UHGV virus genome: UHGV-0208172
Reading direction: 5' to 3' (one strand)
Length of the DNA: 45,009 bases
DNA from: a virus
In this document: positions 1 to 45,009 of the stretch, one piece after another
How positions within the stretch are numbered: position 1 is the first letter of the stretch
How the letters are laid out: the number at the start of each line of letters is the position of its first letter
Notes under the pieces: model-generated
What the model saw: only the letters and a program-made list of their open reading frames with translations
The model's database searches: none
Told to the model about the DNA's origin: nothing
Translations under genes and position numbers: made by a program

Positions 1-516
1 ATGAGTCAGGAATCAGTAGAAGCTGCCTATCGCCGTAAGTTGGCATCAAATCCCGACGGCGAGATGGACTACATAACGTTGCAAATCAGCCACCCGTTGC
101 TGTCAAAGACGTACTATCTTGTGCGCGGGTTACAGGAACTTACGGCAACACTAGAGACAGGCGAAACTATCACATTCGAACCTACCCCGATGGAGGCGTC
201 GGGGGCCGCTAACAACAGTGATATGGACCAGACGACCACGTTTACTTTACCGGATATCCTCAATCAACTTGATGATGAGATGGATAAAATCCCAATGAGC
301 AATACCGAGTTGCCGAAGTTCGTCTTCCGCCGTTACGTCAGTACCGACCTGTCTTACCCGGCTGACGGCCCGGTCGTGTACGAGTTGCAGGCTATAAACC
401 AGGAGAAAGGCGAGTTCTCTGCGGATGTCGGTACACCTATGCTGAACCAACGAAGCACTGGTATACTGATGACACCTAAAGAGATACCGTTATTACGCGG
501 CCTGTTGACCACATGA
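1..516 (+). CDS. minor tail protein, lambda gpL-like (N-terminal domain only)
   Basis: 171-aa ORF beginning at base 1 directly after the gpM-like gene ending at 45006 (circular continuity); residue pattern resembles minor tail protein L family; overlaps next gene. Confidence 0.6.
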   Translation: MSQESVEAAYRRKLASNPDGEMDYITLQISHPLLSKTYYLVRGLQELTATLETGETITFEPTPMEASGAANNSDMDQTTTFTLPDILNQLDDEMDKIPMSNTELPKFVFRRYVSTDLSYPADGPVVYELQAINQEKGEFSADVGTPMLNQRSTGILMTPKEIPLLRGLLTT

Positions 517-878
517 ATATTAATGACTATACGGGTATACCTTACGATTTTCGCAAACGCAATTGCTGGCATCACGTGCGCATCGTACGGGCCGATGCCG
601 GGTTAGAGACCCCGGCGTTCGACGTCACAAGCCCAACGGCGATTAACGAAGCGTTTGACGAAGGCCACCGTGACACGAAGGGGCTTACAAAAATTGATAA
701 GCCTGAAAACTTCTGCGCGGTGTTGATGGGGTATCGCCGTGGCGGTCGTATCGTGTGGCACGCAGGAGTTTACTTCGACGGGATGGTTAGCCATTGCGAG
801 CTTGCGTCCCGTCAGGTACGGCTTGACAGGCTGGCGGACCTCAGAGACACGTACACGGAGATTGAATTTTGGCGATAA
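513..878 (+). CDS. tail assembly protein, gpK-like (putative Cys/His peptidase domain)
   Basis: 121 aa, ATGA overlap with the L-like gene, NCWHH and later His/Cys residues, position between L-like and J-like genes. Confidence 0.5.
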   Translation: MNINDYTGIPYDFRKRNCWHHVRIVRADAGLETPAFDVTSPTAINEAFDEGHRDTKGLTKIDKPENFCAVLMGYRRGGRIVWHAGVYFDGMVSHCELASRQVRLDRLADLRDTYTEIEFWR

Positions 879-3427
879 TCCTGCACTACACGCGAAACGC
901 TGATGGCGCTTTCGACCGTACAAAACACGTCGGGATGCCGATGGAGTTTGTCGTTAACCGTGTCCCGGACGGCGTGCCGGTGCGCGTCTACCTCGGTGAG
1001 ATTGGCGACGATACTGATGTCACTGACGACTTCGATGCGCTTAAAGACGAAGACGCCGTGTACCACATTATTGAGGGCGCTGGTAGTGGGGCGCTTGGCG
1101 CAGTTAGTAAGGTGTTTGGTTTTATCCTCAAGCCTATCGCTAAGTTGTTTGGGCTAAACACCGCAGCCAACGCCAACTACACGGCGACTAACAACCAGAC
1201 AACATCACCAAATAACAGCCTCACAGACCGCTCCAACAAACCGCGGCCTTACGAGCGCTCTTATGATATCTGCGGGACTGTACAGACAATCCCTAATGAC
1301 CTGATGCAGACGTACAAGGCATTCAATTCTACGGGGGCTTTGCTGGAGTATTCGTACTATGACGCAGGGCGCGGGCATCTGCATATTGATGCTGATGGCG
1401 TGACAGAGGATGACACCCTGATAAGCGATATCACAGGTTCCTCTGTTGCCGTGTATGCGCCGTATACTTCGCCGAACAACACCGCTTCACCACAACTACA
1501 AATCGGCGACGTCATTGACCAGAAACTATATGTGACATACTCCAACGACGATGTTGACGGTATTATACTGAAAGCACCCAACGACATCGGAGCTAACCCG
1601 AGCGCTGACGGGAGAGTTCGTTACGACTCGTCTACTAAAATAGGCTACATATATGACAGCTCCGGGGATTCCGCCTTTACCGAATTTCTTAATGTCGGAG
1701 ACATTGCGGTCTTAACTGAATTTTGGGTTAAGGACGTTGCCGTTTTAGATGGGGAGTTTGAAGTGCTTTACGTGGACGATTTTGAGGTGAGAATAGCTAC
1801 AGGTGGCACTAACCAATGGCCTAACCTCGGAAGCACAACCTACAACCTGACCGAGCAATCAATCACGTTTATCGGGCCCAAAGACACTTATGAACCATCG
1901 CTTTCGGACTGGTACTACATGGTGCGCGGAGAAGTTGACCGGGTGCTAGTTAACGTTGCGGGGCAAAATGGCCTCTACAAATACGACGGCGGCTATAACC
2001 GCACCAGCGTAACTGTAGAACTCCAGTACCAGATGATTGACTCTCAGCGTAACCCTTTGAGCGGCATTTACACGGTACGGGCTACAATTACTGGTAATAG
2101 CACGGATTACGTCGGTACGTCTATCTACGGGCAATTGCCGACCGCGTCTCGTTTCCGCGCCCGTATGCGCCGTATAACGAATTTCGATAAGGACTACGAC
2201 GGTACAGTAAGTGACGAGATAACCTTCATCAACCTGTACGGGCAATCACTAGACACCACCCCGCACTACGGCAACAGAACTACCGTACATTGCGCACGTA
2301 AACAGACGCCGCGGGCCGCCAGTATCGATAACCCTGAACTGCGCATGATTGCGACCGAGATGTGCTACAAATACCTCGGCAATGGGGTATTCGATACAGT
2401 AATGACACCGAACACGCAAGCCGTACAATCTCTAATTCGACTGGCGCGCGACCCCGCAGTAGGCAATCTGGAACTGACAACGGCAAACATGGACAAGTTA
2501 CTTGCTGTGCAGGAAGAAATTGAGTCCTATTTCGGAAGTGAATTAGCAGGGCAATTCTGCTACACGTTCGACGACTATGACACAACCATGCAGGACATCG
2601 TTCAGACCATAGCGGAAGCCGTGTTCTGTACCGCGTACCGTAAAGGTGCGGATATTATGCTGCGATTCGACCGTCCTGTCGCGGGGCCTGAAATGGTGTT
2701 CACCCACCGCAGTAAGACGACGGGTACGGAGAAATGGACCCGCACGTTCAACGATTCGACAACCTACGATAGCCTGTCGTTCTCGTACATCGACCCGTAT
2801 ACTAACGTACAGGAGACAATTTATATCCCGGAAGAACTCGGTGCAAACACCGAGGAATACGAATCGAAGGGCGTGCGCAACTACCAACAGGCATATTGGC
2901 TGGCATGGCGTCGCTACCAGCGCAACGCGTTAAGTAAAGTTGTCGTAGAGTTCGAAGCTACAGAAGAAGGCGCTCTCGCTACACCCGGCGGTGTAATCAG
3001 CGTGGTTAAGGGCTCCCGCATCGCCCCGCAGGATGGTTATGTTGTTGCCGTTAACGGGCTTACACTTACACTATCTCAGCCGGTTACGTTTACCCCGGGC
3101 GACGACCACTCCATTATCCTCAAGAAGCGCGACGGCTCTGTGCAGAGTATCTCTGTTATCAAAGGAAGCCACGACCGCGAAGTGATTATGCTCTCCGCAC
3201 CGGAGGAGGCAATTTACACGGGGAATAGTGCGCTAAAAACTGAGTTTTCATTCGGCAACGAAGCAAGGCATAATGCACAGAAGATAGTTGTTTCTTCAAT
3301 CGACCCCGGCGACGACCGCACGGTCAAGATTACAGGCTACAACTATGACGATGGATTCTACAAATACGACGGCGTCGCGCCATACGGCAGCGGTTTCTCC
3401 GACGGATTCAGCAATGGTTTTAATTAA
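869..3427 (+). CDS. tail tip / central tail fibre protein (gpI/gpJ-like host specificity protein)
   Basis: 852-aa ORF after K-like gene; track start is TTG, first in-frame ATG is near 935; N-terminal region has a hydrophobic gpI-like segment. Confidence 0.6.
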   Translation: MAIILHYTRNADGAFDRTKHVGMPMEFVVNRVPDGVPVRVYLGEIGDDTDVTDDFDALKDEDAVYHIIEGAGSGALGAVSKVFGFILKPIAKLFGLNTAANANYTATNNQTTSPNNSLTDRSNKPRPYERSYDICGTVQTIPNDLMQTYKAFNSTGALLEYSYYDAGRGHLHIDADGVTEDDTLISDITGSSVAVYAPYTSPNNTASPQLQIGDVIDQKLYVTYSNDDVDGIILKAPNDIGANPSADGRVRYDSSTKIGYIYDSSGDSAFTEFLNVGDIAVLTEFWVKDVAVLDGEFEVLYVDDFEVRIATGGTNQWPNLGSTTYNLTEQSITFIGPKDTYEPSLSDWYYMVRGEVDRVLVNVAGQNGLYKYDGGYNRTSVTVELQYQMIDSQRNPLSGIYTVRATITGNSTDYVGTSIYGQLPTASRFRARMRRITNFDKDYDGTVSDEITFINLYGQSLDTTPHYGNRTTVHCARKQTPRAASIDNPELRMIATEMCYKYLGNGVFDTVMTPNTQAVQSLIRLARDPAVGNLELTTANMDKLLAVQEEIESYFGSELAGQFCYTFDDYDTTMQDIVQTIAEAVFCTAYRKGADIMLRFDRPVAGPEMVFTHRSKTTGTEKWTRTFNDSTTYDSLSFSYIDPYTNVQETIYIPEELGANTEEYESKGVRNYQQAYWLAWRRYQRNALSKVVVEFEATEEGALATPGGVISVVKGSRIAPQDGYVVAVNGLTLTLSQPVTFTPGDDHSIILKKRDGSVQSISVIKGSHDREVIMLSAPEEAIYTGNSALKTEFSFGNEARHNAQKIVVSSIDPGDDRTVKITGYNYDDGFYKYDGVAPYGSGFSDGFSNGFN

Positions 3428-3439
3428 AGAGGACTCTAT

Positions 3440-5530
3440 ATGTCAAGCGGATGCGGTGACGTTTTAAGCCTGGCGGATTTACAGACCGCCAAGAAACACC
3501 AAATATTTGAAGCTGAGGTTATCACCGGTAAATCCGGTGGGGTTGCTACGGGTGCTGATATTGATTACGCAACAAATCAGGTTACGGGGCAGACGCAGAA
3601 GACCCTCCCTGCCGTGTTGCGTGATGCGGGTTTTTCTCCGGTGTCGTGGGACTTTTCTACCGGTGGCACTCTCACGGCTAACGACCGCGACAAAGTGGTG
3701 TATGACCCCGTAAGTAAAACATGGTATTCGTACGCAGGTACGTTACCAGTTGTTGTACCCGCTGGTTTTAATCCGGTAGGTAACGCTAACTGGAAACCGC
3801 AGACGGACCCCGATTTGCGTAACGAGCTTACCGCATACGATGGGACCACGGTTGACCAGATTGCCCATCGAGTTACGACAATAAAGTCATTTGAAGAGTT
3901 TGGCGCCATTGGCGACGGGGTAACTGATGATACCTCAGCGATGCTGGCGGCATTGTCGTGGTTGGAGGGGGTGCCGTTTGGTAAATTAACAGGGCGAGTT
4001 GGGGCTAAATACCGCATACAACAGAGCCTGGTAATGAAGTTCGACGGCTCTTATACACAGGAGGTTACCTCTACAAGGTATATTGATTTCACCGGAACAA
4101 CAATCGTAGCAGGAGCTTCTGGCATCACATGCTTAAGAATGAGCCATGATTTCTGCCACATCATAAATCCAGTAGTAATTAACCCAGACAACTACTCTGA
4201 CGTTATCGCCTACGCTATCGCGCCAGAAGACGAATCTCAGACTACCGTACGCGTATCACAGCAATTCTGTGTAATGGAGAATCCACGCGCAAGGGGAACC
4301 AAAATTGGTCTTAAGTTTAAACCAGGGCCTACAGTCGGTGGGAGTAATAGCGGTGCGTATTACCACTCAATTATGAACCCAAACTTTGAGCGAGTAGACT
4401 GCGGGTTTTATTTCGAACGTAGTGTAAGCGGAGATAATAATAACACCCGCATTCATATATACGACCCGCACCATGCAACTGGGAACTGTAGCTTCTGGAT
4501 TGAAAGTACAGATAGCCTTCGTGTATTCGGTGGGCACTCAGAAAATATTACACAAGGCACTTGGCCCGCAGACGTGCCTTGTGCAGTGCGTGTTGTTAAG
4601 ACGGTGAACAGTGACACCCAAGTTGCCGGTAACTTGCGATTCTATGGTTACTTTGGCGAATTATGCACTCGTGGGTATCAGATAGATGATAACGTTGGTA
4701 CGTATAACAATTTCTTTGATTGGAGTTGGGTATTCTTAGACCAAACCCCGACACGTGCAGTAGATAAACCTTTTGAATCATTAGCAGAATTCGATGGTGT
4801 ACTTGTCTCTAGTAACTGGGATTCAACCCAGAAGAATATTGCTGGTTGTCGTAGAAGAGAATCTGGTAAACAGGCAGTAATCATACAGAACGATGATACT
4901 TTACCAGCGGAATTATACTCAGACACGAAGTGGAAATTCACATCATCTGTGCTGGAAGCTCCTGTTCAGGATGTAAGGAATAATAACAGTGGTATTCAGA
5001 TTATTGGGGCTACTGACGCAGGGGTTTTAATAACCACAACTCCAGGAACTAAAGGAATAACCCTGTCCAGTTATGATGGCAAAACATCATCTGGAAACCC
5101 AAATGGCGACTTCACCATCACCGGGTATAATGGGTTCCTTCCTGGTGCGGATAACTCTACAGTGCTGGGGTATACAGGCCACAGGTGGAGCGCAGTGTAC
5201 GCTGCGTCCGGGACTATAGTTACATCTGACGAAACGTACAAGACATTCACTACCCCATCCGACGACGAGGCTGCGCGCGAAGCAAACGCAGCAAAAGAAA
5301 TACGTTGCTCACTTCGTAGGTATAAGTTTAACGAGTCTGTCGCTGCTAAAGGTTTCGAATCGGCACGCACACACTTCGGGGTAGGTGCGCAGACAGTGGA
5401 GTCTATTCTGATGTCCAATGGGTTGAACCCTGATAATTATGCGTTTCTGTGCAAGGATGAACTGGATGGTCGGTTTGTGTATTCAATACGGTATGAAGAA
5501 TTATTGGTTTTCCTCATGATGTATTCATAA
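3440..5530 (+). CDS. tailspike / tail fibre with right-handed beta-helix depolymerase domain (pectate-lyase superfamily-like)
   Basis: 696 aa; RBS AAGAGGA upstream; motif FGAIGDGVTDDT typical of pectate-lyase-fold phage depolymerases; last gene of tail module; possible C-terminal chaperone-like domain. Confidence 0.8.
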   Translation: MSSGCGDVLSLADLQTAKKHQIFEAEVITGKSGGVATGADIDYATNQVTGQTQKTLPAVLRDAGFSPVSWDFSTGGTLTANDRDKVVYDPVSKTWYSYAGTLPVVVPAGFNPVGNANWKPQTDPDLRNELTAYDGTTVDQIAHRVTTIKSFEEFGAIGDGVTDDTSAMLAALSWLEGVPFGKLTGRVGAKYRIQQSLVMKFDGSYTQEVTSTRYIDFTGTTIVAGASGITCLRMSHDFCHIINPVVINPDNYSDVIAYAIAPEDESQTTVRVSQQFCVMENPRARGTKIGLKFKPGPTVGGSNSGAYYHSIMNPNFERVDCGFYFERSVSGDNNNTRIHIYDPHHATGNCSFWIESTDSLRVFGGHSENITQGTWPADVPCAVRVVKTVNSDTQVAGNLRFYGYFGELCTRGYQIDDNVGTYNNFFDWSWVFLDQTPTRAVDKPFESLAEFDGVLVSSNWDSTQKNIAGCRRRESGKQAVIIQNDDTLPAELYSDTKWKFTSSVLEAPVQDVRNNNSGIQIIGATDAGVLITTTPGTKGITLSSYDGKTSSGNPNGDFTITGYNGFLPGADNSTVLGYTGHRWSAVYAASGTIVTSDETYKTFTTPSDDEAAREANAAKEIRCSLRRYKFNESVAAKGFESARTHFGVGAQTVESILMSNGLNPDNYAFLCKDELDGRFVYSIRYEELLVFLMMYS

Positions 5531-5534
5531 AACT

Positions 5535-5559
5535 AAGGCCCCATAACGGGGCCTTTTCT
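5535..5559. terminator. bidirectional rho-independent terminator between convergent tail and replication transcription units
   Basis: AAGGCCCC-ATAAC-GGGGCCTT hairpin followed by TTTTCTC; U-rich on both sides. Confidence 0.6.
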
Positions 5560-5697
5560 CTACTCTTCAGATAACTTCTCCAGTACAAACGCCAGTTGTG
5601 CATTAGCGGCGTCTCTTTGCTGCCGTAGTCGTAGAACCTCCTCTTCAAGTTCCTTGATACGTTTTTGCAATGCTGGAATAGGGGCTATGATGTTCAT
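5560..5697 (-). CDS. small hypothetical coiled-coil protein (45 aa)
   Basis: ATG overlaps stop of upstream gene (ATGA coupling); MNIIAPIPALQKRIKELEEEV... ; ends at the terminator; below the ORF-track size cut-off. Confidence 0.3.
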   Translation of the reverse strand: MNIIAPIPALQKRIKELEEEVLRLRQQRDAANAQLAFVLEKLSEE

Positions 5698-5879
5698 TTC
5701 TTACCTTCGCTTTTCTTGAAACTGCGCTTTATGTCCGGCAGCGTGTAGCAGCGTGACTTTTCGTATTTACCGTCCGAGCTTACCAAAACAAAGCTGTTGC
5801 CATCTTTTGATATGTACTCGATGGTGAAAGTATTGAATGAATGTACGCTGTATATTTCATCGCCGACATTAAGTTTCAT
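5694..5879 (-). CDS. hypothetical protein (61 aa)
   Basis: ORF translationally coupled to the helicase gene stop. Confidence 0.45.
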   Translation of the reverse strand: MKLNVGDEIYSVHSFNTFTIEYISKDGNSFVLVSSDGKYEKSRCYTLPDIKRSFKKSEGKK

Positions 5880-7300
5880 TTCTTACCTCGTCTCTTCATG
5901 TAATTAAGCAACTCTTCCTGGACCGATTTCTTCTCGTCTGTGCGCGCGGCGACAACCTCGTCCAGCGTGTCTTTAGCAACTATGTGATACAGGAACACCG
6001 GGCGCTCGTGCCCTGCCTGCTTCTGGCGGACAGGGCCTATACGCTCAACGACCTGCAGATAGTGCTCAAGGTTCCAGCCTTGTGAAATAAACGCCAGATG
6101 GTGACCTCCGTCCTGTAAATTCAAACCATGCCCGGCTGACGCGGGATGCACGCATAGGATTTCGATTTCACCGCGGTTCCACGCTTCCATCTGCTTATTC
6201 CCCTTAGCGCCTTTGGTAAATGCCTGTGCTTGCGGGAATCGCTTAAGGATGCGATCCAGTTCGTGCTTGAACTGATAGGCCACCAGTAACGGTGCACCCT
6301 GTAACTCCTCAACGATAGACTCCAGCGCATCCAGTTTCGTGTCGTGCACTTTCTCCCAGTCTTTGGTTGCTTCGCCGTCCGCCCCCGAAACATACACGGC
6401 ACCGGAGGCAATCTGCAGACACTTAGATATCTTCGCCGCCGCGTTAGCCGCTTCGACTTCGCCGCTTTCCAGTTCCGCGAATAACTTCTCCTCCATGTCG
6501 ATATACGTCTGACGCGCCTTCTTCGGCAGGTCAATTTCAACCGGTACGATAATCGGCGCTTCACAACCGAACCACTCGGAGGGGTCGATAGTCAGGCTGA
6601 TGTCTTTCATCTTCTGATGAATCTCATTATCGGCACCCGGTCGTGCGTGATACTCACGTGCCATAGCCGATTTTCCTTTCTGTACTGAGTTAAACCAGCG
6701 GTCAGTGAATGCCGTATACGATGAGCCGAGGCGTTCGCCTCCATCGATAAACCAGTTCTGGCCCCACAAGTCTTTTAGGCCGTTCGGTGACGGTGTTCCT
6801 GTCAGGTTGATGAAACGCTTAACCTTACCGAACGCCACTTTACTGAGCGCCTTTGCACGCTTGCTTCCACCAGAACGGCTGCGGAACGATTTAAGCTTCG
6901 TGCTTTCATCGGCAACGATAACCGTAAAAGGCCAGTCGTCTTTGCCGTAGTAGTCAATCAGCCACTCGATAACTTCGTAGTTCGTACACACCACGTTAGC
7001 GTCCGACTCCAGCGCTGCGATACGGCGCTTCTCTGAACCGGTCGCATCGACGACATGCAGACACGGGAAGTTCCATTTCTCTTGTTCTGCGGGCCATGTA
7101 CCTGACGCAACACGCAGGGGAGCTAGGATTAACACGCGGTCCTCTTCGGTAAGCTGCCCGTTGCGGAACAATCGGTTGAGCACCCACATAGTAGAGGATG
7201 TTTTACCACCTCCCATACCGCACCATATATTACAGCGCGGGTGTTGCAGCATAAACGAAGTCATGAGCTTCTGGTATTCGCGCCTTTGAAACTTAGACAT
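5876..7300 (-). CDS. SNF2/DEAD-like superfamily 2 DNA helicase
   Basis: Walker A GMGGGKT, DExx box VIVADEST, LTGTP motif, C-terminal helicase domain; 474 aa. Confidence 0.85.
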   Translation of the reverse strand: MSKFQRREYQKLMTSFMLQHPRCNIWCGMGGGKTSSTMWVLNRLFRNGQLTEEDRVLILAPLRVASGTWPAEQEKWNFPCLHVVDATGSEKRRIAALESDANVVCTNYEVIEWLIDYYGKDDWPFTVIVADESTKLKSFRSRSGGSKRAKALSKVAFGKVKRFINLTGTPSPNGLKDLWGQNWFIDGGERLGSSYTAFTDRWFNSVQKGKSAMAREYHARPGADNEIHQKMKDISLTIDPSEWFGCEAPIIVPVEIDLPKKARQTYIDMEEKLFAELESGEVEAANAAAKISKCLQIASGAVYVSGADGEATKDWEKVHDTKLDALESIVEELQGAPLLVAYQFKHELDRILKRFPQAQAFTKGAKGNKQMEAWNRGEIEILCVHPASAGHGLNLQDGGHHLAFISQGWNLEHYLQVVERIGPVRQKQAGHERPVFLYHIVAKDTLDEVVAARTDEKKSVQEELLNYMKRRGKK

Positions 7301-7949
7301 GATTGGCCTCGTAAACTGCTTTTGCGAAACCCCGCGGAGTAAGAGACCGAAGTTGCTTAGTTCTCGCCGAAGCTCCGCCCAAGTATTTCCACCCCCAAAA
7401 ACAACCTATATGTGGAACCGGTTTTTTCTCCGGCATCGCAAAACCGTTACCGGCCCATATGCACGTCTTCTTAGTATAGGCGTCGCGTTTCGGCATCTTA
7501 GGGTGAAATACATCTTCACTTCCGTCCATATAGCCGCCGTACTCAAACGGGTTAAAATAATAGTTTGGCTTACGCCACAACGTTGACAGCTTACCTACCG
7601 GGTTTTCTACCATCCACGGTGACCCGTATACTCGGCCTAACCGTTCAGCCACCTTAGCGGTAGCAACGGCGGTATCTATTACGGATTGTTGCCGTTGGTG
7701 TTTCTCCCCACATCCGGCTAAGTCTGTACAACTAGGGAATGCGAAAATAATATCTGGCTCCGGGAAGTCGGAGAAACAGGAGTTAGGCGAGATGAACTTA
7801 TTCACGTATATAATGTTTTCATGCTGCACGCGCATTTCATACGCCCCGTGGTCAGCTCCGTCGTAGTTGAAACAATAGCAAGTATGGCCTGCTTCCGCCC
7901 ACGGCTGGGCCATAAGGCCCGAACCGTCAAACAATGACCAGACAATCAT
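7293..7949 (-). CDS. compact DNA cytosine-C5 methyltransferase-like protein
   Basis: 218 aa; motif I-like LFDGSG, Pro-Cys-like PSC, ENV motif (WMVENPVG), C-terminal LTPRGF resembling motif IX/X; unusually short. Confidence 0.55.
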   Translation of the reverse strand: MIVWSLFDGSGLMAQPWAEAGHTCYCFNYDGADHGAYEMRVQHENIIYVNKFISPNSCFSDFPEPDIIFAFPSCTDLAGCGEKHQRQQSVIDTAVATAKVAERLGRVYGSPWMVENPVGKLSTLWRKPNYYFNPFEYGGYMDGSEDVFHPKMPKRDAYTKKTCIWAGNGFAMPEKKPVPHIGCFWGWKYLGGASARTKQLRSLTPRGFAKAVYEANHV

Positions 7950-8137
7950 TTCGCCACCAGCACCAGCTCTTTACGCCCGAACGCCGTGACATTACCGGTT
8001 ACATCTTCAATGACCAGTTTACCGTTCGATTCGACGAACACCGTATCTACGGCGGCAGGACGACGGGTCTTAACGTTGAAAATCATGTCGCCCGGTACGA
8101 TGTCACGTGCTGGTTTGCGGTCATATTCGTGTTTCAT
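7946..8137 (-). CDS. hypothetical protein (63 aa)
   Basis: ORF with RBS AAGGAA; 30 nt downstream of a TTGACG-N17-TATAGT promoter. Confidence 0.5.
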   Translation of the reverse strand: MKHEYDRKPARDIVPGDMIFNVKTRRPAAVDTVFVESNGKLVIEDVTGNVTAFGRKELVLVAK

Positions 8138-8167
8138 TTCTCAATTCCTTATATTGTTGGTGTAGGA

Positions 8168-8452
8168 TTAACTATAATAGTTTGCTATTAGGTCGTCAAC
8201 CTGTTTAAACGACCCGACGACAAAAACATTTGCACCGCGTTTACGCATCCGCTCGTGCTCACGTAACTGGTGCGGGTCTGGCTTCGTGTTTTCGTCTTTC
8301 TTCACCTCGACGAACCAGACGATGCCGCCGGGGAGAATTACCAGCAGGTCAGGTGCGCCGGAACGTCCTTCGTAGGAAAGTTTACGAACGAGACCCCCCA
8401 GGGCCTCGAATCGCTCCTTTGCATATTTCTGTACGCGCCCTTCCGGGGTCAT
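8168..8452 (-). CDS. VRR-NUC domain nuclease
   Basis: 94 aa; PD-(D/E)XK-type signature GAPDLLVILPGGIVWFVEVKK. Confidence 0.75.
   Translation of the reverse strand: MTPEGRVQKYAKERFEALGGLVRKLSYEGRSGAPDLLVILPGGIVWFVEVKKDENTKPDPHQLREHERMRKRGANVFVVGSFKQVDDLIANYYS
8171..8199 (-). promoter_or_regulatory. sigma70-like promoter (class B: TTGACG-N17-TATAGT) embedded in the 3' end of the VRR-NUC gene
   Basis: Read on - strand: TTGACG ACCTAATAGCAAACTAT TATAGT; same architecture as promoters at 11967 and 14705. Confidence 0.5.
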
Positions 8453-8601
8453 GAGTGCAGAATCCAGGTAAGGAAAGCCCCGCCTAGAACGGCAACCCCG
8501 ACAAACTTAAAGAACAGGCCGTAACAGAACATCGCAGCTATTCCGGCGCCAAGTAACAGTGCGAGCATGGTTACTATCGTCCAAAATACAAACATTGTCA
8601 T
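8449..8601 (-). CDS. small hydrophobic membrane protein (50 aa), alternative to the overlapping 8507..8815 ORF
   Basis: ATG with RBS GGGAGGGG; MTMFVFWTIVTMLALLLGAGIAAMFCYGLFF...; stop overlaps VRR-NUC start (ATGA). Confidence 0.35.
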   Translation of the reverse strand: MTMFVFWTIVTMLALLLGAGIAAMFCYGLFFKFVGVAVLGGAFLTWILHS

Positions 8602-8815
8602 AATACGCACCCCTCCCGTTTCGTATGCTCAATCCCGCAGCGCGGACAGATTCGGCAGTCTTCTTCATAGAACCAGTAAATTTTCGTTCCAGCACCCACA
8701 GATAAATTGCGATGAACATACCCAATACGGCGACCATCATGCCGTATTGACCCTCGTGACAGTAGACACCGGCGGCAAATCCCGCCAGTATCGCGATAAT
8801 CAGTTTACTTAGCAT
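8507..8815 (-). CDS. hypothetical protein with hydrophobic N-terminus (frame conflict with 8449..8601)
   Basis: 102-aa ORF; N-terminal half membrane-like, C-terminal half low plausibility. Confidence 0.3.
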   Translation of the reverse strand: MLSKLIIAILAGFAAGVYCHEGQYGMMVAVLGMFIAIYLWVLERKFTGSMKKTAESVRAAGLSIRNGRGAYYDNVCILDDSNHARTVTWRRNSCDVLLRPVL

Positions 8816-11075
8816 AACGGTACACCTCTTCCCCGGCCCATGTTAGTGGGAATCCTTCGGCCCATTCAGGTAATGAGCATAGCAGATCACCCATCTCTTT
8901 AACCGTGTACTCCGGTGTGTCTGGTGTTTCGGCGACACATTCGTCATGTACGTGAAGTACAATTGGGTATCCCGCTGCCTCGACCGTCAGGAGTCCGTTA
9001 ACCAGTAAATCACGGCACAACGCTTGAATAATGTTTTCACACAATTTCCCGCCGTGGGTGTACAAAGTTGTCCACTGGCGGGTAGTCTGATTTTCGCCCT
9101 GGTACTTAATGCGAACGTTAGTTGTTACGCGCCCATCCTCGTCAGTTTCTTTAGTCACGCTTAAGCCTATGCCAGGGTAGGACATGATGCGCCCGGACGG
9201 CAACTCCACGCATAGCCACCAACCTGGCACAAAGTTACCCTGTCTGTCTTTCTCTTTAGTACGCCAGATGCGAATGGCCCTATCACCGTTGAGGCGGACT
9301 CTGGCCCCCGCCCAAAACTCTCGCCCCGGATTTCTGATTGCTGCAATTACCGAATCCTTAAGGTCGTTCCAGAATTTTACTGTTTCCGGATGAGCCTCCC
9401 GCCACATGCGCTTGATAGCATCGCAAGTGCGCCAGACTTCTTTAGGCAGCACATAAGAGGCCCGTTCATCTTTTTTACCGGGTTTCGGTGGTCGCTTAGC
9501 CTCCTGGATCCGCGCCCATTCATAACCTCGGGCAGTGGCGGCCCATATATGGTCAGGGAATGTTCCCCGCATTGTCTCCGTCATTTTAAAGAGGTCCAGA
9601 CCGTAAGTTTTAGCCATAGTCATGAAGGCCCCTACGCCCCCCTCGTAGCCAAGGCCGAGTTCGCAACATTTCCCGACCTGTCGCAGGTCCTTACGGGTGG
9701 CTTTCAGTTCTACAGGGTCCATACCAAACATCTTGCCCGCAGTGGCGCAGTAAATATCAATCCCCGCGCGGAACGTCTCAAGGGCAGACGTCTCCCCCGC
9801 CGTCCAGGCTAACCCACGCCCTTCCACGTTTGAGTAGTCGGCAACGAGCAACTTATTGCTTTTTTTCGGGATGATGCAACTGCGGACGGTTGAGGCCGTT
9901 AGTTTAGATACATCAAAACGGCGATGCGCTCGGCCCTTTAAAAGCAAATTGATGCCAAACGATAGCTGGTGCAGCCTGCGGTGCCACTCTTCGTCGGTCT
10001 CCCACTCAAAACGGACAAGCCCACCTTCGTTTTTAGGGTCGTCATGGTAGTACCCGCGCGACAGGTTCTGTGGTTGGAACGCTTTACCCGCAAATCGTAA
10101 AGTGCGCTTTGCCCCGCCGTACTGGATGCACCCACGTCGTCGTCCATCTTTGGACAGTCCTAGCAGGAGCGGTTTATATTTTGTCGACGCCGTGGAGGCT
10201 GCGCCGAGGCGCATCTCAATGATTGTACGCGCATCGTCGGGCAAGTCGTCGTCCTCTAATAAACCTTCGAGCGTTGCTTTCTGCGCATTATAAATATTGT
10301 AGGCCGGTGCCAGTTCCCGAAGGATTGGCAGGAAATCTTTGCCCGTTAGCTTCCCGCCGAACTTCGCGCGGGCCTCGTTTTTTAGCTCTTGCTTGTGGCG
10401 TTCAACCGCCGCTACCGCCGCCTCAGCAAGAGCCGTGTCAACAAAGAAGCCTCGGTCGTTGATTAGCTGGTCCAGCTCCAGTACACGGTCTTCGAATTCT
10501 GAGTTACCCCAACGCGGCAGCTTATGGAACACTTCACGCATCGCAGTGATGTCGCTCACGGCGTACTTGATAAACAAAGCCCACTCGTCCGGGTGCGTCT
10601 CAGCGGTGTAACGGCGGATTTTGTAGTTCTTCGGCGTGGGCTTAGAGAAACGCTTAATCAGCGCCTTGCCGCGTTTATCTTTCGCGTTGTCCGCGGACAC
10701 GCCCAGCACTTCGCACAACGCATCGAGCGACCCCGGCAGCGCGTGACGGAACGCCCAAATCATCGTATCAATGGTGTTACTTACCGGAATATCGAAACCC
10801 CAGCAGTGCTTCATGATGAGCCTGTCGAACATTGAACCATTGTGCCATACCATCTTGATGCGGCTGTTGGGCTTAACAAGGCGGCGTAGCGCGCGGTGCA
10901 AATCGCCTGGCATGTCGCTGCCGTCGGTGCAATCCCATACCTGCACAGGCTCGTCGTCAAAAGCATAGGTACAGATGAGCACTTCGGTTGACGGGTGTTC
11001 GGCGTAAGCGTAGGAACCGACTTTCTTCAAATCGGCTTCGGAGAATGTTTCAAAGTCCAGGTATAAGTAGCTCAT
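8805..11075 (-). CDS. family A DNA polymerase with 3'-5' exonuclease domain
   Basis: Exo I LDFETFS; pol motif A DYSNVEGR, motif B RQVGKCCELGLGYEGG, motif C HVHDE; likely start ATG at 11075 with RBS AAGGAAAAAG (track start 11129 is TTG). Confidence 0.9.
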   Translation of the reverse strand: MSYLYLDFETFSEADLKKVGSYAYAEHPSTEVLICTYAFDDEPVQVWDCTDGSDMPGDLHRALRRLVKPNSRIKMVWHNGSMFDRLIMKHCWGFDIPVSNTIDTMIWAFRHALPGSLDALCEVLGVSADNAKDKRGKALIKRFSKPTPKNYKIRRYTAETHPDEWALFIKYAVSDITAMREVFHKLPRWGNSEFEDRVLELDQLINDRGFFVDTALAEAAVAAVERHKQELKNEARAKFGGKLTGKDFLPILRELAPAYNIYNAQKATLEGLLEDDDLPDDARTIIEMRLGAASTASTKYKPLLLGLSKDGRRRGCIQYGGAKRTLRFAGKAFQPQNLSRGYYHDDPKNEGGLVRFEWETDEEWHRRLHQLSFGINLLLKGRAHRRFDVSKLTASTVRSCIIPKKSNKLLVADYSNVEGRGLAWTAGETSALETFRAGIDIYCATAGKMFGMDPVELKATRKDLRQVGKCCELGLGYEGGVGAFMTMAKTYGLDLFKMTETMRGTFPDHIWAATARGYEWARIQEAKRPPKPGKKDERASYVLPKEVWRTCDAIKRMWREAHPETVKFWNDLKDSVIAAIRNPGREFWAGARVRLNGDRAIRIWRTKEKDRQGNFVPGWWLCVELPSGRIMSYPGIGLSVTKETDEDGRVTTNVRIKYQGENQTTRQWTTLYTHGGKLCENIIQALCRDLLVNGLLTVEAAGYPIVLHVHDECVAETPDTPEYTVKEMGDLLCSLPEWAEGFPLTWAGEEVYRYAK

Positions 11076-11244
11076 TTCTTTTTCCTTAAATCCAGTGCCT
11101 TCGTTTCGCTTAATCTTATTTTCATACAATCACGGCAAATCCACACATGCCGGTGTCCGGCCCGGTAATCATCCGCGTACCACGGAAGCGGTTTGATATA
11201 GTGGTAAACGTGCTTACAGAAAAACATTATTTTCGACCCTTAGT

Positions 11245-11267
11245 AAAAAGGCCCAATGAAGGGCCTT
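11245..11267 (-). terminator. rho-independent terminator downstream of SSB-like gene
   Basis: AAGGCCC-TTCATT-GGGCCTT hairpin followed by TTTTT on - strand. Confidence 0.5.
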
Positions 11268-11286
11268 AGTTAAATTGATTCAGATA

Positions 11287-11913
11287 TTAGCGACGACGGC
11301 GTTCGCGGCGCGGTGCTTCATCTTCTTCGTCGTCTTCCAGGTCATTGACGCTTGCAGCGACTTTAGAACCACCGAACGCTTTACCTTCGCCGACGTATTT
11401 AATTGCCAGCAGGTTAACACCGAGAACTTTGTATTTCTGGCTGAACCAGATTTCTACGCTTACGTTGGCGACGCAACCGCTGTAAACCTGTTCGCCTTCA
11501 ATCTGTTCGCCGTCTACGTTGAAGTCCTGCTCTACCTGAGTCTCGCCTTTTTTAGAGGTTACAATCAGTGGCTGCTTCTGGGCCTTCGCCTTGAAGTAGA
11601 AGCCTTCCGGGAAGTCTTCAAACGGATTGTCGCGCTCGGCAATGTCTTTAATTGCGCATTTATCCATGTGCTTACCTTCTCCGTAGTTGGACTTCATCCA
11701 CTTCTCGGCGGCGGCTGCACCCAACGCCTCTTCAACTACAGCGTAAACGGTGTCGTAGAGCGCGTCGATTTGTGCGTGGTCAGACGGCAGGATGATAGTC
11801 GCGCTGTACTGGCCTTTAGTGATTGAGCCATCATCGTTTTCACGGTCTTTTTCGCGTTCGAATACGTTAACCCAGGCAGTGTTTACTTTACGCAGATTCA
11901 GTTTAATACCCAT
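11287..11913 (-). CDS. phage ssDNA-binding protein-like (DUF2815-type)
   Basis: 208 aa; acidic C-terminal stretch DLEDDEEDE followed by RRERRRR; position next to polymerase and Cas4-like nuclease. Confidence 0.6.
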   Translation of the reverse strand: MGIKLNLRKVNTAWVNVFEREKDRENDDGSITKGQYSATIILPSDHAQIDALYDTVYAVVEEALGAAAAEKWMKSNYGEGKHMDKCAIKDIAERDNPFEDFPEGFYFKAKAQKQPLIVTSKKGETQVEQDFNVDGEQIEGEQVYSGCVANVSVEIWFSQKYKVLGVNLLAIKYVGEGKAFGGSKVAASVNDLEDDEEDEAPRRERRRR

Positions 11914-11966
11914 CTTAATTTCTCGCTTTTAAGTTTACTCCGGGAACTGCCCGGCCAGTGATTAGA

Positions 11967-11995
11967 ACTATAATAGCTAACTATTCAGGTGTCAA
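11967..11995 (-). promoter_or_regulatory. sigma70-like promoter (class B: TTGACA-N17-TATAGT) upstream of SSB-like gene
   Basis: Read on - strand: TTGACA CCTGAATAGTTAGCTAT TATAGT. Confidence 0.5.
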
Positions 11996-11999
11996 CACT

Positions 12000-13241
12000 T
12001 TATTCCAAATCTTCTTCACTAACCTGATTCCAACCGAAGCTGTTAAAGTGATACCGGAAGAAGAACTGAAAGACTTCATCACACGTAAGCCAGGTGCCCA
12101 GTTCTTCTTCCGGTATCACTTTAACAGCTTCGGTTGGCGTCATGAGCACTTCTTTAGTCAGCTTGTCGCCGTAGAGTTCTGCTACTTTCTCTGCGTCTTT
12201 CCACGCACGGTTGCCCATCTTACCCTCCACCAGCTTGTACCCAGGAACTTTCTTACCGGAATGCAATGCGGCGGACATCGCTTTCTCAACCTTGTCGATG
12301 TGCTGGCGCAACAGCGGCAACTTCTCATACTCAACTACGAGTTGCTCCGGCGTCAGTTCCAGCACAAAGTCGTCTTCAAGTTCTTCCGCCAGTACCGCGT
12401 TAACGGTTTTTGTACGCGCGGCGCATTGTTCAGAGAACCGGCACCACTGACAACCATCGACCGACGGCCTGAAGTCCGATGCTTTCAGGTTCTTTTTACC
12501 GCGGAAATAAGCATCAAGCGCTAACAGTGCGCGTTTCTGCGCGAACTTAGCGAACAGTTCCAGACCTTCAACCGAGATGTCCCACTCCGACGCACCGCCT
12601 GCGTACGGCTGAAAGATGACCAGGCGAACAACTGTGATGTTATAACGTCTCTTGAGTCGGCGATAAACACCGAGAGCGTAAAGCATAAGCTGCTTGTTTT
12701 CTTTCGCTTCGACACGATGTCGTCCAGTTTTAAGGTCGCCGATGATTAGCATGTGTTCGTCGGTGTTAGCCAGTTCCTGCACGGCAACAAGGTCGGCCGT
12801 TCCGAACGTCTCAACGCCTTCATACCCCGGATGCAACACCTCAGTAAGATTTACCCGCATTTCCAGCTTGGCGTAAGTCGCTACGTCGATAATTGGTTTG
12901 CAGTAGTCGGTGTACTTGCGCACCTGCTCAATCATGTCCGCCGTAATCAGTACCGCGCCTTTCATCGGGCTAATTAGCGCCTTAATCTGGCCTTTACCCT
13001 CGTCCAGCACGTAAGCACCTACCTCGCGCTCTAATGGCAACGCAGTGCCTTTTATATACTGGTTTAGATGGACCTCAGCTATAGTGTGACATGCGGTTCC
13101 TGTAACGGCGGCTTTACCGGACGTGTTAGGAATATCTTTTTCACAGGCCAGGGATGCAGCGCAACTTAGCCACTTTTTAGCGCCAGACGGTGACAGTAAA
13201 GCGTGCACATCGTTATTGCCGCCGCGTTCCTTTAAAATCAT
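12000..13241 (-). CDS. Cas4/RecB-like PD-(D/E)XK nuclease with Fe-S cysteine cluster (DUF2800-type)
   Basis: 413 aa; N-terminal SPSGAKKWLSC, nuclease motifs DLVAV / IGDLKTG / QLMLYAL, C-terminal CQWCRFSEQC (C-x2-C-x5-C). Confidence 0.7.
   Translation of the reverse strand: MILKERGGNNDVHALLSPSGAKKWLSCAASLACEKDIPNTSGKAAVTGTACHTIAEVHLNQYIKGTALPLEREVGAYVLDEGKGQIKALISPMKGAVLITADMIEQVRKYTDYCKPIIDVATYAKLEMRVNLTEVLHPGYEGVETFGTADLVAVQELANTDEHMLIIGDLKTGRHRVEAKENKQLMLYALGVYRRLKRRYNITVVRLVIFQPYAGGASEWDISVEGLELFAKFAQKRALLALDAYFRGKKNLKASDFRPSVDGCQWCRFSEQCAARTKTVNAVLAEELEDDFVLELTPEQLVVEYEKLPLLRQHIDKVEKAMSAALHSGKKVPGYKLVEGKMGNRAWKDAEKVAELYGDKLTKEVLMTPTEAVKVIPEEELGTWLTCDEVFQFFFRYHFNSFGWNQVSEEDLE
12030..12137. 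repeat. perfect 39-bp inverted repeat (arms 12030-12068 and 12099-12137, 30-nt spacer) inside the nuclease coding sequence
   Basis: Arm 1 CCAACCGAAGCTGTTAAAGTGATACCGGAAGAAGAACTG is the exact reverse complement of arm 2. Confidence 0.85.
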
Positions 13242-13600
13242 CGTAAACTCTCCAAATACAAGTTTAATGCCTGTAGCTGTTCTTCTGTGGGAATGAAAGA
13301 ACCATCGCGATGTAAGTCGCTTAACTGTTGCAACATTCCTGCGAACTGACGTCTTGCGTCAACAGCGACCATGTGATGCTTTTCACTTTTATATATTAAT
13401 GTTTTCGGGTAATCCTCAAGTCTACCAGAAGATTTATTCACGCGGAGTGCTCGAGCTTCATGCACAATGTGGATGTACTTTTTGCCGTTTTGTAACACAG
13501 TAGCTACGCCGCTGTTCTTTCTGCGGTCACCGACGGTATAGACTTTGTCGCCACTACGCAGGTTAAGCCACCATTTATCGGTCATACCCTGTTCTCCCAC
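13238..13600 (-). CDS. hypothetical protein (120 aa)
   Basis: ORF in leftward replication operon, overlaps neighbours. Confidence 0.5.
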   Translation of the reverse strand: MGEQGMTDKWWLNLRSGDKVYTVGDRRKNSGVATVLQNGKKYIHIVHEARALRVNKSSGRLEDYPKTLIYKSEKHHMVAVDARRQFAGMLQQLSDLHRDGSFIPTEEQLQALNLYLESLR

Positions 13601-13854
13601 TGGTCAATTAAATGTCGTGTCTGGCGATGGCAATGCATGGCCCACCCATACATCGACTCGAAGACATAAAAGTCAGGTTTGGCGAATGTCGTGCGCTTAA
13701 TCTGAGACACATGACGGCCTATATCTTTAGGTCGTGGTACTTTTCCTAAGTACGCCATCTCTTCCATATAGTGCGCACCGGACGGCGCACGCAATAGCCA
13801 CAACGCCTCTGTGTTATCCCGCCTGTCAACGGCGCGGTATAGTTGATAAATCAT
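13582..13854 (-). CDS. hypothetical protein (90 aa)
   Basis: ORF in leftward operon. Confidence 0.5.
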   Translation of the reverse strand: MIYQLYRAVDRRDNTEALWLLRAPSGAHYMEEMAYLGKVPRPKDIGRHVSQIKRTTFAKPDFYVFESMYGWAMHCHRQTRHLIDQWENRV

Positions 13855-13897
13855 ATTTCCGACCCTCAGTTAAAGCGGCCCGAAGGCCGCGGGATAG

Positions 13898-14416
13898 TTA
13901 TTCTTCTTCAAAATACTTGTTCTTGATTTCTGTGAGGCGTTCCAGGTACTCAGCCAGGTCTTCGTCTTTAATCGCGGCAATCTTCATCTTCTTACCGGTG
14001 AACTCTTCCAGCAGTTCATCAGAATCATCGCACGCGGCATCGCTCGGGCCTTCGTTAATCGCATCGTCGATAGCCTGAATCTGATTGCGAAGAGACTCGT
14101 AATCAATCATCTCATCTACCTGCTCTGGTGTTACAGTTTCCTCTACTTTAGCTTTACGCGGCTTACGTTTCGGCTTCTCTTCTTCTGCCGGTTTAGTGTC
14201 TACGATGTCTTCGCCTTCGACCGGGATTTCTTTCACCTTATCTACTTCCTCAAGTGCTTTAGCCAGTTCTTTTTTAACTGTTTCTACCCCCGTGACCGCT
14301 ACGTCAACGGTTAATTCACCTACTGATTTGCTGTTTTGCGGTTTCGCGCTGTTAGCGGCAATCAGTTCATGGGCGACTACAAAACGTTCCAGTAATTTTA
14401 AAAATTGGTCTAACAT
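13898..14416 (-). CDS. highly acidic hypothetical protein (172 aa) with a basic KPKRKPRKAK patch
   Basis: ORF translationally coupled to upstream gene (ATGA); Glu/Asp-rich. Confidence 0.55.
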   Translation of the reverse strand: MLDQFLKLLERFVVAHELIAANSAKPQNSKSVGELTVDVAVTGVETVKKELAKALEEVDKVKEIPVEGEDIVDTKPAEEEKPKRKPRKAKVEETVTPEQVDEMIDYESLRNQIQAIDDAINEGPSDAACDDSDELLEEFTGKKMKIAAIKDEDLAEYLERLTEIKNKYFEEE

Positions 14417-14673
14417 TATTTGTTCTCCTGTTTATTTAACTCATTTTTATAGTCTTCGTAGTAAACTACTTCACTTTCAAGCGGTCTGGATGGCTCGCGC
14501 ACCAGACCGGATGCTATACCGCCGTATATCTCGGCACAATCGTACGGCCAGTTTCCGGTAGAGTCGTAGAAGTCAATCGTCGCTTCATCTACAAACCTAA
14601 CACATTCCGTAGCCTCTGCAGGCCAGCCCCCATACTTAGGTAGTTCTTTAAGAAGCAAGTCAATTAACTGCAT
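14416..14673 (-). CDS. hypothetical protein (85 aa)
   Basis: First gene after class B promoter at 14705; RBS GAGAGGAG. Confidence 0.5.
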   Translation of the reverse strand: MQLIDLLLKELPKYGGWPAEATECVRFVDEATIDFYDSTGNWPYDCAEIYGGIASGLVREPSRPLESEVVYYEDYKNELNKQENK

Positions 14674-14704
14674 CTGTTTCTCTCCTCTCGTTTGGTATGG
14701 GCTA

Positions 14705-14733
14705 ACTATAATAGCTAACTATTCACGTGTCAA
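14705..14733 (-). promoter_or_regulatory. sigma70-like promoter (class B: TTGACA-N17-TATAGT) with GTGAATAGT operator-like core
   Basis: Read on - strand: TTGACA CGTGAATAGTTAGCTAT TATAGT; 30 nt upstream of ATG at 14673. Confidence 0.55.
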
Positions 14734-14737
14734 CGGG

Positions 14738-14766
14738 CTTTTATAAAATAATTAATATGGTACTAT
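14738..14766 (+). promoter_or_regulatory. putative weak rightward promoter for the Cro-like gene (-10 TACTAT, AT-rich -35 region), divergent from promoter at 14705
   Basis: TACTATTCAC -10 region identical to class A promoters; poor -35 (CTTTTA). Confidence 0.35.
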
Positions 14767-14797
14767 TCACATATCAACTGACTAAGGAGTAATTGAC

Positions 14798-15013
14798 ATG
14801 CAACCATCTGAACTAGGCATTCGCGTAGAACAACGCCGTAAAGAACTCGGCATCTCCCAGCGCCGTCTGGCTGTCCTGGCCGGCGTTTCCCAGGGCGCGA
14901 TTAACCAGCTTGCACTCGGTGTAACTCAGGACGTCCGCCCGGCAACGCTGTTTAAACTGGCGGAAGTGCTGGAAGTAGACGCCAAGTGGCTGGCGTTAGG
15001 TGAAGGGGCTTAA
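14798..15013 (+). CDS. XRE-family helix-turn-helix transcriptional regulator (Cro/CI-like)
   Basis: 71 aa; HTH QRRLAVLAGVSQGAINQLALG; RBS AAGGAG; only + strand gene within the leftward module. Confidence 0.8.
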   Translation: MQPSELGIRVEQRRKELGISQRRLAVLAGVSQGAINQLALGVTQDVRPATLFKLAEVLEVDAKWLALGEGA

Positions 15014-15029
15014 GCCCCTTTCTTTTTAC

Positions 15030-17297
15030 CTATTCCAAATCCTCCTCTGTCACTGTCAGCATTTCATTCGGTTCGTATATTGTCTTCGGAATCTTGTTAT
15101 CCGTTATCCTGGTGTTAAGCCGGTAGCGGCCAGGTATTATCTGATTGTTTTCGTCGGTTCCTGGCACAAGATACCCCGCCTCAACCATTTTCTTGATCTT
15201 CCCGCGTTCTATAGCTTCTTTGGAGTTAAACGCCTTCGCGTTGGGGTCGGACTGTGCGAGCTTATTAGCTGCGGCTACCGTGATACCTTCGTTGCCGTTG
15301 TAGGTTCCTTCCGCCAGTTCAAACGCCGCCAGTATCGTGGCCTCCGAACTGTTGACGGCGTTCTCTACGGTTTTACGTACGTTTTCTTTACCTTCTTTCG
15401 ACAGCCCCTCTTCCCGCTCTTTCTCCTCGTCGGTCTTGAACGGCTCGAAGCCCCACGGCATCAGCACAAGCGCTTTGTGCGGCTCTGGCAGGTCCAGGTT
15501 TACGATTGTGCCGTATTCCTCTGTGCTACCGAGGAACTCAACCGCGCGGTATTCTTTCGGCGGCGGGGCTTCGCGGAACTGTACCGACTCCAGCACCATG
15601 CCAACCGTCTTCTGTTGGGGTCCGTGTTTGAATTTCGAGTGGTATACATTTATCTGACGGTCTGTCGCGCGTTCGATTGTCAGTTCCACGTCGACACCCG
15701 CGTACAGCGCCCCACTGCCACGGGCTTTCTTCCCGCCCTTAGGCGTATGGTGGACGACGCCCACCGCGGCTTTAGTCGCATCACGTACTTCTTTCAGGAT
15801 GGCGATAACTTTACCCATGCCGATTGCCGTTGATGAGCTGTTCTCGTCGAACTTATCAATCGTCAGGGCCAGCGTCTGGTTGAGGGTGTCGAACGCAACC
15901 ATGCCAATAGGCTCGTCGCCAGCGGTTTCGCGCATTAGCTTAATCAGGCTTTTCAGTTTTCCGACTTCACCCATGTCGATGACATGTACATAATCTTTAC
16001 CTTCCGCGCCATATTTAGCCGCGAGCGCATCAATACGTGTACGTGTGGCGGCGCCGCCCTCGCCGTCGATATAGAAATGGTGGCAACGCTGGGTATCCGC
16101 CCCCGCAAACCGGTATCCGGCGGCGCTGAGGTACATCATCCCCATCGTATAGAATGATTTGTACGTGCCAGATTCCCCGACAATATCCCAGATACAATCC
16201 GACGGCATGTACCCCTCAACGACGAAATCAGCCTTTACCGGTTCTGGTAACTCGTCCCCCTCTGAGTCCTCATCGTCTTCCAGGTCGTCGAGGCTGCATG
16301 AAACAGATTCACGCGCACCCCATCCTATAGCCTCAGCCACTTCACTGAACGGCAGCCCGGTCGCATCGCACGCATACTTCCACACCTCTTTCGGCGACAT
16401 ACCTTCGGTTGCCGTAATGTCGGTGTCGTGAATCATGGTTACGTTCGGCGCTTCATATCCCTCGCGTGGGAAGCACAACAGGAAGTCGTCCGGGCGCGGC
16501 GTCGGGTCGCTGTAGTTTTCTGCGTGTTCATGTGTAGCTGGCATCTTAAGGCCTCGGGGGGTCATGATGCCACCGTACTCGAACGCCAGTGCCTCGAACG
16601 CGTCTGTAAACGCGGTGCGCAGTTCTTCCGGTATCTGGTAGTCAGATGCGCTGCTCACCTCGTAATCCGGGATGCCTTCCAGTAATTCGTCCGGGTCAAT
16701 CAGGTCGTTACGGCGCGACCAGATAACAGTAGAGCCAACCGGCGGCAGGTACATAGGCTGGGACAGAGTGAAACCGCTGCGGTCAGCGCCCATGCCTTTG
16801 AAGAAGTGCTCCAGCAAGCCATGACGAACACGGATGATGTCTCCGCCTTCAACCGGGCGGCCCAGCGGCATGACGACACGAAAGCGCGGTGACTCATCGG
16901 TATGTGATGCCGTGGTATAGATACACATTGCCTGGCGGCTGCGCTTAACCAGGCGCACCGCTTCCTGATACTCTTCCGGCGTCGCACTGTCGAAGTCAAG
17001 ATACGCCAGCGATGATTTGCTTACAGACGCGTCACAGCGGTAGAAGAAGCCTTTGCGCGCTTGCTTAAAGTCACCGGTTTCCGGGTCTTTTACGGTGCTG
17101 TGCGTTGAGTCACACGCGGCAGTGATATAACCAGGCGCGGTCTTAGGGTTAATCCCGTCGCGAACGGCATCGAGCGGCCGGATTAACTCTTTCAGGTCGT
17201 CCAGTGTTGCCGTGTGTGTGGTTCTGACGTTTATATCCTTTTTCTCCGCCCGCGCGTTGCGACGAGACCACGAGTAGGATAAAATTACATCGGACAT
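15030..17297 (-). CDS. primase-helicase (N-terminal primase-like region, C-terminal RecA/DnaB-like AAA ATPase)
   Basis: 755 aa; Walker A GESGTYKS, Walker B-like IGMVAFD; ends with EEDLE. Confidence 0.75.
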   Translation of the reverse strand: MSDVILSYSWSRRNARAEKKDINVRTTHTATLDDLKELIRPLDAVRDGINPKTAPGYITAACDSTHSTVKDPETGDFKQARKGFFYRCDASVSKSSLAYLDFDSATPEEYQEAVRLVKRSRQAMCIYTTASHTDESPRFRVVMPLGRPVEGGDIIRVRHGLLEHFFKGMGADRSGFTLSQPMYLPPVGSTVIWSRRNDLIDPDELLEGIPDYEVSSASDYQIPEELRTAFTDAFEALAFEYGGIMTPRGLKMPATHEHAENYSDPTPRPDDFLLCFPREGYEAPNVTMIHDTDITATEGMSPKEVWKYACDATGLPFSEVAEAIGWGARESVSCSLDDLEDDEDSEGDELPEPVKADFVVEGYMPSDCIWDIVGESGTYKSFYTMGMMYLSAAGYRFAGADTQRCHHFYIDGEGGAATRTRIDALAAKYGAEGKDYVHVIDMGEVGKLKSLIKLMRETAGDEPIGMVAFDTLNQTLALTIDKFDENSSSTAIGMGKVIAILKEVRDATKAAVGVVHHTPKGGKKARGSGALYAGVDVELTIERATDRQINVYHSKFKHGPQQKTVGMVLESVQFREAPPPKEYRAVEFLGSTEEYGTIVNLDLPEPHKALVLMPWGFEPFKTDEEKEREEGLSKEGKENVRKTVENAVNSSEATILAAFELAEGTYNGNEGITVAAANKLAQSDPNAKAFNSKEAIERGKIKKMVEAGYLVPGTDENNQIIPGRYRLNTRITDNKIPKTIYEPNEMLTVTEEDLE

Positions 17298-17355
17298 GTT
17301 GTATTTCCTTCAGCAAGTAATTTGGCCTCGGCGTTCACCGCGTCGGGGCTTTCTT

Positions 17356-17589
17356 TTATTCCAGGTCTTCTAAAGTAGCGGCCATTCCGCGAACTTCAGC
17401 AACGGCGCTATATTTCCCGCCAACATTTTTCACGACACCGGATTTAACCAGTACCTTCAACGACCCTTCAATAATGGCGGAACTATAGTACTTAAAATAA
17501 CTACGGCGCAAGTCGATAACGCTGCACGACCCCTTTTTACGCGTCAACGAAACGACTGCCGTAAATACACGCGACTGGAACTCGGTCAT
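17356..17589 (-). CDS. hypothetical protein (77 aa) ending in LEDLE
   Basis: ATGA coupling with upstream HTH gene. Confidence 0.5.
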   Translation of the reverse strand: MTEFQSRVFTAVVSLTRKKGSCSVIDLRRSYFKYYSSAIIEGSLKVLVKSGVVKNVGGKYSAVAEVRGMAATLEDLE

Positions 17590-17840
17590 TTCACGTTCTC
17601 CTTAATCCACGCTTCCACTTTCTCCGGGTCAAACGTACCGGGCTGACGGCGGCCCATAATGCGGATACAACAATCCGGGAACTTCCCACTCTTTAACCAG
17701 TTATTAAGCGTGCGGCGAGTAACCCCGATACGCTCAGCTACTTCATTCTGTGTCATCTTTAATCTCCTTAATTGTTTCACGCGCGAACGCTGTAGCTGTG
17801 CCGTATTTATTGGGGCAGTATCTGCTCTCATTATGCCCAC
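17586..17840 (-). CDS. AlpA/excisionase-like (MerR-superfamily) HTH DNA-binding protein
   Basis: RIGVTRRTLNNWLKSGKFPD ... EAWI pattern typical of AlpA-family regulators; strong RBS AAGGAG before ATG at 17756; true start ambiguous between 17756 and 17840. Confidence 0.65.
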   Translation of the reverse strand: MGIMRADTAPINTAQLQRSRVKQLRRLKMTQNEVAERIGVTRRTLNNWLKSGKFPDCCIRIMGRRQPGTFDPEKVEAWIKENVK

Positions 17841-17895
17841 TAAACCACGCTTCTATTAGCAACTCTTTCAACTGTTCTTCTGTCAAAGTAACCAT
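17743..17895 (-). CDS. small hypothetical protein (about 50 aa), first gene after leftward promoter
   Basis: ATG at 17895 with GAGGG RBS; frame conflict with long form of the HTH gene. Confidence 0.3.
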   Translation of the reverse strand: MVTLTEEQLKELLIEAWFSGHNESRYCPNKYGTATAFARETIKEIKDDTE

Positions 17896-17927
17896 TCTCA
17901 AACCCTCATTATCAGTTAACGAAGCCA

Positions 17928-17956
17928 AGTATACATTGCGAATAATGGGAAATCAA
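17928..17956 (-). promoter_or_regulatory. putative leftward early promoter (TTGATT-N17-TATACT)
   Basis: Hexamers with 17-nt spacer at the head of the leftward operon. Confidence 0.45.
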
Positions 17957-17971
17957 ACATAATCACACCTA

Positions 17972-18000
17972 TTGACATTACGAAAATCTTCGTTTAAGGT
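17972..18000 (+). promoter_or_regulatory. putative rightward promoter (TTGACA-N17-TAAGGT) in divergent control region
   Basis: Consensus -35 with 17-nt spacer and TAnnnT -10. Confidence 0.4.
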
Positions 18001-18144
18001 GCTTCTATATCTTAGTTACTTTGATTCCTGTTCACCTTGTAATACCCGCTTGAAACGCAGCGGCGCACCAGCGCCAGCGAAGTGTTAAGCGGCAGATTAC
18101 TGAACATATGAATTATAGTAACTTCCCTTCCTAAGTATCTCCTG

Positions 18145-18228
18145 TTGCCCTGGGCAAGCTCTATTCTCATCGGCAGCATATCTTTTAAGCCACTGATAAT
18201 TAAAAGTTTCTATAGTTGCCGTGGGCAA
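18145..18228. promoter_or_regulatory. pair of 13-bp palindromes TTGCC-N3-GGCAA (18145-18157, 18216-18228), putative operator sites
   Basis: TTGCCCTGGGCAA and TTGCCGTGGGCAA, centres 71 bp apart, in the 455-bp divergent non-coding region. Confidence 0.45.
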
Positions 18229-18331
18229 TGATGAGAGTACTTCACTCCGCTGGGGTGGGCTAACGCCCACCCTCTGCGTTGCGTACTCTTTTAAGAAATG
18301 AAAGAATCACAACGGCAACGTAACTATTCTC

Positions 18332-18360
18332 TTGCACACCCCAACATAATAGGATACTAT
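18332..18360 (+). promoter_or_regulatory. sigma70-like early promoter (class A: TTGCAC-N17-TACTAT) with conserved leader
   Basis: TTGCAC ACCCCAACATAATAGGA TACTAT TCACTTACCGAAACGAGA...GAGGAG; near-identical copies at 19738, 30714-30742 (-) and 40437-40465 (-). Confidence 0.6.
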
Positions 18361-18385
18361 TCACTTACCGAAACGAGACAGAGGA

Positions 18386-18586
18386 GTGAGGGTTATGTTT
18401 AAGAAGGGTCAGTTGGTTAAAACGATGTACGGTAGCTTAGGTATTATTGAAAAGAAATCGACAGTGTACCGAAGTTCTTATGTCGTTAGCTTACTCAGGG
18501 AGCACGGGTTAAGTTCCGCGGCGTATTACCGAGAGTATGAAATGAAACTAATTGGCAACAATTTTAAATTCAAAGGGGCGAAGTGA
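18386..18586 (+). CDS. hypothetical early protein (likely start ATG 18395, 63 aa)
   Basis: First ORF after class A promoter; RBS GAGGAG. Confidence 0.5.
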   Translation: MRVMFKKGQLVKTMYGSLGIIEKKSTVYRSSYVVSLLREHGLSSAAYYREYEMKLIGNNFKFKGAK

Positions 18587-18789
18587 TGGAAGAATTATTT
18601 GAAGAACTTAAACATCATAAACTGGAGAGGGTGCATTTCCAGGTAAATAGATACGAGGTTATTTTGCTAGATGGCCCGACTATTTCTTCCGGGACATGTG
18701 AGCTCTTGCTAAAAGTTTTACGTGCACTACGAACGGCATCGAATCATGATGCTCGCGCCGACGACTCTGAGGGAGGTTGCCGTGAATAA
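18583..18789 (+). CDS. hypothetical early protein
   Basis: Overlapping start/stop with upstream ORF. Confidence 0.45.
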   Translation: MMEELFEELKHHKLERVHFQVNRYEVILLDGPTISSGTCELLLKVLRALRTASNHDARADDSEGGCRE

Positions 18790-18837
18790 TTACCCGTTTA
18801 TTTTAATCATCAGCGCAGTTTATGTGGTGCACGCGTT

Positions 18838-19071
18838 GTGGGGGCTGATATGAGAAAACACATAATCAAGGTAGACCATCTGGACGGGGCTAAATTGCCG
18901 ACAAATAAAGTGGAAACGTGGTGCGGGGCCGCCCCGTCATACGGTGAATGGCTGTTCCAGGACGCTCAACACGCTTTATACGCTGTAGAAAACGGATTCA
19001 GGCAAGAGCCTTGCGCCCAGTGTTTATCAGCTATCATCCAGGTAGCAAGTCGGGCATTAAGCGAGGACTAA
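18838..19071 (+). CDS. hypothetical early protein (likely start ATG 18850)
   Basis: ORF in tandem early array. Confidence 0.45.
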   Translation: MGADMRKHIIKVDHLDGAKLPTNKVETWCGAAPSYGEWLFQDAQHALYAVENGFRQEPCAQCLSAIIQVASRALSED

Positions 19072-19074
19072 GTT

Positions 19075-19218
19075 ATGAGAGAAGCATTCGAACGGTGGGC
19101 CGTAGTCGAGGGTCTGCCCGTTAACAAGGGTTCGAAGAAAGAGTACCTGAACGTTAAGACGCGTCTCGCGTGGCGGGCGTGGAAAGCTGGTGTGTTGTCT
19201 GTTGCGAATCCGAGGTGA
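19075..19218 (+). CDS. small hypothetical protein (47 aa)
   Basis: ATG with GAGGA RBS; fills gap between track ORFs; MREAFERWAVVEGLP... Confidence 0.35.
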   Translation: MREAFERWAVVEGLPVNKGSKKEYLNVKTRLAWRAWKAGVLSVANPR

Positions 19219-19221
19219 TTT

Positions 19222-19431
19222 ATGGGTGAGTGGATTAAGTGTAGTGAGCGGATGCCGGAAGAAGGTGAGGACGTACTTGTTTACGACGACTTAAGACAAG
19301 TCCACGAGGGTTACTATCTCCGATATGGAGATTATGTTAGTTGGGAGATTCATTCGTACGACTCATCCTATTACGATGAGGCTAACGTAACGCACTGGAT
19401 GCCGTTACCCGAGCCGCCATCGCTGGCGTAA
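19222..19431 (+). CDS. DUF551-like phage protein
   Basis: 69 aa; W...PE...VLVYD...VTHWMPLPEPP pattern characteristic of DUF551. Confidence 0.6.
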   Translation: MGEWIKCSERMPEEGEDVLVYDDLRQVHEGYYLRYGDYVSWEIHSYDSSYYDEANVTHWMPLPEPPSLA

Positions 19432-19556
19432 CAGGTCAATAGGTTACTATTTGGCTTTGTGACTTACGCTGCTACACAGCAGCGTATCATTTTTCTCATT
19501 TTTGTTCTATTTCACCAAACGCAACAATCGAAGCGACTATTGCAGGAGATGCAACA

Positions 19557-19730
19557 ATGATTACTAAAGAACAGGCCGAACGACTAATCACGTTAATCGA
19601 CACGATGATTGATGCGAAAACCGATTCAGCAACGGCAACAGAGGAATCCGCTACCTGGGCGATTGAAGAAAGAGAAGCAGAAGCGGAGCGCGCGTTACTG
19701 TCGTTCATTGATTCTATAACACACCAATAA
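19557..19730 (+). CDS. small hypothetical protein (57 aa)
   Basis: ATG with AGGAG RBS; preferred over low-complexity antisense ORF 19496..19708. Confidence 0.4.
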   Translation: MITKEQAERLITLIDTMIDAKTDSATATEESATWAIEEREAEAERALLSFIDSITHQ

Positions 19731-19737
19731 AATTTAC

Positions 19738-19766
19738 TTGCACACTGGGATAGAATAGACTACTAT
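19738..19766 (+). promoter_or_regulatory. sigma70-like early promoter (class A: TTGCAC-N17-TACTAT)
   Basis: TTGCAC ACTGGGATAGAATAGAC TACTAT TCATTTACACGAACGAGAGGAG. Confidence 0.55.
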
Positions 19767-19797
19767 TCATTTACACGAACGAGAGGAGAGGCTGAAG

Positions 19798-20259
19798 ATG
19801 AGTAATAAAAACGAAGTATTCGAGTACCTGATTGACCAACTACGGCAGCAGGTAAACAACAACCCATACAAGCAACAGTGCGAAGACCTGGCGCGTGAGG
19901 TGCAGTCACTTAAGAATCAGTTACGGGATGCTTCGGCGCAGCTTAAGGAACTAACCTGTGCGCTGGATTGCGCTGAAAACGAGGTTATGTGTCTTCGTTC
20001 AGTCGTTGACCTGGACCCTAAAGGCGCGATTGGGTACATCCGGCGGGCAAATAGTGCAATGACTGACACCATGCGCCGCCAATACCTTAGCAAAGCACTT
20101 GAGGAACTCGGATGTAAGGATGTGCCTGAGCAATCCGGTTGCCGCAGGGAAGATACACAGGAGTGCGAACACGAATGGAGGGTAGTGCATTACTCAGCAG
20201 GGTTAGAGACGAATAAATGCCGGCTTTGTGGGGCTGAAAAAGAGGTTCGCTACAAATGA
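19798..20259 (+). CDS. hypothetical protein with N-terminal coiled-coil and C-terminal Cys/His-rich region
   Basis: 153 aa; C-terminal CEHEW...CRLCG possible zinc-binding motif. Confidence 0.55.
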   Translation: MSNKNEVFEYLIDQLRQQVNNNPYKQQCEDLAREVQSLKNQLRDASAQLKELTCALDCAENEVMCLRSVVDLDPKGAIGYIRRANSAMTDTMRRQYLSKALEELGCKDVPEQSGCRREDTQECEHEWRVVHYSAGLETNKCRLCGAEKEVRYK

Positions 20260-20459
20260 CCAGCATCTTATTTATATGGGTACTGTCAGCGGGCCAGATG
20301 CAACTAGCGGCATCGGAAACGTTTTACTCGATGGAGGCGTGCCAGTCAGCGGCACGCGCCGCAGAGAACGCGCACTTCCTGTTCCAGGGTGACAAGCCCA
20401 ACGATTCAGAGGTACGTGCTATCTGCTCACCTAAGCGACTTGGTAAACAGGAGAAGTGA
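20256..20459 (+). CDS. small protein with hydrophobic N-terminal signal/TM segment
   Basis: 67 aa; ATGA coupling; MTSILFIWVLSAGQMQLAA. Confidence 0.45.
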   Translation: MTSILFIWVLSAGQMQLAASETFYSMEACQSAARAAENAHFLFQGDKPNDSEVRAICSPKRLGKQEK

Positions 20460-20710
20460 TTATGATTAAACTATACGCAGAGCGCGATTTAGAAATGCTC
20501 GACATGGCTAACAATTACTATTCAAGACATGTGATGGCCGTGACAGAGGAAGGGTTAAACAGTAAATCATCTATCGCCGCGGAGTTGGCGTACCGTGACT
20601 GGATTATTGATGAACAGCAAAAAGAGTTACAGAAATACAAAGACCAGTTCCCGGATTACGTAGAGTGCGCGAACTGTGGGTCAGTTACACATGTGGAAGG
20701 GGTGGAGTGA
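20456..20710 (+). CDS. hypothetical protein
   Basis: 84 aa; overlapping start/stop with neighbours. Confidence 0.45.
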   Translation: MIMIKLYAERDLEMLDMANNYYSRHVMAVTEEGLNSKSSIAAELAYRDWIIDEQQKELQKYKDQFPDYVECANCGSVTHVEGVE

Positions 20711-21015
20711 TGATTGACGTATATATCTATTGGAGCGGGATAGCTTTTAATTTTACCCTTGCCGCTGGGGTTCTTTGGTTGCTTTGGCGCTGGGTGCTGT
20801 TCCCTGCCGTAGAAGCGGCAAGCATGGTGCGGTACTACCGAAGAATCGGAAAAGTGCACGGGATTAAAGTGCACAACTGGTTCAGGCTCTTCCTCGCTAA
20901 CTACGAATTGTTTGGGCGCACGTTCACAGCGCAGCGGTGCGCCTACGGCCACTGGGAAGGGGTAGGGCGTTGGGAGGTATTTCCTGCGGAGGCTGAAAAT
21001 GAGCCTTGCAACTGA
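20665..21015 (+). CDS. hypothetical membrane protein (likely start ATG 20710)
   Basis: One predicted TM helix IAFNFTLAAGVLWLLWRWVLF. Confidence 0.45.
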   Translation: MRELWVSYTCGRGGVMIDVYIYWSGIAFNFTLAAGVLWLLWRWVLFPAVEAASMVRYYRRIGKVHGIKVHNWFRLFLANYELFGRTFTAQRCAYGHWEGVGRWEVFPAEAENEPCN

Positions 21016-21292
21016 CATCCTGAAACGAAGCGGCCTTGCGCCGCTGTCGCCGAGAGCTAAAACACAGATATGCAAGCGCAGGGGTAACGCGCTGTACCTT
21101 GAAATTCAGGCCAGGCGCAAAGCGGTCCGCGCCTGTGGATTCCAGAACGGGAAGGCCGTGAATCTCGGTGAGTTTAAGACACAGGAACGCGCCACAATCG
21201 CAAACCGGTTATTTAATTACTGGAAATCGCTGGGGTATGATGATATTCCGACGAAACCACAGAGACGACAGTACATCTGGAGACACAAATGA
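20999..21292 (+). CDS. basic hypothetical protein, possible nucleic-acid binding
   Basis: 97 aa, Arg/Lys-rich; RBS GGAGG; directly upstream of HslV-like gene. Confidence 0.5.
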   Translation: MSLATDILKRSGLAPLSPRAKTQICKRRGNALYLEIQARRKAVRACGFQNGKAVNLGEFKTQERATIANRLFNYWKSLGYDDIPTKPQRRQYIWRHK

Positions 21293-21729
21293 CTACTATC
21301 GCATTTGACGGAAAGACAATGGCCTGTGACACCCGTGTTGTGTGCGGGAGTAACTGTTACAACACAGACACTAAGATATACGAGAATGATTTCGCTGTTA
21401 TTGGTGTGGCTGGTGATGCGGGGGTTGGAATCCTTTTAGTGAAGGACGATAGTATTTTAGTGCCTAAGCATTACGACTTCGATTTCGAAGCCCTGGTGTT
21501 CGTGAAAGACACAGAAAAGGTGTACAAAGTCGCGTTTTATAAATCATGGGATTGTGCTCTTAGTTCGGTTATTCCGATTGCGGACAGTTTTGCCGCCGTT
21601 GGTTCCGGTTCGCCTTATGCACTGGCGGCTATGGAATGCGAATATTCGGCACATGGTGGCGTAGCCGTTGCATCGAAGTTCGACACTAACACCGGTGGCA
21701 AGATTATTACCAAACAACTATTAGGATAA
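21289..21729 (+). CDS. proteasome beta-subunit / HslV-like N-terminal nucleophile hydrolase
   Basis: 146 aa; N-terminus MTTIAF (Thr2 as potential nucleophile), conserved Lys region, GSGS..ALAAME near C-terminus as in HslV/proteasome beta. Confidence 0.65.
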   Translation: MTTIAFDGKTMACDTRVVCGSNCYNTDTKIYENDFAVIGVAGDAGVGILLVKDDSILVPKHYDFDFEALVFVKDTEKVYKVAFYKSWDCALSSVIPIADSFAAVGSGSPYALAAMECEYSAHGGVAVASKFDTNTGGKIITKQLLG

Positions 21730-21788
21730 TTCCTAACCGTGCTATCCTCCAGTTACTGCATACTTAATACGCACCTGGAGGATTCATC

Positions 21789-22097
21789 TTGGATAAATTT
21801 ACTGAAACAGTGACAGGCTGGCTTCTGGCTGCCGCACTAGCCGGTGGGGTAATCGGGCTAAGGCAACATAAGTCCTCTATTTCCGGCCCTATCGACGGAT
21901 TCTGCTTTATAGCAACCGGCTTCACCTGCGCCGTATTTGGCGCACCTCTTGCCGCTCAATGGTTCGGTATTACCGGCGAACGTGAAATCGCCGGCCTCGG
22001 CTTCATTATCGCTATTCTCTGGATGCCTATCTATTCCCGCCTCTCCGGTATCGTCGCCGGAGAATACATCTCACGTCAAGGAGGCACAGATGAATGA
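21789..22097 (+). CDS. holin (three predicted TM helices), TTG start
   Basis: 102 aa; GGAGGA RBS 8 nt before TTG; hydrophobic segments; immediately upstream of endolysin. Confidence 0.6.
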   Translation: MDKFTETVTGWLLAAALAGGVIGLRQHKSSISGPIDGFCFIATGFTCAVFGAPLAAQWFGITGEREIAGLGFIIAILWMPIYSRLSGIVAGEYISRQGGTDE

Positions 22098-22362
22098 GTT
22101 ATTCTGGTTCGGCGGTATGCTGGCAATCGGAGGCACATCGCTGTTTAATGTATACCACCCCAGCGTTGACGACGGACTATTTGGCCGGGTGCTCTATATC
22201 CTGACCGCTATCGTCTGCGCTGCCGGGTGTATCCACCTGTTACAGGGCGGCATGTCACCGACGCTGCCTGAGACGTTAATCACATTAGTTGCGCTGCGCC
22301 AGATTCGTCAGGCGTGGCTGTCATACGGAGGACATAAGCGTGTCTCGAAACATTTCAGATAA
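22090..22362 (+). CDS. second holin-like / antiholin-like membrane protein
   Basis: 90 aa from ATG 22090 with RBS AGGAGG; two predicted TM helices; overlaps both neighbours. Confidence 0.5.
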   Translation: MNELFWFGGMLAIGGTSLFNVYHPSVDDGLFGRVLYILTAIVCAAGCIHLLQGGMSPTLPETLITLVALRQIRQAWLSYGGHKRVSKHFR

Positions 22363-22828
22363 TGGATTGCATTTCACCGCCACGTTCGAGGGATTCCGCG
22401 GAACTGCGTATCGCGCTACGCCGAACGAGAAGTACCTGACTATTGGCTATGGTCACTACGGGCCTGACGTAACACCAGGTAAGACCATCACACCAGGTCA
22501 AGGTCTCCTGTTACTGAATCGCGATATGGCTAAGGCCGTAGCTGCGGTTGACGCTGCAGCACACCATTCATTGACACAGGCGCAGTTCGATGCAGTGTGC
22601 GACCTGGTGTATAACGCGGGTGCTGGTGTGATTGCGGCTACTACCGGAACCGGTAAGGCGTTGCGTTCCGGTGACATCGCGACGCTGCGGGCTAAACTGG
22701 CACTGTTCATCAATCAGAACGGCAAACCGTTACTCGGCCTGCGCCGCCGTACCGCAGGACGTCTGGCGCTGTTCGACGGTAAACCGTGGCAGGAGGCAGA
22801 GGCTATTGGTCGCGCGGTGAAAGGTTGA
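22340..22828 (+). CDS. endolysin, GH24 lysozyme
   Basis: FEGFRGTAYR ... TIGYGHYG lysozyme signature; GTG start at 22340 with GGAGGA RBS (track ORF starts at upstream TTG 22289). Confidence 0.85.
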   Translation: MSRNISDNGLHFTATFEGFRGTAYRATPNEKYLTIGYGHYGPDVTPGKTITPGQGLLLLNRDMAKAVAAVDAAAHHSLTQAQFDAVCDLVYNAGAGVIAATTGTGKALRSGDIATLRAKLALFINQNGKPLLGLRRRTAGRLALFDGKPWQEAEAIGRAVKG

Positions 22829-22892
22829 CACCTGAGACTAATCCGACGATACTTAAATCACCTCCTGTTCCATCCCTCTGCTCTCCAGTTTT

Positions 22893-22926
22893 ATCCCGGC
22901 CCTGACCCAGCCGGGATTTTTTTTTT
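22893..22926 (+). terminator. strong rho-independent terminator after the lysis genes
   Basis: TCCCGGC-CCTGACCCA-GCCGGGA hairpin followed by T10. Confidence 0.8.
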
Positions 22927-22948
22927 ATCTATTTTCTGTAATGACTAG

Positions 22949-22977
22949 TTGACTATTACTCTCGACCCTACTATATT
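22949..22977 (+). promoter_or_regulatory. sigma70-like promoter (TTGACT-N17-TATATT) with ACGAGA leader
   Basis: TTGACT ATTACTCTCGACCCTAC TATATT then CGACAACGAGAACGGAG before ATG 23014. Confidence 0.5.
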
Positions 22978-23013
22978 TACTCCATCGACAACGAGAACGG
23001 AGTAGAGAGAGAA

Positions 23014-23202
23014 ATGATGACTAAGATTAAGCATACCGATAACTGGGGCGATTTCATGGAGATAGAGAAGTGCCGGGACGGGACATTACTTATAACTTGT
23101 ACAGACGGAGATAGCGACGAATCGGTTAGTGTTAACGTGAGTATGGATGATTTTATGATTATTGTTGGGCAAGTGGCGTCTTTTTACGGAGATGATAAAT
23201 GA
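23014..23202 (+). CDS. hypothetical acidic protein (62 aa)
   Basis: First ORF after promoter at 22949. Confidence 0.45.
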   Translation: MMTKIKHTDNWGDFMEIEKCRDGTLLITCTDGDSDESVSVNVSMDDFMIIVGQVASFYGDDK

Positions 23203-23348
23203 AAATCACAGATATTGAAGCATTCGAAGATGCACAACTGATGGCTCGCATCGCCATTAATAACCTGAGCGACAATATCCCGGCGGACGCGTTCTGGGCC
23301 GCTGCGATGCGGGCACTGAAAGCAGCTTATGCAGGAGAGAAGAAATGA
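23199..23348 (+). CDS. small hypothetical protein (49 aa)
   Basis: ATGA-coupled ORF below track cut-off; MKITDIEAFEDAQLMARIA... Confidence 0.35.
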   Translation: MKITDIEAFEDAQLMARIAINNLSDNIPADAFWAAAMRALKAAYAGEKK

Positions 23349-23503
23349 GCGAGTCAGAAGGAAATATCACAACACCATCCGCCGGGAAGAAAGTCAACCG
23401 CACCCCGTTCCCGACACGCGAGGAACTGATGAAACGTAACAGTTTCCCCGGGCCGGACAAGAACAAATATCTCAATCGCATGTGGGGAGAGCGTAAAGAA
23501 TGA
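23345..23503 (+). CDS. small hypothetical protein (52 aa)
   Basis: ATGA-coupled ORF; MSESEGNITTPSAGKK... Confidence 0.35.
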   Translation: MSESEGNITTPSAGKKVNRTPFPTREELMKRNSFPGPDKNKYLNRMWGERKE

Positions 23504-23673
23504 CTAACAACGAATACGAGAAACTTAGCGTCGAATCCGCGACCGGTGAATCTGAAATAGCATGGATTGACACCAACATTGAGCACCACTTACGGCAAGT
23601 AGACATCCTTATGGAACGCCGCCGTGAACTTATTAACCGCTTTAACCTGAACAAAGGTGACGCCAATGCCTAA
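23500..23673 (+). CDS. small hypothetical protein (57 aa)
   Basis: ATGA-coupled ORF; MTNNEYEKLSVESATGESEIAWIDT... Confidence 0.35.
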   Translation: MTNNEYEKLSVESATGESEIAWIDTNIEHHLRQVDILMERRRELINRFNLNKGDANA

Positions 23674-23818
23674 AATCACAATCACATCGCTCGAGCGCCG
23701 TATTCTGGGGCTTGAGTCGGAGAAACAGACGTTAGGCGGGCAACTATCAATTAACGGTGAGTTTCAACTGGAGGCGTTTAAGTTGCTGCTTGAGCGCATG
23801 AAGAATGAAAGCGCTTAA
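23666..23818 (+). CDS. small hypothetical protein (50 aa)
   Basis: Overlapping-start ORF; MPKITITSLERRILGLESEKQ... Confidence 0.35.
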   Translation: MPKITITSLERRILGLESEKQTLGGQLSINGEFQLEAFKLLLERMKNESA

Positions 23819-23987
23819 GCCGGTAGTTATTGATGGCGTCCTGTGGAAACCCTACTCGGTTAATCACATCGACGCCGACGGGAAGAAGTTCAGCTTCTAC
23901 ATTTTTGCAATTAGCCGTGAGCACGCGGCCTGTGTGGTCGACGATATACGTGAGACGGCGTGGCTTGGTGATGAGATAGTGGGGTGA
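23805..23987 (+). CDS. hypothetical protein (60 aa)
   Basis: Track ORF in tandem small-gene array. Confidence 0.4.
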   Translation: MKALKPVVIDGVLWKPYSVNHIDADGKKFSFYIFAISREHAACVVDDIRETAWLGDEIVG

Positions 23988-23991
23988 GAGT

Positions 23992-24252
23992 ATGGAACAG
24001 ATTGAGCAACTCAAGATGGACAACAAAGACCTTAAGAAGGCGCTGGATAAGATGAACGGTAAATATTCAAAAGCAACTCAGGAGCTGACCGCGGCGAAAC
24101 TGGAAGTTGAACACTTAGTTCGTGTACGCAACATGCTAGAGAAAGAAAAAATTTCACGTAGCCAGAAAATGCGAACAGACACAAAAATATCAATGTTAAT
24201 TGGTATCGTGGTTGGAATGTTAATTATGTGGGGTGTTGGATATGTTCAGTGA
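23992..24252 (+). CDS. coiled-coil protein with C-terminal TM anchor
   Basis: 86 aa; heptad-like N-terminus, C-terminal ISMLIGIVVGMLIMWGVGYV. Confidence 0.5.
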   Translation: MEQIEQLKMDNKDLKKALDKMNGKYSKATQELTAAKLEVEHLVRVRNMLEKEKISRSQKMRTDTKISMLIGIVVGMLIMWGVGYVQ

Positions 24253-24394
24253 CATTAACGCAGCAATCGAAGAAGCAATCTGGCGACGTTACAACGGCAC
24301 TTCTGCCTGGTACAACGCGGTAATATGGTCGCCGTGGTGCAGGACCGCGATAACAAATATCCGAATGCGATGTGGACAACGAGGAATTTCTTAG
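24242..24394 (+). CDS. small hypothetical protein (50 aa), weak
   Basis: Only + frame open between neighbouring ORFs; Trp/Cys-rich, low plausibility. Confidence 0.25.
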   Translation: MFSDINAAIEEAIWRRYNGTSAWYNAVIWSPWCRTAITNIRMRCGQRGIS

Positions 24395-24632
24395 GATGAT
24401 TACCAGCATTCCGAACCTGATTAAAGAATTTGGCACGATGGCGGAGACATGCCGGCAAACCGGTATCAACGAAATGACGATTGCCAAGTACAGTAAAGAC
24501 GTTGATTGTGAGCGCCATGTAATTTATAACAATCGTCTGATGACGCACGTTAAGACAAGCCCGGTGTTATTCACGCGCCGGGGTATCACTAAAACAGAGC
24601 AACGCATTGCTAAAAAGGAGAGCGGGGAATGA
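24372..24632 (+). CDS. putative HTH DNA-binding protein (likely start ATG 24396)
   Basis: HTH-like segment AETCRQTGINEMTIAKYSK. Confidence 0.5.
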   Translation: MDNEEFLRMITSIPNLIKEFGTMAETCRQTGINEMTIAKYSKDVDCERHVIYNNRLMTHVKTSPVLFTRRGITKTEQRIAKKESGE

Positions 24633-24811
24633 TTGAGATTTTGAGAGCTGCAAATGCCGCTGGCGACCTGGTGTTTTGGCTGGCCTTTCTCGGTGTGCTG
24701 ATAAAACAACCGACTTTGTTTAACAGTCTTCCCCGATATCTGTGGTGGCCTATGTTTTTAGGCATGGGTGTATCGGGCGTGGCGGGCATCCTGTTGTGGT
24801 TTTTCAAATGA
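24629..24811 (+). CDS. small membrane protein (two TM helices)
   Basis: 60 aa; ATGA coupling; two hydrophobic helices. Confidence 0.45.
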   Translation: MIEILRAANAAGDLVFWLAFLGVLIKQPTLFNSLPRYLWWPMFLGMGVSGVAGILLWFFK

Positions 24812-24912
24812 GACTACTAATCATACCTAACGCATGGGCTATTGCCGTAGCTAACGACCATTACGGCGGCGATGGTAAAAGAGCACCACGACACGGCCTA
24901 TATAACTGATAC

Positions 24913-24934
24913 AAGCCCTCTACGGAGGGCTTTT
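24913..24934 (+). terminator. rho-independent terminator after early region
   Basis: GCCCTC-TACG-GAGGGC hairpin followed by TTTTCT. Confidence 0.6.
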
Positions 24935-24991
24935 CTGTACATCCCGCCCAATCCCCTTATATAATCCATTTAGACGCGTAGGGCGCGTCTG

Positions 24992-25576
24992 GTGCGCTCT
25001 GATGGTCAGACGCATATGCAAGGGGATTCTATGAAGCTGAAACTTAAGCAGCCATCGCCAGAGGTGGTGCAAGCTGCACATGAAGAAGCTGTTAGTGCAA
25101 ACCGCCGCCGTAGACGACCGCGCGGCAAACAGAGCCTTTATCAATCATCCCGTAATTCCGCCGCGTTGTGGGACCCGGACTATTGCGACGCGTTAATCGA
25201 GTTCTTCGACCGCACGTCATGGGAACTTGTGCCTACGTCTAAGGGTGATAAACGCCCGCTGATTCAGGATAAGCCCCCGTCTCTGGCCCGCTTTGCCTTA
25301 CACATCGGCGTCACTATCCCGATTATTAAGCTGTGGTTGCGAGAGATTCCCGCATTTGCAGAAGCCTGGGAGACCGCACAGGCACTGGAAGAGGCATACT
25401 TCACTGAGACCGGGGCCGCGGGTATATCCGCTACGTTTGCCGCTGCGAAACTGGGCCTAAGCAAAGAAAAACCGGTTGAATCCACCGAAGAAACAGCACC
25501 GACTGAGATTATTTTCAGTGTCGCAGAGCCTGTAGGTAAAATTGTAACAACGAACATGGGCGAGGTAGAGGAATGA
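24992..25576 (+). CDS. terminase small subunit (likely start ATG 25031)
   Basis: HTH-like SLARFALHIGVTIPIIKLWLRE; immediately upstream of and overlapping TerL; RBS AAGGGGA before 25031. Confidence 0.75.
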   Translation: MRSDGQTHMQGDSMKLKLKQPSPEVVQAAHEEAVSANRRRRRPRGKQSLYQSSRNSAALWDPDYCDALIEFFDRTSWELVPTSKGDKRPLIQDKPPSLARFALHIGVTIPIIKLWLREIPAFAEAWETAQALEEAYFTETGAAGISATFAAAKLGLSKEKPVESTEETAPTEIIFSVAEPVGKIVTTNMGEVEE

Positions 25577-26823
25577 GTATTCAGCTATCCGCACCACAGG
25601 CGCTGTTCCTGAACTGCAATAATAAATACAAAGCCTATGTTGGTGGCTTCGGCAGCGGCAAGACATTTGTCGGCTGCCTCGACCTGCTTACGTTCATGCT
25701 CAAGCACCCCGGTACGCGACTCGGATACTTCGGCCCTACGTACCCGGCTATCCGCGACATCTTCTACCCGACATTCGAGGAAGCAGCGAACCTGCTTGGC
25801 CTTGATGTGCTGGTTAAATCCGGCGACAAAGAAGTCGTGGTTACTCGTGGTAAGACGGTTCTCGGGACCGTCATCTGCCGTTCGATGGATAACCCCGGCT
25901 CTATCGTCGGCTTCAAAATCGCTGCTGCAGTCGTCGATGAGTTGGACGTATTGAGCCGCGAGAAGGCTGAGCTGGCGTGGAACAAAATCGTCGCCCGTAT
26001 GCGTCTGGTTATCCCTGGTGTAACTAACCACATCTCCGTTACCACGACGCCAGAAGGGTTCAAGTTCGTCTATGCCAAGTTCAAAGAGAACCCGACTCCG
26101 AGTTACTCGATGGTGCAGGCGTCCACTCACGAGAACGCGCGATTCCTGCCTCCGGATTACATTAGCTCGCTGACTGAGACTTACCCCGCGCAACTGATTA
26201 ACGCGTATCTGAATGGGGAGTTCGTCAACCTGACATCCGGCAGCGTCTACTACGCCTACGACCGCCGTAAGCATCGCAGCAAAGAGACAATTCAACCTGG
26301 CGACACGCTGTACATCGGGCAGGACTTCAACGTTACGAAGAACGCCAGCGCCGTGTATGTGCAACGTAAAGACGGCTGGCACGCAGTAGCAGAACTGAAA
26401 GGCCTGTTCGATACGCCGGACACCGTGCGCGTAATTACTGAGAAGTGGAAGTCGCAAGGCCATCGCATCGTCGTTTACCCTGACGCCAGCGGCAAGAACC
26501 GCAAGACCAACTCGGCATCAATCTCAGATATTGCGTTACTCCAGCAGGCCGGGTTCGATGTTCGCGCTAAATCTGCCAACCCTCCGGTTAAAGACCGTGT
26601 TTTAGCCGTGAATACCGCACTGGAAAAAGGTAAGCTGTGGGTTAACGACCACTTATGCCCCGAGATAGCGAAGACGCTGGAGCAGCAGGCATACGACGAT
26701 AACGGAGAGCCGGCCAAAGACGGCGTTATTGACCATATGGCGGATGCTCTCGGCTATCCTGTAGTTTACGAGATGCCTGTGGTTAAACCCGTAATCAACA
26801 TCCCGGTGACTTTCGCACTTTAA
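25573..26823 (+). CDS. terminase large subunit
   Basis: Walker A GGFGSGKT near N-terminus; 416 aa; followed by portal gene. Confidence 0.85.
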   Translation: MSIQLSAPQALFLNCNNKYKAYVGGFGSGKTFVGCLDLLTFMLKHPGTRLGYFGPTYPAIRDIFYPTFEEAANLLGLDVLVKSGDKEVVVTRGKTVLGTVICRSMDNPGSIVGFKIAAAVVDELDVLSREKAELAWNKIVARMRLVIPGVTNHISVTTTPEGFKFVYAKFKENPTPSYSMVQASTHENARFLPPDYISSLTETYPAQLINAYLNGEFVNLTSGSVYYAYDRRKHRSKETIQPGDTLYIGQDFNVTKNASAVYVQRKDGWHAVAELKGLFDTPDTVRVITEKWKSQGHRIVVYPDASGKNRKTNSASISDIALLQQAGFDVRAKSANPPVKDRVLAVNTALEKGKLWVNDHLCPEIAKTLEQQAYDDNGEPAKDGVIDHMADALGYPVVYEMPVVKPVINIPVTFAL

Positions 26824-26835
26824 GAGGATTATTCA

Positions 26836-28317
26836 ATGTTAACTATGAACGGTCAGAATCAGGGTGTTAAGACAAAACACCGGGAATGGCTGCATCACTT
26901 CGATAAATGGCAGAAGGTACGCCACGCGCTGGAAGGCGACCTTATTCACTATCTCCGTAACGTCGGGAAGAACGAGCCTGACCCGACCTACGCGGCACAG
27001 CGACAGGAAGAATACGAGAACGGCGCTATCTGCTACAACTTCACTAAACGTACCCTGGCTGGGATGGTGGGGTCAGTGATGCGCAAAGACCCTGAGCAGA
27101 TTATCCCGCCTGAGCTTGAGTACCTGTTACGCAATGCCGACGGTTCCGGTGTCGGACTGTGGCAGCACGCGCAGGATACGCTAATGGAGATTGACTCGGT
27201 AGGCCGTGGTGGGTTGCTGGTGGACGCGCCGGAGACTGCTGCGGCAACGGCAGCCGAACAGAACGCGGGATTATTAAACCCGGTCATCGCATTCTACACC
27301 GCAGAGAACATCATCAACTGGCGACTGACACGCATCGGTTCTGTTAACCGGGTGACGATGGTCGTGTTGCGCGAGGTGTGGGAATACTCGGAACCGGGCG
27401 CGGAGTTCGAAACAAAGTTCGGTGAGCAATACCGCGTTCTCGATTTGATTGACGGGCGCTACCGCCAGCGTATTTACCGCTTCGATGCCGAAGGTGGCGC
27501 TCAGGGTGAAGTAAAAGAAATCTTCCCGGAACTTGGCGGACAGTTACGCGGCAAAATCCCGTTCACGTTCATCGGGGCGAGCAACAACGATGCCACCATT
27601 GACGACGCACCTTTGCTACCGTTAGCTGAGCTTAATATCGGGCATTTCCGCAACAGCGCCGATAATGAGGAATCCAGCTTCGTCGTGGGCCAGCCCACTC
27701 TGTTCATCGCCCCTGGTGAGAATATGAGCACGGAACAGTGGACCGAAGCCAACCCTCACGGCGTGCGCATGGGGTCGCGTTCAGGCCACAACATTGGCTA
27801 CGGCGGTAATGCGTTTCTGGTTCAGGCCGGAGAGAACAATCTCGCCAAGCAGAACATGCTGGATAAAGAGAATCAGGCCATTCAGATTGGTGCGCAGCTT
27901 ATTACCCCGACGCAGCAAATCACTGCAGAATCGGCCCGTCTGCAACGTGGCGCTGATACGTCTGTTATGGCGACAATCGCGCGTAATGTAAGCATGGCGT
28001 ATACCGATGCGTTGCGCTGGGTAGCCGCGATGCTAGGGCTGCGTGAAGGCACAGAGATTGAGTTCAAGCTGAATATGGAGTTCTTCCTGCAGCCGATGAC
28101 CGCTCAGGACCGTGCACAGTGGATGGCGGATATTAACGCGGGCCTACTACCAGCTACCGCTTATTATGCTGCGTTGCGTAAGGCGGGGGTAACCGACTGG
28201 ACCGACGAGGACATTCAGAACGCTATTGAGGATGCGCCGCTGCCGTTGGGTGCTGCTACTCCGGTAGCGGGGGAGATTCCGCAGTCGGCGCAGCAACAAG
28301 ACACCGCCCAGCAGTAA
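26836..28317 (+). CDS. portal protein
   Basis: 493-aa ORF immediately after TerL with RBS AAGAGGA; position and size typical. Confidence 0.75.
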   Translation: MLTMNGQNQGVKTKHREWLHHFDKWQKVRHALEGDLIHYLRNVGKNEPDPTYAAQRQEEYENGAICYNFTKRTLAGMVGSVMRKDPEQIIPPELEYLLRNADGSGVGLWQHAQDTLMEIDSVGRGGLLVDAPETAAATAAEQNAGLLNPVIAFYTAENIINWRLTRIGSVNRVTMVVLREVWEYSEPGAEFETKFGEQYRVLDLIDGRYRQRIYRFDAEGGAQGEVKEIFPELGGQLRGKIPFTFIGASNNDATIDDAPLLPLAELNIGHFRNSADNEESSFVVGQPTLFIAPGENMSTEQWTEANPHGVRMGSRSGHNIGYGGNAFLVQAGENNLAKQNMLDKENQAIQIGAQLITPTQQITAESARLQRGADTSVMATIARNVSMAYTDALRWVAAMLGLREGTEIEFKLNMEFFLQPMTAQDRAQWMADINAGLLPATAYYAALRKAGVTDWTDEDIQNAIEDAPLPLGAATPVAGEIPQSAQQQDTAQQ

Positions 28318-28328
28318 GTTCGCATATA

Positions 28329-28348
28329 GCCCCGAAAGGGGCTTTCTT
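28329..28348 (+). terminator. hairpin attenuator / weak terminator after portal gene
   Basis: AGCCCC-GAAA-GGGGCT followed by TTCTTA. Confidence 0.4.
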
Positions 28349-28353
28349 ATAGT

Positions 28354-29430
28354 ATGCTATTAACTTTAGTGCCACAGGATTTAACTATGAGCTTACTTAC
28401 ATCCCTAATCAGCCACCAGATATGGCTGCAACGCACCGCATCCGGTGAAGTGAAAGACCTTGCGCCGTTTCTTCAGGAAATGCGAGACGAAATCAAACGG
28501 CAGGTGCTGTTATTCGGCGACGACGGTCGCAGCACTGCGCGACTGAATAAATTGTTACGCGACCTGGAAGAAGCACTGAGCGGACTTACAGGCGACTGGC
28601 AAACAAAGCTGACAGAAGACCTTAAAGAACTGGCGGCGTATGAAGCGGAGTGGAATGTAAAAACGCTGACGGCTAACGTAGACGCGGAATTTGTTACGCC
28701 CACTGCTGAACAGGTGTGGGCCGCTGCCGAGTTTCAACCATTATCGTTAGGTGACAAGCCAGTCGACTTCACTAAGCTGATGGCAGGCTGGGGTGAAACA
28801 GAAGTCGCGCGCCTTGTAACCGGTGTTAAGATGGGTTTCGTTCAAGGCCTGACAACGCGGCAGATTGTTAAGAATGTCGTAGGCGCTGGCGGGCTGGCGG
28901 ACATCTCTGAGCGTAACGCAGCTACTGTAATCCGCACCGCGCTGTCCCATGTATCTAACGAAGCACGCAACGAGACGTACCGCCAGAACGACGACATCAT
29001 CGAGAAATATGAATGGGTGTCAACGCTGGACAGCCGTACCAGTACGATTTGCAGAGCCAAGGACGGTATGAAGTGGGAAATTGGTAAGGGGCCGATGCCC
29101 CCCGCCCATCCGAACTGTCGAAGTACCACTGCACCCGTAATCAGTTCGGAGTTCGACTTCCTGGATAAAGGCGCAAAACGCGCGGCTAAGGGCGCAGACG
29201 GCGGTACTCAGGTAAGCGCGGACACCACCTATTACGAGTTCCTGAAACAACAACCGGCATGGTTTCAGGATGAAGCACTCGGGCCAACCCGCGGTAAGAT
29301 TTTCCGCAACAGCGGTATATCGCCAGAAGAGTTTCGCGTAATATCTGTAGATGGTTTCGGGAATCCGCTCACGCTTAAGCAGATGGCGGAACTCGATAAA
29401 CGTGTTGCTGATTATCTGAAAGGGGATTAA
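28354..29430 (+). CDS. head morphogenesis protein (Mu F / SPP1 gp7-like by position)
   Basis: 358-aa ORF following portal; alternative start ATG 28387. Confidence 0.6.
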   Translation: MLLTLVPQDLTMSLLTSLISHQIWLQRTASGEVKDLAPFLQEMRDEIKRQVLLFGDDGRSTARLNKLLRDLEEALSGLTGDWQTKLTEDLKELAAYEAEWNVKTLTANVDAEFVTPTAEQVWAAAEFQPLSLGDKPVDFTKLMAGWGETEVARLVTGVKMGFVQGLTTRQIVKNVVGAGGLADISERNAATVIRTALSHVSNEARNETYRQNDDIIEKYEWVSTLDSRTSTICRAKDGMKWEIGKGPMPPAHPNCRSTTAPVISSEFDFLDKGAKRAAKGADGGTQVSADTTYYEFLKQQPAWFQDEALGPTRGKIFRNSGISPEEFRVISVDGFGNPLTLKQMAELDKRVADYLKGD

Positions 29431-29891
29431 TGATGGGCTTTTTCAAAGTAACTGATGTGCCGTCGCGTCGTGTAGTCCAGTACGCCCGCGTGTCTGGCTC
29501 CGGTGAGAACGTGGTATTTATTGAGGACGAAAGTGTACTTGGTACACCGGTAGACGACATGCCGTTTGCGGATAAAACCGGTATCGCGCTACCAGCGGCG
29601 GGCATGCTTTACGAGATTCCGTATCTGGCGGACGCTGGCGACGTATACTTCTCTGTGCAACCGAAAGACGCTGAACTGGCAGACGGCAGCGCAACTATCC
29701 CTGTTGAGGTTAAGGCAGGCAAAGCGCCGTATACTCTGACCTGGTACAAAGACGGTAAGGAAGTGGTAAACGCTCCGGAAGAGGCATTGTCTCTGACGGT
29801 TAATGCAGTTGGCGAATACTTCGTTAAAGTCGCCGATGCTGACGGCGTAGAGGCGGTAAGCAAAGCGGCGAAGGTTACTAAGCCAGAATGA
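29430..29891 (+). CDS. Ig-like domain-containing protein (possible capsid decoration)
   Basis: 153 aa; C-terminal YTLTWYKDGKEV...GEYFVKV I-set-like signature. Confidence 0.55.
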   Translation: MMGFFKVTDVPSRRVVQYARVSGSGENVVFIEDESVLGTPVDDMPFADKTGIALPAAGMLYEIPYLADAGDVYFSVQPKDAELADGSATIPVEVKAGKAPYTLTWYKDGKEVVNAPEEALSLTVNAVGEYFVKVADADGVEAVSKAAKVTKPE

Positions 29892-29893
29892 TA

Positions 29894-29916
29894 AAAGGCC
29901 CCATTATGGGGCCTTA
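29894..29916. terminator. bidirectional terminator (AAGGCCCC-ATTAT-GGGGCCTT)
   Basis: Hairpin between convergent + packaging genes and - moron; same family as 5535 and 37986. Confidence 0.6.
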
Positions 29917-30212
29917 ACTTTCCATACTTCCCTTAGCGCTACGAGTTTATGATTACCAATATCCCTTGATATTATTGAATCTGTAAAACCATTGAACCAT
30001 GATTTCATCCAGTCAGACGTTCTGAAATCGGCGTACAGAATATGTATTGTTTGCGGAGTGTCAACGTCGTAATGTTGGCACACATAAACACATCCGCTGG
30101 CGAATATAACAGCTTTAAACGTATCGTAGTCTTCTGAATCCGGGAACTCGCTGGAGTCCCCAACAAGATACCTGTACGCGTATTTTTTAGTAGTCTTCTT
30201 TCTTTTCCGCAT
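29904..30212 (-). CDS. hypothetical protein (102 aa), moron gene
   Basis: Track ORF; last codons lie within terminator hairpin. Confidence 0.45.
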   Translation of the reverse strand: MRKRKKTTKKYAYRYLVGDSSEFPDSEDYDTFKAVIFASGCVYVCQHYDVDTPQTIHILYADFRTSDWMKSWFNGFTDSIISRDIGNHKLVALREVWKVKAP

Positions 30213-30221
30213 AGTACTTTC

Positions 30222-30461
30222 TCAGAAGTGCCTGACGGGTTGTTTAAACTTCCAGTCACAATCTACCTGTTTAATAGCGCCTTTTGCAACAAGGCTGTCT
30301 ATGAAATCCTGGCCCGAATTCGTCTTGTACCACGTATATCTGTTCCCGACTTTTACTCCAGGTAGGCTGTGATACACAACGGCATCAACCACCATAAAAG
30401 AGACACCGATAGCCCCTTTCTCTGCATATAGTTTTTTGCTCACACTGCTCATGTAGCGCAT
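30222..30461 (-). CDS. hypothetical protein (79 aa), moron gene
   Basis: Track ORF in reverse 3-gene operon. Confidence 0.45.
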   Translation of the reverse strand: MRYMSSVSKKLYAEKGAIGVSFMVVDAVVYHSLPGVKVGNRYTWYKTNSGQDFIDSLVAKGAIKQVDCDWKFKQPVRHF

Positions 30462-30493
30462 CTCCCACGTAGATAGTTAGTAAGGTAAAGCCC

Positions 30494-30679
30494 TTAGGCC
30501 TTACGAATTGTATATCCATACCCGAGGTAGCCGTTTTTCTCTTGCATAGCGGAGGCGCGCAACATAGCAGCATTCTCGCCTTTTACTACAGCGACCACAT
30601 AATCCGTAGAGTCTGGGCCGTTTTCCACAACTTCATACGCCTGTACGTTCTTGGTGGTAAGTTCATATGTGTTAGTCAT
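30494..30679 (-). CDS. hypothetical protein (61 aa), moron gene
   Basis: First gene after class A promoter; RBS AAGGAA. Confidence 0.5.
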   Translation of the reverse strand: MTNTYELTTKNVQAYEVVENGPDSTDYVVAVVKGENAAMLRASAMQEKNGYLGYGYTIRKA

Positions 30680-30713
30680 TTCTAAATTCCTTATCTCTCG
30701 TTTCGATAAGTGA

Positions 30714-30742
30714 ATAGTATCCTATTATGTTGGGGTGTGCAA
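30714..30742 (-). promoter_or_regulatory. sigma70-like early promoter (class A: TTGCAC-N17-TACTAT), reverse orientation
   Basis: Read on - strand: TTGCAC ACCCCAACATAATAGGA TACTAT TCACTTATCGAAACGAGAGATAAGGAA...ATG. Confidence 0.6.
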
Positions 30743-30794
30743 ACTATTTGTTTACGTATTCCATATATTCCGCCTAATTGTAAATGTTGGAATA

Positions 30795-30837
30795 AACTAT
30801 TCGAATAGTTGACTTTTCACTGAAAATATGCTAAGCT
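30795..30837 (+). promoter_or_regulatory. putative rightward promoter (TTGACT-N17-TAAGCT) overlapped by perfect 16-bp palindrome AACTATTCGAATAGTT
   Basis: Palindrome 30795-30810 overlaps the -35 hexamer (30809-30814). Confidence 0.45.
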
Positions 30838-31016
30838 CCACCTGAGCTTGTGAAGTATGAACAAGCGACCGCGGCGCGGGCAGGTAACGGAGCGGGACGT
30901 AAGTCCTGAGTGTAGTTACGCTGACGCGTTCGGAAGGGCCATACTCTATTGCTTGTGTAAAAAGTAACTGGTTTACTGAGATTACGCCGTTTCTATGTTT
31001 AAATGATAAGGACTAG

Positions 31017-31039
31017 CGCCCCGCTTTAAGGCGGGGCTT
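31017..31039 (+). terminator. hairpin terminator/attenuator about 25 nt upstream of the spanin start codon
   Basis: GCCCCGC-TTTAAG-GCGGGGC followed by TTT. Confidence 0.45.
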
Positions 31040-31061
31040 TACTTATCGAGAAAGGAGAAAC

Positions 31062-31448
31062 ATGAATCTTAAAGCAACTGTCGTAGCAGGAGCATGTTCC
31101 ATCATCCTGGTCTACGCATACGGCATCTATCAGTACCGCAGCGGCTGGAGTGAAGGTCGGGCGAATCTCGTTTCGCAGCAACAGCAGAAAGCACTGGCCG
31201 AATTAGCTAAGAAAACACAACGGCAGCAGCAGGATGAATCAAAGGCCGCAGCCGCTGACAACGAAGGCAAGACGAAATCAGAGGTAATCACCCGTGAAGT
31301 CGTTAAGTACATTAAAACGCCTGGCCGCAGCGTGTGCGCTTTTGACCCTGAGCGCGTGCAGCTCAAGTCCCGCGCCGTCGCCAACGCCAATTCCATCCCC
31401 GGATACGACGATGATGCAGCCGCCGTGCAAGCTGGCCCCGCCAAGTAG
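31062..31448 (+). CDS. i-spanin (Rz-like inner membrane spanin)
   Basis: 128 aa; N-terminal TM VVAGACSIILVYAYGIY, Gln/Ala-rich coiled-coil; RBS AAGGAG; overlapped by embedded lipoprotein gene. Confidence 0.75.
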   Translation: MNLKATVVAGACSIILVYAYGIYQYRSGWSEGRANLVSQQQQKALAELAKKTQRQQQDESKAAAADNEGKTKSEVITREVVKYIKTPGRSVCAFDPERVQLKSRAVANANSIPGYDDDAAAVQAGPAK

Positions 31449-31557
31449 CGACGCTGACGAGGACTTAGCTATTGACGTTCAGAATGCCGAATGTGTACGG
31501 CAACTGAGACTGAAAGTGTTCATGTTGCAGGATTACGTGAGGAATATTCTGGAATAG
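31294..31557 (+). CDS. o-spanin (Rz1-like outer membrane lipoprotein)
   Basis: 87 aa; lipobox LTLSAC, Pro-rich; overlaps the i-spanin 3' end in another frame and extends beyond it; GTG start with GAGGT RBS. Confidence 0.7.
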   Translation: MKSLSTLKRLAAACALLTLSACSSSPAPSPTPIPSPDTTMMQPPCKLAPPSSDADEDLAIDVQNAECVRQLRLKVFMLQDYVRNILE

Positions 31558-31585
31558 TTGCCTTGCATGTTGGAATAATTTATTC

Positions 31586-32344
31586 TTGACATGTAAATCC
31601 GGGTGGCCCGGGTTCCAACGTCCAGGGGACATACTGACTATGAATCGTTTTTTACGTTATCCGTTCCAGGAAGAAGCTGGGGCAGAAGATAAATCTGGCG
31701 GCGGTGACGCGCCGAAAATGTTCACCGCTGAAGAAGTTCAGGCGCTGATCGAGAAAGAAGTTGCCGGGCTTAAGGCTAACCAGGAAGCGTTGTTGGCGGA
31801 GAAGAAAGAAGCCGCTCGTAAAGCAAAAGAGGCCGAAGAAGAGCGGCAGCGCGCACATCAGGAGGCTTTAAAAGCCGCTGGTAAGATGGACGAGTTCGAA
31901 AAGACGATTCGTAGCCAGTATGACCCGGTGTTAGCTGAGAAAGATGGTCGCATCTCCAGAATGGCAGAGCGCATCCTCGGCAGCGAACGTAAAGCGGTGT
32001 TAGGCTCTTTCGCTGGTGACTTTATTACCCCGGAAGCAGTGGACATCCTCGCACCGTTCGTTAAGACTGAGTTCGACGGCGATGATGTGGTTACTAAGTT
32101 TGTCGGCGCAGACGGTAACGTAATCACGACTGACCCGGAACAGTTCCGCAAATACCTGCGTGAACATAAAGCGTTTTCGCATTTGATTAAAGCAAATGCA
32201 GCTTCCGGCGGCGGGGCTTCCGGTAGCAAAGGCGGCGGGGCCGCACCAGCGTTTAAAGACATGAGTGAAGCAGAGCGTATCGCTCTGTACGAATCGAACC
32301 CTGCCGAATTTGAACGGCAACTTAAAGCCCTGAGGAAAAAATAA
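31586..32344 (+). CDS. capsid scaffolding protein (likely start ATG 31640)
   Basis: Ala/Glu/Lys-rich, coiled-coil character; immediately upstream of major capsid gene. Confidence 0.65.
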   Translation: MTCKSGWPGFQRPGDILTMNRFLRYPFQEEAGAEDKSGGGDAPKMFTAEEVQALIEKEVAGLKANQEALLAEKKEAARKAKEAEEERQRAHQEALKAAGKMDEFEKTIRSQYDPVLAEKDGRISRMAERILGSERKAVLGSFAGDFITPEAVDILAPFVKTEFDGDDVVTKFVGADGNVITTDPEQFRKYLREHKAFSHLIKANAASGGGASGSKGGGAAPAFKDMSEAERIALYESNPAEFERQLKALRKK

Positions 32345-33393
32345 TGGCAATTACTACTATCGGCGACATCGTAACTGGTAAAGAATCGGTCATTCTGTCT
32401 TACATGACAGAGGACCCGGTAGAGAAAACCGCGTTCTTCCAGTCCGGTATCCTTACCCCGACTCCGTACGCCGCTGCTATCGCAAACGGCCCATCCAACA
32501 AAGCTGTTCTGCCGTACTGGAAAGCGATTGATACCTCTATCGAGCCGAACTACTCGAACGATGTATATCAGGACGTCGCTACCCCGCGTAACGTGCAGAC
32601 CGGTGAGATGATGGCGCGCGTAGCGTACCTGAACGAAGGTTTCGGCCAGGCGGACCTGACTGTAGAACTGACCAGCCAGAACCCGCTGCAATCTGTAGCG
32701 TCCCGTCTGGATAACTTCTGGCAGCGTCAGGCACAACGTCGTCTGATTGCCACTACGCTCGGCCTGTACAACGACAACGTTGCCGCGACCGATGCTTACC
32801 ACGAGCAGAATGACATGGTTGTAGACGTGTCTGCTACTCTTGGCTTCGACTCTGGTGCGTTCATCGATGCTACCCAGACTATGGGTGACGCTCTGATTGG
32901 CAACGGAGGTGAAGTGTTGGGTGCTATCGCGATGCACAGCTTCGTTTATGCGCAGGCTCGTAAGCAGCAGCTTATCGACTTCATCCGTGACGCTGACAAC
33001 AACACCATGTTCGCCACCTACCAGGGCTATCGTGTGATTGTTGACGACAGCATGACCGTAGTCGGTACAGGTGGCGACCGTAAGTTCATCTCCATCATCT
33101 TCGGCAACGGCGCTATCGGTTACGGGGAAGGCAACCCGACCAATCCGCTGGCCTATGAGCGCGAAGAGTCTCGCGGTAACGGTGGCGGTGTAGAAACCCT
33201 GTGGACCCGTAAGACTTGGTTGCTGCACCCGTTTGGCTACAGCTTCACCAGCGCGGTAATCACCGGCAACGGCACCGAGACCGTCGCACGCTCTGCTTCC
33301 TGGCAGGACCTGGCGAACGCCTCCAACTGGAACCGCGTTGTTGAGCGTAAGCATGTACCGATTGCCTTCCTGGTAACTGGTGTCGGTGCTTAA
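32344..33393 (+). CDS. major capsid protein
   Basis: 349 aa; RBS GAGGAAAAAA; follows scaffold; followed by hairpin terminator typical of abundant capsid mRNA. Confidence 0.75.
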   Translation: MAITTIGDIVTGKESVILSYMTEDPVEKTAFFQSGILTPTPYAAAIANGPSNKAVLPYWKAIDTSIEPNYSNDVYQDVATPRNVQTGEMMARVAYLNEGFGQADLTVELTSQNPLQSVASRLDNFWQRQAQRRLIATTLGLYNDNVAATDAYHEQNDMVVDVSATLGFDSGAFIDATQTMGDALIGNGGEVLGAIAMHSFVYAQARKQQLIDFIRDADNNTMFATYQGYRVIVDDSMTVVGTGGDRKFISIIFGNGAIGYGEGNPTNPLAYEREESRGNGGGVETLWTRKTWLLHPFGYSFTSAVITGNGTETVARSASWQDLANASNWNRVVERKHVPIAFLVTGVGA

Positions 33394-33410
33394 GGTTAAG
33401 CTATAATCGA

Positions 33411-33433
33411 GAGGGACTTCGGTCCCTCTTTTC
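33411..33433 (+). terminator. rho-independent terminator/attenuator after major capsid gene
   Basis: GAGGGAC-TTCG-GTCCCTC followed by TTTTC. Confidence 0.6.
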
Positions 33434-33452
33434 ATTTACTAAGAGGTAAATT

Positions 33453-33752
33453 ATGGCTAAGACCGGAAAAGGCTTACCGCGCAGCCTTCAGAACGTTGAC
33501 TTTAGCGACCTAGATATCCCAGTGACGCCTGCTACTACCAGCGTAGTTGGTGGGGTTAAAAAGTCAGCTACTGTAGCTGCACCCGCGGCCATTACTGCCG
33601 CTGCCGGAGTTCAGGCCGCCGCAGACCCGACTAAGGCAGAGTTTGATGCGCTTGTAGCGGAGTACAATAAACTCCGAACCGATGTTACCGCGCTGCGCAC
33701 TACCGTAGCGAACCTGTTAACCGCGCTTAAAAACGCAGGAACTGTAAGCTAA
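33453..33752 (+). CDS. hypothetical structural protein (Ala-rich)
   Basis: 99 aa; RBS AAGAGG; in head module. Confidence 0.5.
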   Translation: MAKTGKGLPRSLQNVDFSDLDIPVTPATTSVVGGVKKSATVAAPAAITAAAGVQAAADPTKAEFDALVAEYNKLRTDVTALRTTVANLLTALKNAGTVS

Positions 33753-33764
33753 AGGAGCTTAAAA

Positions 33765-34115
33765 ATGGTTGATGTAATTAAACGTCGTATTACCGGTGTT
33801 TCTGACGATTCTCCTGCCGACGGTCAGGTTGAAATCGACATGGCGAATATCTCACCAGCATCTTTTTCTACCGCGCTCGCGGCTACCACCGCAGTTACGG
33901 CGGGGCAGACTATGACCCTGACCGTCGCGGTAACCGGCGGTCTGGAGCCATATTCCTACCAGTGGTACAAGAACAACAACGCTATCGCCGGGGCAAACGC
34001 TGCTACCTATGCGAAGGCGTCCACTACTACCGCAGATTCAGGCACGTATAAAGTGGTTGTTCACGATGTGTATGGTAATATTATCTCCAGCAGCACTGTA
34101 GCAACTGTGTCTTAA
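33765..34115 (+). CDS. Ig-like (I-set/Big-like) domain protein
   Basis: 116 aa; YSYQWYKNNNAIAGA...DSGTYKVVV signature. Confidence 0.6.
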   Translation: MVDVIKRRITGVSDDSPADGQVEIDMANISPASFSTALAATTAVTAGQTMTLTVAVTGGLEPYSYQWYKNNNAIAGANAATYAKASTTTADSGTYKVVVHDVYGNIISSSTVATVS

Positions 34116-34151
34116 TACAACGGCCCTTCGGGGCCGTAATAAGGAAAGGTC

Positions 34152-34331
34152 ATGGCAGATAATTATGTAATCCGCGAAAAGTACACCCACGTTGACGTTG
34201 TTGACGGTCAGGTGATGCCTGTTCGCGGTGTGGTAGAGGCTGATGAACTGGTTGCAACCCAACCGGACAACGAAGAAGCGCACAACAACGGCGGTGGTAC
34301 TAAGCGTCGTCGCCGTAAGTCAGAGGAATAA
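34152..34331 (+). CDS. small hypothetical protein (59 aa) ending in a basic tail
   Basis: ATG with AAGGAAAGG RBS; below track cut-off. Confidence 0.4.
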   Translation: MADNYVIREKYTHVDVVDGQVMPVRGVVEADELVATQPDNEEAHNNGGGTKRRRRKSEE

Positions 34332-34334
34332 TTT

Positions 34335-34847
34335 ATGCCGCTAATCGTGGAAACTGGGGCAATCGTCCCGAATGCCGACAGTTACATTAGTCTGGCCGAC
34401 GCCCGCGCGTTAGCGGCTAATTATGGTCTGGAGTTACCTGCTGACGATACCGCTGCCGAAGTAGCTCTGCGCAACGGCGCTACGTATGTCGGGCTTGCAG
34501 AACCCCAGATGTGCGGCCGTCGCGTATCAGCTGAACAGTCTCTGGCGTACCCTCGCACCGGTGTTACGCTGAATGGCTTCCCAGTAGCTAACAATACCAT
34601 TCCGAAGCAGGTGATTCTTGCGCAAGTAATCGCCGCTGTTACATATGGCGCAGGCGCTGATGTCCGGGCTAACTCAGACGGGCGTTCCGTGCAGACTGAG
34701 CGTGTCGAGGGCGCGGTGACAGTGACGTACTTCAACAACGGCAGCAGTGGAGCCACAACCGCGATTACCGCCGCTGACGACGCTTTACGTCCGTTACTGT
34801 GTGGCGGTCTTAACAATGGCTTCTCATTTAACGTGTACCGGGGTTAA
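34335..34847 (+). CDS. putative head-tail connector / head completion protein
   Basis: 170 aa; position between capsid and tail genes. Confidence 0.45.
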   Translation: MPLIVETGAIVPNADSYISLADARALAANYGLELPADDTAAEVALRNGATYVGLAEPQMCGRRVSAEQSLAYPRTGVTLNGFPVANNTIPKQVILAQVIAAVTYGAGADVRANSDGRSVQTERVEGAVTVTYFNNGSSGATTAITAADDALRPLLCGGLNNGFSFNVYRG

Positions 34848-34849
34848 AA

Positions 34850-35464
34850 ATGGCGAAGACTAAAACAGAGATATTTACGCTAATCGGTTCAGAGCTACCT
34901 GATAACACGACCGGGCAAATCACGCCAGCGAAGTTACGTGGGGTGTTAACCCAGATGGCTGACTCACCTATTTACGCCACTCCAGGTGTTAAAGAGGTTG
35001 AAGTTCTCCGTGCTGCGTCGACCGTGACACAAGCGCCCACCGCGGTAGATACAGCGTTGCAGTTAACTTTCGGGGCCGCTCAGGGTAGCGCTTCTGACCC
35101 AGTAATGATTAATGCCGCAGGGCTGGTTACGTTCAACACCGCTGGTAACTACGCCGTTCGCATCAAGTTACAGGCCGGTCGCTCAGGCGCTAGTGGAACG
35201 TCCATCCTGTTGTCCCGCATTCTTCTCAATGGCGCCCAGTACGGTTCTCCGGCCGCCACGAAACTGGTAAGCGCCGATACTACAATCCCGATTGAATCTC
35301 GCGTCGTTATTAACCCCACCGCGGGCCAGACGTTTTCCGTGCAGATTATGCGGGATAGCGCCGGGAGCAACTTTGGTGGCGTATACCCGCAAGTGGCTAC
35401 CGTAACTGCATGGGGTACAGCTCCGTCCGCGCTACTGGTTATCTCTAGACTGGAGGCCGCGTAA
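34850..35464 (+). CDS. hypothetical structural protein
   Basis: 204 aa; in connector region. Confidence 0.45.
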   Translation: MAKTKTEIFTLIGSELPDNTTGQITPAKLRGVLTQMADSPIYATPGVKEVEVLRAASTVTQAPTAVDTALQLTFGAAQGSASDPVMINAAGLVTFNTAGNYAVRIKLQAGRSGASGTSILLSRILLNGAQYGSPAATKLVSADTTIPIESRVVINPTAGQTFSVQIMRDSAGSNFGGVYPQVATVTAWGTAPSALLVISRLEAA

Positions 35465-35823
35465 TGAGCACAGCTTTCAGTAAACGTATGCAAGGCGTGG
35501 GTACGCGCCTGCTAACCAAATTCGGCAGTACGGTATCTCTTGTTCGCGCTGGTTCGAAAGTATGGGATGAAGTTCTCGGTGAGTACGTCTGGTCCGCGGA
35601 TGAAGTGTTGCCGTTGAAGGCCGTTCCTGTTCCGGTAAACGCGGGACTGGTAAACGGTACGACGATTCAGGTGGGTGACATGATTGTTAAAGCGGATTGC
35701 AGTGTCGTTCCGAAGATGGAAGACAAAGTGCAATTCGGCGGCGAACAATGGTCTGTCGTAGCTATAGAGAAGAAGATGGTTAACGATGATGTCGTGGCAT
35801 ACTTTATTCAGGTGAGAAAATGA
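35464..35823 (+). CDS. putative head-tail joining protein
   Basis: 119 aa; ATGA coupling. Confidence 0.45.
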   Translation: MSTAFSKRMQGVGTRLLTKFGSTVSLVRAGSKVWDEVLGEYVWSADEVLPLKAVPVPVNAGLVNGTTIQVGDMIVKADCSVVPKMEDKVQFGGEQWSVVAIEKKMVNDDVVAYFIQVRK

Positions 35824-36215
35824 GTTTCTCGCTTGATGTCTCTAAGTTCGTGGAAAAGGCGAAGAAGAATCCCGAGAAGGTGATGCGTCAGGTGTCTATC
35901 AAGCTGTTTTCCGCTATCATAAAGGCGAGTCCGGTAGATACAGGCCGCTTTCGTATGAACTGGATGGCGTCTGGCGGTACTCCTGCTTCCGGGATTACGG
36001 ACGCTACAGATAAATCAGGAAACACGGCAACCGGAAACGCTACAAGTTTCGTGCTGAAAGCCGCTGACTGGCACGAGTTCACGCTGACAAATAACCTGCC
36101 GTATGCACAACGGCTGGAGTATGGTTGGTCGCAGCAAGCGCCACAAGGATTTGTCAGGGTGAACGTGTCCCGCTTCCAGCAACTCATTAACGAAGAAGCC
36201 AACAAGGTGAAATGA
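35820..36215 (+). CDS. putative neck / tail completion protein
   Basis: 131 aa; overlapping starts within connector module. Confidence 0.45.
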   Translation: MSFSLDVSKFVEKAKKNPEKVMRQVSIKLFSAIIKASPVDTGRFRMNWMASGGTPASGITDATDKSGNTATGNATSFVLKAADWHEFTLTNNLPYAQRLEYGWSQQAPQGFVRVNVSRFQQLINEEANKVK

Positions 36216-36350
36216 TGGACAAGTCACGTCGTCAATACTTCATACTCGCGTGCCATTGGCTGGCCGGAAGTAGGTACGATTTCGTCATGCTACATCTTAA
36301 TTTCGGAAAGTCACGAGTTATGGCGACGAAGGCTCGCGCTGTGGTAGCCT

Positions 36351-36809
36351 ATGACCGTCGTCTTGCCTCAGAAGAAAGTAAATGTGGGGTATATGATGGG
36401 CTACTTTGAGGACTTAACAAAAGCGTTCGATGTGCCGCTGGTAGCCTTCGGAACAACCAACGGCATCAAGGTCGCGCTTGAAAACATCGACGCGCCGACG
36501 TCAACCGATACACCGTATCTGGCAAGTTACATGCTGCTTTCGGATACGGAACAGGCGGATTTGTTCTTCACGGAACAACGCTCTGGTATTTATCAGGTCG
36601 ACATTAACTACGCATCGGTGAAAGGTAGCGCACCAATCAATAAAATGGCAGACTTACTTAACACGGCGTTTAAAGCAGGTAAGTCATTTTCGCGTAACGA
36701 CATCTGCGCCGAGGTTCAATCGGTTAGCCTGGGGCCGCTGATTGTAGAAAACGGATGGACCAAACGACCCTTGTCAATTAACTTTATTGCATTCACCAAG
36801 AGGCTGTGA
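36351..36809 (+). CDS. putative tail terminator / tail tube-associated protein
   Basis: About 140-152 aa; immediately upstream of major tail protein. Confidence 0.45.
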   Translation: MTVVLPQKKVNVGYMMGYFEDLTKAFDVPLVAFGTTNGIKVALENIDAPTSTDTPYLASYMLLSDTEQADLFFTEQRSGIYQVDINYASVKGSAPINKMADLLNTAFKAGKSFSRNDICAEVQSVSLGPLIVENGWTKRPLSINFIAFTKRL

Positions 36810-37981
36810 ATATGGCTACAACTCCTTTTAAGGGCGCGAATACCGCGCAATTCTATGTGGCGGAAGTTACCCCGGGCGTAACACCAAGTAACCCGGTATG
36901 GTCGCCGTTGCGTAACACCGGTGGTGTTCCAGCTGTAACTCGCGATGCGCTGACCTCCAACGAACTGGACGGCAGCCGAGAAACCACATCCATCCGAACC
37001 GGTAACAAGCAGGTTAGCGGGGAGTATGCCATCGAACTTAGCTCCCGTAGCCAGGATGATTTCCTCGCGGGCGCGATGACTTCTACGTGGCAGGATGGGG
37101 TAACCTTATCCGCTGTTGGCATTACGGTAGACCCTGTGGCTAAAACCTTTACCCGCGCCACCGGCAGCTTCATTACTGACGGCGTAGAGGTCGGGGACCT
37201 TCTGTATTTTGACGCTTTAACCGGTGATAACTCTAAGCCGTTCATCGTTACCGCAGTAACTGCTACTGTGGTTACGGGTGCAGGTATTCAACACACCCTG
37301 ACCGCCGAAGGTCCTATCGAGACCGACGGTAAAACTGGCGATAAACTGGAAACCAGTAACGCGTGTAAGACGTTCTCCATCCTGACATGGTTCAAAGGGC
37401 AGTGCGGGAACCCGGACGCGTACATGTTGACCAAAGGCGTGGAAATCTCCGGTTTCACCATCGAGCAGGCCGTAAACGCTATGGTAACCGGCAGCTTCCC
37501 GTTCATCGGTCTGAGCCAGGAAATTCTTACCGCGCCGCCGACAGGTTCCGACTTCTCTCAGGTCACATTCACTGATGAGCCGTTCTCGTCGGTTGATGTG
37601 TCTGTGTTCGACGGGTCCACGCCGTTGCGTTGCGATACTCTCACTATCACAAACGACAACGGTGCTTCTGCGCAGTTCGAACTCGGCAACAGTAGCGTTG
37701 CGTTCGTGGAACGTGGTCGCGCGGCTAACACCTTCTCCATCTCTGGTAAGCTGTACGACATGGCGATGATTCAGAAGTTTATCAACGAACAGCAGGTAGA
37801 GATTAACTCTATTCTGGCGGGGGTAAATGGGGCTATGTCTTTTAGTCTGAAACGTGCCGAACTTACGGCGGTTACACCTGAGATTGGCGGCCCTGAGTCA
37901 ATTACTCAGTCCATTGAAGGTCAGGCTACTGGAAACCAGTACCAGTCGTCTATTGTTATCCAGCGTATCGCCTATGCATAA
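36806..37981 (+). CDS. major tail (tube) protein
   Basis: 391 aa; followed by strong bidirectional terminator; position in tail module. Confidence 0.65.
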   Translation: MNMATTPFKGANTAQFYVAEVTPGVTPSNPVWSPLRNTGGVPAVTRDALTSNELDGSRETTSIRTGNKQVSGEYAIELSSRSQDDFLAGAMTSTWQDGVTLSAVGITVDPVAKTFTRATGSFITDGVEVGDLLYFDALTGDNSKPFIVTAVTATVVTGAGIQHTLTAEGPIETDGKTGDKLETSNACKTFSILTWFKGQCGNPDAYMLTKGVEISGFTIEQAVNAMVTGSFPFIGLSQEILTAPPTGSDFSQVTFTDEPFSSVDVSVFDGSTPLRCDTLTITNDNGASAQFELGNSSVAFVERGRAANTFSISGKLYDMAMIQKFINEQQVEINSILAGVNGAMSFSLKRAELTAVTPEIGGPESITQSIEGQATGNQYQSSIVIQRIAYA

Positions 37982-37985
37982 AACT

Positions 37986-38008
37986 AAGGCCCCGTTTGGG
38001 GCCTTTTT
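37986..38008. terminator. bidirectional rho-independent terminator (AAGGCCCC-GTTT-GGGGCCTT + T5)
   Basis: Hairpin plus TTTTT; separates major tail gene from convergent reverse cassette. Confidence 0.7.
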
Positions 38009-38009
38009 C

Positions 38010-38564
38010 TTACAAACCTAATCTTAAAGCAATGCCTATAGCGTTCGATTTAACGTAACCCGGTATGATGTAGGTGTCATAATCTTTTACGCCATCAATA
38101 TCGTACAGGTAACCACGGCTGTCCCCTTCAAACGTATAGCCGTCTCTGTGCAAGCGAACGATTCTCACATCATGCCCCGCGGCAACGATAGGGGCCACTT
38201 CGCTGGCGAATCCACCGTCGGAAACTACAAAAACTTCGTTGCCGCCGGGCAAGTTTTCAGCAAGATACTTACCGAAATAATCACTACCAAGTACCGGTTT
38301 AATGAATTGTTCAGAGATAGCAATCATGAACTGACGTCGCGACAAACCATTAAGGAAGCCTTCCGGCTTTTCTTTCCGCGCTCGGTCGTCGTAGCCGTCG
38401 AGAAATTCGTGGTAAGCATCAGGGCCTAACGCCGCCAGGGCAACATTGAACATTGGATTCTTGAAACTGGCAGTTCCTTTTGCAAAGCCCATTTCTACCA
38501 GTGCCATAGCAAGAGTGTCTTTCCCGCAACCAGCAGGACCATTAAGAATAATTACCTTAGCCAT
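38010..38564 (-). CDS. P-loop nucleotide kinase, dNMP-kinase-like (T4 gp1-like) or polynucleotide 5'-kinase
   Basis: 184 aa; Walker A GPAGCGKDT at N-terminus; overall pattern resembles phage dNMP kinases. Confidence 0.65.
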   Translation of the reverse strand: MAKVIILNGPAGCGKDTLAMALVEMGFAKGTASFKNPMFNVALAALGPDAYHEFLDGYDDRARKEKPEGFLNGLSRRQFMIAISEQFIKPVLGSDYFGKYLAENLPGGNEVFVVSDGGFASEVAPIVAAGHDVRIVRLHRDGYTFEGDSRGYLYDIDGVKDYDTYIIPGYVKSNAIGIALRLGL

Positions 38565-39049
38565 TATTTATCACTCCCGTGCGATTTTAAGTGTGTAGAG
38601 TTCCCGTTACAGTCGTATTCAGTAACCGCGTGAGTGGTTATACCGAGGCCGCGGAAATGCTTTATTACCGCTGGCGAGTCGTCGAACGCACACAAGATTC
38701 TTTCTAGCCCGATCGCACGCAACACCTCTTCTTTAATTACGATGTCTTTTCTGTTGTCGTGTTTGCTGCGCATGATTAGCTGATAAAATTCGACGCGGTG
38801 GCGCTGCAGCCACATTCTGGTTTCTTTTTCTGCATCATCACTACGGCCCGTTAAAATAATAACGGCATAGCGACGATTGAGGGCGTTACACAGTTCGATG
38901 TTATCTCTAATTGGTTCATCATCTTTGCACGCCATGTTAAATGGCTTCCACGCCCACGTTTCGTCGTAGTTATCTTTCGGCAGCAGGTGCAAACGATGTG
39001 TCCCATCCGCCAATGTCCCGTCTAAATCGAAAATTACAATATCTTTCAT
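38564..39049 (-). CDS. HAD-superfamily phosphatase, polynucleotide-kinase 3'-phosphatase-like
   Basis: 161 aa; N-terminal FDLDGTLA motif, ILTGR, KEEV...FDD motif pattern like T4 Pnk phosphatase domain. Confidence 0.7.
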   Translation of the reverse strand: MKDIVIFDLDGTLADGTHRLHLLPKDNYDETWAWKPFNMACKDDEPIRDNIELCNALNRRYAVIILTGRSDDAEKETRMWLQRHRVEFYQLIMRSKHDNRKDIVIKEEVLRAIGLERILCAFDDSPAVIKHFRGLGITTHAVTEYDCNGNSTHLKSHGSDK

Positions 39050-40176
39050 CCCAGCATCTCCGGTGAAATAGTTAAACGTGCGACCTCGCCATATTCGGCG
39101 CTATAAGTAATTACATTTGCGCTACGGCCTGACATCCATCCGCCGCGGGAGGCGTAGGCGTCTTTAGCCGCTAAGGTGCGGTGTTGCTCAACAATCATGT
39201 TACGGCTTTCTACAATCTTCTGGTGGTGGAGATGTCCGACATGTGCGTAGCTGTACTCGCTTTCGCCAAATGCTTTGCGGAACTTAGCTATCATAATGGG
39301 TTCGACCACCTCAAACCGGCATTTATGCCCGTGTGTAAAGAACAGCGTCGTTTTCCCGTGTTGCACCATCTTGTAAACATCCGGCGACGTATCGACGAAC
39401 ACACGAGGCTCATTGCCATACAGTGTACTGAACATCTCAGCCAACCAAATCATTCCGCTTTCGTCGTGGTTCCCTTGCACGATAAGCAAGCGAACATTTT
39501 TATGTTTAACAAGGGCCATATCGACAACACGGCGGACCATACGAATCATGTAGCGGACCAGTTTCTGATAGCGTGTATCCGCATCAAGAACATGACCACT
39601 TGCGGGTGTAACTGCATCCAGGCTATCGAAGTGAGCGAGGTCGCCCAGCAGATTAATAACTCCTGTTCCTGCATCCGGTGCTTTCTGAAACGCTGCATCG
39701 AACCAACGAGAGAACAGGTCTTCTGCAATCTTCATATCCCAGTCGTCGCCGCTCTCGTCGGCCCAGGCCAGCATACCGAGATGGAAATCAGATACCGTGT
39801 AAAGATTAAGTAGCTTGTCGTCGCGTTTTGCTCGAGTCGCTTTAACAGGCGCAACCGGCGTAATCTCTGACTTCATACCTTCAACTACGGCTTTCATCAA
39901 TTCAACCTGACGTTCGGCGTCTGTGTCGGTCTTAACCCATTGCAACTTAGTGTTGCCGAACTCGTCTACCAGTGACGACGTTCCTTTAATCTTGTAGCCG
40001 TCTGGTACGAGGTGGCTAACGTCGCGTCCGTGGCCTACGCCTTTCTTAGCCAGCTTCGCTTTACGGATACGAATAACGCGGTCTGAGATGCCGTATTTAC
40101 GGGCGATGTCGATATTCTTCATCCCGGCGTTCAATTCTTCCTGTAACTGTTCGTCGGTTATTTTCTTCTTGGCCAT
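39046..40176 (-). CDS. calcineurin-like metallophosphoesterase with N-terminal HTH domain
   Basis: 376 aa; HTH NIDIARKYGISDRVIRIRK; phosphoesterase motifs SDFH, GDLAHFD, GNHDE, THGH, GHLHH. Confidence 0.75.
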   Translation of the reverse strand: MAKKKITDEQLQEELNAGMKNIDIARKYGISDRVIRIRKAKLAKKGVGHGRDVSHLVPDGYKIKGTSSLVDEFGNTKLQWVKTDTDAERQVELMKAVVEGMKSEITPVAPVKATRAKRDDKLLNLYTVSDFHLGMLAWADESGDDWDMKIAEDLFSRWFDAAFQKAPDAGTGVINLLGDLAHFDSLDAVTPASGHVLDADTRYQKLVRYMIRMVRRVVDMALVKHKNVRLLIVQGNHDESGMIWLAEMFSTLYGNEPRVFVDTSPDVYKMVQHGKTTLFFTHGHKCRFEVVEPIMIAKFRKAFGESEYSYAHVGHLHHQKIVESRNMIVEQHRTLAAKDAYASRGGWMSGRSANVITYSAEYGEVARLTISPEMLG

Positions 40177-40214
40177 GCTTACGTCCTCGTGTTTAGGATT
40201 TGTCCTATACTAGC

Positions 40215-40421
40215 TTACTTCTCGTTAACATTCGAGTTGCACGCCCAGATTAAAATAAAGACCCACGGCAGCATAGCCCAACCAAGAAACAGGTTAGCCA
40301 TGAATATAGCTAACTTCGCTTTATGGTTACGGAAGTACGCAACCAGGAAAGGCGCGAAATAAGCGAGCAGTGCAAACAGAATTAAGGAAACTGGTAAACT
40401 GGACATTTTAAACCCCTTCAT
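40215..40421 (-). CDS. superinfection-immunity-family small membrane protein (Imm-like)
   Basis: YFAPFLVAYFRNHKAKLAIFMANLFLGWAMLPWVFILIWA matches conserved pattern of this family; likely start ATG 40406 with AAGGGG RBS. Confidence 0.65.
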   Translation of the reverse strand: MKGFKMSSLPVSLILFALLAYFAPFLVAYFRNHKAKLAIFMANLFLGWAMLPWVFILIWACNSNVNEK

Positions 40422-40436
40422 TGTTGGTGTAAGTGA

Positions 40437-40465
40437 ATAGTACCCTATTATATTGGGGTGCGCAA
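40437..40465 (-). promoter_or_regulatory. sigma70-like early promoter (class A variant: TTGCGC-N17-TACTAT), reverse orientation
   Basis: Read on - strand: TTGCGC ACCCCAATATAATAGGG TACTAT TCACTTACACCAACAATG. Confidence 0.55.
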
Positions 40466-40573
40466 GTAATGTGATAGAATAATTTTGCGCCTAGTGTCGC
40501 ACACGAAAAGCGGGTGGTTCCCGTCTGGCGCATTTATCGTTAACCTGTAACCTCTTAACCAAAGGATTAAAGA

Positions 40574-40993
40574 ATGAAACTTTCTGATTTCTATTTCGAA
40601 GAGAAAGCGCTGGTAGGCAAGAAGATGCCGATTCTGCTACCAAACGGTGAAGACTCCGGTGAGTGGCTTAATGTGGTAAGCCCTGACGCGGATGTCGCCG
40701 TTAAAGCGGGGCGTGCTTTCATTATCGCGTACCGCCGCGGGCTGGCGCGTTTTGAAGAACTGGAAAAAGCTGCCAAAGAATCCGGCGACTATACTGAATA
40801 TAACCTGGCGATTAATGAACTAGCGGAAGACCTCAACCGGCAACTAGCGGCAGAAGTCGTAAACGGCTGGAGCTTTGACGACGAGCCTTTCTCTAAGGAA
40901 GCGTTTAACAAATTGCTCGACCAGTTCAAAGGTCTTGGAACCCAGGTTGCAGCTTTCCATAACGCCGAGCGCAAAGCATTACAGGAAAAGTAG
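40574..40993 (+). CDS. tail assembly chaperone (gpG-like)
   Basis: 139 aa; RBS AAAGGA; immediately upstream of tape measure gene, with overlapping -1 frame ORF. Confidence 0.6.
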   Translation: MKLSDFYFEEKALVGKKMPILLPNGEDSGEWLNVVSPDADVAVKAGRAFIIAYRRGLARFEELEKAAKESGDYTEYNLAINELAEDLNRQLAAEVVNGWSFDDEPFSKEAFNKLLDQFKGLGTQVAAFHNAERKALQEK

Positions 40994-41358
40994 ACGCGCT
41001 GTACAGGTTCGCCACCTACGAGTTTGTGGATAAGCATAAAATCAGAGAGTTTGATTCTATAGCTGACGGCCACGAACAGGCGCTTATCGCGATGGGTGTA
41101 ATCGATAAGAAAAAACGTGCAGCGCGACGGGGTGGGCCGGAATGCCCGCCCCTTTTTATATCCACCTTTGAGACGTACTGTGGCATTAAGTTTACGCGAC
41201 ACGTGCGCGAGGACGCTGTAGTATTGTTCGCAAGAGAATCCGTTACGTGGCAAGACCTGAAAGCCTATCTCGATGTTACGCAAAAACAGCTTAGCCTGTT
41301 CGAGATAGACATTATCATGGGCTTAGAAGCAATCTTTGAAGGTAGAAATCATGGCTGA
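40963..41358 (+). CDS. -1 frame extension of tail assembly chaperone (gpGT-like frameshift product region)
   Basis: Frame -1 relative to 40574..40993 is open from 40963; overlap contains GGAAAAG; ORF runs into tape measure start. Confidence 0.4.
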   Translation, partial: RRAQSITGKVDALYRFATYEFVDKHKIREFDSIADGHEQALIAMGVIDKKKRAARRGGPECPPLFISTFETYCGIKFTRHVREDAVVLFARESVTWQDLKAYLDVTQKQLSLFEIDIIMGLEAIFEGRNHG

Positions 41359-43624
41359 TACCGCTAGCTTGATAGTACGAGTATCCTCGACCGGCGTCGA
41401 TAAAACCACATCGCAACTGAACGGCCTTACCAAAGCGGCTGGCGCTGCCGCCGCTGCCGTTGTTAGTCTGGAAACCGCTAAGCAGGTGTTCAGCGCACTG
41501 GTGGACTCCCAGCGAAACTTCGATAAGCTGAACTCCGGCCTCATCACAATGACCGGGAGTGCTGAGAACGCGGCTAAGGCTTTCAGCGTACTGCAACAGT
41601 TCGCAAAAGAGACCCCGTACGGTCTCAATCAGGCGGTCGAGGGCTTCACTAAACTTGTAGCCCTCGGTCTTAACCCAAGCAAAGAGGCGCTGATTTCCTA
41701 CGGCAACACCGCCGCGGCGATGGGTAAAGACCTTAATCAAATGATTGAGGCGGTGGCGGACGCCAGTACCTTTGAGTTTGAGCGACTGAAAGAGTTTGGC
41801 ATCAAGTCGTCACAGCAGGCGGATACAGTTTCTTTCACGTTCCGCGGTGTTACCACCACGGTTAAAAAGAACTCCGAAGAGATTCAGAAATATCTGTTAA
41901 ACATCGGTAACACTGATTTCGCCGGGGCTATGGAGACGCGCTCGAAGACATTAGATGGTCAGTTGTCGAGCCTCGCCGACTCCTTCGACGGCCTTGTTCT
42001 TGCGGTAGCGCAATCCGGTTTTGGCGATGCCGTAGGTGAGCAAGCAGCGATGGCGGAAGACGCAGTGACGGCGCTTACCGACGCCATCGCGTCTAATGAG
42101 ATAGCAGCCACACTCCAGGATTGGGCAACACTGTTCAATGAGTCGTTCAAGTTTATTTCTGATGCCTTGAACGACCTGGCATATGACACCGAGGACAAAT
42201 CCGCGGATATGTCAGATTCGCTTGGGACCATCCCTGACGCCATCCGTGAGTGGTTGCCCGACATCCAGCGGACATTCCACGAGGTTATTGCGTGGTTCCA
42301 GCGCATTGACGATTACGCCGTGGCGTTGGGCCAGACCCTTGCTGATGTGTTTGACCCGAGCAAAACGGCAGCGCTAACATTTAAAAACCTGACCGCAGAG
42401 GCTGACGCCGCATACGCCGCCAGCATAAAACGCGCAGAGGCGGAATCACAGGCCATTACCGACAGGTCTAAGCAGCGTAAGAAAGAAATTGAGGAACAGC
42501 GCAAGCAGTACGACGAGCGCAAGAAGCAAGAAATTGACTTAGCCAGCCTTGTTAATAAAAAGGGAGGAACTGGCAGTACCGGAAACGCCAACGATAAAGC
42601 AGCAAAAGCCGCCGCCAAGAAAGCAGAACAATTGCGGAATCAGGCCCAGGATTATCTGGACACTTTGGCCCGCCAGAACAACGACGAGATAAAGGCTATC
42701 GACGCGCAGGAACAGCAGAAACTGGCTAAGGCAAAAGAATTCTACAGTCAGGGCGCGCTGTCACTGAAAGAATACGAACAAGCAAAAACGGCTATTGTCC
42801 TCGAAGCTGGACAAAAACGACAAGATGAACTGGATAAACGCCAGAAAGAAGCCCAGGAAAAGCAACAGAAAGGCGACGACTTCATGGCTCAGATTATGGG
42901 TCAGAACGCTACTGAGCTTGAGCTTCTCGACATCCAGGAACAGCAGAAACTGGCAGTAGCGGATAAGTACCGTGAGCAGGGGCTTATTAGTGAGAAACAG
43001 TACCAGGCCGCGCTTAACGCCATCAACGAGCAATACGCAACCAAGCGTGCCGACGCAACGGCAACCGCCTTCGGTAACATGGCCTCAAACATCGGGTCTG
43101 CGTTGGGGGAGGCTTCTGGTGCATATAAGGCGTTCGCTATCGTACAGGCCACTATCGCCACGTACACCGCAGCTATTGAGGCGTACAAGTCCACGGCTGC
43201 CATCCCTGTAGTTGGTCCGTTCCTGGCCCCTGTAGCCGCTGCCGCTGCCGTTGGGGCAGGTATGGCGCAGGTTTCCGCTATAAGGTCCGCACGTGAACAG
43301 GGCGGTCAATTATCCGCGGGGCAGGCTTCCACCATCGCAGAACGCGGTAAACCAGAAGTTATCATGCCAGCTGGTGCGTCACGCGTGCGCACCGCGCAGC
43401 AGATGAAAGAAATTATGGGGCAAAACGGGTCTTCTTCCGGCCCGTCTAATGTTACTATCGTAAACAACACGAGTTCTCAAATCGGCAACGTATCCACCGA
43501 ACAAGATGATGAAGGCCGTTTGCGTATCATCATCGAAGAGCAAGTTGCCGCATCTTTGCAGAACAGCAACAGCAAGATTAGCAAGGCCCGCAAGGCCACA
43601 AGAAACGCGCCGGGGTTCAAATAA
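41336..43624 (+). CDS. tail tape measure protein
   Basis: 762 aa; Ala/Gln/Glu-rich, coiled-coil; follows chaperone genes. Confidence 0.85.
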   Translation: MKVEIMADTASLIVRVSSTGVDKTTSQLNGLTKAAGAAAAAVVSLETAKQVFSALVDSQRNFDKLNSGLITMTGSAENAAKAFSVLQQFAKETPYGLNQAVEGFTKLVALGLNPSKEALISYGNTAAAMGKDLNQMIEAVADASTFEFERLKEFGIKSSQQADTVSFTFRGVTTTVKKNSEEIQKYLLNIGNTDFAGAMETRSKTLDGQLSSLADSFDGLVLAVAQSGFGDAVGEQAAMAEDAVTALTDAIASNEIAATLQDWATLFNESFKFISDALNDLAYDTEDKSADMSDSLGTIPDAIREWLPDIQRTFHEVIAWFQRIDDYAVALGQTLADVFDPSKTAALTFKNLTAEADAAYAASIKRAEAESQAITDRSKQRKKEIEEQRKQYDERKKQEIDLASLVNKKGGTGSTGNANDKAAKAAAKKAEQLRNQAQDYLDTLARQNNDEIKAIDAQEQQKLAKAKEFYSQGALSLKEYEQAKTAIVLEAGQKRQDELDKRQKEAQEKQQKGDDFMAQIMGQNATELELLDIQEQQKLAVADKYREQGLISEKQYQAALNAINEQYATKRADATATAFGNMASNIGSALGEASGAYKAFAIVQATIATYTAAIEAYKSTAAIPVVGPFLAPVAAAAAVGAGMAQVSAIRSAREQGGQLSAGQASTIAERGKPEVIMPAGASRVRTAQQMKEIMGQNGSSSGPSNVTIVNNTSSQIGNVSTEQDDEGRLRIIIEEQVAASLQNSNSKISKARKATRNAPGFK

Positions 43625-45006
43625 TGACTGACTTATACTTTCCACGTAGCCTTAAGCCGGTGGTGTCGAAAGGCTACTCAATGACCAGACGTAACAACGT
43701 CTGGAGTGTAGATTTAGCTGGCGGCGGCGTACGTCAGGGCCGCGACACGTATTACGACGTGTTTCCGGTGAGCGTAACCCTGATTACATCCGCAATGGGG
43801 CGGCAGGCGTTTCTATCGTTCCTTGAAAAAGTAGACGGCGGTGCGTCAAGTTTCTGGATGGCGCACGACTTCGGCATGGGTATTGAAGATTATCAGGTAA
43901 CAATCACGTCCACCATCGCCGAGTCCACCGAAGACGGCATTAACTGGACTATTACTTTCACGGCAACCGCCGAGAAATCACCGTTCCAGGACCTTGAGAA
44001 CCAGTGCCTGATTAACAATCTGCCAGATTTGTATGGTTGTTACGGGGATTGTCTGGGTAGTTTCCTGAAAATATACGCGAACTACGAGACAACGTTCCCG
44101 CGCATCTGGAGCAATGAAGGGCCTGCAGGATACCCGCCGATTAACCTTCTGGCGTCGACTCTTGATAGCCGCATTGTGTATGACGGGCCGCAGGTTTATT
44201 ACATCAACCGCAACGGCAATCTTGTGCAGTCCGCCGCCAATGAATGGCCTCTTACGTTTATTGATGGAGTTGCCGTTGGGCGTGTGCCTCCGGAAAACCT
44301 CTCTACCAACCTTTACACAGAGAGCGCAACGCCTAATGCGTGGCCATATAGCTCCAGTCAACTTTCAGTCGTAACCATCAACGACGGGGATACAAATTTG
44401 ACAACAGGCGTGCTTACCACCGTGCAGTCAAGAGTTGACGCTCAGTTTTTGGTGCACGAGATGCAGATGGCCGCAGGGGATAAAGTCACATTTTCAGGGA
44501 GAGTAGCCGGAGTTTACGGGCGAATGCGCTGTCGTGTTGCGAAGGCTGGGGCATTCAGTGATTCATGTGATATTGAATTAGCGTCTGCGGGGGAGAGTCA
44601 CACAAGCAATTTCACCGCTAATGTCATAACAGAAAGCGACGGGTATATAAACTTTGACGCCACATTTACCGCCCCTGGGGATGATACCTACCTGCTTCAA
44701 ATGCGGGTAAGAGCCGCGGTTGGTGACGACAACATCCCTGTCGGAACAGTATTCAAAGCGCAAATGATGCAGTTGGAGGCTGGAGGTATCAGGTCTTCTT
44801 ATATCGCTACACCAGTAACCTCAGCCAACCGTACCGCCGCGTCGGCAAAAGTAGTAATGGGCGGCGCAACAAGCATCGACATTACCTACTCCGACGGCTC
44901 TGTGGTAAACGTTCCGTCTGTAGCTGATTACGCGATTATCCCGCAGGCCGATTCTGCGTGGGGTAGTAAATATATCACTCGTATTGATTTTAATGTGGAC
45001 GGCTAA
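43624..45006 (+). CDS. distal tail protein (gpM-like N-terminal domain with C-terminal extension)
   Basis: 460 aa; ATGA coupling to tape measure; N-terminal 110 aa resembles minor tail protein M family; stop 3 nt before window end. Confidence 0.6.
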   Translation: MTDLYFPRSLKPVVSKGYSMTRRNNVWSVDLAGGGVRQGRDTYYDVFPVSVTLITSAMGRQAFLSFLEKVDGGASSFWMAHDFGMGIEDYQVTITSTIAESTEDGINWTITFTATAEKSPFQDLENQCLINNLPDLYGCYGDCLGSFLKIYANYETTFPRIWSNEGPAGYPPINLLASTLDSRIVYDGPQVYYINRNGNLVQSAANEWPLTFIDGVAVGRVPPENLSTNLYTESATPNAWPYSSSQLSVVTINDGDTNLTTGVLTTVQSRVDAQFLVHEMQMAAGDKVTFSGRVAGVYGRMRCRVAKAGAFSDSCDIELASAGESHTSNFTANVITESDGYINFDATFTAPGDDTYLLQMRVRAAVGDDNIPVGTVFKAQMMQLEAGGIRSSYIATPVTSANRTAASAKVVMGGATSIDITYSDGSVVNVPSVADYAIIPQADSAWGSKYITRIDFNVDG

Positions 45007-45009
45007 CTT

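Follow-up and report, generated by a model that had tools for sequence, protein, structure and literature searches.

Three near-identical hairpins at convergent gene junctions of a Kagunavirus genome: probable two-way terminators that also appear to delimit exchangeable cassettes

Autonomous promoter-gene-terminator units lying between phage genes are known as morons (the Juhala/Hendrix concept); the classic examples come from temperate lambdoid phages, where their expression is usually from the prophage. Small inversions of hairpin loops between short inverted repeats are a familiar feature of non-coding chloroplast DNA, and E. coli shows mutation by template switching at quasipalindromes. 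In T4-type phages, promoter-early stem-loop elements (PeSLs), in which a conserved sigma-70-like promoter and a terminator stem-loop flank small, mostly ORFan genes, are mobile regulatory cassettes, with indels and replacements mapping to the promoter and stem-loop motifs (PMC2839356, PMC4122927). According to Wang et al. (10.1101/2022.10.23.513370), bidirectional terminators, a class credited there to Ju et al. 2019, are prevalent between convergent E. coli genes; one stem-loop serves both directions, the hairpin sets the collision site and, unlike canonical intrinsic terminators, the class relies on polymerase collisions.

The two-way reading of the hairpins described below has already been predicted for related phages: at the equivalents of our sites 3 and 1, Shashou (GenBank MK931440) has terminators annotated by TransTermHP on either strand, and the ARNold terminators T06/T07 and T09 of Golestan (PMC7203180 Table S5) are orthologous hairpins. 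These elements lie at the same junctions as ours, with the stem GGCCCC...GGGGCC and the tails TTAGTTTTATGC / TTTTTCTTACAA, and are listed in both sources without remark on near-identity, mosaic breakpoints or loop inversion. New here are the conservation of the stem, the inversion of the loop, the breakpoints at all three hairpins and the cassettes bounded by the hairpin (T) and a promoter-like motif (P). No 3'-end mapping for any Guernseyvirinae phage was found in the literature, the RNA-seq paper PMC12645636 being at gene level only.

The window, that is, the whole stretch of 45,009 nucleotides analysed, is the near-complete genome of a Kagunavirus (K1G-like), a phage of E. coli. A sequence-only reading had claimed three AAGGCCCC-N4/5-GGGGCCTT hairpins, and these were borne out: exactly three matches to AAGGCCCC-N(3-7)-GGGGCCTT were found in the 45,009 bases searched, and none in 100 dinucleotide-preserving shuffles. 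The arms are separated by ATAAC at site 1 (5535-5555), ATTAT at site 2 (29895-29915) and GTTT at site 3 (37986-38005); the hairpin ends first given (5559, 29916 and 38008) merely take in part of the tails. The stem is a perfect palindrome of six G-C pairs and two A-U pairs, with a folding energy as RNA of about -15 kcal/mol per hairpin on both strands (-15 to -19 with flanks). Sites 1 and 3 are alike beyond the stem (cATAAAACT-AAGGCCCC...GGGGCCTT-TTyT), the conserved unit covering approximately 5527-5567 at T1 (TAAAACT ... TTCTCTACTCTT) and 37978-38013 at T3, and site 2 is, in most relatives, the inverted orientation of this unit.

The convergent placement claimed for all three hairpins was likewise confirmed by stop-codon positions on both strands. 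At site 1, the tailspike stop (5528-5530, plus strand) faces that of a 45-aa minus-strand ORF (5560-5562). At site 2, the stop of the Hoc-like gene (29889-29891, plus strand) faces that of the 102-aa minus-strand ORF orf102 (29904-29906), which lies inside the loop, so that one T2 arm encodes the last orf102 codons (K-A-P). At site 3, the stop of the tail tube / major tail gene (37979-37981, plus strand) faces that of the minus-strand dNMP-kinase-like gene (38010-38012). Each hairpin follows a plus-strand stop by 3-4 nt and is abutted by a minus-strand stop, in gaps of 7-30 nt between the facing units. A fourth, small convergent junction, between the HTH regulator gene (plus, 14798-15013) and the primase-helicase gene (minus, 15030-17297), carries a different hairpin whose T-tract is one-sided, annotated as a plus-strand terminator in Shashou (MK931440) and as T11 in Golestan (PMC7203180 Table S5). 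A further, related hairpin at 11248-11267, T10 in the same Golestan table, lies inside the minus-strand replication module, between the DNA polymerase and DUF2815/ssDNA-binding genes.

Table 1. Coordinates of hairpins, P motifs and associated genes in the window
Feature	Position	Strand	Description
T1 hairpin, AAGGCCCC-ATAAC-GGGGCCTT	5535..5555	.	Tailspike gene (+) vs 3' end of minus-strand replication module
Related hairpin, AAGGCCC-N6-GGGCCTT	11248..11267	-	T-tract on minus strand only
P-core copies	14709-14728 and 14753-14772	+	Motif, before HTH gene
Hairpin, AAGGGGC-TTAA-GCCCCTT + TCTTTTTACC	15003..15020	+	Ends cro/DicA-like HTH gene (14798-15013)
P, exact copy	18332..18366 (29-nt motif 18332-18360)	+	Motif, heading plus-strand early region
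P-core copy	19753-19772	+	Motif
Empty second insertion site, portal / head-morphogenesis junction	28328..28366	+	One-way terminator AGCCCCGAAAGGGGCT, then weak P-like core TTATAGTATGCTATTAACTT
T2 hairpin, AAAAGGCCCC-ATTAT-GGGGCCTT	29893..29915	.	Hoc-like head decoration gene (+) vs minus-strand cassette
Exchangeable cassette between T2 and P	29893..30748	-	Three ORFan genes; homology boundaries
orf102	29904-30212	-	Site-2 cassette ORFan
orf79	30222-30461	-	Site-2 cassette ORFan
orf61	30494-30679	-	Site-2 cassette ORFan
P, TTGCACACCCCAACATAATAGGATACTAT + TTCACTT	30708..30742 (29-nt motif 30714-30742)	-	Motif, heading site-2 cassette; -35 TTGCAC, 17 nt, -10 TACTAT
T3 hairpin, AAGGCCCC-GTTT-GGGGCCTT	37986..38005	.	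Tail tube / major tail gene (+) vs minus-strand unit
dNMP-kinase-like gene, T3 unit	38010-38564	-	Protein match
Polynucleotide kinase gene, T3 unit	38564-39049	-	Protein match
Exonuclease gene, T3 unit	39046-40176	-	Protein match
Superinfection immunity gene, T3 unit	40215-40421	-	Protein match
P	40431..40465 (29-nt motif 40437-40465)	-	Motif, heading minus-strand unit that ends at T3

On the plus and minus strands, T-tract scores counted from where the G/C core stops were 3.77 and 2.74 for T1, 4.29 and 2.74 for T3, and 2.17 and 3.72 for T2. At T1 and T3, either strand has a T-rich tail, and both hairpins look competent both ways. In this genome, T2 has a good minus-strand tail (TTTTATCATTCT) and a weak plus-strand tail (TTAACTTTCC); judging by these, it should stop the cassette transcript on the minus strand well and the plus-strand transcript poorly. 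The remaining strong hairpins of the window are tailed on a single strand. Since the minus-strand tails of T1 and T3 are interrupted (UUAGUUUUAUG) and the plus-strand tail of T2 is poor (UUAACUUUCC), efficiency may be low in the weak directions; a ribosome close behind could also disturb hairpin folding, with stops 3-4 nt from the stems or, for orf102, in the loop. The annotations of K1G and Shashou include no phage RNA polymerase, so the rules of the host polymerase should apply.

The comparison with related phages, which the earlier reading had proposed, showed conserved stems, retained pairing and orthologous hairpins at the same junctions. Across about 40-70 relatives, the stem differed from that of the window by 3.5% (site 3) and 7.7% (site 2), against 30-34% at adjacent third codon positions, a conservation of about tenfold over these neighbours. 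Variant stems are still fully paired (GGGCC/GGCCC in a divergent clade, GCCCC/GGGGC, and GGGGCC/GGCCCC in L034). Loop sequences are free to vary and have been repeatedly inverted among relatives, much as in chloroplast DNA: at orthologous sites the arms are unchanged but the loop reads as its reverse complement. No description of loop inversion in phage terminators was found in the searched literature; template switching and double crossover with an inverted copy are candidate mechanisms.

In K1G, the hairpin occurs at its two convergent junctions only, and at its site-2 position, where the genes are co-directional, AAGCCCC-GAAA-GGGGCTTTT stands in its place. Among 39 site-2 loci, the GGCCCC form accompanies a minus-strand cassette and the GCCCC form an empty gap of about 345 nt. 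Unlike the window, Shashou and K1G are without the site-2 cassette, and the hairpin is therefore present only twice at these junctions in each; Shashou carries one more copy elsewhere. Identity among the three copies is lineage-specific, not obligatory. Moreover, homology between genomes breaks off exactly at each of the three hairpins. Homology at site 1 begins at 5527/5528, the tailspike 3' end being common to 0 of 68 loci, and coverage drops from 97% to 5% at 29916 (site 2) and from 98% to 39% at 38013 (site 3), where the genes adjoining T3 differ between relatives. In one relative (L063), the two sides of a GGCCCC...GGGGC hairpin are of different types: the left flank is that of a cassette locus, the right flank that of an empty site.

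The 29-nt motif P is present three times in the window (Table 1), with none expected by chance, and is a putative promoter; its core at site 2 is also found in Golestan as a PHIRE promoter (PMC7203180 Table S5). The 856-nt site-2 cassette was observed in relatives both at the same site (L051, 93%) and at the portal/head-morphogenesis junction (L050, 90%). Its homology spans AAAAGGCCCC to just past the P -35, and its substitutions fall mostly at third codon positions, with no stops. Searches of Pfam, PHROG and PADLOC with orf61, orf79 and orf102 gave no match, save for orf61 to a PHROG of unknown function. The portal junction, empty in the window, holds a T...cargo...P(-) cassette in some relatives; in all, 38 T...P(-) units represent 20 cargo families, two of them found at both sites. 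Near-identity of the hairpins had been attributed to duplication or strong selection. Both parts of this suggestion gained support, the former from copies that are alike in their flanks and travel with a cassette at two genome sites, the latter from the contrast between stems and third codon positions given above.

The cassettes resemble T4-type PeSL cassettes and morons. As in PeSLs, the 38 units and their 20 cargos have boundaries at T and P, and the empty portal-junction site, in which a terminator is followed directly by a P-like core, is a PeSL-like composite. Unlike T4-type PeSLs, they belong to a 45-kb siphophage of a different phage group, with unrelated motif sequences; P and the stem-loop lie at opposite ends of the unit, and the unit runs against the direction of the late genes around it, which places the stem-loop at a convergent junction, where it would have to work both ways. 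The site-2 cassette is moron-like in having its own promoter-like motif, ORFs and putative terminator and in being present or absent between two conserved genes; unlike in morons, the phage is virulent, the promoter would be an early-type motif that the phage itself repeats, and the ends of the cassette stay conserved while many different cargos lie between them. As in the E. coli class, one stem-loop lies between convergent genes, in a position to serve both directions. The phage hairpins differ in having a canonical intrinsic terminator look on at least one strand; moreover, the early units of the minus strand and the late units of the plus strand may be transcribed at different times, which would limit collision-assisted termination.

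Palindromy alone is no proof of two-way function, since any perfect stem folds on both strands, and the hairpins might be ordinary one-way terminators, efficient in one direction, that seem bidirectional only because their stems are palindromic and the gaps very short. The unequal tails, better on the plus strand at T1 and T3, where AG interrupts the weaker ones, and on the minus strand at T2, agree with this. In relatives, however, the weaker strand reaches a score of 2.0 or more in 90-97% of the 130 convergent-junction GGCCCC hairpins, compared with 24% of the 29 terminators that separate co-directional genes; the A-rich TAAAACT flank of site 1 is kept even beside unrelated upstream tailspike sequence; site 3 also occurs in another form, a longer palindrome that is symmetric (AAGGAAAAGGCCCC-GAAA-GGGGCCTTTTCCTT); and two prediction programs (TransTermHP and ARNold) call both strands. 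We consider purely one-way function rather unlikely. It is also unlikely that the main selected role is that of PeSL-like DNA linkers guiding module swaps, together with P, by homologous recombination, with termination secondary. Exact breakpoints at all three hairpins, one cassette bounded by T and P at two sites, the range of cargo families, the hybrid flanks of L063 and the PeSL precedent (PMC2839356, PMC4122927) point that way, although gene-end breakpoints are also expected from random recombination with selection for intact genes, stem homology is only 8 bp per arm, and retained pairing, two-sided T-tracts and placement after stops are needs of a terminator rather than of a recombination site. 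The two roles are compatible, and a linker function would complement termination rather than compete with it.

Stable hairpins generally protect 3' ends, and these would sit at the 3' ends of both mRNAs. A mainly post-transcriptional role, with the stem-loops shielding the converging mRNAs against 3' exonucleases or serving for processing, nevertheless seems very improbable: it leaves unexplained both the conserved T/A tracts and the switch to a one-sided terminator beside co-directional genes, and it needs a nearby 3' end, which termination supplies. Protection is likely a side benefit rather than an alternative. Perfect dyad symmetry and arms near-invariant in one lineage would also suit a palindromic binding site for a phage or host protein (an operator, a nucleoid protein site or a structure-specific nuclease site). 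Yet arm spacing varies (4 or 5 nt, occasionally more), the loop is free, the variant arms of L034 and the divergent clade change sequence while keeping pairing, the hairpin is also found in unrelated viral contigs, where 76 of 84 cases have A- and/or T-tracts beside it, and the palindrome of this genome that does resemble an operator lies within P and has another sequence; we give this possibility hardly any weight.

All sequence-level and comparative evidence fits the original proposal of bidirectional terminators at convergent boundaries. From the observed hairpin sequences, their geometry and conservation, the breakpoints and the presence of one cassette at two sites, we infer termination at T1, T2 and T3, which are very probably intrinsic (Rho-independent) terminators used by the host RNA polymerase. 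A-rich sequence on one side of the stem and T-rich sequence on the other would give a hairpin and a U-tract in both RNA strands, and each element would stop polymerases arriving from either side where plus and minus units meet. What pairs as G-U in the RNA of one strand is mismatched as A-C in that of the other; a two-way terminator could not pass through G-U intermediates, and its stem sequence would for this reason be effectively frozen. Near-identity probably also reflects common descent and spread, the hairpin forming the conserved, putative 3' end and P the conserved, putative 5' end of minus-strand early units that act as exchangeable cassettes at two intergenic sites. The hairpins also coincide with the exact edges where accessory genes swap between related phages, and recombination at T and P may be the means of this exchange.

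A megablast search with the window's first 25 kb matched 489 of 50,697 phage records, the best being Escherichia phages of the genus Kagunavirus (Guernseyvirinae), such as K1G, K1ind, CR01, UTEC10 and others, which are approximately 87-90% identical across some 70% of the query. Given the 45 kb length and a gene order as in K1G, the window is essentially a whole genome. As no phage RNA polymerase is annotated in K1G or in Shashou (MK931440), signals recognised by the host polymerase should apply. The gene map was built from the ORF list, the K1G and Shashou annotation, and PHROG and Pfam matches. Three hairpins, T1, T2 and T3 (at sites 1, 2 and 3, respectively), delimit its six major transcription blocks, which is useful for annotation and, for terminators, routine.

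Transcription blocks, T hairpins and copies of the promoter-like motif P in the window. T-tract scores are of the d'Aubenton-Carafa type, counted from the end of the G/C core.
Feature	Position	Strand	Remark	T-tract score, plus	T-tract score, minus
Tail genes through tailspike	tailspike 3440-5530	+	followed by T1		
T1	5535-5555			3.77	2.74
Replication module	5560 to ~18270	-	between T1 and plus-strand early region		
Early, lysis, terminase, portal and head genes		+	last is the Hoc-like gene, 29430-29891, followed by T2		
T2	29895-29915			2.17 (marginal)	3.72
Three small ORFs	29904-30679	-	right of T2		
Spanin, scaffold, capsid and tail genes		+	last is the tail tube gene, 36806-37981, followed by T3		
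T3	37986-38005			4.29	2.74
dNMP-kinase-like, polynucleotide kinase, exonuclease and superinfection-immunity genes	38010-40421	-	right of T3		
Tail chaperone and tape measure genes		+	reach the window end		
P family member	14709-14728	+	near-identical promoter-like motif		
P family member	14753-14772	+	near-identical promoter-like motif		
P family member	18332-18366	+	near-identical promoter-like motif		
P family member	19753-19772	+	near-identical promoter-like motif		
P family member	30708-30742	-	near-identical promoter-like motif		
P family member	40431-40465	-	near-identical promoter-like motif		

The pattern AAGGCCCC-N(3-7)-GGGGCCTT was found three times in the window, at T1, T2 and T3, and never in 100 shuffles. 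According to the ORFs and the K1G and Shashou annotation, opposing gene stops lie 3-4 nt away on both sides of the copies, the stop of the 102-aa minus-strand orf102 being inside the T2 loop. The sequence-only reading had described near-identical bidirectional terminators at convergent operon boundaries, and both the copies and their placement were recovered here; the hairpins are real, non-random and correctly placed. Their stems are perfect, 8-9 bp long with six G-C pairs, enclosing loops of 3-5 nt, with a folding energy of about -15 kcal/mol on either strand, and thus have the GC-rich, short-looped and stable form (about 5-14 bp) of intrinsic terminators. Moreover, they stand right behind stop codons where transcription units end, with one hairpin element between two convergent genes, as in the bidirectional terminators that are an established concept in E. 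coli (10.1101/2022.10.23.513370). A simple scan ranked all three among the strongest sites, T3 being called on both strands.

U-tracts were present on both strands at T1 (UUUUCUCU / UUAGUUUUAU) and T3 (UUUUUCUU / UUAGUUUUAU). At T2, the minus strand has such a tract (UUUUAUCAUU) and the plus strand a weak one (UUAACUUUCC), because orf102 reads into the hairpin and displaces the usual AGTTTTAT flank. The other strong hairpins of the window have a tail on a single strand. Among relatives, the weaker strand scored at least 2.0 in 90-97% of 130 GGCCCC hairpins (orthologous or paralogous) at convergent junctions versus 24% of 29 terminators between co-directional genes, and the two-direction signal, an A-tract upstream with a T-tract downstream, was found for the T family. 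From these features, T1 and T3 are credible as predicted terminators in both directions, and T2, in this genome, chiefly for the minus-strand genes to its right. Overall, the hairpins are most likely two-way intrinsic terminators, T2 being asymmetric in this genome. No Rfam family matched the window at gathering score.

The coding sequences run up to or into the hairpins. The last three codons of orf102, AAG GCC CCA (K-A-P), form one arm of T2 (29904-29915), and its TAA stop lies in the loop; in a related phage (L051, 3464-3486), the loop is unlike that of T2, yet still provides TAA for orf102. The tailspike and tail tube genes share the end string CA-TAA-AAC-TAA-GG (5525-5536 and 37976-37987), which contains two in-frame stops, the second of which is the hairpin base.

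The terminator reading is already public, in the form of predictions in the annotation of close relatives. The Shashou record carries terminator features at the equivalents of site 3 (12245-12264 minus, 12249-12268 plus) and site 1 (24723-24744 minus, 24729-24750 plus), a plus-only terminator at its empty site 2 and one more after the cro-like gene. None of the 60 GenBank relatives of the site-3 region that were inspected first has a terminator feature; this CPT-annotated record alone did. For phage Golestan (PMC7203180), Table S5 has two entries at a single position, GGCCCCGAAAGGGGCCTTAGTTTTATGC on the minus and GGCCCCTTTCGGGGCCTTTTTCTTACAA on the plus strand, and a minus-strand entry, GGCCCCGTTTGGGGCCTTAGTTTTAAGC, after the tailspike; the seven PHIRE 'promoters' of Table S4 are the core of P. 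Our literature search found no transcript-end maps or 3'-end data for this phage group and nothing specific on Jerseyvirinae terminators, and the K1B4 RNA-seq paper (PMC12645636) contains no terminator or 3'-end analysis. The comparisons below add exact mosaic breakpoints, T and P as the ends of exchangeable antisense cassettes, and loop inversions, of which we found no description for this phage group.

To compare the hairpins among relatives, we used three IMG/VR scans anchored on adjacent conserved proteins, which yielded 41, 39 and 73 loci. As the earlier suggestion of strong selection on one hairpin sequence would predict, the stem was near-invariant at all three junctions, with variable loops. 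Stems differed from the window by 3.5% at site 3 and 7.7% at site 2, the latter figure being inflated by the alternative hairpin of the empty site; in the adjacent genes, third codon positions differed by 30-34% and second positions by 2-4%. Variant stems (GGGCC/GGCCC, GCCCC/GGGGC and, in L034, GGGGCC/GGCCCC) were fully paired, which favours a structure over a protein-recognised sequence, and a reading of the hairpins as protein operators was rejected partly on this ground. Mobile hairpins of the REP/MITE kind were rejected as well: terminal repeats and target duplications are absent, and the copies are limited to gene ends. Concerted evolution of the three copies is unsupported as a rule, since a divergent clade (helicase about 70% identical) has AAAAGGGCC-loop-GGCCCTTTT at the equivalent of site 1 and still AAAGGCCCC-GAAA-GGGGCCTTT at site 3; the identity of all three copies is therefore specific to a lineage. 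In a two-way terminator, G-U intermediates are unusable, a G-U pair on one strand being an A-C mismatch on the other, which would plausibly account for the unusually frozen stem.

In K1G, the GGCCCC hairpin is confined to the two convergent junctions; the genes around the site-2 position run in the same direction there, with AAGCCCC-GAAA-GGGGCTTTT between them. Similarly, the 39 site-2 loci comprised a GCCCC form with a gap of about 345 nt and no minus-strand ORF, and, where a minus-strand insert was present (cargo ORFs of 57-239 aa), AAAAGGCCCC-loop-GGGGCCTT, with a few hybrids. A scan of viral contigs found the exact hairpin in at least 120 stretches; many unrelated contigs have it, and A- and/or T-tracts flanked 76 of the 84 copies among the matches listed. 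With 16 specified bases and a collection of this size, dozens of chance matches are expected, and the scan shows terminator-like flanks rather than enrichment. The T hairpin is a generic good design. An alternative site-3 variant, a longer symmetric palindrome of 14 pairs (AAGGAAAAGGCCCC-GAAA-GGGGCCTTTTCCTT; L004, L012 and L013 near 4175, and Shashou 12238-12275), has clean T-tracts both ways.

Other hairpins in the window were of different kinds. A fourth convergent junction, overlooked in the sequence-only reading, is formed by a plus-strand HTH regulator gene (14798-15013; PF01381, E 2e-12), which with its own one-way terminator (14798-15020) is embedded antisense in the minus-strand replication module; the hairpin there (15003-15020) differs in sequence and has a one-sided tail. 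Within the same module, the hairpin at 11248-11267, likewise overlooked, is a relative of T, one pair shorter. A second strong plus-oriented terminator (GGCCTCGGCG...CGTCGGGGCT followed by TTCTTTTATT, 17324-17350) stands between two genes of the minus strand, and upstream of it no plus-strand ORF reaches 50 aa; its role may be to halt antisense transcription or to form the 3' end of a small RNA.

Breakpoints of homology were mapped by blastn of ±2.5 kb around each hairpin against related loci. At site 1, the 3' end of the tailspike gene was common to none of 68 loci, and homology began at 5527/5528, in the TAAAACT flank; the distance from the helicase gene to T1 ranged from 141 to 681 nt among relatives. 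Coverage at site 2 dropped from about 97% to 5% at 29916 and returned near 30700, and at site 3 it dropped from 98% to 39% at 38013. Of the genes right of T3, that for the exonuclease is conserved, whereas those adjoining the hairpin vary: some genomes have dNMP kinase and PNK there, others unrelated ORFs (68, 76, 164 or 238 aa).

The loops were found in both orientations. Across the three sites, 11 pairs of reverse-complement loops with identical arms were observed at orthologous positions (L002-L142; window 5543-5547, 29903-29907 and 37994-37997), six of them at site 2 and two at site 1; the site-3 pairs, TTTC/GAAA, GTTT/AAAC and GGAA/TTCC, account for 38 of 39 genomes. Random sets of equal size gave 0.08, 0.16 and 0.20 pairs, and none of 100,000 simulations reached the observed number at site 2 or site 3 (P 0.013 for site 1). 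Selection for a GNRA loop on either strand could partly account for the GAAA/TTTC pair, but it is no explanation for GTTT/AAAC or for the 5-nt pairs. We infer that inversion would arise by template switching inside the palindrome or by a double crossover with an inverted copy; nothing specific on loop inversion in terminators was found in the literature. The loop of T1, ATAAC, is the complement of GTTAT, a recurrent loop of cassette hairpins.

The minus-strand units ending at T2 and T3 both begin at P, a 29-nt motif (TTGCACACCCCAACATAATAGGATACTAT; -35 TTGCAC, 17 nt, -10 TACTAT) found at 18332-18360 (+), 30714-30742 (-) and, with one mismatch, 40437-40465 (-), where none is expected by chance. 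Its 20-nt core has seven copies in the window at up to four mismatches, and contains an inverted repeat, TAATAG-N4-CTATT, overlapping the -10 element. This repeat is probably the operator of the cro/DicA-like HTH protein encoded at 14798-15013, whose own gene is preceded by two P copies.

Between T2 and P lies the site-2 cassette (29893-30748, minus strand; orf61, orf79 and orf102). In relatives, both its position, the Hoc/spanin junction, and the portal/head-morphogenesis junction have two states: empty, with a one-way (A)AGCCCC-GAAA-GGGGCT terminator, or occupied by T...cargo...P(-). We counted 38 such units with 20 cargo families, two of which occur at both sites. The cassette of the window is found in L051 at the same site (93%) and in L050 at the other site (90%), with homology starting at AAAAGGCCCC and stopping just beyond the -35 hexamer. 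Substitutions by codon position (for example, 2/0/12 and 3/0/17 in orf102), with no stops, indicate that the three cassette ORFs are real genes. Cargo ORFs had no match in Pfam or PADLOC, and in PHROG only orf61 matched, to a family that assigns no function. Shashou has one more minus-strand gene, located between those for portal and head morphogenesis; it ends in AAAAGGCCCtGTTATGGGGCCTT followed by AGTTTTATTTAA, with unit and flank matching site-2 cassettes, and its 5' end resembles that of the window cassette. The most frequent cargo, a protein of 173 aa, has the annotation DNA polymerase III sliding-clamp-like in Shashou and is present at both insertion sites in different genomes (Shashou 3357-3878; L054, L058, L062, L071, L072, L076 and L077 near 3490-4040); other cargos are ORFs of 67-239 aa without assigned function.

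One locus, L063, has a cassette-type left flank and an empty-site right flank and no cassette, joined across a GGCCCC...GGGGC hairpin, the outcome that a crossover or deletion inside the hairpin would give. Hybrid hairpins, in which a GGCCCC left arm faces a GGGGC right arm and one C is unpaired, were observed in L048, L063 and L073 near 3466, L051 (1094), L058 (1669), L064 (1096) and L018; those other than L063 are possibly homopolymer length errors.

Among described systems, the PeSL of T4-type phages comes closest: there, conserved promoter and stem-loop motifs flank variable small ORFs, as T and P do around 20 cargo families. Indels and replacements map to the motifs there, and here the breakpoints at T, the same cargo at two sites and the L063 hairpin suggest a similar recombination. 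However, in a PeSL the promoter is joined with the stem-loop in a single composite motif that separates co-directional genes, whereas T and P stand at opposite ends of an antisense unit; the only composite-like site is the empty portal junction (28328-28366), where the P-like core is weak (four mismatches). The site-2 cassette also resembles a moron, with its own predicted promoter and terminator and its presence or absence between two conserved genes; K1G-type genomes lack it and have the empty-site terminator cleanly in its place. By sequence comparison, the T/P family would belong with the PeSL/moron kind rather than being categorically new. It is an evenly balanced proposition that Guernseyvirinae siphophages possess a PeSL-like system for exchanging accessory genes, in which a near-invariant palindromic two-way terminator (T) and a near-invariant early promoter/operator of about 50 nt (P) would be the ends of antisense cassettes in the late structural region. 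Homologous recombination inside T and P would then swap the cargo (at least 20 unrelated, mostly ORFan sets) and move cassettes among two or more intergenic sites, and the repeated loop inversions would be scars left in the palindrome by recombination or template switching.

We also observed a non-coding block of about 270 nt (30790-31060, +), located between the site-2 cassette and the spanin gene, that differed by 1-3% across 38 relatives versus 10-19% in the adjacent spanin gene, and matched K1G with about 100% identity for some 200 nt. At its start is a good predicted promoter (TTGACT 30809-14, 17 nt, TGcTAAGCT), whose -35 is overlapped by a perfect palindrome (AACTATTCGAATAGTT, 30795-30810) related to the P inverted repeat, and at its end a predicted terminator (31018-31037), which stops 25 nt short of the spanin ATG. 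The arrangement is reminiscent of PR'-6S RNA-tR', which precedes the late operon of lambda. In the Shashou record, the equivalent block contains an annotated 36-aa ORF. An Rfam search of 30700-31100 at E ≤ 1 gave no match, and the fold of the block (z-score -1.62) gave no thermodynamic support for a structured RNA.

For synthetic biology in E. coli, the T hairpin is a compact candidate for a terminator part that works both ways. If the exchange system exists, hairpin near-identity would be kept partly because that homology enables exchange. T and P provide reliable sequence handles for accessory-gene slots in Kagunavirus and Jerseyvirus, a large and therapeutically used group; these slots concentrate small early genes, which are candidates for host-takeover, anti-defence and superinfection-exclusion functions. 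Two sites and 20 cargos with the same 23-bp and ~50-bp flanks form a clean natural data set on phage mosaicism, bearing on the old question of whether it depends on conserved linker sequences or results from random recombination and subsequent selection.

Follow-up and report, generated by a model that had tools for sequence, protein, structure and literature searches.

Bacterial type II cytosine C5 methyltransferases (C5-MTases) such as M.HhaI, M.HaeIII, and Escherichia coli Dcm carry P-C and E-N-V motifs followed by motifs VIII to X, and canonical enzymes devote 80 amino acids (aa) or more to a target-recognition domain (TRD). In DNMT3, a catalytic domain of about 280 aa functions as a dimer or tetramer together with DNMT3L. 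Phages also encode CmoX, a DNA cytosine C5-carboxymethyltransferase (PDB 8yf3) of 333 residues whose choice of donor depends on an Arg in place of the motif X Asn; the CmoX study describes phage CmoA as typically accompanied by CmoX and CmoY homologues. The closest described relatives of the gene reported here are the BASEL "Dcm-like" enzymes of Drexlerviridae and Dhillonvirus phages, together with Dcm of the T1-like phage K42. All isolated K42 mutants that escape retron Ec86 carry lesions in a 711-bp "dcm" gene, and a plasmid expressing K42 Dcm by itself in E. coli was enough to methylate msDNA and trigger the retron (10.1101/2023.08.16.553469). In the same study, 5-methylcytosine (5mC) on msDNA was raised, as detected by LC-MS against a standard, and a C82A/E128A/K175A/K176A quadruple mutant was inactive (10.1101/2023.08.16.553469). 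The CCWGG site ascribed to K42 Dcm was taken over from E. coli Dcm, and the host, MG1655, is itself dcm+ (10.1101/2023.08.16.553469). Later papers repeat the K42 Dcm/retron conclusion. This homologue, roughly 50% identical to the protein described here, is the sole biochemical support for the family. The BASEL study found no simple correlation of Dcm-like genes with restriction resistance, and literature searches turned up neither methylomes nor restriction digests of phages with a compact Dcm-like gene.

Here we analyze a methyltransferase gene in a 45,009-nucleotide stretch of viral DNA (UHGV virus genome UHGV-0208172; hereafter, the window). Compared with the bacterial type II enzymes, its product is ~100 to 250 aa shorter and lacks a large TRD, with no counterpart of the E. 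coli Dcm TRD; it has P-x-C and E-N-P where they have P-C and E-N-V, and motifs VIII to X are not recognizable by sequence. Identity to the catalytic domains of DNMT3A and DNMT3B is 12 to 17%. With the Drexlerviridae and Dhillonvirus enzymes and K42 Dcm, the window protein shares PHROG 757, size class, and the invariant Cys, Glu, and Lys residues, and its gene, like the Drexlerviridae and Dhillonvirus genes, is an orphan in the early/replication region. It differs from the Drexlerviridae and Dhillonvirus proteins in being 10 to 19 residues shorter, in having FPSC rather than FPPC, and in being a recombinant allele on a Kagunavirus (Guernseyvirinae) backbone. We consider it likely that the gene specifies an active, autonomous orphan AdoMet-dependent DNA C5-MTase belonging to the compact "Dcm-like" phage family, which is produced along with the replication genes of its operon and methylates phage DNA.

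Genomic context

The open reading frame (ORF) proposed by the first-pass annotation was recovered at the same coordinates, strand, and length, closely packed between two neighbors:

5876 to 7300, minus strand: SNF2-family DNA helicase, 474 aa, downstream of the methyltransferase (PHROG 62; E value, 1e-167)
7293 to 7949, minus strand: compact Dcm-like C5-cytosine DNA methyltransferase gene (PHROG 757 family), ATG start, 218 aa
7946 to 8137, minus strand: 63-aa ORF of unknown function (PHROG 4879), upstream of the methyltransferase; its stop overlaps the methyltransferase start as ATGA

Its proposed placement in a replication module also holds: helicase-primase, exonuclease, Gp2.5-like SSB, Pol A, and VRR-NUC genes precede the 63-aa ORF and the methyltransferase, and the SNF2 helicase follows. 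As read from the sequence, the helicase start codon lies 8 nt inside the methyltransferase ORF. This overlap makes the helicase an operon neighbor, not an established partner; PF00176 was detected on the identical helicase gene in related contigs. The gene overlap has a parallel in BFVD entry A0A6J5SE15, a natural fusion of methyltransferase and helicase whose methyltransferase domain has 29% identity to the window protein (Foldseek E value, 9e-11). The flanks of the methyltransferase gene have ~89% DNA identity to E. coli Kagunaviruses (Guernseyvirinae), identifying the window as a K1G/Jersey-like siphovirus genome, and the synteny of the 63-aa ORF and methyltransferase is the same in four metagenomic contigs that carry an identical methyltransferase.

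In a 102-aa ORF at 8507 to 8815 (minus strand), the match to PHROG 10404 is confined to the first 43 residues, and related contigs have two ORFs here, the corresponding one of 43 aa and then one of 50 aa; the window ORF appears to have been lengthened through stop loss and overlaps the ORF at 8449 to 8610 in another frame. Closely related Kagunavirus-like contigs carry HNH endonuclease genes (contig L129, 8071 to 8562; contig L130, 3934 to 4449 and 7695 to 8027) that follow either the SNF2 helicase or the polymerase, at places where the window has only small ORFs. These insertions in relatives mark the replication module as a hotspot for mobile endonuclease insertion.

Fold and relation to canonical C5-MTases

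Pfam and NCBIfam scans of the window methyltransferase gave no match even at an E value of 10, PF00145 included, and PF00145 matches just 9 of 96 family members, all below threshold (best E value, 0.0039). PHROG 757 ("DNA methyltransferase"), by contrast, matches residues 1 to 217 with an E value of 1.2e-78. The structure model settles this conflict between sequence libraries in favor of a predicted DNA C5-MTase: the AlphaFold2 model built on the family alignment (pLDDT, 95.2; pTM, 0.91) has a class I SAM-methyltransferase fold, and known C5-MTases are the most similar structures over most of its length. No helix is present between strands 2 and 3 of the model.

For comparison with canonical enzymes, we used a profile of 78 viral C5-MTases plus M.HhaI, with an M.HhaI sequence 100% identical to PDB 10mh over residues 1 to 327. 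hhalign placed residues 1 to 123 of the window protein against residues 12 to 127 of M.HhaI (E value, 9.9e-5), pairing F7-D-G9-S-G11 with F18-A-G-L-G (F-x-G-x-G), N28 with E40 (motif II), F52 with D60 (motif III), S73-C74-T75 with P80-C81-Q82, and E115-N116-P117 with E119-N120-V121. Searches with M.HaeIII and E. coli Dcm were weaker and gave an identical register; among PDB sequences, the family profile found only a marginal M.HaeIII match (E value, 0.25), and it aligned weakly, in the correct register, with the single E. coli Dcm sequence (E value, 0.19). A second-round database search with the family profile revealed no bridge to canonical PF00145 proteins, with PF00145 present on 1 of the 120 matches listed. 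The profile alignment of motifs I to X suggested by the first-pass annotation thus succeeds for motifs I to VI, which are in register with M.HhaI, and fails for the region of motifs VIII to X: C-terminal segments (residues 120 to 218, 150 to 218, and 190 to 218) gave no significant alignment to the canonical profile. The annotation's core reading, a compact C5-cytosine methyltransferase-like protein, is backed by the fold, by this motif I to VI alignment, and by the published activity of the K42 homologue.

Two weak matches were set aside. A phmmer search of PDB sequences returned only PvuII endonuclease (E value, 0.01), which is spurious. An 11-residue resemblance between FAKAVYEANHV and residues 44 to 54 of M.HhaI (YAQEVYEMNFG; the helix after motif II) scored E values of 0.004 to 0.03 and is probably fortuitous; at window positions 7314 to 7340 (residues 208 to 216, FAKAVYEAN), the likeness to the motif II helix may be chance or a hint of topological rearrangement.

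Conserved residues and motifs

An alignment of 96 diverse family members, taken from the exhaustive database search described below, contains nine invariant columns (C74, G81, E115, P117, P134, Y158, K160, T162, and W165; 96/96 each), and all nine residues are present in the window methyltransferase. Thirteen further columns are at least 90% conserved (L6, G21, F71, P72, T75, N116, F132, P173, R201, S202, P205, G207, and A211), and T204 and F208 each reach 84/96 (88%). The principal elements are as follows:

7917 to 7934, minus strand: motif I, AdoMet-binding loop, residues 6 to 11, LFDGSG (hhalign; hmmsearch to M.HaeIII)
7707 to 7739, minus strand: motif IV catalytic loop, residues 71 to 81, FPSCTDLAGCG (conservation and hhalign)
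7599 to 7607, minus strand: motif VI, residues 115 to 117, E-N-P (E115, 96/96; N116, 93/96; P117, 96/96)
7455 to 7478, minus strand: residues 158 to 165, YTKKTCIW, candidate equivalent of motif VIII (invariant Y158, K160, T162, and W165)
7350 to 7454, minus strand: residues 166 to 200, ~35 aa, differing in sequence and carrying indels among family members (conservation table and model secondary structure)
7314 to 7349, minus strand: residues 201 to 212, RSLTPRGFAKAV, conserved C-terminal motif leading into the last helix, candidate remnant of motif IX/X

The four strings on which the first-pass annotation relied are real, each falling in conserved columns rather than arising by chance: LFDGSG (residues 6 to 11), FPSC (71 to 74), VENP (114 to 117), and LTPRGF (203 to 208). 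The alignment does not show the catalytic Cys and Glu motifs to be spurious: C74 and E115 are invariant and aligned to C81 and E119 of M.HhaI. The reported ENV motif is correct in its catalytic Glu and Asn, both conserved and aligned, and wrong in its third residue, which is Pro.

Family-wide, the motif I consensus is S-L-[FYC]-D-x-[ST]-G, and the first Gly is not conserved. In motif IV, C74 is the predicted nucleophile; the preceding position holds Ser in the window protein and varies among family members (P, S, D, E, or V), with a conserved Pro at position -2 (F-P-x-C-T). E115 is predicted to donate a proton to cytosine N3. In motif II, Asn takes the place of the acidic residue, as in 10 of the 96 family members, and in motif III, Phe takes the place of Asp. 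Toward the C terminus, the model places a beta-strand at residues 162 to 167, and we regard the 158 to 165 segment as a candidate for the motif VIII role. The claim that the protein leaves little room for a TRD is borne out: residues 166 to 200 are the sole remaining space for a target-recognition element and may act as a mini-TRD. The following motif is strongly conserved (R201, 94/96; S202, 88/96; P205, 89/96; G207, 95/96; A211, 92/96) and leads into a terminal helix at residues 206 to 216 of the model. The Y158-x-K160-x-T162-x-x-W165 strand and the R201-S-L-T-P-R-G-F-A-x-A-V helix are candidate functional counterparts of motifs VIII to X.

Size and distribution of the compact family

An exhaustive search of 1.84 billion representatives recovered 991 clusters at an E value of ≤1e-3, almost all 200 to 260 aa long. 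Median lengths in the family are 221 to 237 aa, versus 288 to 483 aa for the 78 canonical viral C5-MTases. The description "unusually compact" therefore applies relative to canonical enzymes and not within this very large phage family, where ~220 to 240 aa is the norm; short length is thus neither peculiar to this Kagunavirus-like phage nor a sign of truncation. Relatives were found by tblastn in ~1,500 of 50,697 phage records (~3%), among them Drexlerviridae, Dhillonvirus, Kagunavirus/Jerseyvirus, Klebsiella phages labeled Jedunavirus, and rV5-like and Phapecoctavirus myoviruses, and many are already annotated as Dcm-like or cytosine methyltransferase. The window methyltransferase is a new allele of this known, widely annotated, and partly characterized family. 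Among deposited phage proteins, the nearest, from a Klebsiella Jedunavirus, has 77% identity, and metagenomic clusters reach 84 to 85%; the JohannLBurckhardt (Bas11) and KarlBarth proteins are 52% and 56% identical, respectively, over the full length. Direct DNA alignment to Dhillonvirus KarlBarth yielded nothing informative. Mapped through the 237-aa Bas11 protein, the mutated K42 residues C82, E128, K175, and K176 correspond to C74, E115, T159, and K160.

A 63%-identical homologue lies in an Enterobacter roggenkampii prophage (contig L132, 8001 to 8663), in a lambdoid nin region between NinE-like and NinF/NinG genes. This copy indicates that the family also occurs as an orphan gene in temperate phages.

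Intragenic mosaicism

Outside the methyltransferase, the module closely follows Kagunavirus SZH-1: protein identity is 96.6% for the helicase and 96.8% for the 63-aa ORF, and falls to 60.8% for the methyltransferase. Sliding-window comparison with SZH-1 localizes the difference to one segment:

7340 to 7848, strand not applicable: intragenic replacement segment, ~510 bp, codons ~35 to 203

Within this segment, most 40-nt windows have 30 to 60% identity, with a few peaks to ~80%; the gene ends and flanks, up to ~7340 and again from ~7848, mostly have ~90% or more. The drop between these two positions means that only ~34 codons at the start of the gene and ~17 at its end are of Kagunavirus origin and that the middle, which contains the catalytic loop and every candidate DNA-contacting segment, was acquired from a different lineage. 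The recombinant methyltransferase recurs, identical in sequence and with its synteny preserved, on at least four independent metagenomic contigs that are Kagunavirus-like, indicating that this allele is established in the genus. According to annotation rows, some Kagunaviruses appear to lack the gene.

The replacement of codons ~35 to 203 may represent the exchange of a specificity cassette, in a compact P-x-C family that would not be "Dcm-like" and would read a very short or relaxed motif (compare CpG for DNMT3) or a DNA structure rather than CCWGG. We advance this tentatively, as possible and somewhat improbable. Such exchange would be driven by restriction systems, type IV enzymes, and methylation-sensing retrons.

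Autonomy, substrate, and activity

One of the three roles offered by the first-pass annotation was a methyltransferase that needs a partner for specificity, and SNF2-coupled DNMT5 and the pairing of DNMT3A with DNMT3L provide precedents. Here the window protein would be a catalytic core dependent on another protein for DNA delivery or specificity, most plausibly the translationally coupled SNF2 helicase. Beyond the overlap of the last 8 nt of its gene with the helicase start and the tiny space for a TRD, this is suggested by methyltransferase/SNF2 helicase pairing in Dhillonvirus KarlBarth and at 11 of 80 viral loci, and by the compact methyltransferase-fold domain within the 1,397-aa "Helicase/UvrB N-terminal" protein of an uncultured Caudovirales phage (A0A6J5SE15). 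However, a homologous helicase is absent at 48 of the 80 related loci (those with full 3-kb flanks), and 43 of 80 still lack one when two further helicase types are counted; the Klebsiella Jedunavirus and Enterobacter lambdoid prophage copies stand alone, and K42 Dcm methylated msDNA and triggered the retron from a plasmid by itself. Nor does a restriction endonuclease lie beside any copy examined. The counts at the 80 viral loci do not support a helicase partner as a family trait, no neighbor is conserved family-wide, and a partner requirement is quite unlikely. The helicase-free loci, the lone copies, and the K42 result together favor an autonomous orphan enzyme.

Substrate and catalytic competence bear on two further readings. 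C5-MTase chemistry could be directed at another substrate or draw on another donor, with carboxymethyl transfer from Cx-SAM (CmoX-like), m5C formation in tRNA or RNA (DNMT2-like), or modification of single-stranded or hairpin DNA; this is very unlikely, given that the K42 product was identified as 5mC by LC-MS against a standard, that DNMT3B and bacterial DNA methyltransferases outscore DNMT2, and that none of ten scanned replication-module ORFs matched a CmoA or CmoY family in a general family scan. CmoX differs from the 218-aa window protein in its length of 333 residues. A pyrimidine-modifying enzyme acting at the nucleotide level, the second of the suggested roles, is unsupported in view of the predicted SAM-dependent DNA C5-MTase fold and the absence of hypermodification genes nearby. 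Finally, Ser for Pro before the Cys, Asn in motif II, Phe in motif III, the recombinant origin, and the apparent lack of the gene in some Kagunaviruses could point to a dead or weakened allele kept as a DNA-binding or decoy protein, or to a decaying accessory gene. We judge this highly improbable: the ORF is intact, the identical protein recurs on the independent contigs, and the full set of nine invariant residues is retained. Among the best 120 clusters, FPSCT occurs in 46 and FPDCT in 62, which indicates that the FPSC variant is under purifying selection, and 8 of 8 aligned enterobacterial-phage proteins have N28 and an aromatic side chain at position 52, including the Drexlerviridae type of the active K42 enzyme.

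Proposed function and implications

The best supported of the three suggested roles is the remaining one, a minimal anti-restriction or orphan methylase. For an autonomous orphan DNA C5-MTase, we infer the following activity, target site, and biological role. The enzyme would act on cytosines of phage DNA as it replicates, with incidental methylation of host DNA. If it works as M.HhaI and DNMT3 do, the target cytosine would be flipped into the active-site pocket, where the Cys74 thiolate would attack C6 while Glu115 protonates N3; AdoMet, bound through N28 and the F7-x-G9-x-G11 loop, would give its methyl group to C5, and beta-elimination would free the enzyme. In place of a large TRD there would be the strand with invariant Y158, K160, T162, and W165 and the ~35 residues from 166 to 200, which predicts a short or relaxed site; CCWGG is an assumption carried by the family. 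The window retains 90 CCWGG sites, so this sequence is not avoided.

GATC avoidance is extreme in the window, with 6 sites (6253, 8885, 9507, 15195, 31747, and 38711) against ~156 to 176 expected (observed/expected, 0.04), and no other tested 4- to 6-mer is depleted to this degree. The amino-methyltransferase motif [DNS]PP[YFWH] is absent from every window ORF of ≥100 aa, suggesting that the phage avoids GATC rather than encoding Dam.

The likely benefit of methylation would be protection from 5mC-sensitive restriction enzymes. 5mC also exposes DNA to type IV restriction, and the likely cost would be exposure to 5mC-dependent type IV enzymes and to sensors such as retron Ec86/Eco1. Pressures in opposite directions would be consistent with the gene's patchy distribution and with the exchange of alleles.

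The locus remains of interest for its specificity, its relaxed P-x-C motif, and the cassette swap within the gene. Members of the compact family turn up in ~3% of sequenced phages, escape Pfam, and have about two-thirds the length of M.HhaI; mapping their target site would indicate the minimum protein required for sequence-specific cytosine methylation. For this Kagunavirus-like phage, the gene predicts 5mC in the genome and, with it, altered sensitivity to restriction enzymes, McrBC-type systems, and retron Ec86/Eco1, which would be relevant to host range and to the choice of phages for therapy.

Follow-up and report, generated by a model that had tools for sequence, protein, structure and literature searches.

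The operators of phage 434 (ACAA-N6-TTGT) are 14-bp palindromes whose outer half-sites are conserved and whose centre varies, and their central base pairs are not contacted. Their positions overlap those of core promoter elements, and the regulator's own promoter contains one of them. At lambda PR/PRM two promoters stand back-to-back under the control of two antagonists. The P1 C1 operators and the mycobacteriophage L5 gp71 sites form dispersed-operator regulons of temperate-phage immunity repressors. Here we compare these systems with a locus of the virus genome UHGV-0208172, a Kagunavirus-type lytic siphophage of E. coli, using as our window the whole stretch of 45,009 nucleotides.

The locus encodes a Cro-like protein that resembles 434 Cro in its length (71 aa), its HTH_3 domain and a full-length match. 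Its presumed operator, AATAG-N4-CTATT, is likewise a 14-bp site in which the outer half-sites are conserved and the centre varies; it overlaps core promoter elements and occurs in the regulator's own promoter. Unlike in 434, the half-site is AATAG, no CI partner and no tripartite OR were found at the locus, and the exact operators number at least eight and lie scattered over the genome, in a phage group described as lacking lysogeny genes (PMC9825357). As at lambda PR/PRM, two promoters stand back-to-back, here with about 75 bp between their predicted starts, and each is overlapped by an operator for one and the same presumed protein, but there is one regulator gene instead of two antagonists and the two operators lie at a variable 44-45 bp. 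The arrangement is similar to those of P1 C1 and L5 gp71 in that one small regulator has many dispersed, asymmetric sites, in both orientations, at the promoters of separate operons; it differs in its lytic setting and quasi-palindromic sites. The Cro-like protein probably binds the 14-base palindrome, which would make an ordinary repressor-operator circuit of a repeat so far listed without explanation.

The motif is already known from publication, and the repressor-operator reading makes it another instance of a known circuit type. The PHIRE motif 'tgAATAGTa-ccTATTat-T' of the Kagunavirus phages fBC-Eco01 and VB_EcoS-Golestan (PMC9825357, PMC7203180) is the same repeat, and it is stated in the fBC-Eco01 paper to be a promoter for phage RNA polymerase (PMC9825357). 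Both copies upstream of 'CRO' ORF48 are listed in the Golestan table (PMC7203180), and the six host promoters that the fBC-Eco01 paper lists all lie on the opposite strand (PMC9825357). The dyad, its two orientations and the TTGACA-N17-TATAGT promoters are not described in these reports. Phage-polymerase promoters would call for a polymerase gene, which we found neither in the large ORFs scanned nor in the annotation of relatives, and for one fixed motif orientation upstream of genes, where we see two; the repressor-operator reading would replace a wrong published label.

Predicted promoters of the replication module and their palindromes

The preliminary description had proposed three leftward promoters of the form TTGAC(A/G)-N17-TATAGT (class B; P1 to P3 in Table 1), and their coordinates and strand are borne out. 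With up to one mismatch allowed, TTGACR-N17-TATAGT has only these three matches, all exact and all on the minus strand, against 0.27 expected, and none of 100 shuffles reached three. They are also the three top-scoring sigma-70-like sites in 5500-25000 (11/12, 11/12 and 10/12), with a -35 close to TTGACA, a -10 close to TATAAT, A at -11, T at -7 and a spacer within 17 +/- 1 bp. Each lies 25-50 nt from the start of the gene downstream; sigma-70 transcripts begin 6-8 nt past the -10. From these near-consensus predicted sites we infer that P1 to P3 are active and restart leftward transcription within the replication block, as had been suggested. This gives a first, predicted, transcription map of the module, and the three sites offer compact, strong promoter parts that are probably repressible.

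Table 1. Predicted features in the window (positions on the 45,009-nucleotide sequence)
Feature	Position	Strand	Details
P1	8171..8199	-	-35 TTGACG (8199..8194), 17-bp spacer, -10 TATAGT (8176..8171)
P1 operator (putative)	8176-8189		AATAGCAAACTATT
VRR-NUC-like gene	8168..8452	-	final 10 codons (VDDLIANYYS*) encode P1
P2	11967..11995	-	-35 TTGACA, 17-bp spacer, -10 TATAGT
P2 operator (putative)	11972-11985		AATAGTTAGCTATT
P3	14705..14733	-	-35 TTGACA, 17-bp spacer, -10 TATAGT
P3 operator (putative)	14710-14723		AATAGTTAGCTATT
Alternative rightward promoter (candidate)	14722-14749	+	TTCACG-N16-TAAAAT, score 9/12
HTH-gene promoter	14738..14767	+	poor -35 CTTTTA, 17 bp, TG (14758-14759), -10 TACTAT (14761-14766)
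Degenerate operator in HTH-gene promoter	14754-14767		AATATGGTACTATT
Cro-like gene	14798..15013	+	71-aa HTH_3 (XRE-family), 434-Cro-like; candidate operator-binding repressor
Intrinsic terminator of HTH gene	15002..15028	+	GAAGGGGCTTAAGCCCCTTT then T run; stop codon in loop
Second HTH protein	17586..17756	-	HTH_17, excisionase/Cox-like; 56 aa from internal ATG; rival candidate binder
Class A promoter	18332..18360	+	TTGCAC-N17-TACTAT; operator 18348-18361, opposite orientation, -19..-6
Class A promoter	19738..19766	+	operator 19754-19767
Class A promoter	30714..30742	-	operator 30713-30726
Class A promoter	40437..40465	-	-35 TTGCGC; operator 40436-40449

P1 (spacer ACCTAATAGCAAACTAT; predicted start about 8164) would serve 7946-8137 and the helicase block. 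It does lie within the end of the gene upstream, as had been claimed; the VRR-NUC assignment of that gene rests on a weak match (E 1e-3, under the Pfam cut-off) and on the same label in the annotation of relatives. The palindrome half-sites in this coding region fix the codons CTA, ATA, TAT and TAT, all of them minority codons in the genome. P2 begins 4 bp past the stop codon of the nuclease gene and would serve the SSB-like gene 11287-11913 and the DNA polymerase; its spacer, CCTGAATAGTTAGCTAT, starts with CTG, not with the GTG given previously. P3 (spacer CGTGAATAGTTAGCTAT), with an A+T-rich tract upstream at 14736-14755, would serve 14416-14673, 13898-14416 and onward as far as the nuclease. 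A rightward promoter from the plus-strand TATAAT within the class B sites was rejected for want of a -35. We also rejected an RNA structure in the leader of the SSB gene, where the hairpin sequence CCGGGCAGTTCCCGG is conserved, yet folds no better than shuffles (z = 0.87).

Every class B spacer contains AATAG-N4-CTATT, spanning -25 to -12. The window holds eight exact copies of this 14-bp palindrome (0.04 expected) and 13 with up to one mismatch (0.93 expected). Four class A promoters (TTGCAC-N17-TACTAT), which serve other non-structural operons, carry it as well, flipped relative to class B and shifted downstream by 6 bp, so that it spans -19 to -6. Common to both classes is the asymmetric core ATAATAG-nnnA-CTATTCAC, supported by the repeat families D1, I1, I3, I17 and I25. 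Since class B reads AACTATAATAGCTAACTATTCAC on the plus strand and class A reads CATAATAGGATACTATTCAC in its own sense direction, the preliminary description was correct that the core is inverted relative to transcription. The Kagunavirus site is asymmetric in both promoter classes, with GTGAATAG on one side and TATAATAG on the other, for which a symmetric homodimer gives no simple explanation. At the class A promoter 18332..18360, outside the region covered by the preliminary description, repeat I1 extends over 47 nt with a 98% match to 30696-30742, and the promoter at 40437..40465 serves superinfection-immunity-like, exonuclease, PNK and dNMP kinase genes. Operator-like sequences are also found over the -35 of two rightward TTGACT promoters (22944 and 30804), which precede the packaging and head gene blocks.

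The divergent locus of the Cro-like gene

The Cro-like gene is, as described, the only plus-strand gene of the module, being the sole one between 5694 and 17840. Its product matches Pfam HTH_3 with E 2e-12 (47.2 bits; cut-off 23); of the proteins with a solved structure, 434 Cro (1zug, 71 aa; E 2e-6, residues 6-68, a full-length alignment) matches it best. P3 stands back-to-back with the weak rightward promoter of this gene, TG-n-TACTAT with no good -35. In relatives the TG is conserved and the next base varies (G/A/C), and Jersey-type phages have TTGCGT-N17-TACTAT at this position. The -35 of the alternative rightward promoter abuts the P3 operator. The terminator hairpin at the end of the gene is without a U tract on the minus strand; the annotation of Ent1 labels its equivalent a terminator for either strand.

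Two copies of ACTATTCAC start at 14718 and 14762, that is, 44 bp start to start with a 35-bp gap, and not 43 bp apart as first reported. Among relatives 17 loci have the two operators 44 bp apart, 13 have them 45 bp apart and one has them 43 bp apart, so a fixed helical phasing was rejected. The layout had been called typical of a genetic switch. In the CI/Cro sense this does not hold: no antagonist regulator was found at the locus, which has one regulator gene, there are two operators at variable spacing, and inspection by eye found no third operator-like sequence between them. No lysogeny functions (integrase, plasmid maintenance) were found among the genes of this phage that were scanned, and the annotation of a related Kagunavirus includes no integrase and no other lysogeny genes (PMC9825357). 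Neither a bistable CI/Cro-type switch nor lysogeny is supported by the sequence, and shut-off with autoregulation fits better.

We favour a circuit in which the host sigma-70 RNA polymerase would re-initiate at P1, P2 and P3 within the replication/recombination block, and in which the Cro-like protein would bind the operators as a dimer and block the polymerase. Class A and B operators overlap the -10 or the spacer, and at such positions polymerase occlusion is expected. As the protein accumulated, early and middle transcription would be turned down, and its own synthesis would be limited via the weaker operator in its promoter. We put the probability of this reading, host promoters most likely occluded by a Cro-like dimer for shut-off and autoregulation, at roughly 55%. 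It describes a testable circuit of host-type promoters gated by one small protein; in the literature on the Kagunavirus/Jerseyvirus group we found no transcript mapping and no regulator-binding study, and we infer the binder and the sign of regulation from the architecture, its conservation and the protein family.

Conservation among related phages

The comparison set comprised about 50 Kagunavirus and Jerseyvirus genomes, with loci anchored on flanking sequence. The exact palindrome is present at 46 of 49 loci orthologous to P1, 45 of 50 for P2 and 36 of 39 for P3. Both half-sites are kept in at least 90% of the orthologous sites, while the central 4 bp vary and the linker between the palindrome and the -35 varies freely. 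The -35 and -10 hexamers and their 17-18 bp spacing are conserved across the set (the P3 spacer is either 17 or 18 bp in relatives), and the more distant phiEap-2 and TS6 have equivalent hexamers too. In VLCpiS11a-like phages the orthologous class A promoter, TTGCAA-N18-TATACT, is without the palindrome, and the P2-equivalent promoter of Dhillonvirus has another lineage motif, GCAACCAA, in its spacer. Together with the kept half-sites, these distant promoters indicate, on sequence grounds, that the palindrome is an add-on operator rather than a core promoter element.

Homologues of the Cro-like protein were found in Kagunavirus, Jerseyvirus, phiEap-2, TS6 and VLCpiS11a-like phages, and all five lineages have AATA-N6-TATT-type palindromes at the divergent promoter beside the gene; phiEap-2 and TS6 have them at P2 as well. 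Neither the protein nor the motif was found in Dhillonvirus. Another multi-copy palindrome in VLCpiS11a-like phages was rejected, as ATACTATAGTAT occurs once per locus. The recognition helix is invariant across all Kagunavirus-type variants, which leaves a covariation test within this genus nothing to covary. The Jersey-type protein is 49% identical and has a different recognition helix, which is accompanied by a change in the flank of the site: at -1, T is found in 100% of Jersey-type sites versus G in 75%. Independent genomic contexts were sought in a large protein search that gave 20 proteins only (E <= 1e-8). The full-length matches among them are 77-97% identical to the query, and the long contigs, where recorded, are 28-45 kb, about the size of a phage genome.

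Alternative binders and modes of regulation

One point against the favoured reading is that Kagunavirus and Jerseyvirus share an identical AATAG/CTATT core, although the recognition helices of their Cro-like proteins differ at four of seven positions. The palindrome might instead be bound by the HTH_17 protein, with the Cro-like protein acting only locally or on something else, although we consider this rather unlikely. The HTH_17 protein is restricted to these two genera, the lineages with exact multi-copy AATAG-N4-CTATT, and its helix is identical in both, with the HTH region nearly so, paralleling the identical palindrome core. However, 10 sites in phiEap-2 come within one mismatch of the palindrome, yet this phage has no detectable HTH_17 homologue, and TS6, where only related, more degenerate palindromes are present at the P3- and P2-equivalent promoters, has no homologue either. 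No operator is seen at the candidate promoter upstream of the HTH_17 gene, and the protein has no significant solved relative. Winged helices of the Xis/Cox type use direct repeats; a 5-4-5 palindrome is more typical of Cro/CI-type dimers. In its favour, the Cro-like protein of the Jerseyvirus SGP-C has been proposed to have the HTH_17 protein as its CI/Cox-like partner (PMC8790156).

It is unlikely that the Cro-like protein is a dual regulator, repressing classes A and B and activating either the alternative promoter of its own gene or the late TTGACT promoters. Relative to the alternative promoter the P3 operator is centred near -39.5, a geometry like that of CI at OR2 relative to PRM, and the operator-like sequences centred on the -35 of the TTGACT promoters at 22949 and 30810 are conserved, which suggests that plain early shut-off may be too simple. 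Yet relatives vary in the operator-to-operator distance (mostly 44 or 45 bp), Jersey-type phages have not kept the alternative promoter, and we know of no activating position at -33.5, where the site centre falls. Least probable, and in our view improbable indeed, is that the motif is a phage-specific promoter for a phage-encoded or modified RNA polymerase, or only a promoter cassette that was duplicated and to which no protein binds. PHIRE does recover the motif as the dominant repeat (PMC9825357, PMC7203180), and the 92-98% identity of class A copies over 38-47 nt fits duplication. Against this, no RNA polymerase domain was found in Pfam scans of seven large ORFs or in the annotation of relatives, and with respect to clear sigma-70 hexamers the motif takes both orientations and at least two registers. 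Moreover, across about 50 genomes the half-sites are fixed while the centre drifts, which argues for selection on the dyad and not for hitch-hiking. Activation by MerR-type spacer binding was rejected because the spacers are 17 or 18 bp and not over-long (19-20 bp). Host factor sites were rejected too: the ARG box (TGAAT-N4-ATTCA) and CRP sites match in one half only, and sister-lineage E. coli phages use a different motif.

Among the phages isolated as candidates for therapy and biocontrol of E. coli and Salmonella, Kagunavirus and Jerseyvirus are some of the most frequent. At least eight promoters are covered by an exact operator, and about a dozen when degenerate sites are counted. If the Cro-like protein were a master repressor, nearly the whole genome could be silenced, and these supposedly strictly lytic phages could enter a carrier or pseudolysogenic state with homoimmunity. 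We regard this as a doubtful extension, and the Cro-like protein is the one to test for claims of immunity or pseudolysogeny in either genus. A master repressor would fit the report that the Jerseyvirus SGP-C forms turbid plaques and immune 'lysogens' (PMC8790156).

The class B promoters and their palindrome

P1, P2 and P3, the three leftward promoters designated class B in the preliminary description, lie on the minus strand where that description placed them and are the only three matches to TTGACR-N17-TATAGT, against 0.27 expected; none of 100 shuffles attained three. They are the best three sigma-70-like sites across 5.5-25 kb and the top direct-repeat family of the window (D1). Their spacers contain AATAG-N4-CTATT, a 14-bp palindrome and putative operator, which occurs in the window in eight exact copies (0.04 expected) and 13 times (0.93 expected) if up to one mismatch is allowed. 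Four exact copies sit in the class A promoters, TTGCAC/TTGCGC-N17-TACTAT. When extended, the site reads GTGAATAG...CTATTAT and loses its symmetry. Class B promoters have its GTGAATAG half toward the -35 and the operator at -25 to -12, while in class A the site is reversed and lies at -19 to -6, so that CTATT supplies part of the -10 TACTAT. The orientation of the extended site in each class confirms that the core is inverted between the two. Two details need correction: the P2 spacer starts with CTG, not GTG, and the start-to-start distance between the two ACTATTCAC copies is 44 bp rather than 43. The observation itself is real and well beyond chance.

Features of the window
Feature	Coordinates	Strand	Remarks
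Leftward replication and recombination module	5694-17840
SNF2-type helicase	within 5694-17840
A-family DNA polymerase	within 5694-17840
VRR-NUC-like protein	within 5694-17840
Enc34/DUF2815 ssDNA-binding protein	within 5694-17840
DUF2800/PD-(D/E)XK nuclease	within 5694-17840
Primase-helicase	within 5694-17840
Cro-like HTH gene	14798-15013	+	sole + strand gene of the module
HTH_17 gene	17586-17756	-
P1	8171-8199	-	class B
P2	11967-11995	-	class B
P3	14705-14733	-	class B
Class A promoter	18332-18360	+	exact palindrome
Class A promoter	19738-19766	+	exact palindrome
Class A promoter	30714-30742	-	exact palindrome
Class A promoter	40437-40465	-	exact palindrome
Rightward promoter TTGACT-N17-TATATT	22949		one-mismatch operator 22944-22957, centred on -35
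Rightward promoter TTGACT-N17-TAAGCT	30810		one-mismatch operator 30804-30817, centred on -35
Candidate rightward promoter TTCACG-N16-TAAAAT	14722-14749
Hairpin, terminator of HTH transcript	15002-15021		+ strand only

At 19438-19451 there is a further exact operator, AATAGGTTACTATT, for which no -35 could be recognised. Gene 19222-19431 ends on one side of it and the terminator at 19465-19486 is on the other; several relatives conserve the site. Another site, TATAGTATGCTATT at 28348-28361, immediately follows the terminator at 28328-28343, ahead of the 28354/28398 gene start, and is a PHIRE 'promoter' entry in Golestan (PMC7203180).

Conservation across related phages

The region is 84-91% identical to the Kagunavirus genomes SZH-1, LM02P1 and fFiEco02 (subfamily Guernseyvirinae), Jerseyvirus being a looser relative. 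The published annotation of a related Kagunavirus lists neither an integrase nor any other lysogeny gene (PMC9825357). We retrieved 74 related loci via the nuclease protein and, to avoid circularity, counted conservation in loci anchored on flanking sequence and not on the motif. The exact palindrome was found at P2 in 45 of 50 loci, at P1 in 46 of 49 and at P3 in 36 of 39, and the non-exact sites judged orthologous differ from it by one base. Its central four bases have six to ten variants per site, and the linker to the -35, 4 or 5 bp long, is variable in sequence. P1 was said to be embedded in the last codons of the VRR-NUC gene; the last ten codons (VDDLIANYYS*) do hold it, but the VRR_NUC match is below the Pfam cut-off. 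The P1 half-sites cover the codons CTA, ATA, TAT and TAT, whose shares within their synonymous families are 7%, 14%, 36% and 36% in this genome, and at the two central codons the amino acid differs between genera. Minority codons at the half-sites, together with a centre that changes the amino acid, point to constraint at the DNA level. The overall pattern is that of selection acting on a dyad.

Comparison with more distant phages indicates that the palindrome is an add-on to these promoters and no part of their core. The ortholog of the 18332-18360 promoter in VLCpiS11a-like Klebsiella phages shares its leader and MFKKG gene start, and reads TTGCAA-N18-TATACT without such a dyad. The Dhillonvirus promoter 3' of the nuclease gene, TTGACC-N17-TAGATT, has in its spacer another motif, GCAACCAA, specific to that lineage; the lineage's class-A-like promoters are marked by it as well. 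Equivalent promoters thus bear each lineage's own embedded motif, as would be expected of operators of lineage-specific regulators. Class A spacers (e.g. 18338-18347) also have a second conserved element just 5' of the operator, ACCCCAACAT / AACCAAACAT, similar to TTGCAACCAA, the promoter-marking motif of Dhillonvirus and VLCpiS11a-like phages; in Dhillonvirus the TTGCAACCAA motif is a 10-3-10 palindrome, TTGCAACCAATAGGTTGGTTGCA.

The candidate binder and the proposed circuit

The repeat has been reported before. PHIRE scans of the Kagunaviruses fBC-Eco01 and Golestan gave it as seven "phage promoters" with the consensus tgAATAGTa-ccTATTat-T, both copies 5' of the "CRO" ORF included (PMC9825357, PMC7203180). 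The fBC-Eco01 authors attribute these to a phage RNA polymerase, and their host-promoter list omits the leftward class B promoters (PMC9825357). Domain scans of seven large ORFs and the annotation of relatives revealed no phage RNA polymerase gene here. In the Jerseyvirus SGP-C, the Cro-like and HTH_17 proteins were suggested as a lysogeny switch and immune "lysogens" were reported (PMC8790156). Our literature search found no transcript or binding study for this phage group, and the system is an uncharacterised example of the familiar Cro-type repressor/operator kind.

The likeliest binder, with a probability of roughly 0.55-0.6, is the Cro-like protein, a 71-aa HTH_3 product encoded divergently from P3. 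Among solved structures the closest relative is 434 Cro, which has 71 aa too (aligned over residues 6-68, E 2e-6). The 434 operators are 14-bp palindromes whose centre is not contacted by protein, and the putative operator here is likewise a 14-bp palindrome. The Cro-like gene's own promoter, Pxre, carries a degenerate operator copy, AATATGGTACTATT, in which a G-to-T change yields the TG of an extended -10. Homologues are present in Kagunavirus, Jerseyvirus, phiEap-2, TS6 and VLCpiS11a-like phages, and in all five groups AATA-N6-TATT-type dyads lie beside the Cro-like gene at the divergent promoter (in phiEap-2 and TS6 also at P2); in Dhillonvirus we found neither protein nor motif. Escherichia phage VerenaMeyer_Bas76 (BASEL collection) encodes a 100% identical protein and would be a handy experimental stand-in.

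The recognition helix, SQGAINQ, is identical in all Kagunavirus-type variants; the Jersey-type protein is 49% identical and has SQSLITH. Jersey-type sites have T before AATAG in 100%, giving a perfect 16-bp palindrome, and Kagunavirus sites have G in 75%. The AATAG core is nevertheless the same in both genera despite the differing helices, which favours the second-ranked candidate, the excisionase-like HTH_17 protein, confined to these genera and with a nearly identical helix in both. Against this, phiEap-2 has 10 sites that deviate from the dyad by at most one mismatch and no detectable HTH_17 homologue, and we saw no operator in the candidate promoter 5' of the HTH_17 gene itself.

The P3/Pxre locus had been likened to a genetic switch. 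A CI/Cro-type layout is not borne out: the locus has one regulator gene and two operators, with no third operator-like sequence seen between them, and their spacing varies (17 loci have 44 bp, 13 have 45 and one has 43). Relative to the second candidate rightward promoter, at 14722-14749, the P3 operator would lie at about -39.5, which resembles a CI/PRM arrangement; this promoter is not conserved in Jersey-type phages. The evidence does not support bistability.

The promoter-plus-operator reading is well supported, and we infer, as best supported, that the Cro-like protein is the binder and repression the outcome. As each operator overlaps the spacer or the -10, binding of a dimer should keep RNA polymerase off the promoter. 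The genes served by promoters of classes A and B act in replication and nucleotide metabolism or are small and mostly of unknown function, and from this gene content the circuit looks like a shut-off of early and middle transcription, in which a weaker operator would provide negative autoregulation. That graded operator strength produces an ordered shut-off is speculation. The 22949 and 30810 promoters precede the blocks of packaging and head genes; the operator copy of the former is kept in all loci extending to it, and that of the latter has an everted copy, ACTATT-CG-AATAGT, ahead of it.

Other elements in the window

The 3' end of the nuclease gene contains a 44-nt inverted repeat (arms 12025-12068 and 12099-12142; 95% complementary, 30-nt loop) that lies 28 bp upstream of P2 and is absent at this position from relatives. 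Here 66 nt are swapped for the reverse complement of the neighbouring 66 nt, leaving length unchanged and the frame open and altering the protein tail from KDFITRKPGAPCITTADDKRPE to GTWLTCDEVFQFFFRYHFNSFG. The change is in none of 50,697 phage records, and has the appearance of either a template-switch (fold-back) mutation or an artefact of assembly. In the SSB-like gene's leader (11915-11960) there is a CCGGGCAGTTCCCGG hairpin, conserved in sequence, whose folding is not significant (z = 0.87); AACGAGAGGAG before the start codon is common to many leaders, Dhillonvirus included. Near-identical AAGGCCCC-loop-GGGGCCTT terminator hairpins mark three module boundaries (5535-5555, 29895-29915 and 37986-38005), the last scoring on both strands.

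Follow-up and report, generated by a model that had tools for sequence, protein, structure and literature searches.

A perfect 39-bp palindrome at the 3' end of a phage DUF2800 nuclease gene as the probable footprint of one inter-strand template switch

Introduction

A nuclease gene in a 45,009-nt stretch of viral DNA (genome UHGV-0208172; hereafter, the window) ends in a perfect 39-bp inverted repeat, which raises the question of how such a structure came to lie in coding sequence and whether it has a function there. The original prediction offered several answers. The hairpin might serve in RNase III processing or retroregulation, in replication (as an origin or nick site) or as a hotspot of recombination; it might stem from a recent palindromic duplication by which the C-terminus was rewritten; or it might be an assembly artefact. 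The comparison with related phages indicates that the hairpin is a one-off scar, in which 69 bases were apparently replaced by the adjoining 69 bases copied backwards. This scar was, we consider, probably left by a single short inter-strand template-switch mutation in phage DNA, of type "3-1-2-4" in the four-point model.

Results

The nuclease gene and its neighbours

The phage is Kagunavirus-like. The nuclease matches Pfam PF10926 at 215 bits (cut-off 21) as well as PF12705, and is assigned to the PHROG 69 exonucleases; the native allele has Foldseek matches to AdnAB, MGME1, Dna2, Exo5, and Cas4, and residues C27, C264, C267, and C273 are invariant. The Pfam score above the gathering score, the RecB/Cas4-type fold and the Cys cluster place the protein in the DUF2800 family, and these profile and fold matches make the earlier label "Cas4-like nuclease" a reasonable one. 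For the C-terminal domain, a PDB sequence search returned no solved structure, the only matches being remote ones to the nuclease core.

The gene encoding the single-stranded DNA-binding protein (SSB) is the downstream partner of the nuclease in the duf2800-gp2.5-polA module (PMC8093625). The mention of an SSB promoter nearby is likewise reasonable, given the sigma-70-like sequence upstream of the PF10991 gene (Table 1). The TTGACA context of this promoter is kept in five out of six relatives, and the 69-nt replacement described below leaves the promoter unchanged.

Table 1. Features of the palindrome locus (window coordinates; all on the minus strand).
Feature	Position	Strand	Details
Arm 1, native segment A	12099..12137	-	Gene nt 1105-1143, codons 369-381, PTEAVKVIPEEEL; source of the putative inverted copy
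Spacer, native segment S, inverted	12069..12098	-	Encodes GTWLTCDEVF, natively KDFITRKPGA
Arm 2, reverse-complement copy of A	12030..12068	-	Now encodes QFFFRYHFNSFGW
Full replaced block, 69 nt	12030..12098	-	Gene nt 1144-1212, codons 382-404
Novel junction 1, A / rc(S), putative first template jump	12098..12099	-	1 nt microhomology (enumeration of equivalent four-point solutions)
Novel junction 2, rc(A) / downstream tail AATCAGG..., putative return jump	12029..12032	-	3 nt microhomology
DUF2800 / PD-(D/E)XK (RecB/AddB/Cas4-type, Fe-S Cys cluster) exonuclease gene	12000..13241	-	413-aa ORF; palindrome at 3' end
Sigma-70-like promoter TTGACA-17-TATAGT (11/12)	11967..11995	-	Directly past nuclease stop, upstream of SSB gene
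Enc34-type (DUF2815 / gp2.5-like) ssDNA-binding/annealing protein gene	11287..11913	-	Pfam PF10991

Rarity and predicted folding of the palindrome

The reverse-complement comparison bears out the dimensions reported originally: the two arms are exact reverse complements at 39 out of 39 positions and enclose a spacer of 30 nt. Both arms are in frame in the nuclease ORF, and the C-terminus reads ...PTEAVKVIPEEEL GTWLTCDEVF QFFFRYHFNSFGW NQVSEEDLE, as had been claimed. At 95% identity, the repeat widens to 44 nt (12025-12068 / 12099-12142), and the 108-nt unit of arm, spacer and arm is flanked by short TGA..CCA / TGG..TCA base pairing. The stem is indeed far beyond chance, the expectation for perfect 39-nt inverted repeats with arms at most 2 kb apart within the window being 3e-16; with a 12-nt seed and the same limit on arm distance, it is the sole inverted repeat of at least 18 nt in the whole 45 kb. 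The very stable hairpin that had been anticipated agrees with the predicted folds, of -84.7 kcal/mol (z = -11) for RNA and -49.7 kcal/mol (z = -13) for DNA.

So stable a stem, 35 nt upstream of a strong sigma-70-like SSB promoter, could suit a selected functional element, namely, an RNase III/retroregulation site for the nuclease-SSB-polymerase operon, an origin or nick site, or a recombination hotspot. E. coli RNase III would accept perfect dsRNA of 39 bp as a substrate, and regulatory side-effects are possible if the allele is real. The relatives, however, make selection for such a function extremely unlikely.

Absence of the palindrome from relatives

Neither the 195 records of related phages nor the remaining 119 of the best 120 homolog clusters contain the palindrome. 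Relatives have ordinary coding sequence at its position, and the related records and clusters carry the conserved motif KDFITRKPGAPCVATADDKRPE at the site where the window has GTWLTCDEVFQFFFRYHFNSFG. In the homologous loci of 11 relatives (approximately 142 kb), there is no inverted repeat longer than 19 nt. The ancestral (native) DNA has a predicted fold of -13.2 kcal/mol with z = +0.23, i.e., no hairpin, and thus the repeat arose de novo. Rfam yielded only sub-threshold matches to generic hairpins on both strands (the best at 31.9 bits versus gathering scores of 70-80).

The locus therefore has neither the conservation that an origin or a cruciform would show nor the conserved structure of a regulatory RNA. 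A functional hairpin is further at odds with its absence from a 99.8%-identical allele (L019, see below), with its gain at the expense of a conserved protein motif, and with the zero divergence of the arms, which fits a very recent accident better than a maintained element. Taken together, the missing hairpin in the relatives, the unstructured native sequence and the lack of an Rfam family leave the proposed processing, origin and hotspot roles unsupported. The comparison with homologous genes proposed in the original prediction gave a third outcome: the inverted repeat is missing from the homologs, and these do not encode the same C-terminus either, but a different, conserved segment.

A single discrete replacement of 69 nt

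The near-isogenic allele L019, from another sample, differs from the window at 43 out of 69 positions within the block, and at two out of 1173 nt elsewhere in the gene, which indicates one discrete event on a 99.8% identical gene. When nucleotides 1144-1212 of the L019 gene are swapped for the reverse complement of nucleotides 1105-1173, the window is reproduced but for two unrelated SNPs (1302 nt). The replaced block is, accordingly, the reverse complement of ancestral gene nucleotides 1105-1173, and all 70 nt of window positions 12030-12099 are identical to the opposite strand in L004, L019, and L020.

Each part of the block can be traced. Segment A is identical in L019, L020, and L004 and is conserved across all relatives. 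The plus strand of the spacer reads AAAGACTTCATCACACGTAAGCCAGGTGCC, and relatives have AAAGACTTCATCACACGTAAGCCAGGTGCC on the gene strand. Arm 2 overwrote native segment X, CCATGCGTCACAACGGCAGACGACAAACGGCCCGAGTGG, which codes for PCVTTADDKRPEW. Where rc(S) meets rc(A), no new junction was formed, as the sequence there is the reverse complement of the native A/S junction. The replacement is equal in length (69 for 69) and is not an insertion; the reading frame and the gene length are kept. Of the original suggestions, that of a recent palindromic duplication with a rewritten C-terminus essentially matches these comparative data, though an equal-length inverted-copy replacement describes the event more exactly.

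Several simpler operations were considered. Recombination with a divergent allele was rejected as the source of the mismatches, since the block matches, at 100%, the reverse complement of the sequence next to it in the same phage. Simple inversions of [S+X], [A+S] or the 108-nt unit do not produce the observed order, and thus only copying fits, with A kept and rc(A+S) pasted over S+X.

Proposed template-switch model

Applied to L019, a four-point operation with switch points 1143 -> 1173, back to 1105, and -> 1213 leaves no unexplained differences in the block, versus 43 out of 69 for the linear alignment, which needs 45 mismatches in the gene. In gene coordinates, the switch points are ordered 1105 < 1143 < 1173 < 1213. 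This order (3<1<2<4), the perfect repeat around an inverted spacer and the identical flanks are those of the four-point type 3-1-2-4, in which a cluster of differences is explained by one adjacent reverse-complement copy (Löytynoja and Goldman, 2017, PMC5453318; Mönttinen and Löytynoja, 2022, PMC8794818). Template switches are considered high-confidence when the copied fragment is at least 10 bp and the flanks are at least 95% identical; here, the fragment is 69 nt, and the flanks are identical over hundreds of nucleotides (2 SNPs per 1173 nt). Inversion of the spacer implies an inter-strand switch (PMC5453318).

In the model that we favour, the growing strand, copying the 3' end of the nuclease gene, would complete segment A, jump approximately 30 nt ahead to the complementary template, and copy backwards through S and A for 69 nt. 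It would then return to the original template at the TGG microhomology (on the gene strand, positions 12030-12032), exactly 69 nt downstream of the departure point. In the product, A + rc(S) + rc(A), a new and perfect inverted repeat of 39 bp would enclose the inverted 30-bp spacer, and possible consequences may include an impaired nuclease, an RNase III-cleavable 39-bp mRNA stem and a hairpin-prone DNA site. What the sequences show is how the block relates to its neighbour, its uniqueness, the near-isogenic native allele and the loss of conserved residues; that the event took place during replication or repair in vivo is an inference, as are the course of the jumps (their order and direction) and any such consequences. 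Short microhomology at both junctions (1 and 3 nt) counts in favour of a template switch. The exact 69-for-69 length match is not demanded by this mechanism, and we count it against the model.

A classical route to perfect palindromes is the quasi-palindrome correction of Ripley, known from hotspots in phage T4 rII and E. coli thyA (PMC5453318), which likewise yields a perfect palindrome, in register and of equal length. It needs, however, a pre-existing near-perfect inverted repeat, whereas in the ancestor rc(A) and X in register are identical at only 16 out of 39 positions (P = 0.02), with no significant fold. The intra-strand version is excluded by the spacer inversion, and the near-perfect repeat that it starts from was not present.

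This route could still account for the locus in two steps, in which an intra-strand correction of X to rc(A) gave A-S-rc(A), and the 30-bp spacer later flipped between the perfect arms by recombination or a second switch. In yeast genes, spacers between perfect inverted repeats are documented to flip-flop (PMC8604942); here, either orientation of the spacer can be read in frame without a stop, and the weak in-register complementarity of X and A and the pairing that flanks the 108-nt unit would also be in keeping with such a course. Against it, two rare events are invoked where one suffices, the intermediate A-S-rc(A) is not seen in any database, only one spacer orientation is known in the genetic background of the window, and the ancestral sequence lacks the repeat from which the classical model departs. 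At 30 bp, moreover, the spacer is far below the known invertible segments (Hin/Gin/Cin-type) in length, too short to be inverted by a recombinase. A two-step origin is, in our view, very unlikely; if true, it would make possible a flip-flop "switch" with two C-terminal variants.

Effect on the protein

The replacement changes 21 residues of a conserved, folded C-terminal motif. Residues G390, P392, D399, and R401, conserved at 88-96% across the family, are lost, and the C-terminal GKPxVAPxxDKRP motif of the DUF2800 domain is incomplete in the window. The DUF2800 profile match stops at position 338 out of 368, while extending over 368 out of 368 in P0002, L004, and L006, and the PHROG 69 score is 366.7 bits for the window versus 402.8 bits. 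AlphaFold models the native C-terminal domain with pLDDT of approximately 97; over residues 391-400, the value drops from approximately 97 in the native protein to approximately 85 in the variant, in models where the multiple alignment imposes the family fold on both. The nuclease gene of this genome is probably impaired.

Removal of such conserved residues from a confidently modelled domain should be deleterious, and thus a majority allele of this kind is unexpected. The open reading frame itself is weak evidence of selection, as 65% of such mirror events placed along the nuclease gene would remain free of stops.

Occurrence of the allele and the question of an artefact

The allele is a singleton across the records, the clusters and the IMG/VR, JGI metagenome and GTDB scans. 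The 20-mer of junction 1 is absent from IMG/VR and has only chance matches in JGI metagenomes and GTDB genomes, with junction matches from the metagenome and GTDB scans (L008-L018) covering only 20-26 nt in unrelated bacteria; the 20-mer of junction 2 is also absent from IMG/VR. Exact look-ups of the nuclease, the ProQ-like protein, and the 172-aa and 90-aa neighbour proteins returned none on record, and no independent (Logan) assembly. The SSB of the window is too conserved to inform such look-ups (291 blocks). A short-peptide search with the aberrant C-terminus scored four candidates and did not retrieve P0001, the window's own protein.

The palindrome might, then, be absent from the phage population and have been produced in vitro or in silico, by template switching in library preparation or whole-genome amplification (e.g., multiple displacement amplification of a virus-like-particle preparation) or by mis-assembly. 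The window is a metagenome-assembled TPA contig (P0001 = DAE48235.1, "MAG TPA ... Caudoviricetes sp."). Catalogues of this type rely on per-BioSample MEGAHIT co-assembly without read-level curation, with virus enrichment in some source projects (PMC8201803), and the contig presumably belongs to one of them. The singleton status of the allele and the destruction of highly conserved residues also speak for an artefact, libraries are well known to yield inverted chimeric molecules as artefacts (PMC10908179), and the event is unusually large for a natural template switch in coding sequence, as compared with yeast (PMC8604942). The absence of the allele elsewhere and its sole source, a third-party metagenome assembly, are accordingly counted against a switch in vivo.

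On the other hand, junction k-mers cannot be made up by a de Bruijn assembler, and there is no inverted repeat in the native sequence that might mislead the graph. For an artefact, the reads have to contain two specific junctions at a distance of 69 nt, which moreover had to beat the equal-length native path. Inverted chimeric or fold-back library reads resemble the present structure in that a sequence is joined to the reverse complement of its own neighbourhood via short complementarity; those described are, however, single-junction molecules of low allele frequency, seeded by pre-existing near-perfect repeats (PMC10908179), whereas the consensus of the present 45-kb contig contains two junctions, with an exact return, and no seeding repeat. 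The lack of a second such repeat in the 45-kb contig argues against a chimera-rich library, and the palindrome lies away from the contig ends, with no terminal position involved. The caveat of an assembly artefact raised by the original prediction stands, given the metagenome-assembled source and the singleton allele; we regard an artefact as possible, but the less likely explanation, and a template switch in the phage as the preferred one.

Discussion

Though large, the event is an ordinary example of a mutation class already known. Types 3-1-2-4 and 1-3-4-2, which create a new inverted repeat with an inverted spacer, make up 23% of human-chimp events (PMC5453318), and in documented cases template switching has produced perfect hairpins and inverted their loops (PMC8794818) and, in yeast genes, changed codons (PMC8604942). 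The event in the window differs from typical four-point events in being much longer (69-nt copy, 39-bp arms, 30-bp spacer), in lying in a phage coding gene over a conserved motif, and in being known from a single metagenome assembly. A parallel in coding sequence is yeast REG2 (Abraham and Hazkani-Covo, 2021, PMC8604942), where arms were homogenised in frame, the spacer inverted and neighbouring residues rewritten. The yeast events have arms of at most 16 bp, spacers of 2-5 bp and at most five altered residues, seldom in conserved regions, as opposed to 39 bp, 30 bp, and 21 residues, including near-invariant ones, in the window.

Coliphage Bas14 withstands disruption of a DUF2800 nuclease, and there is even selection for it (bioRxiv 10.64898/2026.07.14.737667), which makes a damaged allele in a wild phage plausible. 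A type IX retron defence has recently been shown to sense the Bas14 DUF2800 protein. One could go further and suppose that the allele is real and was favoured, not just tolerated, the wrecked C-terminal domain, perhaps along with an RNase III-cleavable stem that lowers expression, allowing escape from a nuclease-sensing host defence. We consider this very unlikely. If it were true, one and the same replication error in this Kagunavirus would have given rise to an RNA hairpin and to a protein variant that escapes immunity, which would also suggest that the duf2800-gp2.5-polA replication module is prone to large inter-strand template switches.

The finding tells nothing new about phage regulation and opens no long-standing question. 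For the annotation of metagenome-assembled genomes, it suggests that a long perfect palindrome should be compared with relatives before being annotated as an origin, a terminator or a regulatory site. If the allele is real, it would be an unusually large and clean natural template switch in a phage, in which a 39-bp hairpin was created from unstructured coding sequence and 21 amino acids were swapped in frame. It would thus show that complex structures and multi-residue changes may arise at once, by events that resemble "hypervariable" blocks in alignments.

Sequence features of the palindrome

The arms, their 30-nt separation, their in-frame placement and the C-terminal peptides are all exactly as described in the original prediction (39/39 match, ORF translation), the ORF (413 aa) ending in ...PTEAVKVIPEEEL-GTWLTCDEVF-QFFFRYHFNSFGW-NQVSEEDLE. 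The arms can be extended to 44 nt at 95%. Given the base composition of the window, 3e-16 perfect 39-nt inverted repeats with arms within 2 kb are expected by chance; this is the sole inverted repeat of at least 18 nt in the 45-kb window (arms at most 2 kb apart), and in eleven relatives the homologous loci, approximately 142 kb in total, contain none longer than 19 nt. The predicted stem is extremely stable, with a free energy of -84.7 kcal/mol as RNA (z = -11) and -49.7 kcal/mol as DNA (z = -13).

Features of the palindrome and of the surrounding replication genes
Feature	Coordinates	Strand	Description
Arm 1 (A)	12099-12137	-	In frame in the 413-aa ORF
Arm 2 (reverse complement of A)	12030-12068	-	Perfect reverse complement of 12099-12137 (39/39)
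DUF2800 / PD-(D/E)XK nuclease (host gene)	12000..13241	-	Pfam PF10926 (215 bits) and PF12705; PHROG 69 "exonuclease"
Near-consensus sigma-70-like promoter, TTGACA-17-TATAGT (11/12)	11967-11995	-	5 nt past the nuclease stop codon, upstream of the SSB gene
Enc34/gp2.5-type SSB	11287..11913		Downstream of the nuclease
Family-A DNA polymerase			Downstream of the nuclease gene

The window belongs to a Kagunavirus-like siphophage (Guernseyvirinae), its best GenBank relatives showing ~87-92% identity over 70-83% of the sequence. The nuclease, SSB, and polymerase genes form the known duf2800-gp2.5-polA module (PMC8093625), and the AlphaFold model of the native nuclease matches the nuclease domains of AdnAB, AddAB, MGME1, Dna2, Exo5, and Cas4. 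The promoter context "AAGTGTTGACA" is retained in five out of six aligned relatives, and the promoter is followed by a short GC hairpin (CCGGG...CCCGG). Small insertions concentrate in the nuclease-SSB-polymerase interval of related loci (L004, L007, L021, L026, L029, L030; L020, L001), namely, ORFs of 62-83 aa between the nuclease and SSB genes and an HNH endonuclease ahead of the polymerase. The polymerase comprises ~1030-1050 aa in L020 and L001 (fEg-Eco19) vs. 723-774 aa elsewhere; the greater length suggests that an element or intein has been inserted.

Comparison with relatives

The nuclease gene has the same length, 1242 nt, in all relatives, and none of them has the palindrome in it. 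On the gene strand, relatives carry A (39 nt), a 30-nt segment S (AAAGACTTCATCACACGTAAGCCAGGTGCC), a 39-nt segment X (CCATGCGTCACAACGGCAGACGACAAACGGCCCGAGTGG), and the tail, whereas the window carries A, the reverse complement of S, the reverse complement of A, and the tail; hence, the spacer is native S inverted, and X has been overwritten by the second arm. The opposite strand of three relatives (L004, L019, L020) matches window positions 12030-12099 at 100% over 70 nt.

The closest native allele, on a Logan contig (L019, run ERR11438281), encodes a protein (P0002) identical to that of the window save for the rewritten block (gene nt 1144-1212) and S328F. Of the 1173 gene positions outside the block, two differ in DNA between L019 and the window; inside it, 43 out of 69 do. 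Placing the reverse complement of nt 1105-1173 over nt 1144-1212 of the L019 gene yields the exact window sequence across 1302 nt, save those two SNPs; a linear alignment costs 45 mismatches. Judging from the equivalent solutions, microhomology amounts to 1 nt for the first junction and 3 nt (TGG) for the return. Thus, the proposed "recent palindromic duplication that rewrote the C-terminus" was essentially right, and can be refined: an inverted copy has overwritten a stretch of the same length. The whole L019 contig (3684 nt) is 94.6% identical to window 9633-13313, with 99.8% in the nuclease gene outside the block and much greater divergence in the SSB and polymerase parts, which points to putative mosaic recombination boundaries inside the replication module.

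As a result of the inverted copy, native codons now also lie on the opposite strand, and so a 188-aa antisense ORF (11958-12524, plus strand) includes the native peptide PTEAVKVIPEEELKDFITRKPGA; this ORF is a by-product of the event rather than a gene, although gene-calling software could be misled by it.

The rewritten allele is a singleton. Window 11990-12180 is not covered at >79% identity in any of 195 related phage records, and in a collection of 5.8 billion proteins KDFITRKPGAPC[VI][AT]TADDKRPEW is kept, with point changes only, in 119 of the best 120 homolog clusters, the sole exception being the window's own protein. Neither of the two truly novel junctions occurs in IMG/VR, and scans of metagenomes and GTDB yielded only 20-26-nt chance matches in unrelated bacteria. 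One of these, in an Acidobacteriaceae MAG (L018:4778-4802), is a 25-nt exact match across the junction of A with inverted S; we judge it to be coincidental (eight 20-mer matches in 596 Gb, one extending by 5 nt).

These comparisons leave the suggested roles of the hairpin, that is, a conserved RNase III/retroregulatory site, a replication origin or nick site, or a recombination hotspot, unsupported, since each would be expected in relatives and all of them lack it, including the 99.8%-identical allele. Rfam searches with both strands of the hairpin gave only sub-threshold matches to generic hairpins. If the allele is real, RNase III would probably cleave the 39-bp stem, and the DNA could be prone to hairpin formation, but both would be side-effects and no function.

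Origin of the palindrome

We lean towards a single in vivo template-switch event of a known class. The window shows the same pattern as event type "3-1-2-4" (mirror "1-3-4-2") of Löytynoja and Goldman, in which the nascent strand quits its template at point 1 and runs along the complementary strand from point 2 back to point 3; this type accounts for 23% of human-chimp events, and an intra-strand switch cannot produce spacer inversion (PMC5453318). Documented outcomes of template switching include newly formed perfect hairpins and inverted loops in RNA genes (PMC8794818), as well as homogenized arms and inverted spacers in yeast coding genes (PMC8604942). The yeast coding events involve arms of up to 16 bp, spacers of up to 5 bp, and up to five residues (PMC8604942), and the event in the window is far larger.

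The classical Ripley model, which needs a pre-existing near-perfect repeat, does not apply here: the reverse complement of A matches X at 16 out of 39 positions (P = 0.02), and the ancestral DNA shows no notable fold (-13.2 kcal/mol, z = +0.23). The hairpin thus arose de novo. Most likely, the 3' end of the leading strand would have stalled after A, annealed ~30 nt ahead to the exposed lagging-strand template, copied back through S and A, and finally returned to its own template by annealing at TGG. The 69-for-69 exchange preserves the frame and the acidic C-terminal tail, though the mechanism does not demand equal length; as 65% of such mirror events in the nuclease gene would be stop-free, frame retention is weak evidence of selection.

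Effect on the protein

Residues of the family motif GKPxVAPxxDKRP, namely, G390 (88%), P392 (90%), D399 (96%), R401 (92%), and P402 (71%; conservation among 90 homologs of ~30% mean identity, out of 11,474 returned by the search), fall inside the block, and so it is no dispensable linker; all five are replaced in the window. The Pfam profile aligns with the native allele end to end (residues 13-402, profile 1-368/368, 226.3 bits), and with the window up to residue 376 (338/368, 215.1 bits); the PHROG 69 score falls from 402.8 to 366.7 bits. The native model (mean pLDDT 92.7, pTM 0.84) has pLDDT ~97 at residues 371-400, with a predicted helix at 378-384 and strands at 385-387 and 392-396; the variant, modeled with the same alignment by this MSA-driven method, shows a modest decrease to ~85 at 391-400. 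Given the lost motif and the reduced Pfam and PHROG matches, the variant nuclease is probably impaired.

The family tail is acidic-aromatic (residues 410-412: D 45%, D 53%, F 74%), with EEDLE in the window; residues 404-413, which bear it, are encoded at 12000-12029 (minus strand) and stay in frame after the swap. This tail resembles the C-terminal tails with which T7 gp2.5 and gp4 bind the polymerase.

Impairment is not fatal to an in vivo origin, as loss of a DUF2800 nuclease can be tolerated and even selected in coliphage Bas14, where this nuclease triggers the type IX retron (Sen3) and escapers carry missense and truncating mutations in it (bioRxiv 10.64898/2026.07.14.737667). By analogy, DUF2800-family nucleases of Kagunavirus may be under similar defence-driven selection.

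Provenance of the allele

The window protein is 100% identical to DAE48235.1 ([quoted passage not shown]), and thus the window is a third-party metagenome assembly rather than a cultured isolate. It presumably belongs to a catalogue built by per-BioSample MEGAHIT co-assembly (PMC8201803); a search for an independent assembly of its source sample found none. The MAG origin, the singleton status, the probable fitness cost, the size of the event relative to those in yeast, and the use of MDA amplification for some virome libraries all favour a palindrome formed in vitro or during assembly, which we consider the less likely origin. Other points favour a real allele. An assembler is unable to make up junction k-mers, nothing repeated in the native sequence could confuse the assembly graph, and the reads would need two specific junctions 69 nt apart that beat an equal-length native path. 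Moreover, the library chimeras described so far have a single junction, occur at low frequency, and start from natural near-perfect repeats (PMC10908179), and the contig contains no second such repeat.

The palindrome is a real feature of the sequence, and one event of a known template-switch class explains its origin well. It is an unusually large member of that class, disrupts a motif conserved in this family of phage nucleases, and is seen in one metagenome assembly only. In practice it serves mainly as a warning to annotators, and, if confirmed by read-level data, it would be a clean textbook-style example.

Follow-up and report, generated by a model that had tools for sequence, protein, structure and literature searches.

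Results

The stretch of DNA analysed here (45,009 nucleotides, called the window below) is of the Kagunavirus-like E. coli siphophage type. Three adjacent genes on its minus strand, between positions 13241 and 8805, were assigned with Pfam to a DUF2800 PD-(D/E)XK nuclease, a PF10991 SSB and a family A DNA polymerase, whose start codon was placed by homology to phage SZH-1. This arrangement has been named the duf2800-gp2.5-polA replication/recombination module (PMC8093625). The four cysteines of the nuclease (C27, C264, C267 and C273) show no variation in the alignment of its homologues. AlphaFold2 modelled the primase-helicase with a mean pLDDT of 82 and predicted its linker and C-terminal tail to be disordered. 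The 77-residue protein p77 matched no Pfam family, and its profile gave no meaningful match to PDB sequences; its fold was recognised only through an AlphaFold2 model (pLDDT 91, topology H-H-H-E-E) and Foldseek, which returned the LexA N-domain, MotA and the C-terminal winged helix of RPA32 with TM scores of 0.62-0.70.

Table 1 Genes, tag copies and repeat in the window, with the evidence for each.
Feature	Position	Strand	Evidence
Family A DNA polymerase, 757 aa from ATG 11073-11075	8805..11075	-	Pfam DNA_pol_A; PHROG 17
gp2.5/Enc34-ORF6-type SSB and annealing protein, 208 aa	11287..11913	-	Pfam PF10991 E=7e-16; PHROG 112
SSB basic end, PRRERRRR + stop	11287..11313	-	translation
Tag copy at start of SSB tail, S188-VNDLEDD-195	11329..11352	-	translation
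DUF2800 / PD-(D/E)XK exonuclease (Cas4-like, four conserved Cys), 413 aa	12000..13241	-	Pfam DUF2800 E=2e-63, PDDEXK_1; PHROG 69 exonuclease
Nuclease C-terminal tag, S-E-E-D-L-E + stop	12000..12020	-	translation ...NQVSEEDLE, EEDLE = 12003-12017
44-nt inverted repeat at 3' end of nuclease gene, directly upstream of tag	12025..12142 (arms 12025-12068, 12099-12142)	.	repeat search
Primase-helicase, 755 aa	15030..17297	-	Pfam AAA_25; PHROG 3228 replicative helicase-primase
Primase-helicase layout: primase-like 1-325; linker; AAA_25/RepA-like helicase 350-620; winged-helix-like 623-727; tail			AlphaFold2
Helicase C-terminal tag, T-E-E-D-L-E + stop	15030..15050	-	translation ...TVTEEDLE, EEDLE = 15033-15047
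Internal tag copy in primase-helicase linker, S335-LDDLEDDED-344	16266..16295	-	
p77, 77-aa winged-helix protein with short linker and C-terminal tag	17356..17589	-	PHROG 5169
p77 C-terminal tag, T-L-E-D-L-E + stop	17356..17376	-	translation ...ATLEDLE, LEDLE = 17359-17373

Translation of the minus strand bears out an observation made in a sequence-only reading of the window, that the nuclease, the primase-helicase and p77 end with a common acidic pentapeptide. Among all stop-to-stop frames on both strands, these three are the only ones ending in [ED]DLE, and a broader tail pattern added a single match, a 7-residue frame ending RAVEELD. Given the amino-acid composition of the 73 putative genes, 0.0012 genes would be expected to end in EDLE (probability of three or more, ~3e-10), and a tetrapeptide common to at least three C-termini arose in one of 20,000 shuffles. 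All three tails carry Leu at position -2 within a D-L-E end and have no aromatic residue; that of the helicase is strongly acidic, and its residues 731-755 have pLDDT below 50. The tail-coding DNA (GAAGAAGATTTGGAATAA, GAGGAGGATTTGGAATAG and TTAGAAGACCTGGAATAA) is similar, as had also been proposed, over the 15-18 nt that encode the tail, outside which the likeness ends and the flanks are unrelated; the consensus proposed for it was only approximate.

The common tails are real and had been understated; two further copies, one in the helicase linker and one in the SSB, were overlooked. Residues 328-348 of the helicase, which include the linker copy, have pLDDT below 50 (AlphaFold2); D338 and L339 are invariant in one alignment of helicase homologues (A1), the equivalent D-L pair is invariant in a second (A2), and the consensus over clades is C-[TSQ]-D-x-D-L-x-D-E. 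After the OB fold of the SSB, nearly all the clades compared have A-[ST]-x-x-D-L-[EDG]-D-D, although no such copy was found in locus L066, and the translated protein closes with ...SVNDLEDDEEDEAPRRERRRR; an RPRRRRR-type end is kept in relatives, often after alternating acidic and basic blocks. The earlier description of an internal acidic run followed by a basic end was therefore correct, but not the suggestion that the SSB carries something else instead of the tag, as its DLEDD is the same motif placed internally ahead of an unusual basic end. Tails and internal copies together conform to [ST]-[DE]-x-D-L-x.

The inverted repeat in the nuclease gene has arms that are 95% complementary and, folded as single-stranded DNA, gives -49 kcal/mol (z = -12.6). 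It stands in place of 23 codons relative to SZH-1 and is private to the window's nuclease when compared with the 120 listed homologues.

Alignment of homologues, suggested earlier as a check on the tail, revealed that the motif is kept in close and distant relatives. EEDLE ends 114 of the 120 listed helicase homologues, and [ST]EEDLE nearly all of the 120 closest nuclease homologues listed, the searches with the nuclease and p77 having returned close matches only (at least 91% and 88% identical, respectively). In distant nucleases the closing motif is [ST]D[ED]DL, to which as many as three residues are added, and helicases of 23-46% identity end in [ST]x[DE]DLx(D), with the linker D-L also invariant; for two distant helicases (P0244 and P0248) the nuclease C-terminus falls outside the contig. 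Homologues of p77 in Jerseyvirus end T-P-E-D-L-E, while a 91-residue homologue with 35% identity and a longer linker retains only ...H/R-D-L-E. In many close relatives p77 is swapped for untagged, unrelated genes, so that p77, at least, is dispensable. Six-frame translation of 42 Guernseyvirinae loci gave 101 ORFs with the motif at the end, of which 98 belong to the nuclease, helicase and p77 families. The four sites on the nuclease, helicase and SSB are occupied across Jerseyvirus and, in almost every locus, in Dhillonvirus and further enterobacterial siphophages. A few natural variants are without the Leu or the final Glu (EEDSE, TEEDL), and in some nucleases the Leu is followed by one to three additional residues or the last Glu is absent.

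Over more than 40 related loci the tail codons vary synonymously around a constant peptide: Thr is encoded by ACA, ACC, ACT or ACG, Ser by AGT, AGC or TCA, Glu by GAA or GAG and Leu by TTG, TTA, CTG or CTT, and all three stop codons are used. This variation indicates that purifying selection acts on the peptide and not on the DNA. Covariation between proteins is weak in the window's own clade, amounting to essentially one E-to-D change at position -3.

The tail also occurs on unrelated small proteins. A 62-residue protein encoded between the SSB and polymerase genes ends ...TATDEDLE, and a variant with another C-terminal half has the same tail; a DUF3268 zinc-finger protein ends ...ADADLA, and a 60-residue protein from a 70-codon open frame ends ...KKEDLE. 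Two motif-like strings were not counted as tags: the p172 string KDEDLAEY, not conserved in relatives, and LLEDDDLPDDAR in the polymerase, which is conserved but reads DPDFPDE in Dhillonvirus. The polymerase itself ends ...RYAK or ...FYRKD and is never tagged in the relatives compared, including loci L202-L281.

The Enc34/Chi-like (Casjensviridae) and Nazgul-like phages have the same duf2800-gp2.5-polA module type, and in these modules too an acidic tail is common, within a genome, to the primase, ORF3, the nuclease, the SSB and small proteins, with an untagged polymerase. In Enc34 all four proteins have a (D/E)EV end. These tails close with their hydrophobic residue, in contrast to those of the window, and no internal copies were seen in these modules. 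Comparison of the window's p172 and p90 with Enc34 ORF3 and ORF4 gave no similarity. Within a genome of the sister group (L202-L281) the terminal residue is common to the tails, and it differs between lineages (V, L, I, F, GL or GLM). Same-terminal-residue pairs numbered 43 of 62 against 32% expected, a value reached in none of 10,000 permutations, in a test that handles kinship only by clustering at 60% identity and in which Leu dominates the background. The paper on the Enc34 SSB structure does not mention the shared tail, and our literature search, incomplete in coverage, returned no account of shared tails in these phages; the comparison is a new observation and not established knowledge.

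Discussion

The sequence-only reading had proposed that the common tail might be a docking or a degron tag. Comparative evidence strongly supports the first of these, because the motif is under purifying selection at the protein level, lies in regions predicted by AlphaFold2 to be disordered, recurs both on non-homologous proteins and internally, and, in the sister group, changes in concert within each genome. The degron part is unsupported, given the internal copies and the varied ends. Binding itself is inferred from these comparisons, and we consider it probable that the tag docks. [ST]-[DE]-x-D-L-(E) would then be a short linear motif by which flexible tails and linkers tether a number of replication and recombination proteins to a single shared binding site encoded by the phage. 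Its clients would be the primase-helicase, with two copies of the motif, the DUF2800 exonuclease and the gp2.5-type SSB, joined optionally by small proteins, p77 among them.

On balance we favour a lineage-specific docking peptide with a single phage-encoded receptor, for which the best candidate would be the family A DNA polymerase of the same module. The polymerase is a plausible receptor because it is the only large protein of the module that is never tagged, and because of the precedent in T7; its assignment as the receptor is nevertheless tentative, and we would put it at somewhat below even. In the AlphaFold2 model of the helicase neither tag copy docks on the protein's own domains, so these models reveal no pocket. 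Also weighing against the docking reading are the weak covariation in the window's own clade, the limits of the permutation test, the dispensability of p77 and the natural variants without the Leu or the final Glu.

A docking tag could have another receptor, namely the OB-fold groove of the gp2.5-type SSB, or DNA-binding clefts generally. Acidic tags would in that case mimic single-stranded DNA and recruit the helicase, nuclease and p77 to the SSB or displace the SSB from single-stranded DNA, with the SSB's own copy as an autoinhibitory competitor. The crystal of Enc34 ORF6 does show the proximal acidic tail in the groove of a neighbouring molecule, the motif is present on the SSB itself, and an exonuclease and annealing-protein pair would be expected to touch physically. 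In the same crystal, however, the last 11 residues, including the DEV end, are disordered and unbound; a groove accepting any polyanion would leave the invariant D-L and the lineage-specific V, I, L and F ends unexplained, and a tagged SSB fits a client better than a receptor. We regard this reading as unlikely, although it is the best of the alternatives.

Less probable still is that the tag docks phage proteins on a host protein, such as thioredoxin, a chaperone, the sliding clamp or a partner of the host's SSB C-terminus. The tag does resemble an acidic stretch with an aliphatic residue, as in the D-D-D-I-P-F end of E. coli SSB, and the window's clade consists entirely of phages that infect Enterobacteriaceae. 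It has no Pro-Phe end, however, and departs from the clamp motif QL[SD]LF / QLxLxL in having no Gln, a single hydrophobic residue and an acidic context. Moreover, phages of the same host differ in their code (DF in T7, DEV in Enc34/Chi-like phages, DL-E here), where a conserved host pocket would favour a single one; this difference argues for a phage-encoded, co-evolving receptor.

A C-terminal stability signal, whether degron or anti-degron, governing the turnover of early proteins would account for a common C-terminus on three such proteins, and charged C-termini do protect from C-terminal proteolysis in E. coli. Against it, two of the conserved copies lie away from the C-terminus, some nucleases run past the Leu or stop short of the last Glu, known E. 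coli C-degrons are non-polar, and neither degron role predicts the concerted V, I, L and F changes; the terminal Glu and the internal copies also set the tag apart from ssrA-like degrons. We therefore consider a stability signal very improbable. A feature at the nucleic-acid level (a repeated DNA or RNA element, 3'-end gene conversion or an embedded Shine-Dalgarno sequence, GAGGAG) was suggested by GAGGAGGA in SZH-1, whose nuclease tail GAGGAGGATTTAGAATGATG shares nucleotides with the start of an ORF downstream and might act as its ribosome-binding site, but judging from the extensive synonymous variation it is already effectively refuted, and it was rejected also on the unrelated flanks, the peptide being kept on proteins only 23-46% identical; in addition, the tail of p77, TTAGAAGACCTGGAA, lacks a Shine-Dalgarno sequence, and no gene start of the window lies within 55 nt of the three stops.

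Extending the docking-tag reading, we speculate, with less confidence than for the polymerase as receptor, that in many tailed phages a single 'address label' wires the duf2800-gp2.5-polA modules. A single receptor site, located on the polymerase or on a different core protein, would read a short acidic tag with a hydrophobic anchor, so that acquiring the tag alone would give any protein access to the replisome, entrants including primase-helicases, exonucleases, SSBs, winged-helix and zinc-finger proteins. Tag and receptor would drift together along a series such as DF, DEV, DEL, DEI, DEF, GL and DL-E, insulating the replisomes of phages that share a host.

If the tag is a docking label, the organisation of a phage replisome would come down to one testable peptide-pocket contact, and p77, the 62-residue protein and the DUF3268 zinc-finger protein would be predicted replisome clients. 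The different codes of same-host phages would represent natural orthogonal peptide-receptor pairs, and the T7 paradigm of helicase and SSB binding the polymerase would reach exonucleases and accessory factors in Guernseyvirinae, Dhillonvirus and Casjensviridae, which are now widespread in phage therapy collections. A simple annotation rule would also follow, which is to seek common C-terminal tails inside one replication module.

The closest known system is that of T7, in which the acidic tail of gp4 binds basic patches on gp5 (PMC12593628). There, as here, a disordered acidic tail with a hydrophobic anchor is found on the helicase-primase, the motif also occurs on a gp2.5-family SSB, and a family A polymerase without the tail is encoded nearby; gp4 ends ...NDTDF and gp2.5 ends ...EDGDF. 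The T7 anchor is a terminal Phe, whereas here it is a Leu with up to three residues beyond it, and since the hydrophobic residue is not C-terminal, the binding mode may differ from that in T7 and Enc34. Unlike in T7, no fewer than four protein families bear the tag, an exonuclease and small accessory proteins among them, the helicase bears it twice, once internally, and the SSB copy is internal (S188-D195) ahead of a basic PRRERRRR end, where the tail of T7 gp2.5 is C-terminal. The tails of T7 gp4 and gp2.5 bind basic patches on gp5, while the polymerase of the window is a candidate partner by analogy.

The C-terminus of E. coli SSB, D-D-D-I-P-F, is an acidic and hydrophobic flexible tail that serves as a hub for many genome-maintenance proteins. 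Our tag resembles this tip as an acidic peptide with a hydrophobic residue on a flexible tail, but the bacterial tip has Pro-Phe-COOH, whereas the tag lacks Pro-Phe and sits on the client enzymes, and the SSB of the window has a basic end. The logic is also reversed: in bacteria one tagged protein is read by many enzymes with pockets, while here many proteins are tagged and presumably one pocket reads them.

Three replication proteins share an acidic C-terminus

Translation confirmed that the nuclease, the primase-helicase and a 77-residue protein (p77) of the replication module end alike, in SEEDLE, TEEDLE and TLEDLE before the stop codon, as a sequence-only reading had proposed. No further ORF in the six frames of the window ends in [ED]DLE. 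From the window's amino-acid composition, 0.0012 genes ending in EDLE are expected and three are observed (P(>=3) ~ 3e-10), and any tetrapeptide common to three C-termini arose in 1 of 20,000 shuffles. Matches to the motif pattern, [ST]-[DE]-x-D-L-(E), are confined in the window proteome to replication-module proteins. The same reading's assertion that similar DNA underlies the tails holds over the 15-18 nt of tail codons, to which the likeness of the 3' ends is limited.

By Megablast, window 8800-17900 is about 88-91% identical to Kagunavirus phages (Guernseyvirinae) such as Escherichia phage SZH-1, and the module is the same as the duf2800-gp2.5-polA module named previously (PMC8093625). For the polymerase, the mechanical ORF (8805-11129) opens at TTG 11129, and SZH-1 homology places the start at ATG 11073-11075 (MSYLYLDFETF...). 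A G+C-rich hairpin (aaggggcttaagcccctt) and the T-run after it look like a terminator common to the convergent HTH and helicase genes.

Features of the replication module, with genes in transcription order
Feature	Coordinates	Strand	Remarks
Replication module	8805-17840	-	
Gene 1, HTH protein		-	
Gene 2, p77 (77 aa)	17356-17589	-	
Gene 3, primase-helicase	15030-17297	-	Pfam AAA_25, PHROG 3228
Next, divergent HTH gene			
Then, four small ORFs			
Then, DUF2800/PD-(D/E)XK nuclease	12000-13241	-	
Then, SSB, Enc34 ORF6/gp2.5-type	11287-11913	-	PF10991
Last, family A polymerase	8805-11075	-	
Swap site	17298-17600		Between AlpA-like HTH gene and helicase
Internal helicase copy of motif	16266-16295		S335-LDDLEDDED
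Hairpin and T-run	15005-15035		Between convergent HTH gene (14798-15013, +) and helicase stop codon (15030)
Inverted repeat	12025-12142		Within 3' end of nuclease gene
SSB tail	11287-11352		Polyampholyte after tag
Tag-like string in polymerase	about 10230-10260		LLEDDDLPDDAR

The nuclease gene also carries a 44-nt inverted repeat (30-nt spacer, 95% complementary), which folds as single-stranded DNA at -49 kcal/mol (z = -12.6). Compared with SZH-1, 69 nt (23 codons) for KDFITRKPGAPCV.TADDKRPEW are swapped for the reverse complement of the adjoining upstream 69 nt; the product then reads GTWLTCDEVFQFFFRYHFNSFGW, with the frame and the NQVSEEDLE end, tag included, preserved. Among 120 listed nuclease homologues, the repeat occurs only in a window-identical sequence (an nr 'MAG TPA' record). 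It may have arisen by a template-switch mutation or as a chimera during assembly.

Selection preserves the peptide

Comparison of more than 40 related loci in IMG/VR bore out conservation of the tail: its codons vary synonymously at nearly all positions and every one of the three stop codons is in use, while the peptide stays constant as [ST]-E-[EDG]-D-L-E. Six-frame translation of 42 Guernseyvirinae loci gives 9,334 ORFs; 101 have the motif at their C-terminus, 98 of them helicase, nuclease or p77. The p77 tail contains no GGAG, and in the window all gene starts are more than 55 nt away from the three stop codons. Together, the synonymous variation, the near-confinement to three families, the lack of GGAG in the p77 tail and the lack of nearby starts exclude that the tails stem from a repeated DNA element, from gene conversion or from a ribosome-binding site embedded in them.

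In p77, a linker of ~10 residues joins the tag to a winged-helix domain, which AlphaFold2 models at pLDDT 91 and Foldseek matches to LexA N-domain, MotA and RPA32C. In a 35%-identical member of the p77 PHROG the linker is ~20 residues longer and only ...DLE is kept. Since unrelated, untagged genes fill its slot in many close relatives, p77 is an optional client. This swap site, with its equivalent in related loci L001-L042, holds p77, a 91-aa p77 homologue or unrelated 96-aa, 149-aa or 70-aa proteins, the tag occurring in the p77 family only. Small tagged proteins also include one of 62 aa (...TATDEDLE), whose gene lies between those of SSB and polymerase in the L060 group of loci; in its L063 variant the C-terminal half differs and the tail does not. 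A DUF3268 zinc-finger protein (...ADADLA) and a small protein in locus L012 (...KKEDLE) are tagged as well.

The motif recurs in distant helicases, nucleases and SSBs

An exhaustive HMMER search with the window helicase, together with helicase alignment A2, yielded primase-helicases 23-46% identical to it with C-termini of the form [ST]-x-[DE]-D-L-x(-D), such as ...SATDDDLKD, ...ASDEDLNS and ...TASEADLE. Between their primase and helicase domains lies C-[TSQ]-D-x-D-L-x-D-E, in which the D-L pair is invariant in the aligned set; the window helicase has such an internal copy too. Its AlphaFold2 model (mean pLDDT 82) falls below pLDDT 50 for precisely segments 328-348 and 731-755, which places both copies in stretches predicted to be flexible, where a short linear motif would be expected; neither docks onto the helicase's own domains in the model.

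The loci around these distant helicases come from Dhillonvirus (HK578, Gluttony and others) and from further enterobacterial siphophages, 40-46 kb in size. Their DUF2800 nucleases close with [ST]-D-[ED]-D-L plus at most three more residues. Directly after the OB fold of the SSB stands, in nearly all loci, A-[ST]-D-x-D-L-[DG]-D-D; acidic and basic blocks then alternate up to a final RPRRRRR. The window's SVNDLEDD is therefore the same motif, and the view that its SSB has something else in place of the tag is not borne out. Beyond the tag, the window SSB tail has an acidic run and then PRRERRRR; in loci L045-L093, two or three acidic and basic blocks alternate, as in DDEDDEDEKPRKRRKPRDDEDEDDDEDEAPRKRRRR.

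Tails covary within genomes of Enc34-type phages, a sister group

Hafnia phage Enc34 (locus L120, 568-6420) has the same module type as the window, and its primase (...DDEDEV), ORF3 (...GEEEEV), nuclease (...DDDEV) and SSB (...WDEDEV) end alike; the Enc34 SSB structure paper makes no mention of this shared tail. In 80 loci gathered around Enc34-type nucleases (Enc34/Chi/Nazgul-like phages, L202-L281), a common acidic tail is found on the primase, ORF3-like protein, nuclease, SSB and often a second helicase of one genome, and its last residue differs by lineage and matches within the genome. The terminal code is D[ED]V in Enc34/Chi-like phages, D[ED]L in many other lineages, D[ED]I in L223 (all five proteins) and L230, DEF/EDF in L258, GL in L251 (four proteins) and GLM in L276.

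After clustering at 60% nuclease identity (28 clusters) and pairing primase, nuclease and SSB within genomes, the last residue was the same in 43 of 62 pairs against 32% expected, a value reached in none of 10,000 permutations, with phylogenetic dependence partly remaining and Leu common. Even so, several proteins agree in each of the minority codes V, I, F and GL. T7 has the shared tail in its minimal version, gp4 ending ...NDTDF and gp2.5 ...EDGDF.

A candidate receptor

If one binding site served several unrelated proteins and evolved along with them, their shared peptide would be expected to change in concert and by lineage, as it does in the Enc34 group. T7, Chi/Enc34-like phages, Kagunavirus and Dhillonvirus share hosts and use different codes, which would make a phage-encoded receptor more likely than a conserved host protein. 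We tentatively favour the family A polymerase as this receptor, because it is the sole large, universally present module protein that lacks the tag throughout (ending ...RYAK in the window and ...FYRKD in the Enc34 group), and because the T7 gp4 tails bind two basic patches on gp5, their removal reducing processivity (PMC12593628). The main alternative is the OB groove of the SSB: in the Enc34 SSB crystal the proximal acidic tail occupies the groove of a neighbouring molecule, but the last 11 residues, shared end included, are disordered. In the polymerase-centred reading, one phage-encoded site would bind the tag of several replication proteins, and tag and site would co-evolve.

The polymerase itself contains a conserved internal tag-like string, which reads LLADDDLPDDAR in relatives and LLEDPDFPDEGK in Dhillonvirus. 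In loci L016 and L026 its frame is 1032 aa rather than about 757 aa, which implies that a large element, perhaps an intein or one of homing-endonuclease type, is inserted in frame.

Comparison with known tail systems

The window clade differs from known cases in its anchor, which is Leu followed by Glu or at most three residues, whereas known tails have a terminal Phe or Val. It is further set apart by the internal copies in the helicase linker and SSB, by the basic SSB end, and by clients that include an exonuclease and small accessory proteins.

Follow-up and report, generated by a model that had tools for sequence, protein, structure and literature searches.

The largest non-coding gap in the window, a stretch of 45,009 nucleotides that makes up a Kagunavirus-like (Guernseyvirinae) phage genome, is best explained overall as a unit producing a structured non-coding transcript and acting as a transcribed replication origin, a reading to which we would assign a probability of roughly 0.4. 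That the gap is a non-coding transcription unit specifying a structured RNA is well supported. Operation of this RNA in cis as a transcription-dependent replication origin is the most likely role that we infer for it and is put forward tentatively, as a regulatory leader RNA is nearly as likely as an origin of the type found in phage c2.

The region was compared with its counterparts in related phages, giving 42 distinct versions, of which 13 were type-1 Kagunavirus versions, 12 were from Jerseyvirus and 17 were of type 2 or 2b, which have alternative 5' modules. Pair counts and RNAalifold analysis of type 1 were performed on 25 sequences. In the annotated relative fEg-Eco06, the largest intergenic gap is 500 bp (the next is 349 bp) and adjoins the helicase-primase operon. 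A preliminary description of this DNA had listed promoters, palindromes and a hairpin, and each of these sequence features was confirmed in place by direct reading (Table 1).

Table 1. Coordinates of features in the non-coding region of the window
Feature	Position	Strand	Sequence or form	Basis and remarks
P_L, leftward promoter	17928-17956	-	TTGATT-N17-TATACT	Consensus scan, 9/12
P_R, rightward promoter	17972-18000	+	TTGACA-N17-TAAGGT	Perfect -35, conservation; inferred start near 18007
Domain I	18014-18123	+	Long irregular hairpin	MFE fold and RNAalifold
Variable apical insert of domain I	18044-18095	+		Sequence classes
Highly conserved core	18117-18197	+		Nucleotide identity
Domain II	18145-18176	+	Hairpin; includes palindrome 1	Pair counts
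Palindrome 1	18145-18157		TTGCCCTGGGCAA	Direct reading
Domain III	18215-18319	+	Surrounds GC hairpin	MFE folds
Palindrome 2	18216-18228		TTGCCGTGGGCAA	Direct reading
GC hairpin	18253-18272	+	GGGTGGGC-TAAC-GCCCACCC (RNA GGGUGGGC-UAAC-GCCCACCC); 8-bp stem	Direct reading
P2, second rightward promoter	18332-18360 (whole element to 18363)	+	TTGCAC-N17-TACTAT	Repeat copies; missed in the preliminary description

The view that this is a divergent control region with back-to-back promoters was borne out, for P_L by the consensus scan and for P_R by conservation. The -10 element of P_L, TATACT (AGTATA on the + strand), is retained across all three unrelated left-leader types, and P_L is predicted to drive a 50-aa ORF, the HTH_17 gene, ORF77 and the helicase-primase gene. 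P_R does not satisfy the -10 rule of the consensus scan (3/6). Versions of types 1 and 2 carry it as TTGAC(A/T)-N17-TAAG(G/T/C)T, while the two type 2b versions have TTGAAA-N18-TATAAT in its place, and the site homologous to P_R is annotated as a promoter in the Jersey record. P_R and P2 were called from consensus and conservation only. The -10 of P2 is overlain by a dyad, AATAG-N4-CTATT, and further copies of the 33-nt P2 element were found at 30710 and 40433 on the - strand. The 18-nt core of this element is present in 7 copies in the genome (0.05 expected), with the dyad lying over the -10 of seven promoters, and the same motif was reported by PHIRE in Kagunavirus fBC-Eco01. P2 is followed by a conserved 5' UTR and then by the first rightward gene (ATG at 18395).

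The statement that the region holds no credible ORF also stood, as no conserved ORF was found on either strand in the 36 of 42 versions that were checked, the other six having no definable limits. The longest ORFs in the region are of 23-98 codons, they vary in strand and frame, and truncations and start positions are inconsistent between relatives. Coding on the minus strand (ORFs of 55-57 aa, and a 106-aa CDS annotated in Bas73) was rejected because these ORFs are not conserved. ARAGORN detected no tRNA or tmRNA in the region, and the Rfam 15 covariance models gave no match at E <= 1 to the region in the window or to five loci spanning all module types.

The part of the preliminary description that holds best is its suggestion of a possible small RNA. 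The + strand sequence from 18004 to 18295 folds with -102.6 kcal/mol and a z-score of -6.56 relative to shuffled sequence, and in relatives compensatory and wobble changes keep its helices; representatives of the other module types gave fold z-scores of -4.2, -4.5 and -2.9. For type 1, 29 consensus pairs were 99.4% paired in the 25 sequences, compared with 30-51% in a control in which the 3' partners were slid by 1-3 columns, and 21 cells were changed on both sides of a pair, a number reached by 0 of 500 shuffles. Many of the conserved G.U pairs exist only on the + strand, which is the strand that P_R would transcribe. The type 2 module has covarying pairs of its own (e.g. UA4/AU3/CG3).

The basal part of domain I consists of helices formed by 18014-19 with 18118-23, UUC with GAA, 18031-34 with 18101-04, and GUAAU (18039-43) with AUUAC (18096-100), and 100% of cells in these helices were paired in the 25 sequences. 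Three of the pairs were changed on both sides (CG13/UA12; AU/GU/GC; GC18/AU4/UA3). Above them, the apical insert was found in 16 distinct versions that fall into 5 sequence classes of 38-52 nt. Every version opens a helix exactly 2 nt past the basal stem, and each of the first five pairs is represented by 2-3 pair types. The apex of domain I has been swapped wholesale, with pairing always retained in the same register.

Domain II comprises an outer helix, UUGCC (18145-49) with GGCAG (18172-76), and an inner helix, UGGG (18151-54) with CUCA (18166-69), that closes the loop CAAGCUCUAUU, and the halves of palindrome 1 are divided between separate helices. Its 11 pairs were 98.5% paired in the 25 sequences, and all of the variation is wobble-compatible on the + strand only, with U.G replaced by C-G in 9 sequences, U-A by U.G in 8 and A-U by G.U in 12. 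Type 2 retains the inner helix, as GGG/CCC, together with the loop motif.

For domain III, the candidate closing helix is formed by GUUGCCGU (18215-22) and ACGGCAAC (18312-19). The underlying arrangement, TGCCG...CGGCA, was found in 39 of the 42 versions around three unrelated inner sequences, mostly 96-114 nt apart, and it forms the closing helix in the MFE folds of 3' variants A, B and C. As this helix showed no covariation among the compared versions, TGCCG...CGGCA could also be read at the DNA level. Inside it, the GC hairpin is extended by pairing of GAGAGUAC (18233-40) with GUACUCUU (18283-90), and compensatory changes were seen at stem positions 4, 5 and 8 among 9 distinct versions. A U tract directly 3' of the hairpin stem is absent in the window, where TCTGCGTT is found instead, and the terminator scan made no call; a UCUUUU run at about 18287-18292 follows the extended helix only. 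In variant B, carried by most Kagunavirus versions, TTTAGTT directly follows the GC hairpin, which there looks like a terminator of canonical shape.

The preliminary description had further proposed that the paired TTGCC-N3-GGCAA palindromes are an operator array for a dimeric regulator, possibly an adjacent AlpA-like protein. In such a model an HTH_17 or Cro-like dimer would bind the TTGCC sites and the hairpins would be incidental. Palindromes 1 and 2 are the only exact matches to this motif in 45 kb, and their starts are 71 bp (~6.8 helical turns) apart. The looser motif (T)TGCC(G/C) has four copies arranged in two inverted pairs (+ strand, 18146 and 18217; complement, 18172-76 and 18313-17), and places with AGTWWCT are clustered (4 in 200 bp, compared with about 24 in 45 kb). 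Consistent with a local regulator, the HTH allele travels in a single cassette with the promoters and the 5' module. However, with one mismatch allowed, TTGCC-N3-GGCAA has 4 matches in the whole genome against 1.67 expected, hence it is the clustering that is unusual and not the motif itself. Each palindrome lies at the 3' end of one copy of an imperfect 25-nt direct repeat (18133-18157 and 18204-18228; 80% identical).

Comparison of the 42 versions showed that the palindromes are not conserved as a pair. Palindrome 2 is perfect in a single version, that of this genome; its closest relatives have TTGCCGTAAGCAA or TTGCCGTGAGCAA at the site and other relatives GTGCCGTAGATTC or TTGCCGTAGGTC, and the conserved portion is the left half, (T)TGCCGT, only. 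Palindrome 1 is perfect in one Kagunavirus sub-lineage only (12 of 13 type-1 Kagunavirus versions); it is degraded in Jerseyvirus (0 of 12 perfect) and absent from the alternative module types (0 of 17 type 2/2b versions). The pair is private to this genome, and site 1 has been lost in Jerseyvirus and type 2 despite an HTH protein that is 79-89% identical in these phages (79-100% among all compared versions, each of which encodes it). Counted from the inferred start of P_R, the sites lie at about +139/140 and +210; they precede P2 by 104-187 bp and do not overlap a promoter. In addition, substitutions such as GGCAG to GGCGG (8 sequences) and TTGCC to CTGCC (9 sequences) preserve the RNA pairing via G.U yet break the DNA motif, and a far better repeated dyad, AATAG-N4-CTATT, lies over the -10 of seven promoters. 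An operator array is accordingly unlikely. The palindromes are more readily seen as by-products of the folded RNA, in which each UUGCC left arm would pair with a separate downstream partner. That the features originally listed form one unit was likewise not borne out, as the palindrome pair is not conserved, the hairpin lacks an adjacent U tract here and P2 had been missed.

The adjacent protein differs from the AlpA antiterminator of Pseudomonas. It has 56 aa, matches HTH_17 at 2.1e-7 and is an HTH_17/MerR-like member of the excisionase family, whereas AlpA of Pseudomonas is an antiterminator of ~150 aa with a ring-forming segment and an HTH (PMC9371919). The region does resemble the lambdoid PR'-6S RNA-tR'/Q arrangement, and that of AlpA at PalpB, in having a constitutive promoter, a short non-coding leader, a terminator-like hairpin and a small regulator gene nearby. 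However, antitermination of the Q/AlpA type was rejected, as the neighbour is a 56-aa HTH_17 protein that lacks the N-terminal ring-forming part. As a candidate for a -10-like pause element in the initially transcribed region, TATATC is found at about -1 to +5 in Kagunavirus; it is TGTATC or TGTAAC in relatives, and the critical A2 and T6 are not kept. Neither a pause element nor a binding element could be established. Q systems also do not require the strong structural selection seen on the leader here.

The non-coding core is more strongly conserved than the neighbouring replication genes, sharing 83% nucleotide identity between Kagunavirus and Jerseyvirus compared with 71.5% for orf77 and 67% for the helicase-primase gene, and is under strong purifying rather than diversifying selection. 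It is closed by a module junction, AAG-NN-CTGAT (18187-18197), that was found in all module combinations. To one side are the 5' module types 1, 2 and 2b and to the other the 3' variants A, B, C and Jersey. The natural combinations were 1+A, 1+B, 2+A, 2+C, 2b+B and, in Jerseyvirus, type 1 with B and a Jersey module; the 5' and 3' modules reassort among close relatives at this junction. Several Jerseyviruses have domain-III-like units duplicated in tandem (B plus the Jersey module).

Swapping of modules among otherwise nearly identical phages, the tandem duplication of domain-III-like units and the location behind a strong promoter where the early block begins would all suit an early decoy or counter-defence RNA, in which case the exchangeable modules would reflect rivalry between co-infecting phages or an arms race with the immunity of the host. 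We regard this as improbable, as the core is under purifying and not diversifying selection, the region includes no tandem repeats, and among curated families, known RNA antitoxins and CRISPR repeats included, none resembles the RNA. The region also had no match in E. coli genomes, indicating that there is no prophage copy and no long complementarity to the host; a plasmid search returned a single match, to a mislabelled phage genome, and a degenerate pattern of the core scanned over viral contigs gave chance matches only.

In the well-supported reading as a non-coding transcription unit, host sigma-70 RNA polymerase would start at P_R near 18007 and transcribe ~320 nt from which no protein is made. 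The transcript would fold into domains I to III, and P2 would then drive the first rightward gene. If the region is a transcribed origin, transcription from P_R would open, and possibly prime, the DNA beside the replication genes, with the folded RNA governing the formation or processing of an RNA-DNA hybrid. The phage replisome is T7-like, with a Pol I-type polymerase and a helicase-primase and without an RNA polymerase of its own; fEg-Eco06 likewise encodes a Pol I-type polymerase and has no annotated RNA polymerase gene.

Transcript-primed origins include the T7 primary origin (promoters and an AT-rich region), the R-loops at ori(uvsY) and ori(34) of T4, and RNA II of ColE1. ColE1 depends on the fold of its primer RNA for function, whereas the T7 origin uses the phage's own RNA polymerase and does not require RNA structure. 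As in these systems, transcription from a predicted promoter here would enter non-coding DNA that adjoins or belongs to the replication module, and the replisome is of the Pol I and helicase-primase type. The region yielded neither a G-rich segment of the hybrid-forming kind nor a defined AT-rich element for unwinding, and its likeness to these origins is by analogy alone.

The closest parallel is with the origins of Ceduovirus. These lie in a non-coding region between divergent blocks, have the first two promoters of one block on their flanks, contain no ORF or RBS and differ between close relatives, in which several sequence types are found; initiation is thought to involve a non-coding transcript (PMC7150918). 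The region described here is similarly bounded by P_R and P2 between divergent blocks, like those of c2, bIL67 and 923 (PE1 transcript), with no conserved ORF behind its first promoter. It is mainly the inter-promoter sequence that varies, with discrete types distinguishing close relatives, and in c2 the sequence or structure of the transcript is also thought to matter (PMC7150918). However, Ceduovirus has a Gram-positive host and belongs to another, unrelated group of phages whose sequences are not similar to those studied here. Natural 5'/3' chimeras abound in the present set, whereas c2-type origins reportedly do not function as chimeras (PMC7150918). Replication of a plasmid from the c2 origin has been demonstrated, whereas the region in the window is a putative origin.

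Several other possible signs of an origin were examined. No tandem repeats or iteron array are present in the region. An iteron origin of the P4 type was rejected, as TGTTCACC, which we take to be the P4 iteron sequence, is present in a single copy in the region (at 18029) and is not kept in Jerseyvirus; in the whole genome it has 4 scattered copies (1.2 expected). The GC-skew minimum at about 18 kb was discounted as it merely tracks the coding-strand switch. A PDB sequence search revealed no origin-binding domain in the helicase-primase, and a single-sequence AlphaFold model of its C-terminal 116 residues was set aside (mean pLDDT 49.5). One helicase-primase (96-99% identical) occurs with two unrelated 5' modules, therefore the 5' module is not an initiator-specific site. 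Variant C and an X-type C-terminal half of the helicase-primase were found in exactly the same 20 phage records, an association that spans an intervening cassette that differs between those phages and that may be a clade (backbone) effect rather than functional coupling.

Conservation of structure suits any functional RNA equally well and is thus not specific to an origin, and the same structural and covariation evidence applies if the P_R transcript is instead a regulatory RNA or leader, which is a possible though less favoured role. It may act in cis as a leader through which RNA polymerase is modified to read through downstream terminators, or be a leader that is processed or stabilised via long hairpins, as at the RNase III sites of T7, or a discrete early small RNA of ~270-290 nt that ends at the GC hairpin and acts in trans. 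The canonical terminator shape of the variant B hairpin with TTTAGTT in most Kagunavirus versions is consistent with these possibilities, as are further terminators in the rightward block (e.g. 19465-19486) that are followed by another P2-like element at 19752. The extreme conservation of loops and single-stranded segments suggests contact with conserved host machinery.

For the first of these possibilities, the put RNA of HK022 provides a precedent, consisting of two stem-loops over ~70 nt, occurring in both early operons and acting in cis to bring about antitermination independent of terminator sequence. Like put, the RNA predicted here is structured and protein-free and sits directly after an early promoter, with terminators further downstream, and action independent of the terminator sequence would agree with the free reassortment of its 5' and 3' modules. 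However, it has three domains over ~320 nt and is found in the rightward direction only, with no second copy in the leftward operon, unlike putL/putR. A nut-like boxA/boxB arrangement was rejected, as GCUCUAUU with apical pentaloops was a weak match by eye and is not kept in Jerseyvirus or type 2. Against a regulatory role more generally, the RNA resembles no curated family and has no long complementarity to E. coli genomes, and the hairpin in the window has no adjacent U tract. The first gene is already served by P2, and as P2 is its own promoter the leader is not needed for its expression.

Phages of Kagunavirus and Jerseyvirus are often isolated with therapy or biocontrol in view, and their adoption as small engineering chassis is under way. 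In the literature on these genera no transcriptome, origin mapping or ncRNA report was found; a genome-reduction paper was set aside as its subject, Skatevirus, lies outside the group. The region is usually unannotated or misannotated as a hypothetical protein. It is conceivable, if rather doubtful at present, that Guernseyvirinae, with at least 450 sequenced genomes, share an undescribed modular family of structured RNAs that host polymerase transcribes from the early promoter that looks strongest, that exchanges its folded 5' domains and its 3' domains with the GC hairpin as cassettes, and that forms the core of a transcript-dependent origin in which the 3' module fits the C-terminal half of the helicase-primase. 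If true, no such origin would have been defined before in any virulent siphovirus of enterobacteria. The structured modular RNA offers a concrete, testable candidate for the origin or for an early control element, and genome engineers should be warned that the region is unfit as a neutral insertion site.

The window was found to be the complete ~45-kb genome of a Kagunavirus-like siphovirus (Guernseyvirinae). A query of 501 bases around the control region matched 450 phage records, belonging to Escherichia, Salmonella and a few other enterobacterial phages, with a top match of 94.6% (Escherichia phage BEU35 and fEg-Eco06), and no match to the region was found in E. coli genomes. A 91% match was present in CP088689.1 (44,086 bp, E. 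coli blood isolate). Although listed as a non-mobilizable plasmid, this record is as long as a Kagunavirus genome and probably represents a phage genome that the isolate carried or that contaminated its assembly. The features discussed are listed in the table.

Features in and around the control region of the window
Feature	Coordinates	Strand	Description
ATAATAGGNTACTATTCA dyad copies	11970, 14708, 14752, 18346, 19752	+	over -10 of TTGCAC-N17-TACTAT promoters
ATAATAGGNTACTATTCA dyad copies	30711, 40434	-	over -10 of TTGCAC-N17-TACTAT promoters
XRE/HTH_3 (Cro-like) gene	14798-15013		
Replicative helicase-primase	15030-17297	-	755 aa; leftward side
orf77			77 aa, phrog_5169; leftward side
HTH_17/MerR-like protein			56 aa; leftward side; usual annotation "excisionase and transcriptional regulator"
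50-aa ORF	17743-17896	-	phrog_20928; leftward, between HTH_17 gene and control region
Leftward promoter	17928-17956	-	
Rightward promoter P_R	17972-18000	+	TTGACA-N17-TAAGGT; inferred start near 18007
Domain I	18014-18123	+	long irregular RNA hairpin (predicted)
Palindrome 1	18145-18157		TTGCC-N3-GGCAA
Domain II	18145-18176	+	two RNA helices (predicted)
Module junction	18187-18197		AAG-NN-CTGAT
Palindrome 2	18216-18228		TTGCC-N3-GGCAA
GC hairpin	18253-18272		8-bp stem
Promoter-like element P2	18332-18360		TTGCAC-N17-TACTAT; immediately 5' of first gene
Small rightward genes	first at 18395	+	
Terminator	19465-19486	+	9-bp stem, T-rich tail
P2-like motif	19752-19769	+	

In the annotated relative fEg-Eco06, the control region is the largest intergenic gap (500 bp versus 349 bp for the next). 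The genome of this phage codes for a DNA polymerase of the Pol I type, and its annotation lists no RNA polymerase gene. A T7 Gp2-like inhibitor of host RNA polymerase is annotated there (locus L168, 4485-4670), which is odd in a phage dependent on the host polymerase throughout, and is relevant to promoter use over time. The 50-aa ORF is an extra insertion found in the window genome, L004 and L013; in Jersey, K1ind1, Bas73 and the majority of other relatives it is missing, and the control region directly adjoins the HTH gene.

With the HTH protein serving as anchor, 44 loci were fetched from viral contigs, yielding 41 distinct intergenic versions, or 42 including the window. The preliminary description had placed the two 13-bp palindromes and the GC hairpin with its 8-bp stem exactly, and had suggested an operator array for a dimeric regulator, possibly the adjacent HTH protein. 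The two palindromes are the only exact TTGCC-N3-GGCAA sequences in the window genome, each forming the 3' end of one copy of a 25-nt imperfect direct repeat. The pair is not kept among the 42 versions. Site 2 is perfect only in the window genome, the closest relatives having TTGCCGTAAGCAA or TTGCCGTGAGCAA, and the 3' variants B and C described below retain just (T)TGCCGT. For site 1, 12 of the 13 type-1 Kagunavirus versions have the perfect form, Jerseyviruses have TTGCCTTGGGCGA or CTGCCTTGGGCGA, and types 2 and 2b lack it. The HTH protein is 79-100% identical across all phages compared, and the inferred start lies ~140 and ~210 bp upstream of the two sites, so the idea of an operator pair bound by this protein is not supported. 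The DNA operator model, which can be kept only in a looser form that draws on the clustering of AGTWWCT and on four (T)TGCC sites, is very unlikely. AGTWWCT occurs at four places within 200 bp (18014-18211), compared with ~24 in the whole 45 kb; two copies form pairs with one another within domain I, the remaining ones stand at the head of the 25-nt direct repeat, and an additional copy is found at the module junction in most relatives.

A better operator candidate is the 18-nt dyad ATAATAGGNTACTATTCA (arms AATAG/CTATT), with seven copies in the window where 0.05 are expected. Two copies precede the Cro-like gene, which suggests an autoregulated repressor-operator circuit for early promoters. 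One of the seven lies in P2, an element overlooked in the preliminary description; its 33-nt core is repeated at 30710 and 40433, and this motif was already reported by PHIRE in Kagunavirus fBC-Eco01. The divergent promoters proposed previously were upheld as putative promoters, the leftward one being recovered by a consensus scan, and the rightward one failing it (weak -10) yet being conserved across relatives. The region likewise contains no conserved ORF on either strand, and no tRNA/tmRNA or tandem repeats were found in it. The terminator ends the first rightward gene cluster and is followed by another P2-like motif, hence the rightward block appears to consist of several short transcription units.

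The 42 versions revealed that the control region is a mosaic. The 5' part, comprising the HTH gene and both promoters up to ~18197, is of three types (1, 2 and 2b), type 1 including the window, other Kagunaviruses and, at ~70% identity, Jerseyviruses. The 3' part, from 18197 to P2, occurs as variants A (window), B, C and Jersey, with a B and a Jersey unit in tandem in some Jerseyviruses. The two parts reassort freely at the conserved junction. Variant C phages (L023, L026, L027, L032, L035 and L044) carry a (CTCA)n microsatellite of ~3 to 7 copies inside the non-coding region, and in L041 (variant A) the corresponding position holds a short (GTGA)3 run.

What is conserved in the control region is, as far as sequence comparison can indicate, an RNA-like structure on the + strand. 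The predicted fold of 18004-18295 has an energy of -102.6 kcal/mol (z = -6.56, versus -4.53 for the minus strand), and representatives of all module types fold better than shuffles. Domain I has four basal helices, in which pairing is complete (100%) across 25 type-1 sequences, and three of their pairs differ between lineages on both sides (CG/UA, 13:12; AU/GU/GC; GC/AU/UA). Its apex, of 38-52 nt, comes in 16 distinct versions, which fall into five unrelated sequence classes; in all of them a helix begins exactly 2 bases past the basal stem, with two or three pair types at each of the first five pairs. Domain II pairs UUGCC with GGCAG and UGGG with CUCA, so each half of palindrome 1 supplies the 5' strand of a separate helix. 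All of the variation seen here is compatible with wobble pairing on the + strand alone (U.G to C-G, U-A to U.G, A-U to G.U), and one change disrupts, in nine sequences, the terminal pair of the hairpin that the palindrome could form instead. Over the whole structure, 99.4% of cells are paired, compared with 30-51% when partners are slid by 1-3 columns, and its 21 doubly changed cells were reached by 0 of 500 shuffles. The type 2 module, unrelated in sequence to type 1 over most of its length, has its own hairpins with covarying pairs (e.g. UA4/AU3/CG3); the domain II inner helix and loop motif and the junction are common to both. The core (18117-18197) shares 83% nucleotide identity between Kagunavirus and Jerseyvirus, compared with 71.5% for orf77 and 67% for the helicase-primase.

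Further 3', the predicted GC hairpin is well supported by compensatory changes at stem positions 4, 5 and 8 (nine distinct versions). Its loops are stable tetraloop types (UAAC, or UUCG in variant C), an RNA-level feature. In each of variants A, B and C, ACGGCAAC (18312-18319), a short way 5' of P2, complements the left half of palindrome 2, GUUGCCGU (18215-18222), and TGCCG...CGGCA is found in 39 of the 42 versions, enclosing three unrelated inner sequences. As no covariation was found in this closing helix, it is a candidate only. In variant B, the GC hairpin is followed by TTTAGTT and resembles an intrinsic terminator; in the window its tail is TCTGCGTT, and a U run follows only after an extended helix (18233-40 with 18283-90).

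The control region is considered a non-coding structured transcript unit, with a probability of roughly 80%. A regulatory leader or small RNA, such as a put-like antiterminator RNA, a processing or stability element or an RNA acting in trans, would agree with this structural evidence too, and with the variant B hairpin that resembles a terminator; it is nearly as likely as the origin favoured below, each being less likely than not. Membership of the Q/AlpA-type antitermination modules was excluded, the adjacent protein being a 56-aa HTH_17 protein. A role as a counter-defence decoy, at which only the module swapping hints, is improbable.

We tentatively favour a transcription-dependent replication origin, a function inferred from several features. 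The region is the largest non-coding block and adjoins the replication operon, the conserved P_R could be dispensed with for expressing genes, as P2 lies beyond it, and the replisome is made up of a Pol I-type polymerase and the helicase-primase. The layout also matches, point by point, that of the c2-type origins of lactococcal phages, in which a non-coding region between divergent blocks is bounded by the first two promoters, occurs as discrete sequence types and produces the non-coding PE1 transcript implicated in initiation (PMC7150918). The window region likewise lies between divergent blocks with two putative bounding promoters and has discrete sequence types. Against an origin, iterons were not found in the control region, natural chimeras are viable, and the same helicase-primase occurs with unrelated 5' modules.

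The helicase-primase itself (window, L018, L019, L023, L024, L034 and L038) is a two-part mosaic, divided into an N-terminal half (residues 1 to ~340) and a C-terminal half. Types W and X of these halves are ~27-30% identical where alignable, and W/W, X/X and X/W combinations occur among Kagunaviruses. The 3' variant C and the X-type C-terminal half were found in exactly the same 20 phage records, and variants A and B accompany the W-type half, also in phages whose N-terminal half and HTH cassette, which lie in between, belong to the other type. This association may be a further hint of an origin, but an effect of backbone or clade would explain it equally well.

Divergent control regions that carry promoters and hairpins are ordinary in phages. 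The modular RNA structure conserved here is unannotated in the records examined; Rfam gave no family at E <= 1 for the window or for loci of every module type, and no report of transcripts, origins or ncRNAs of these genera was found in the literature searched. The structure is placed with phage non-coding control or origin RNAs, and would gain in significance were it shown to act as an origin or to be coupled to the helicase-primase.
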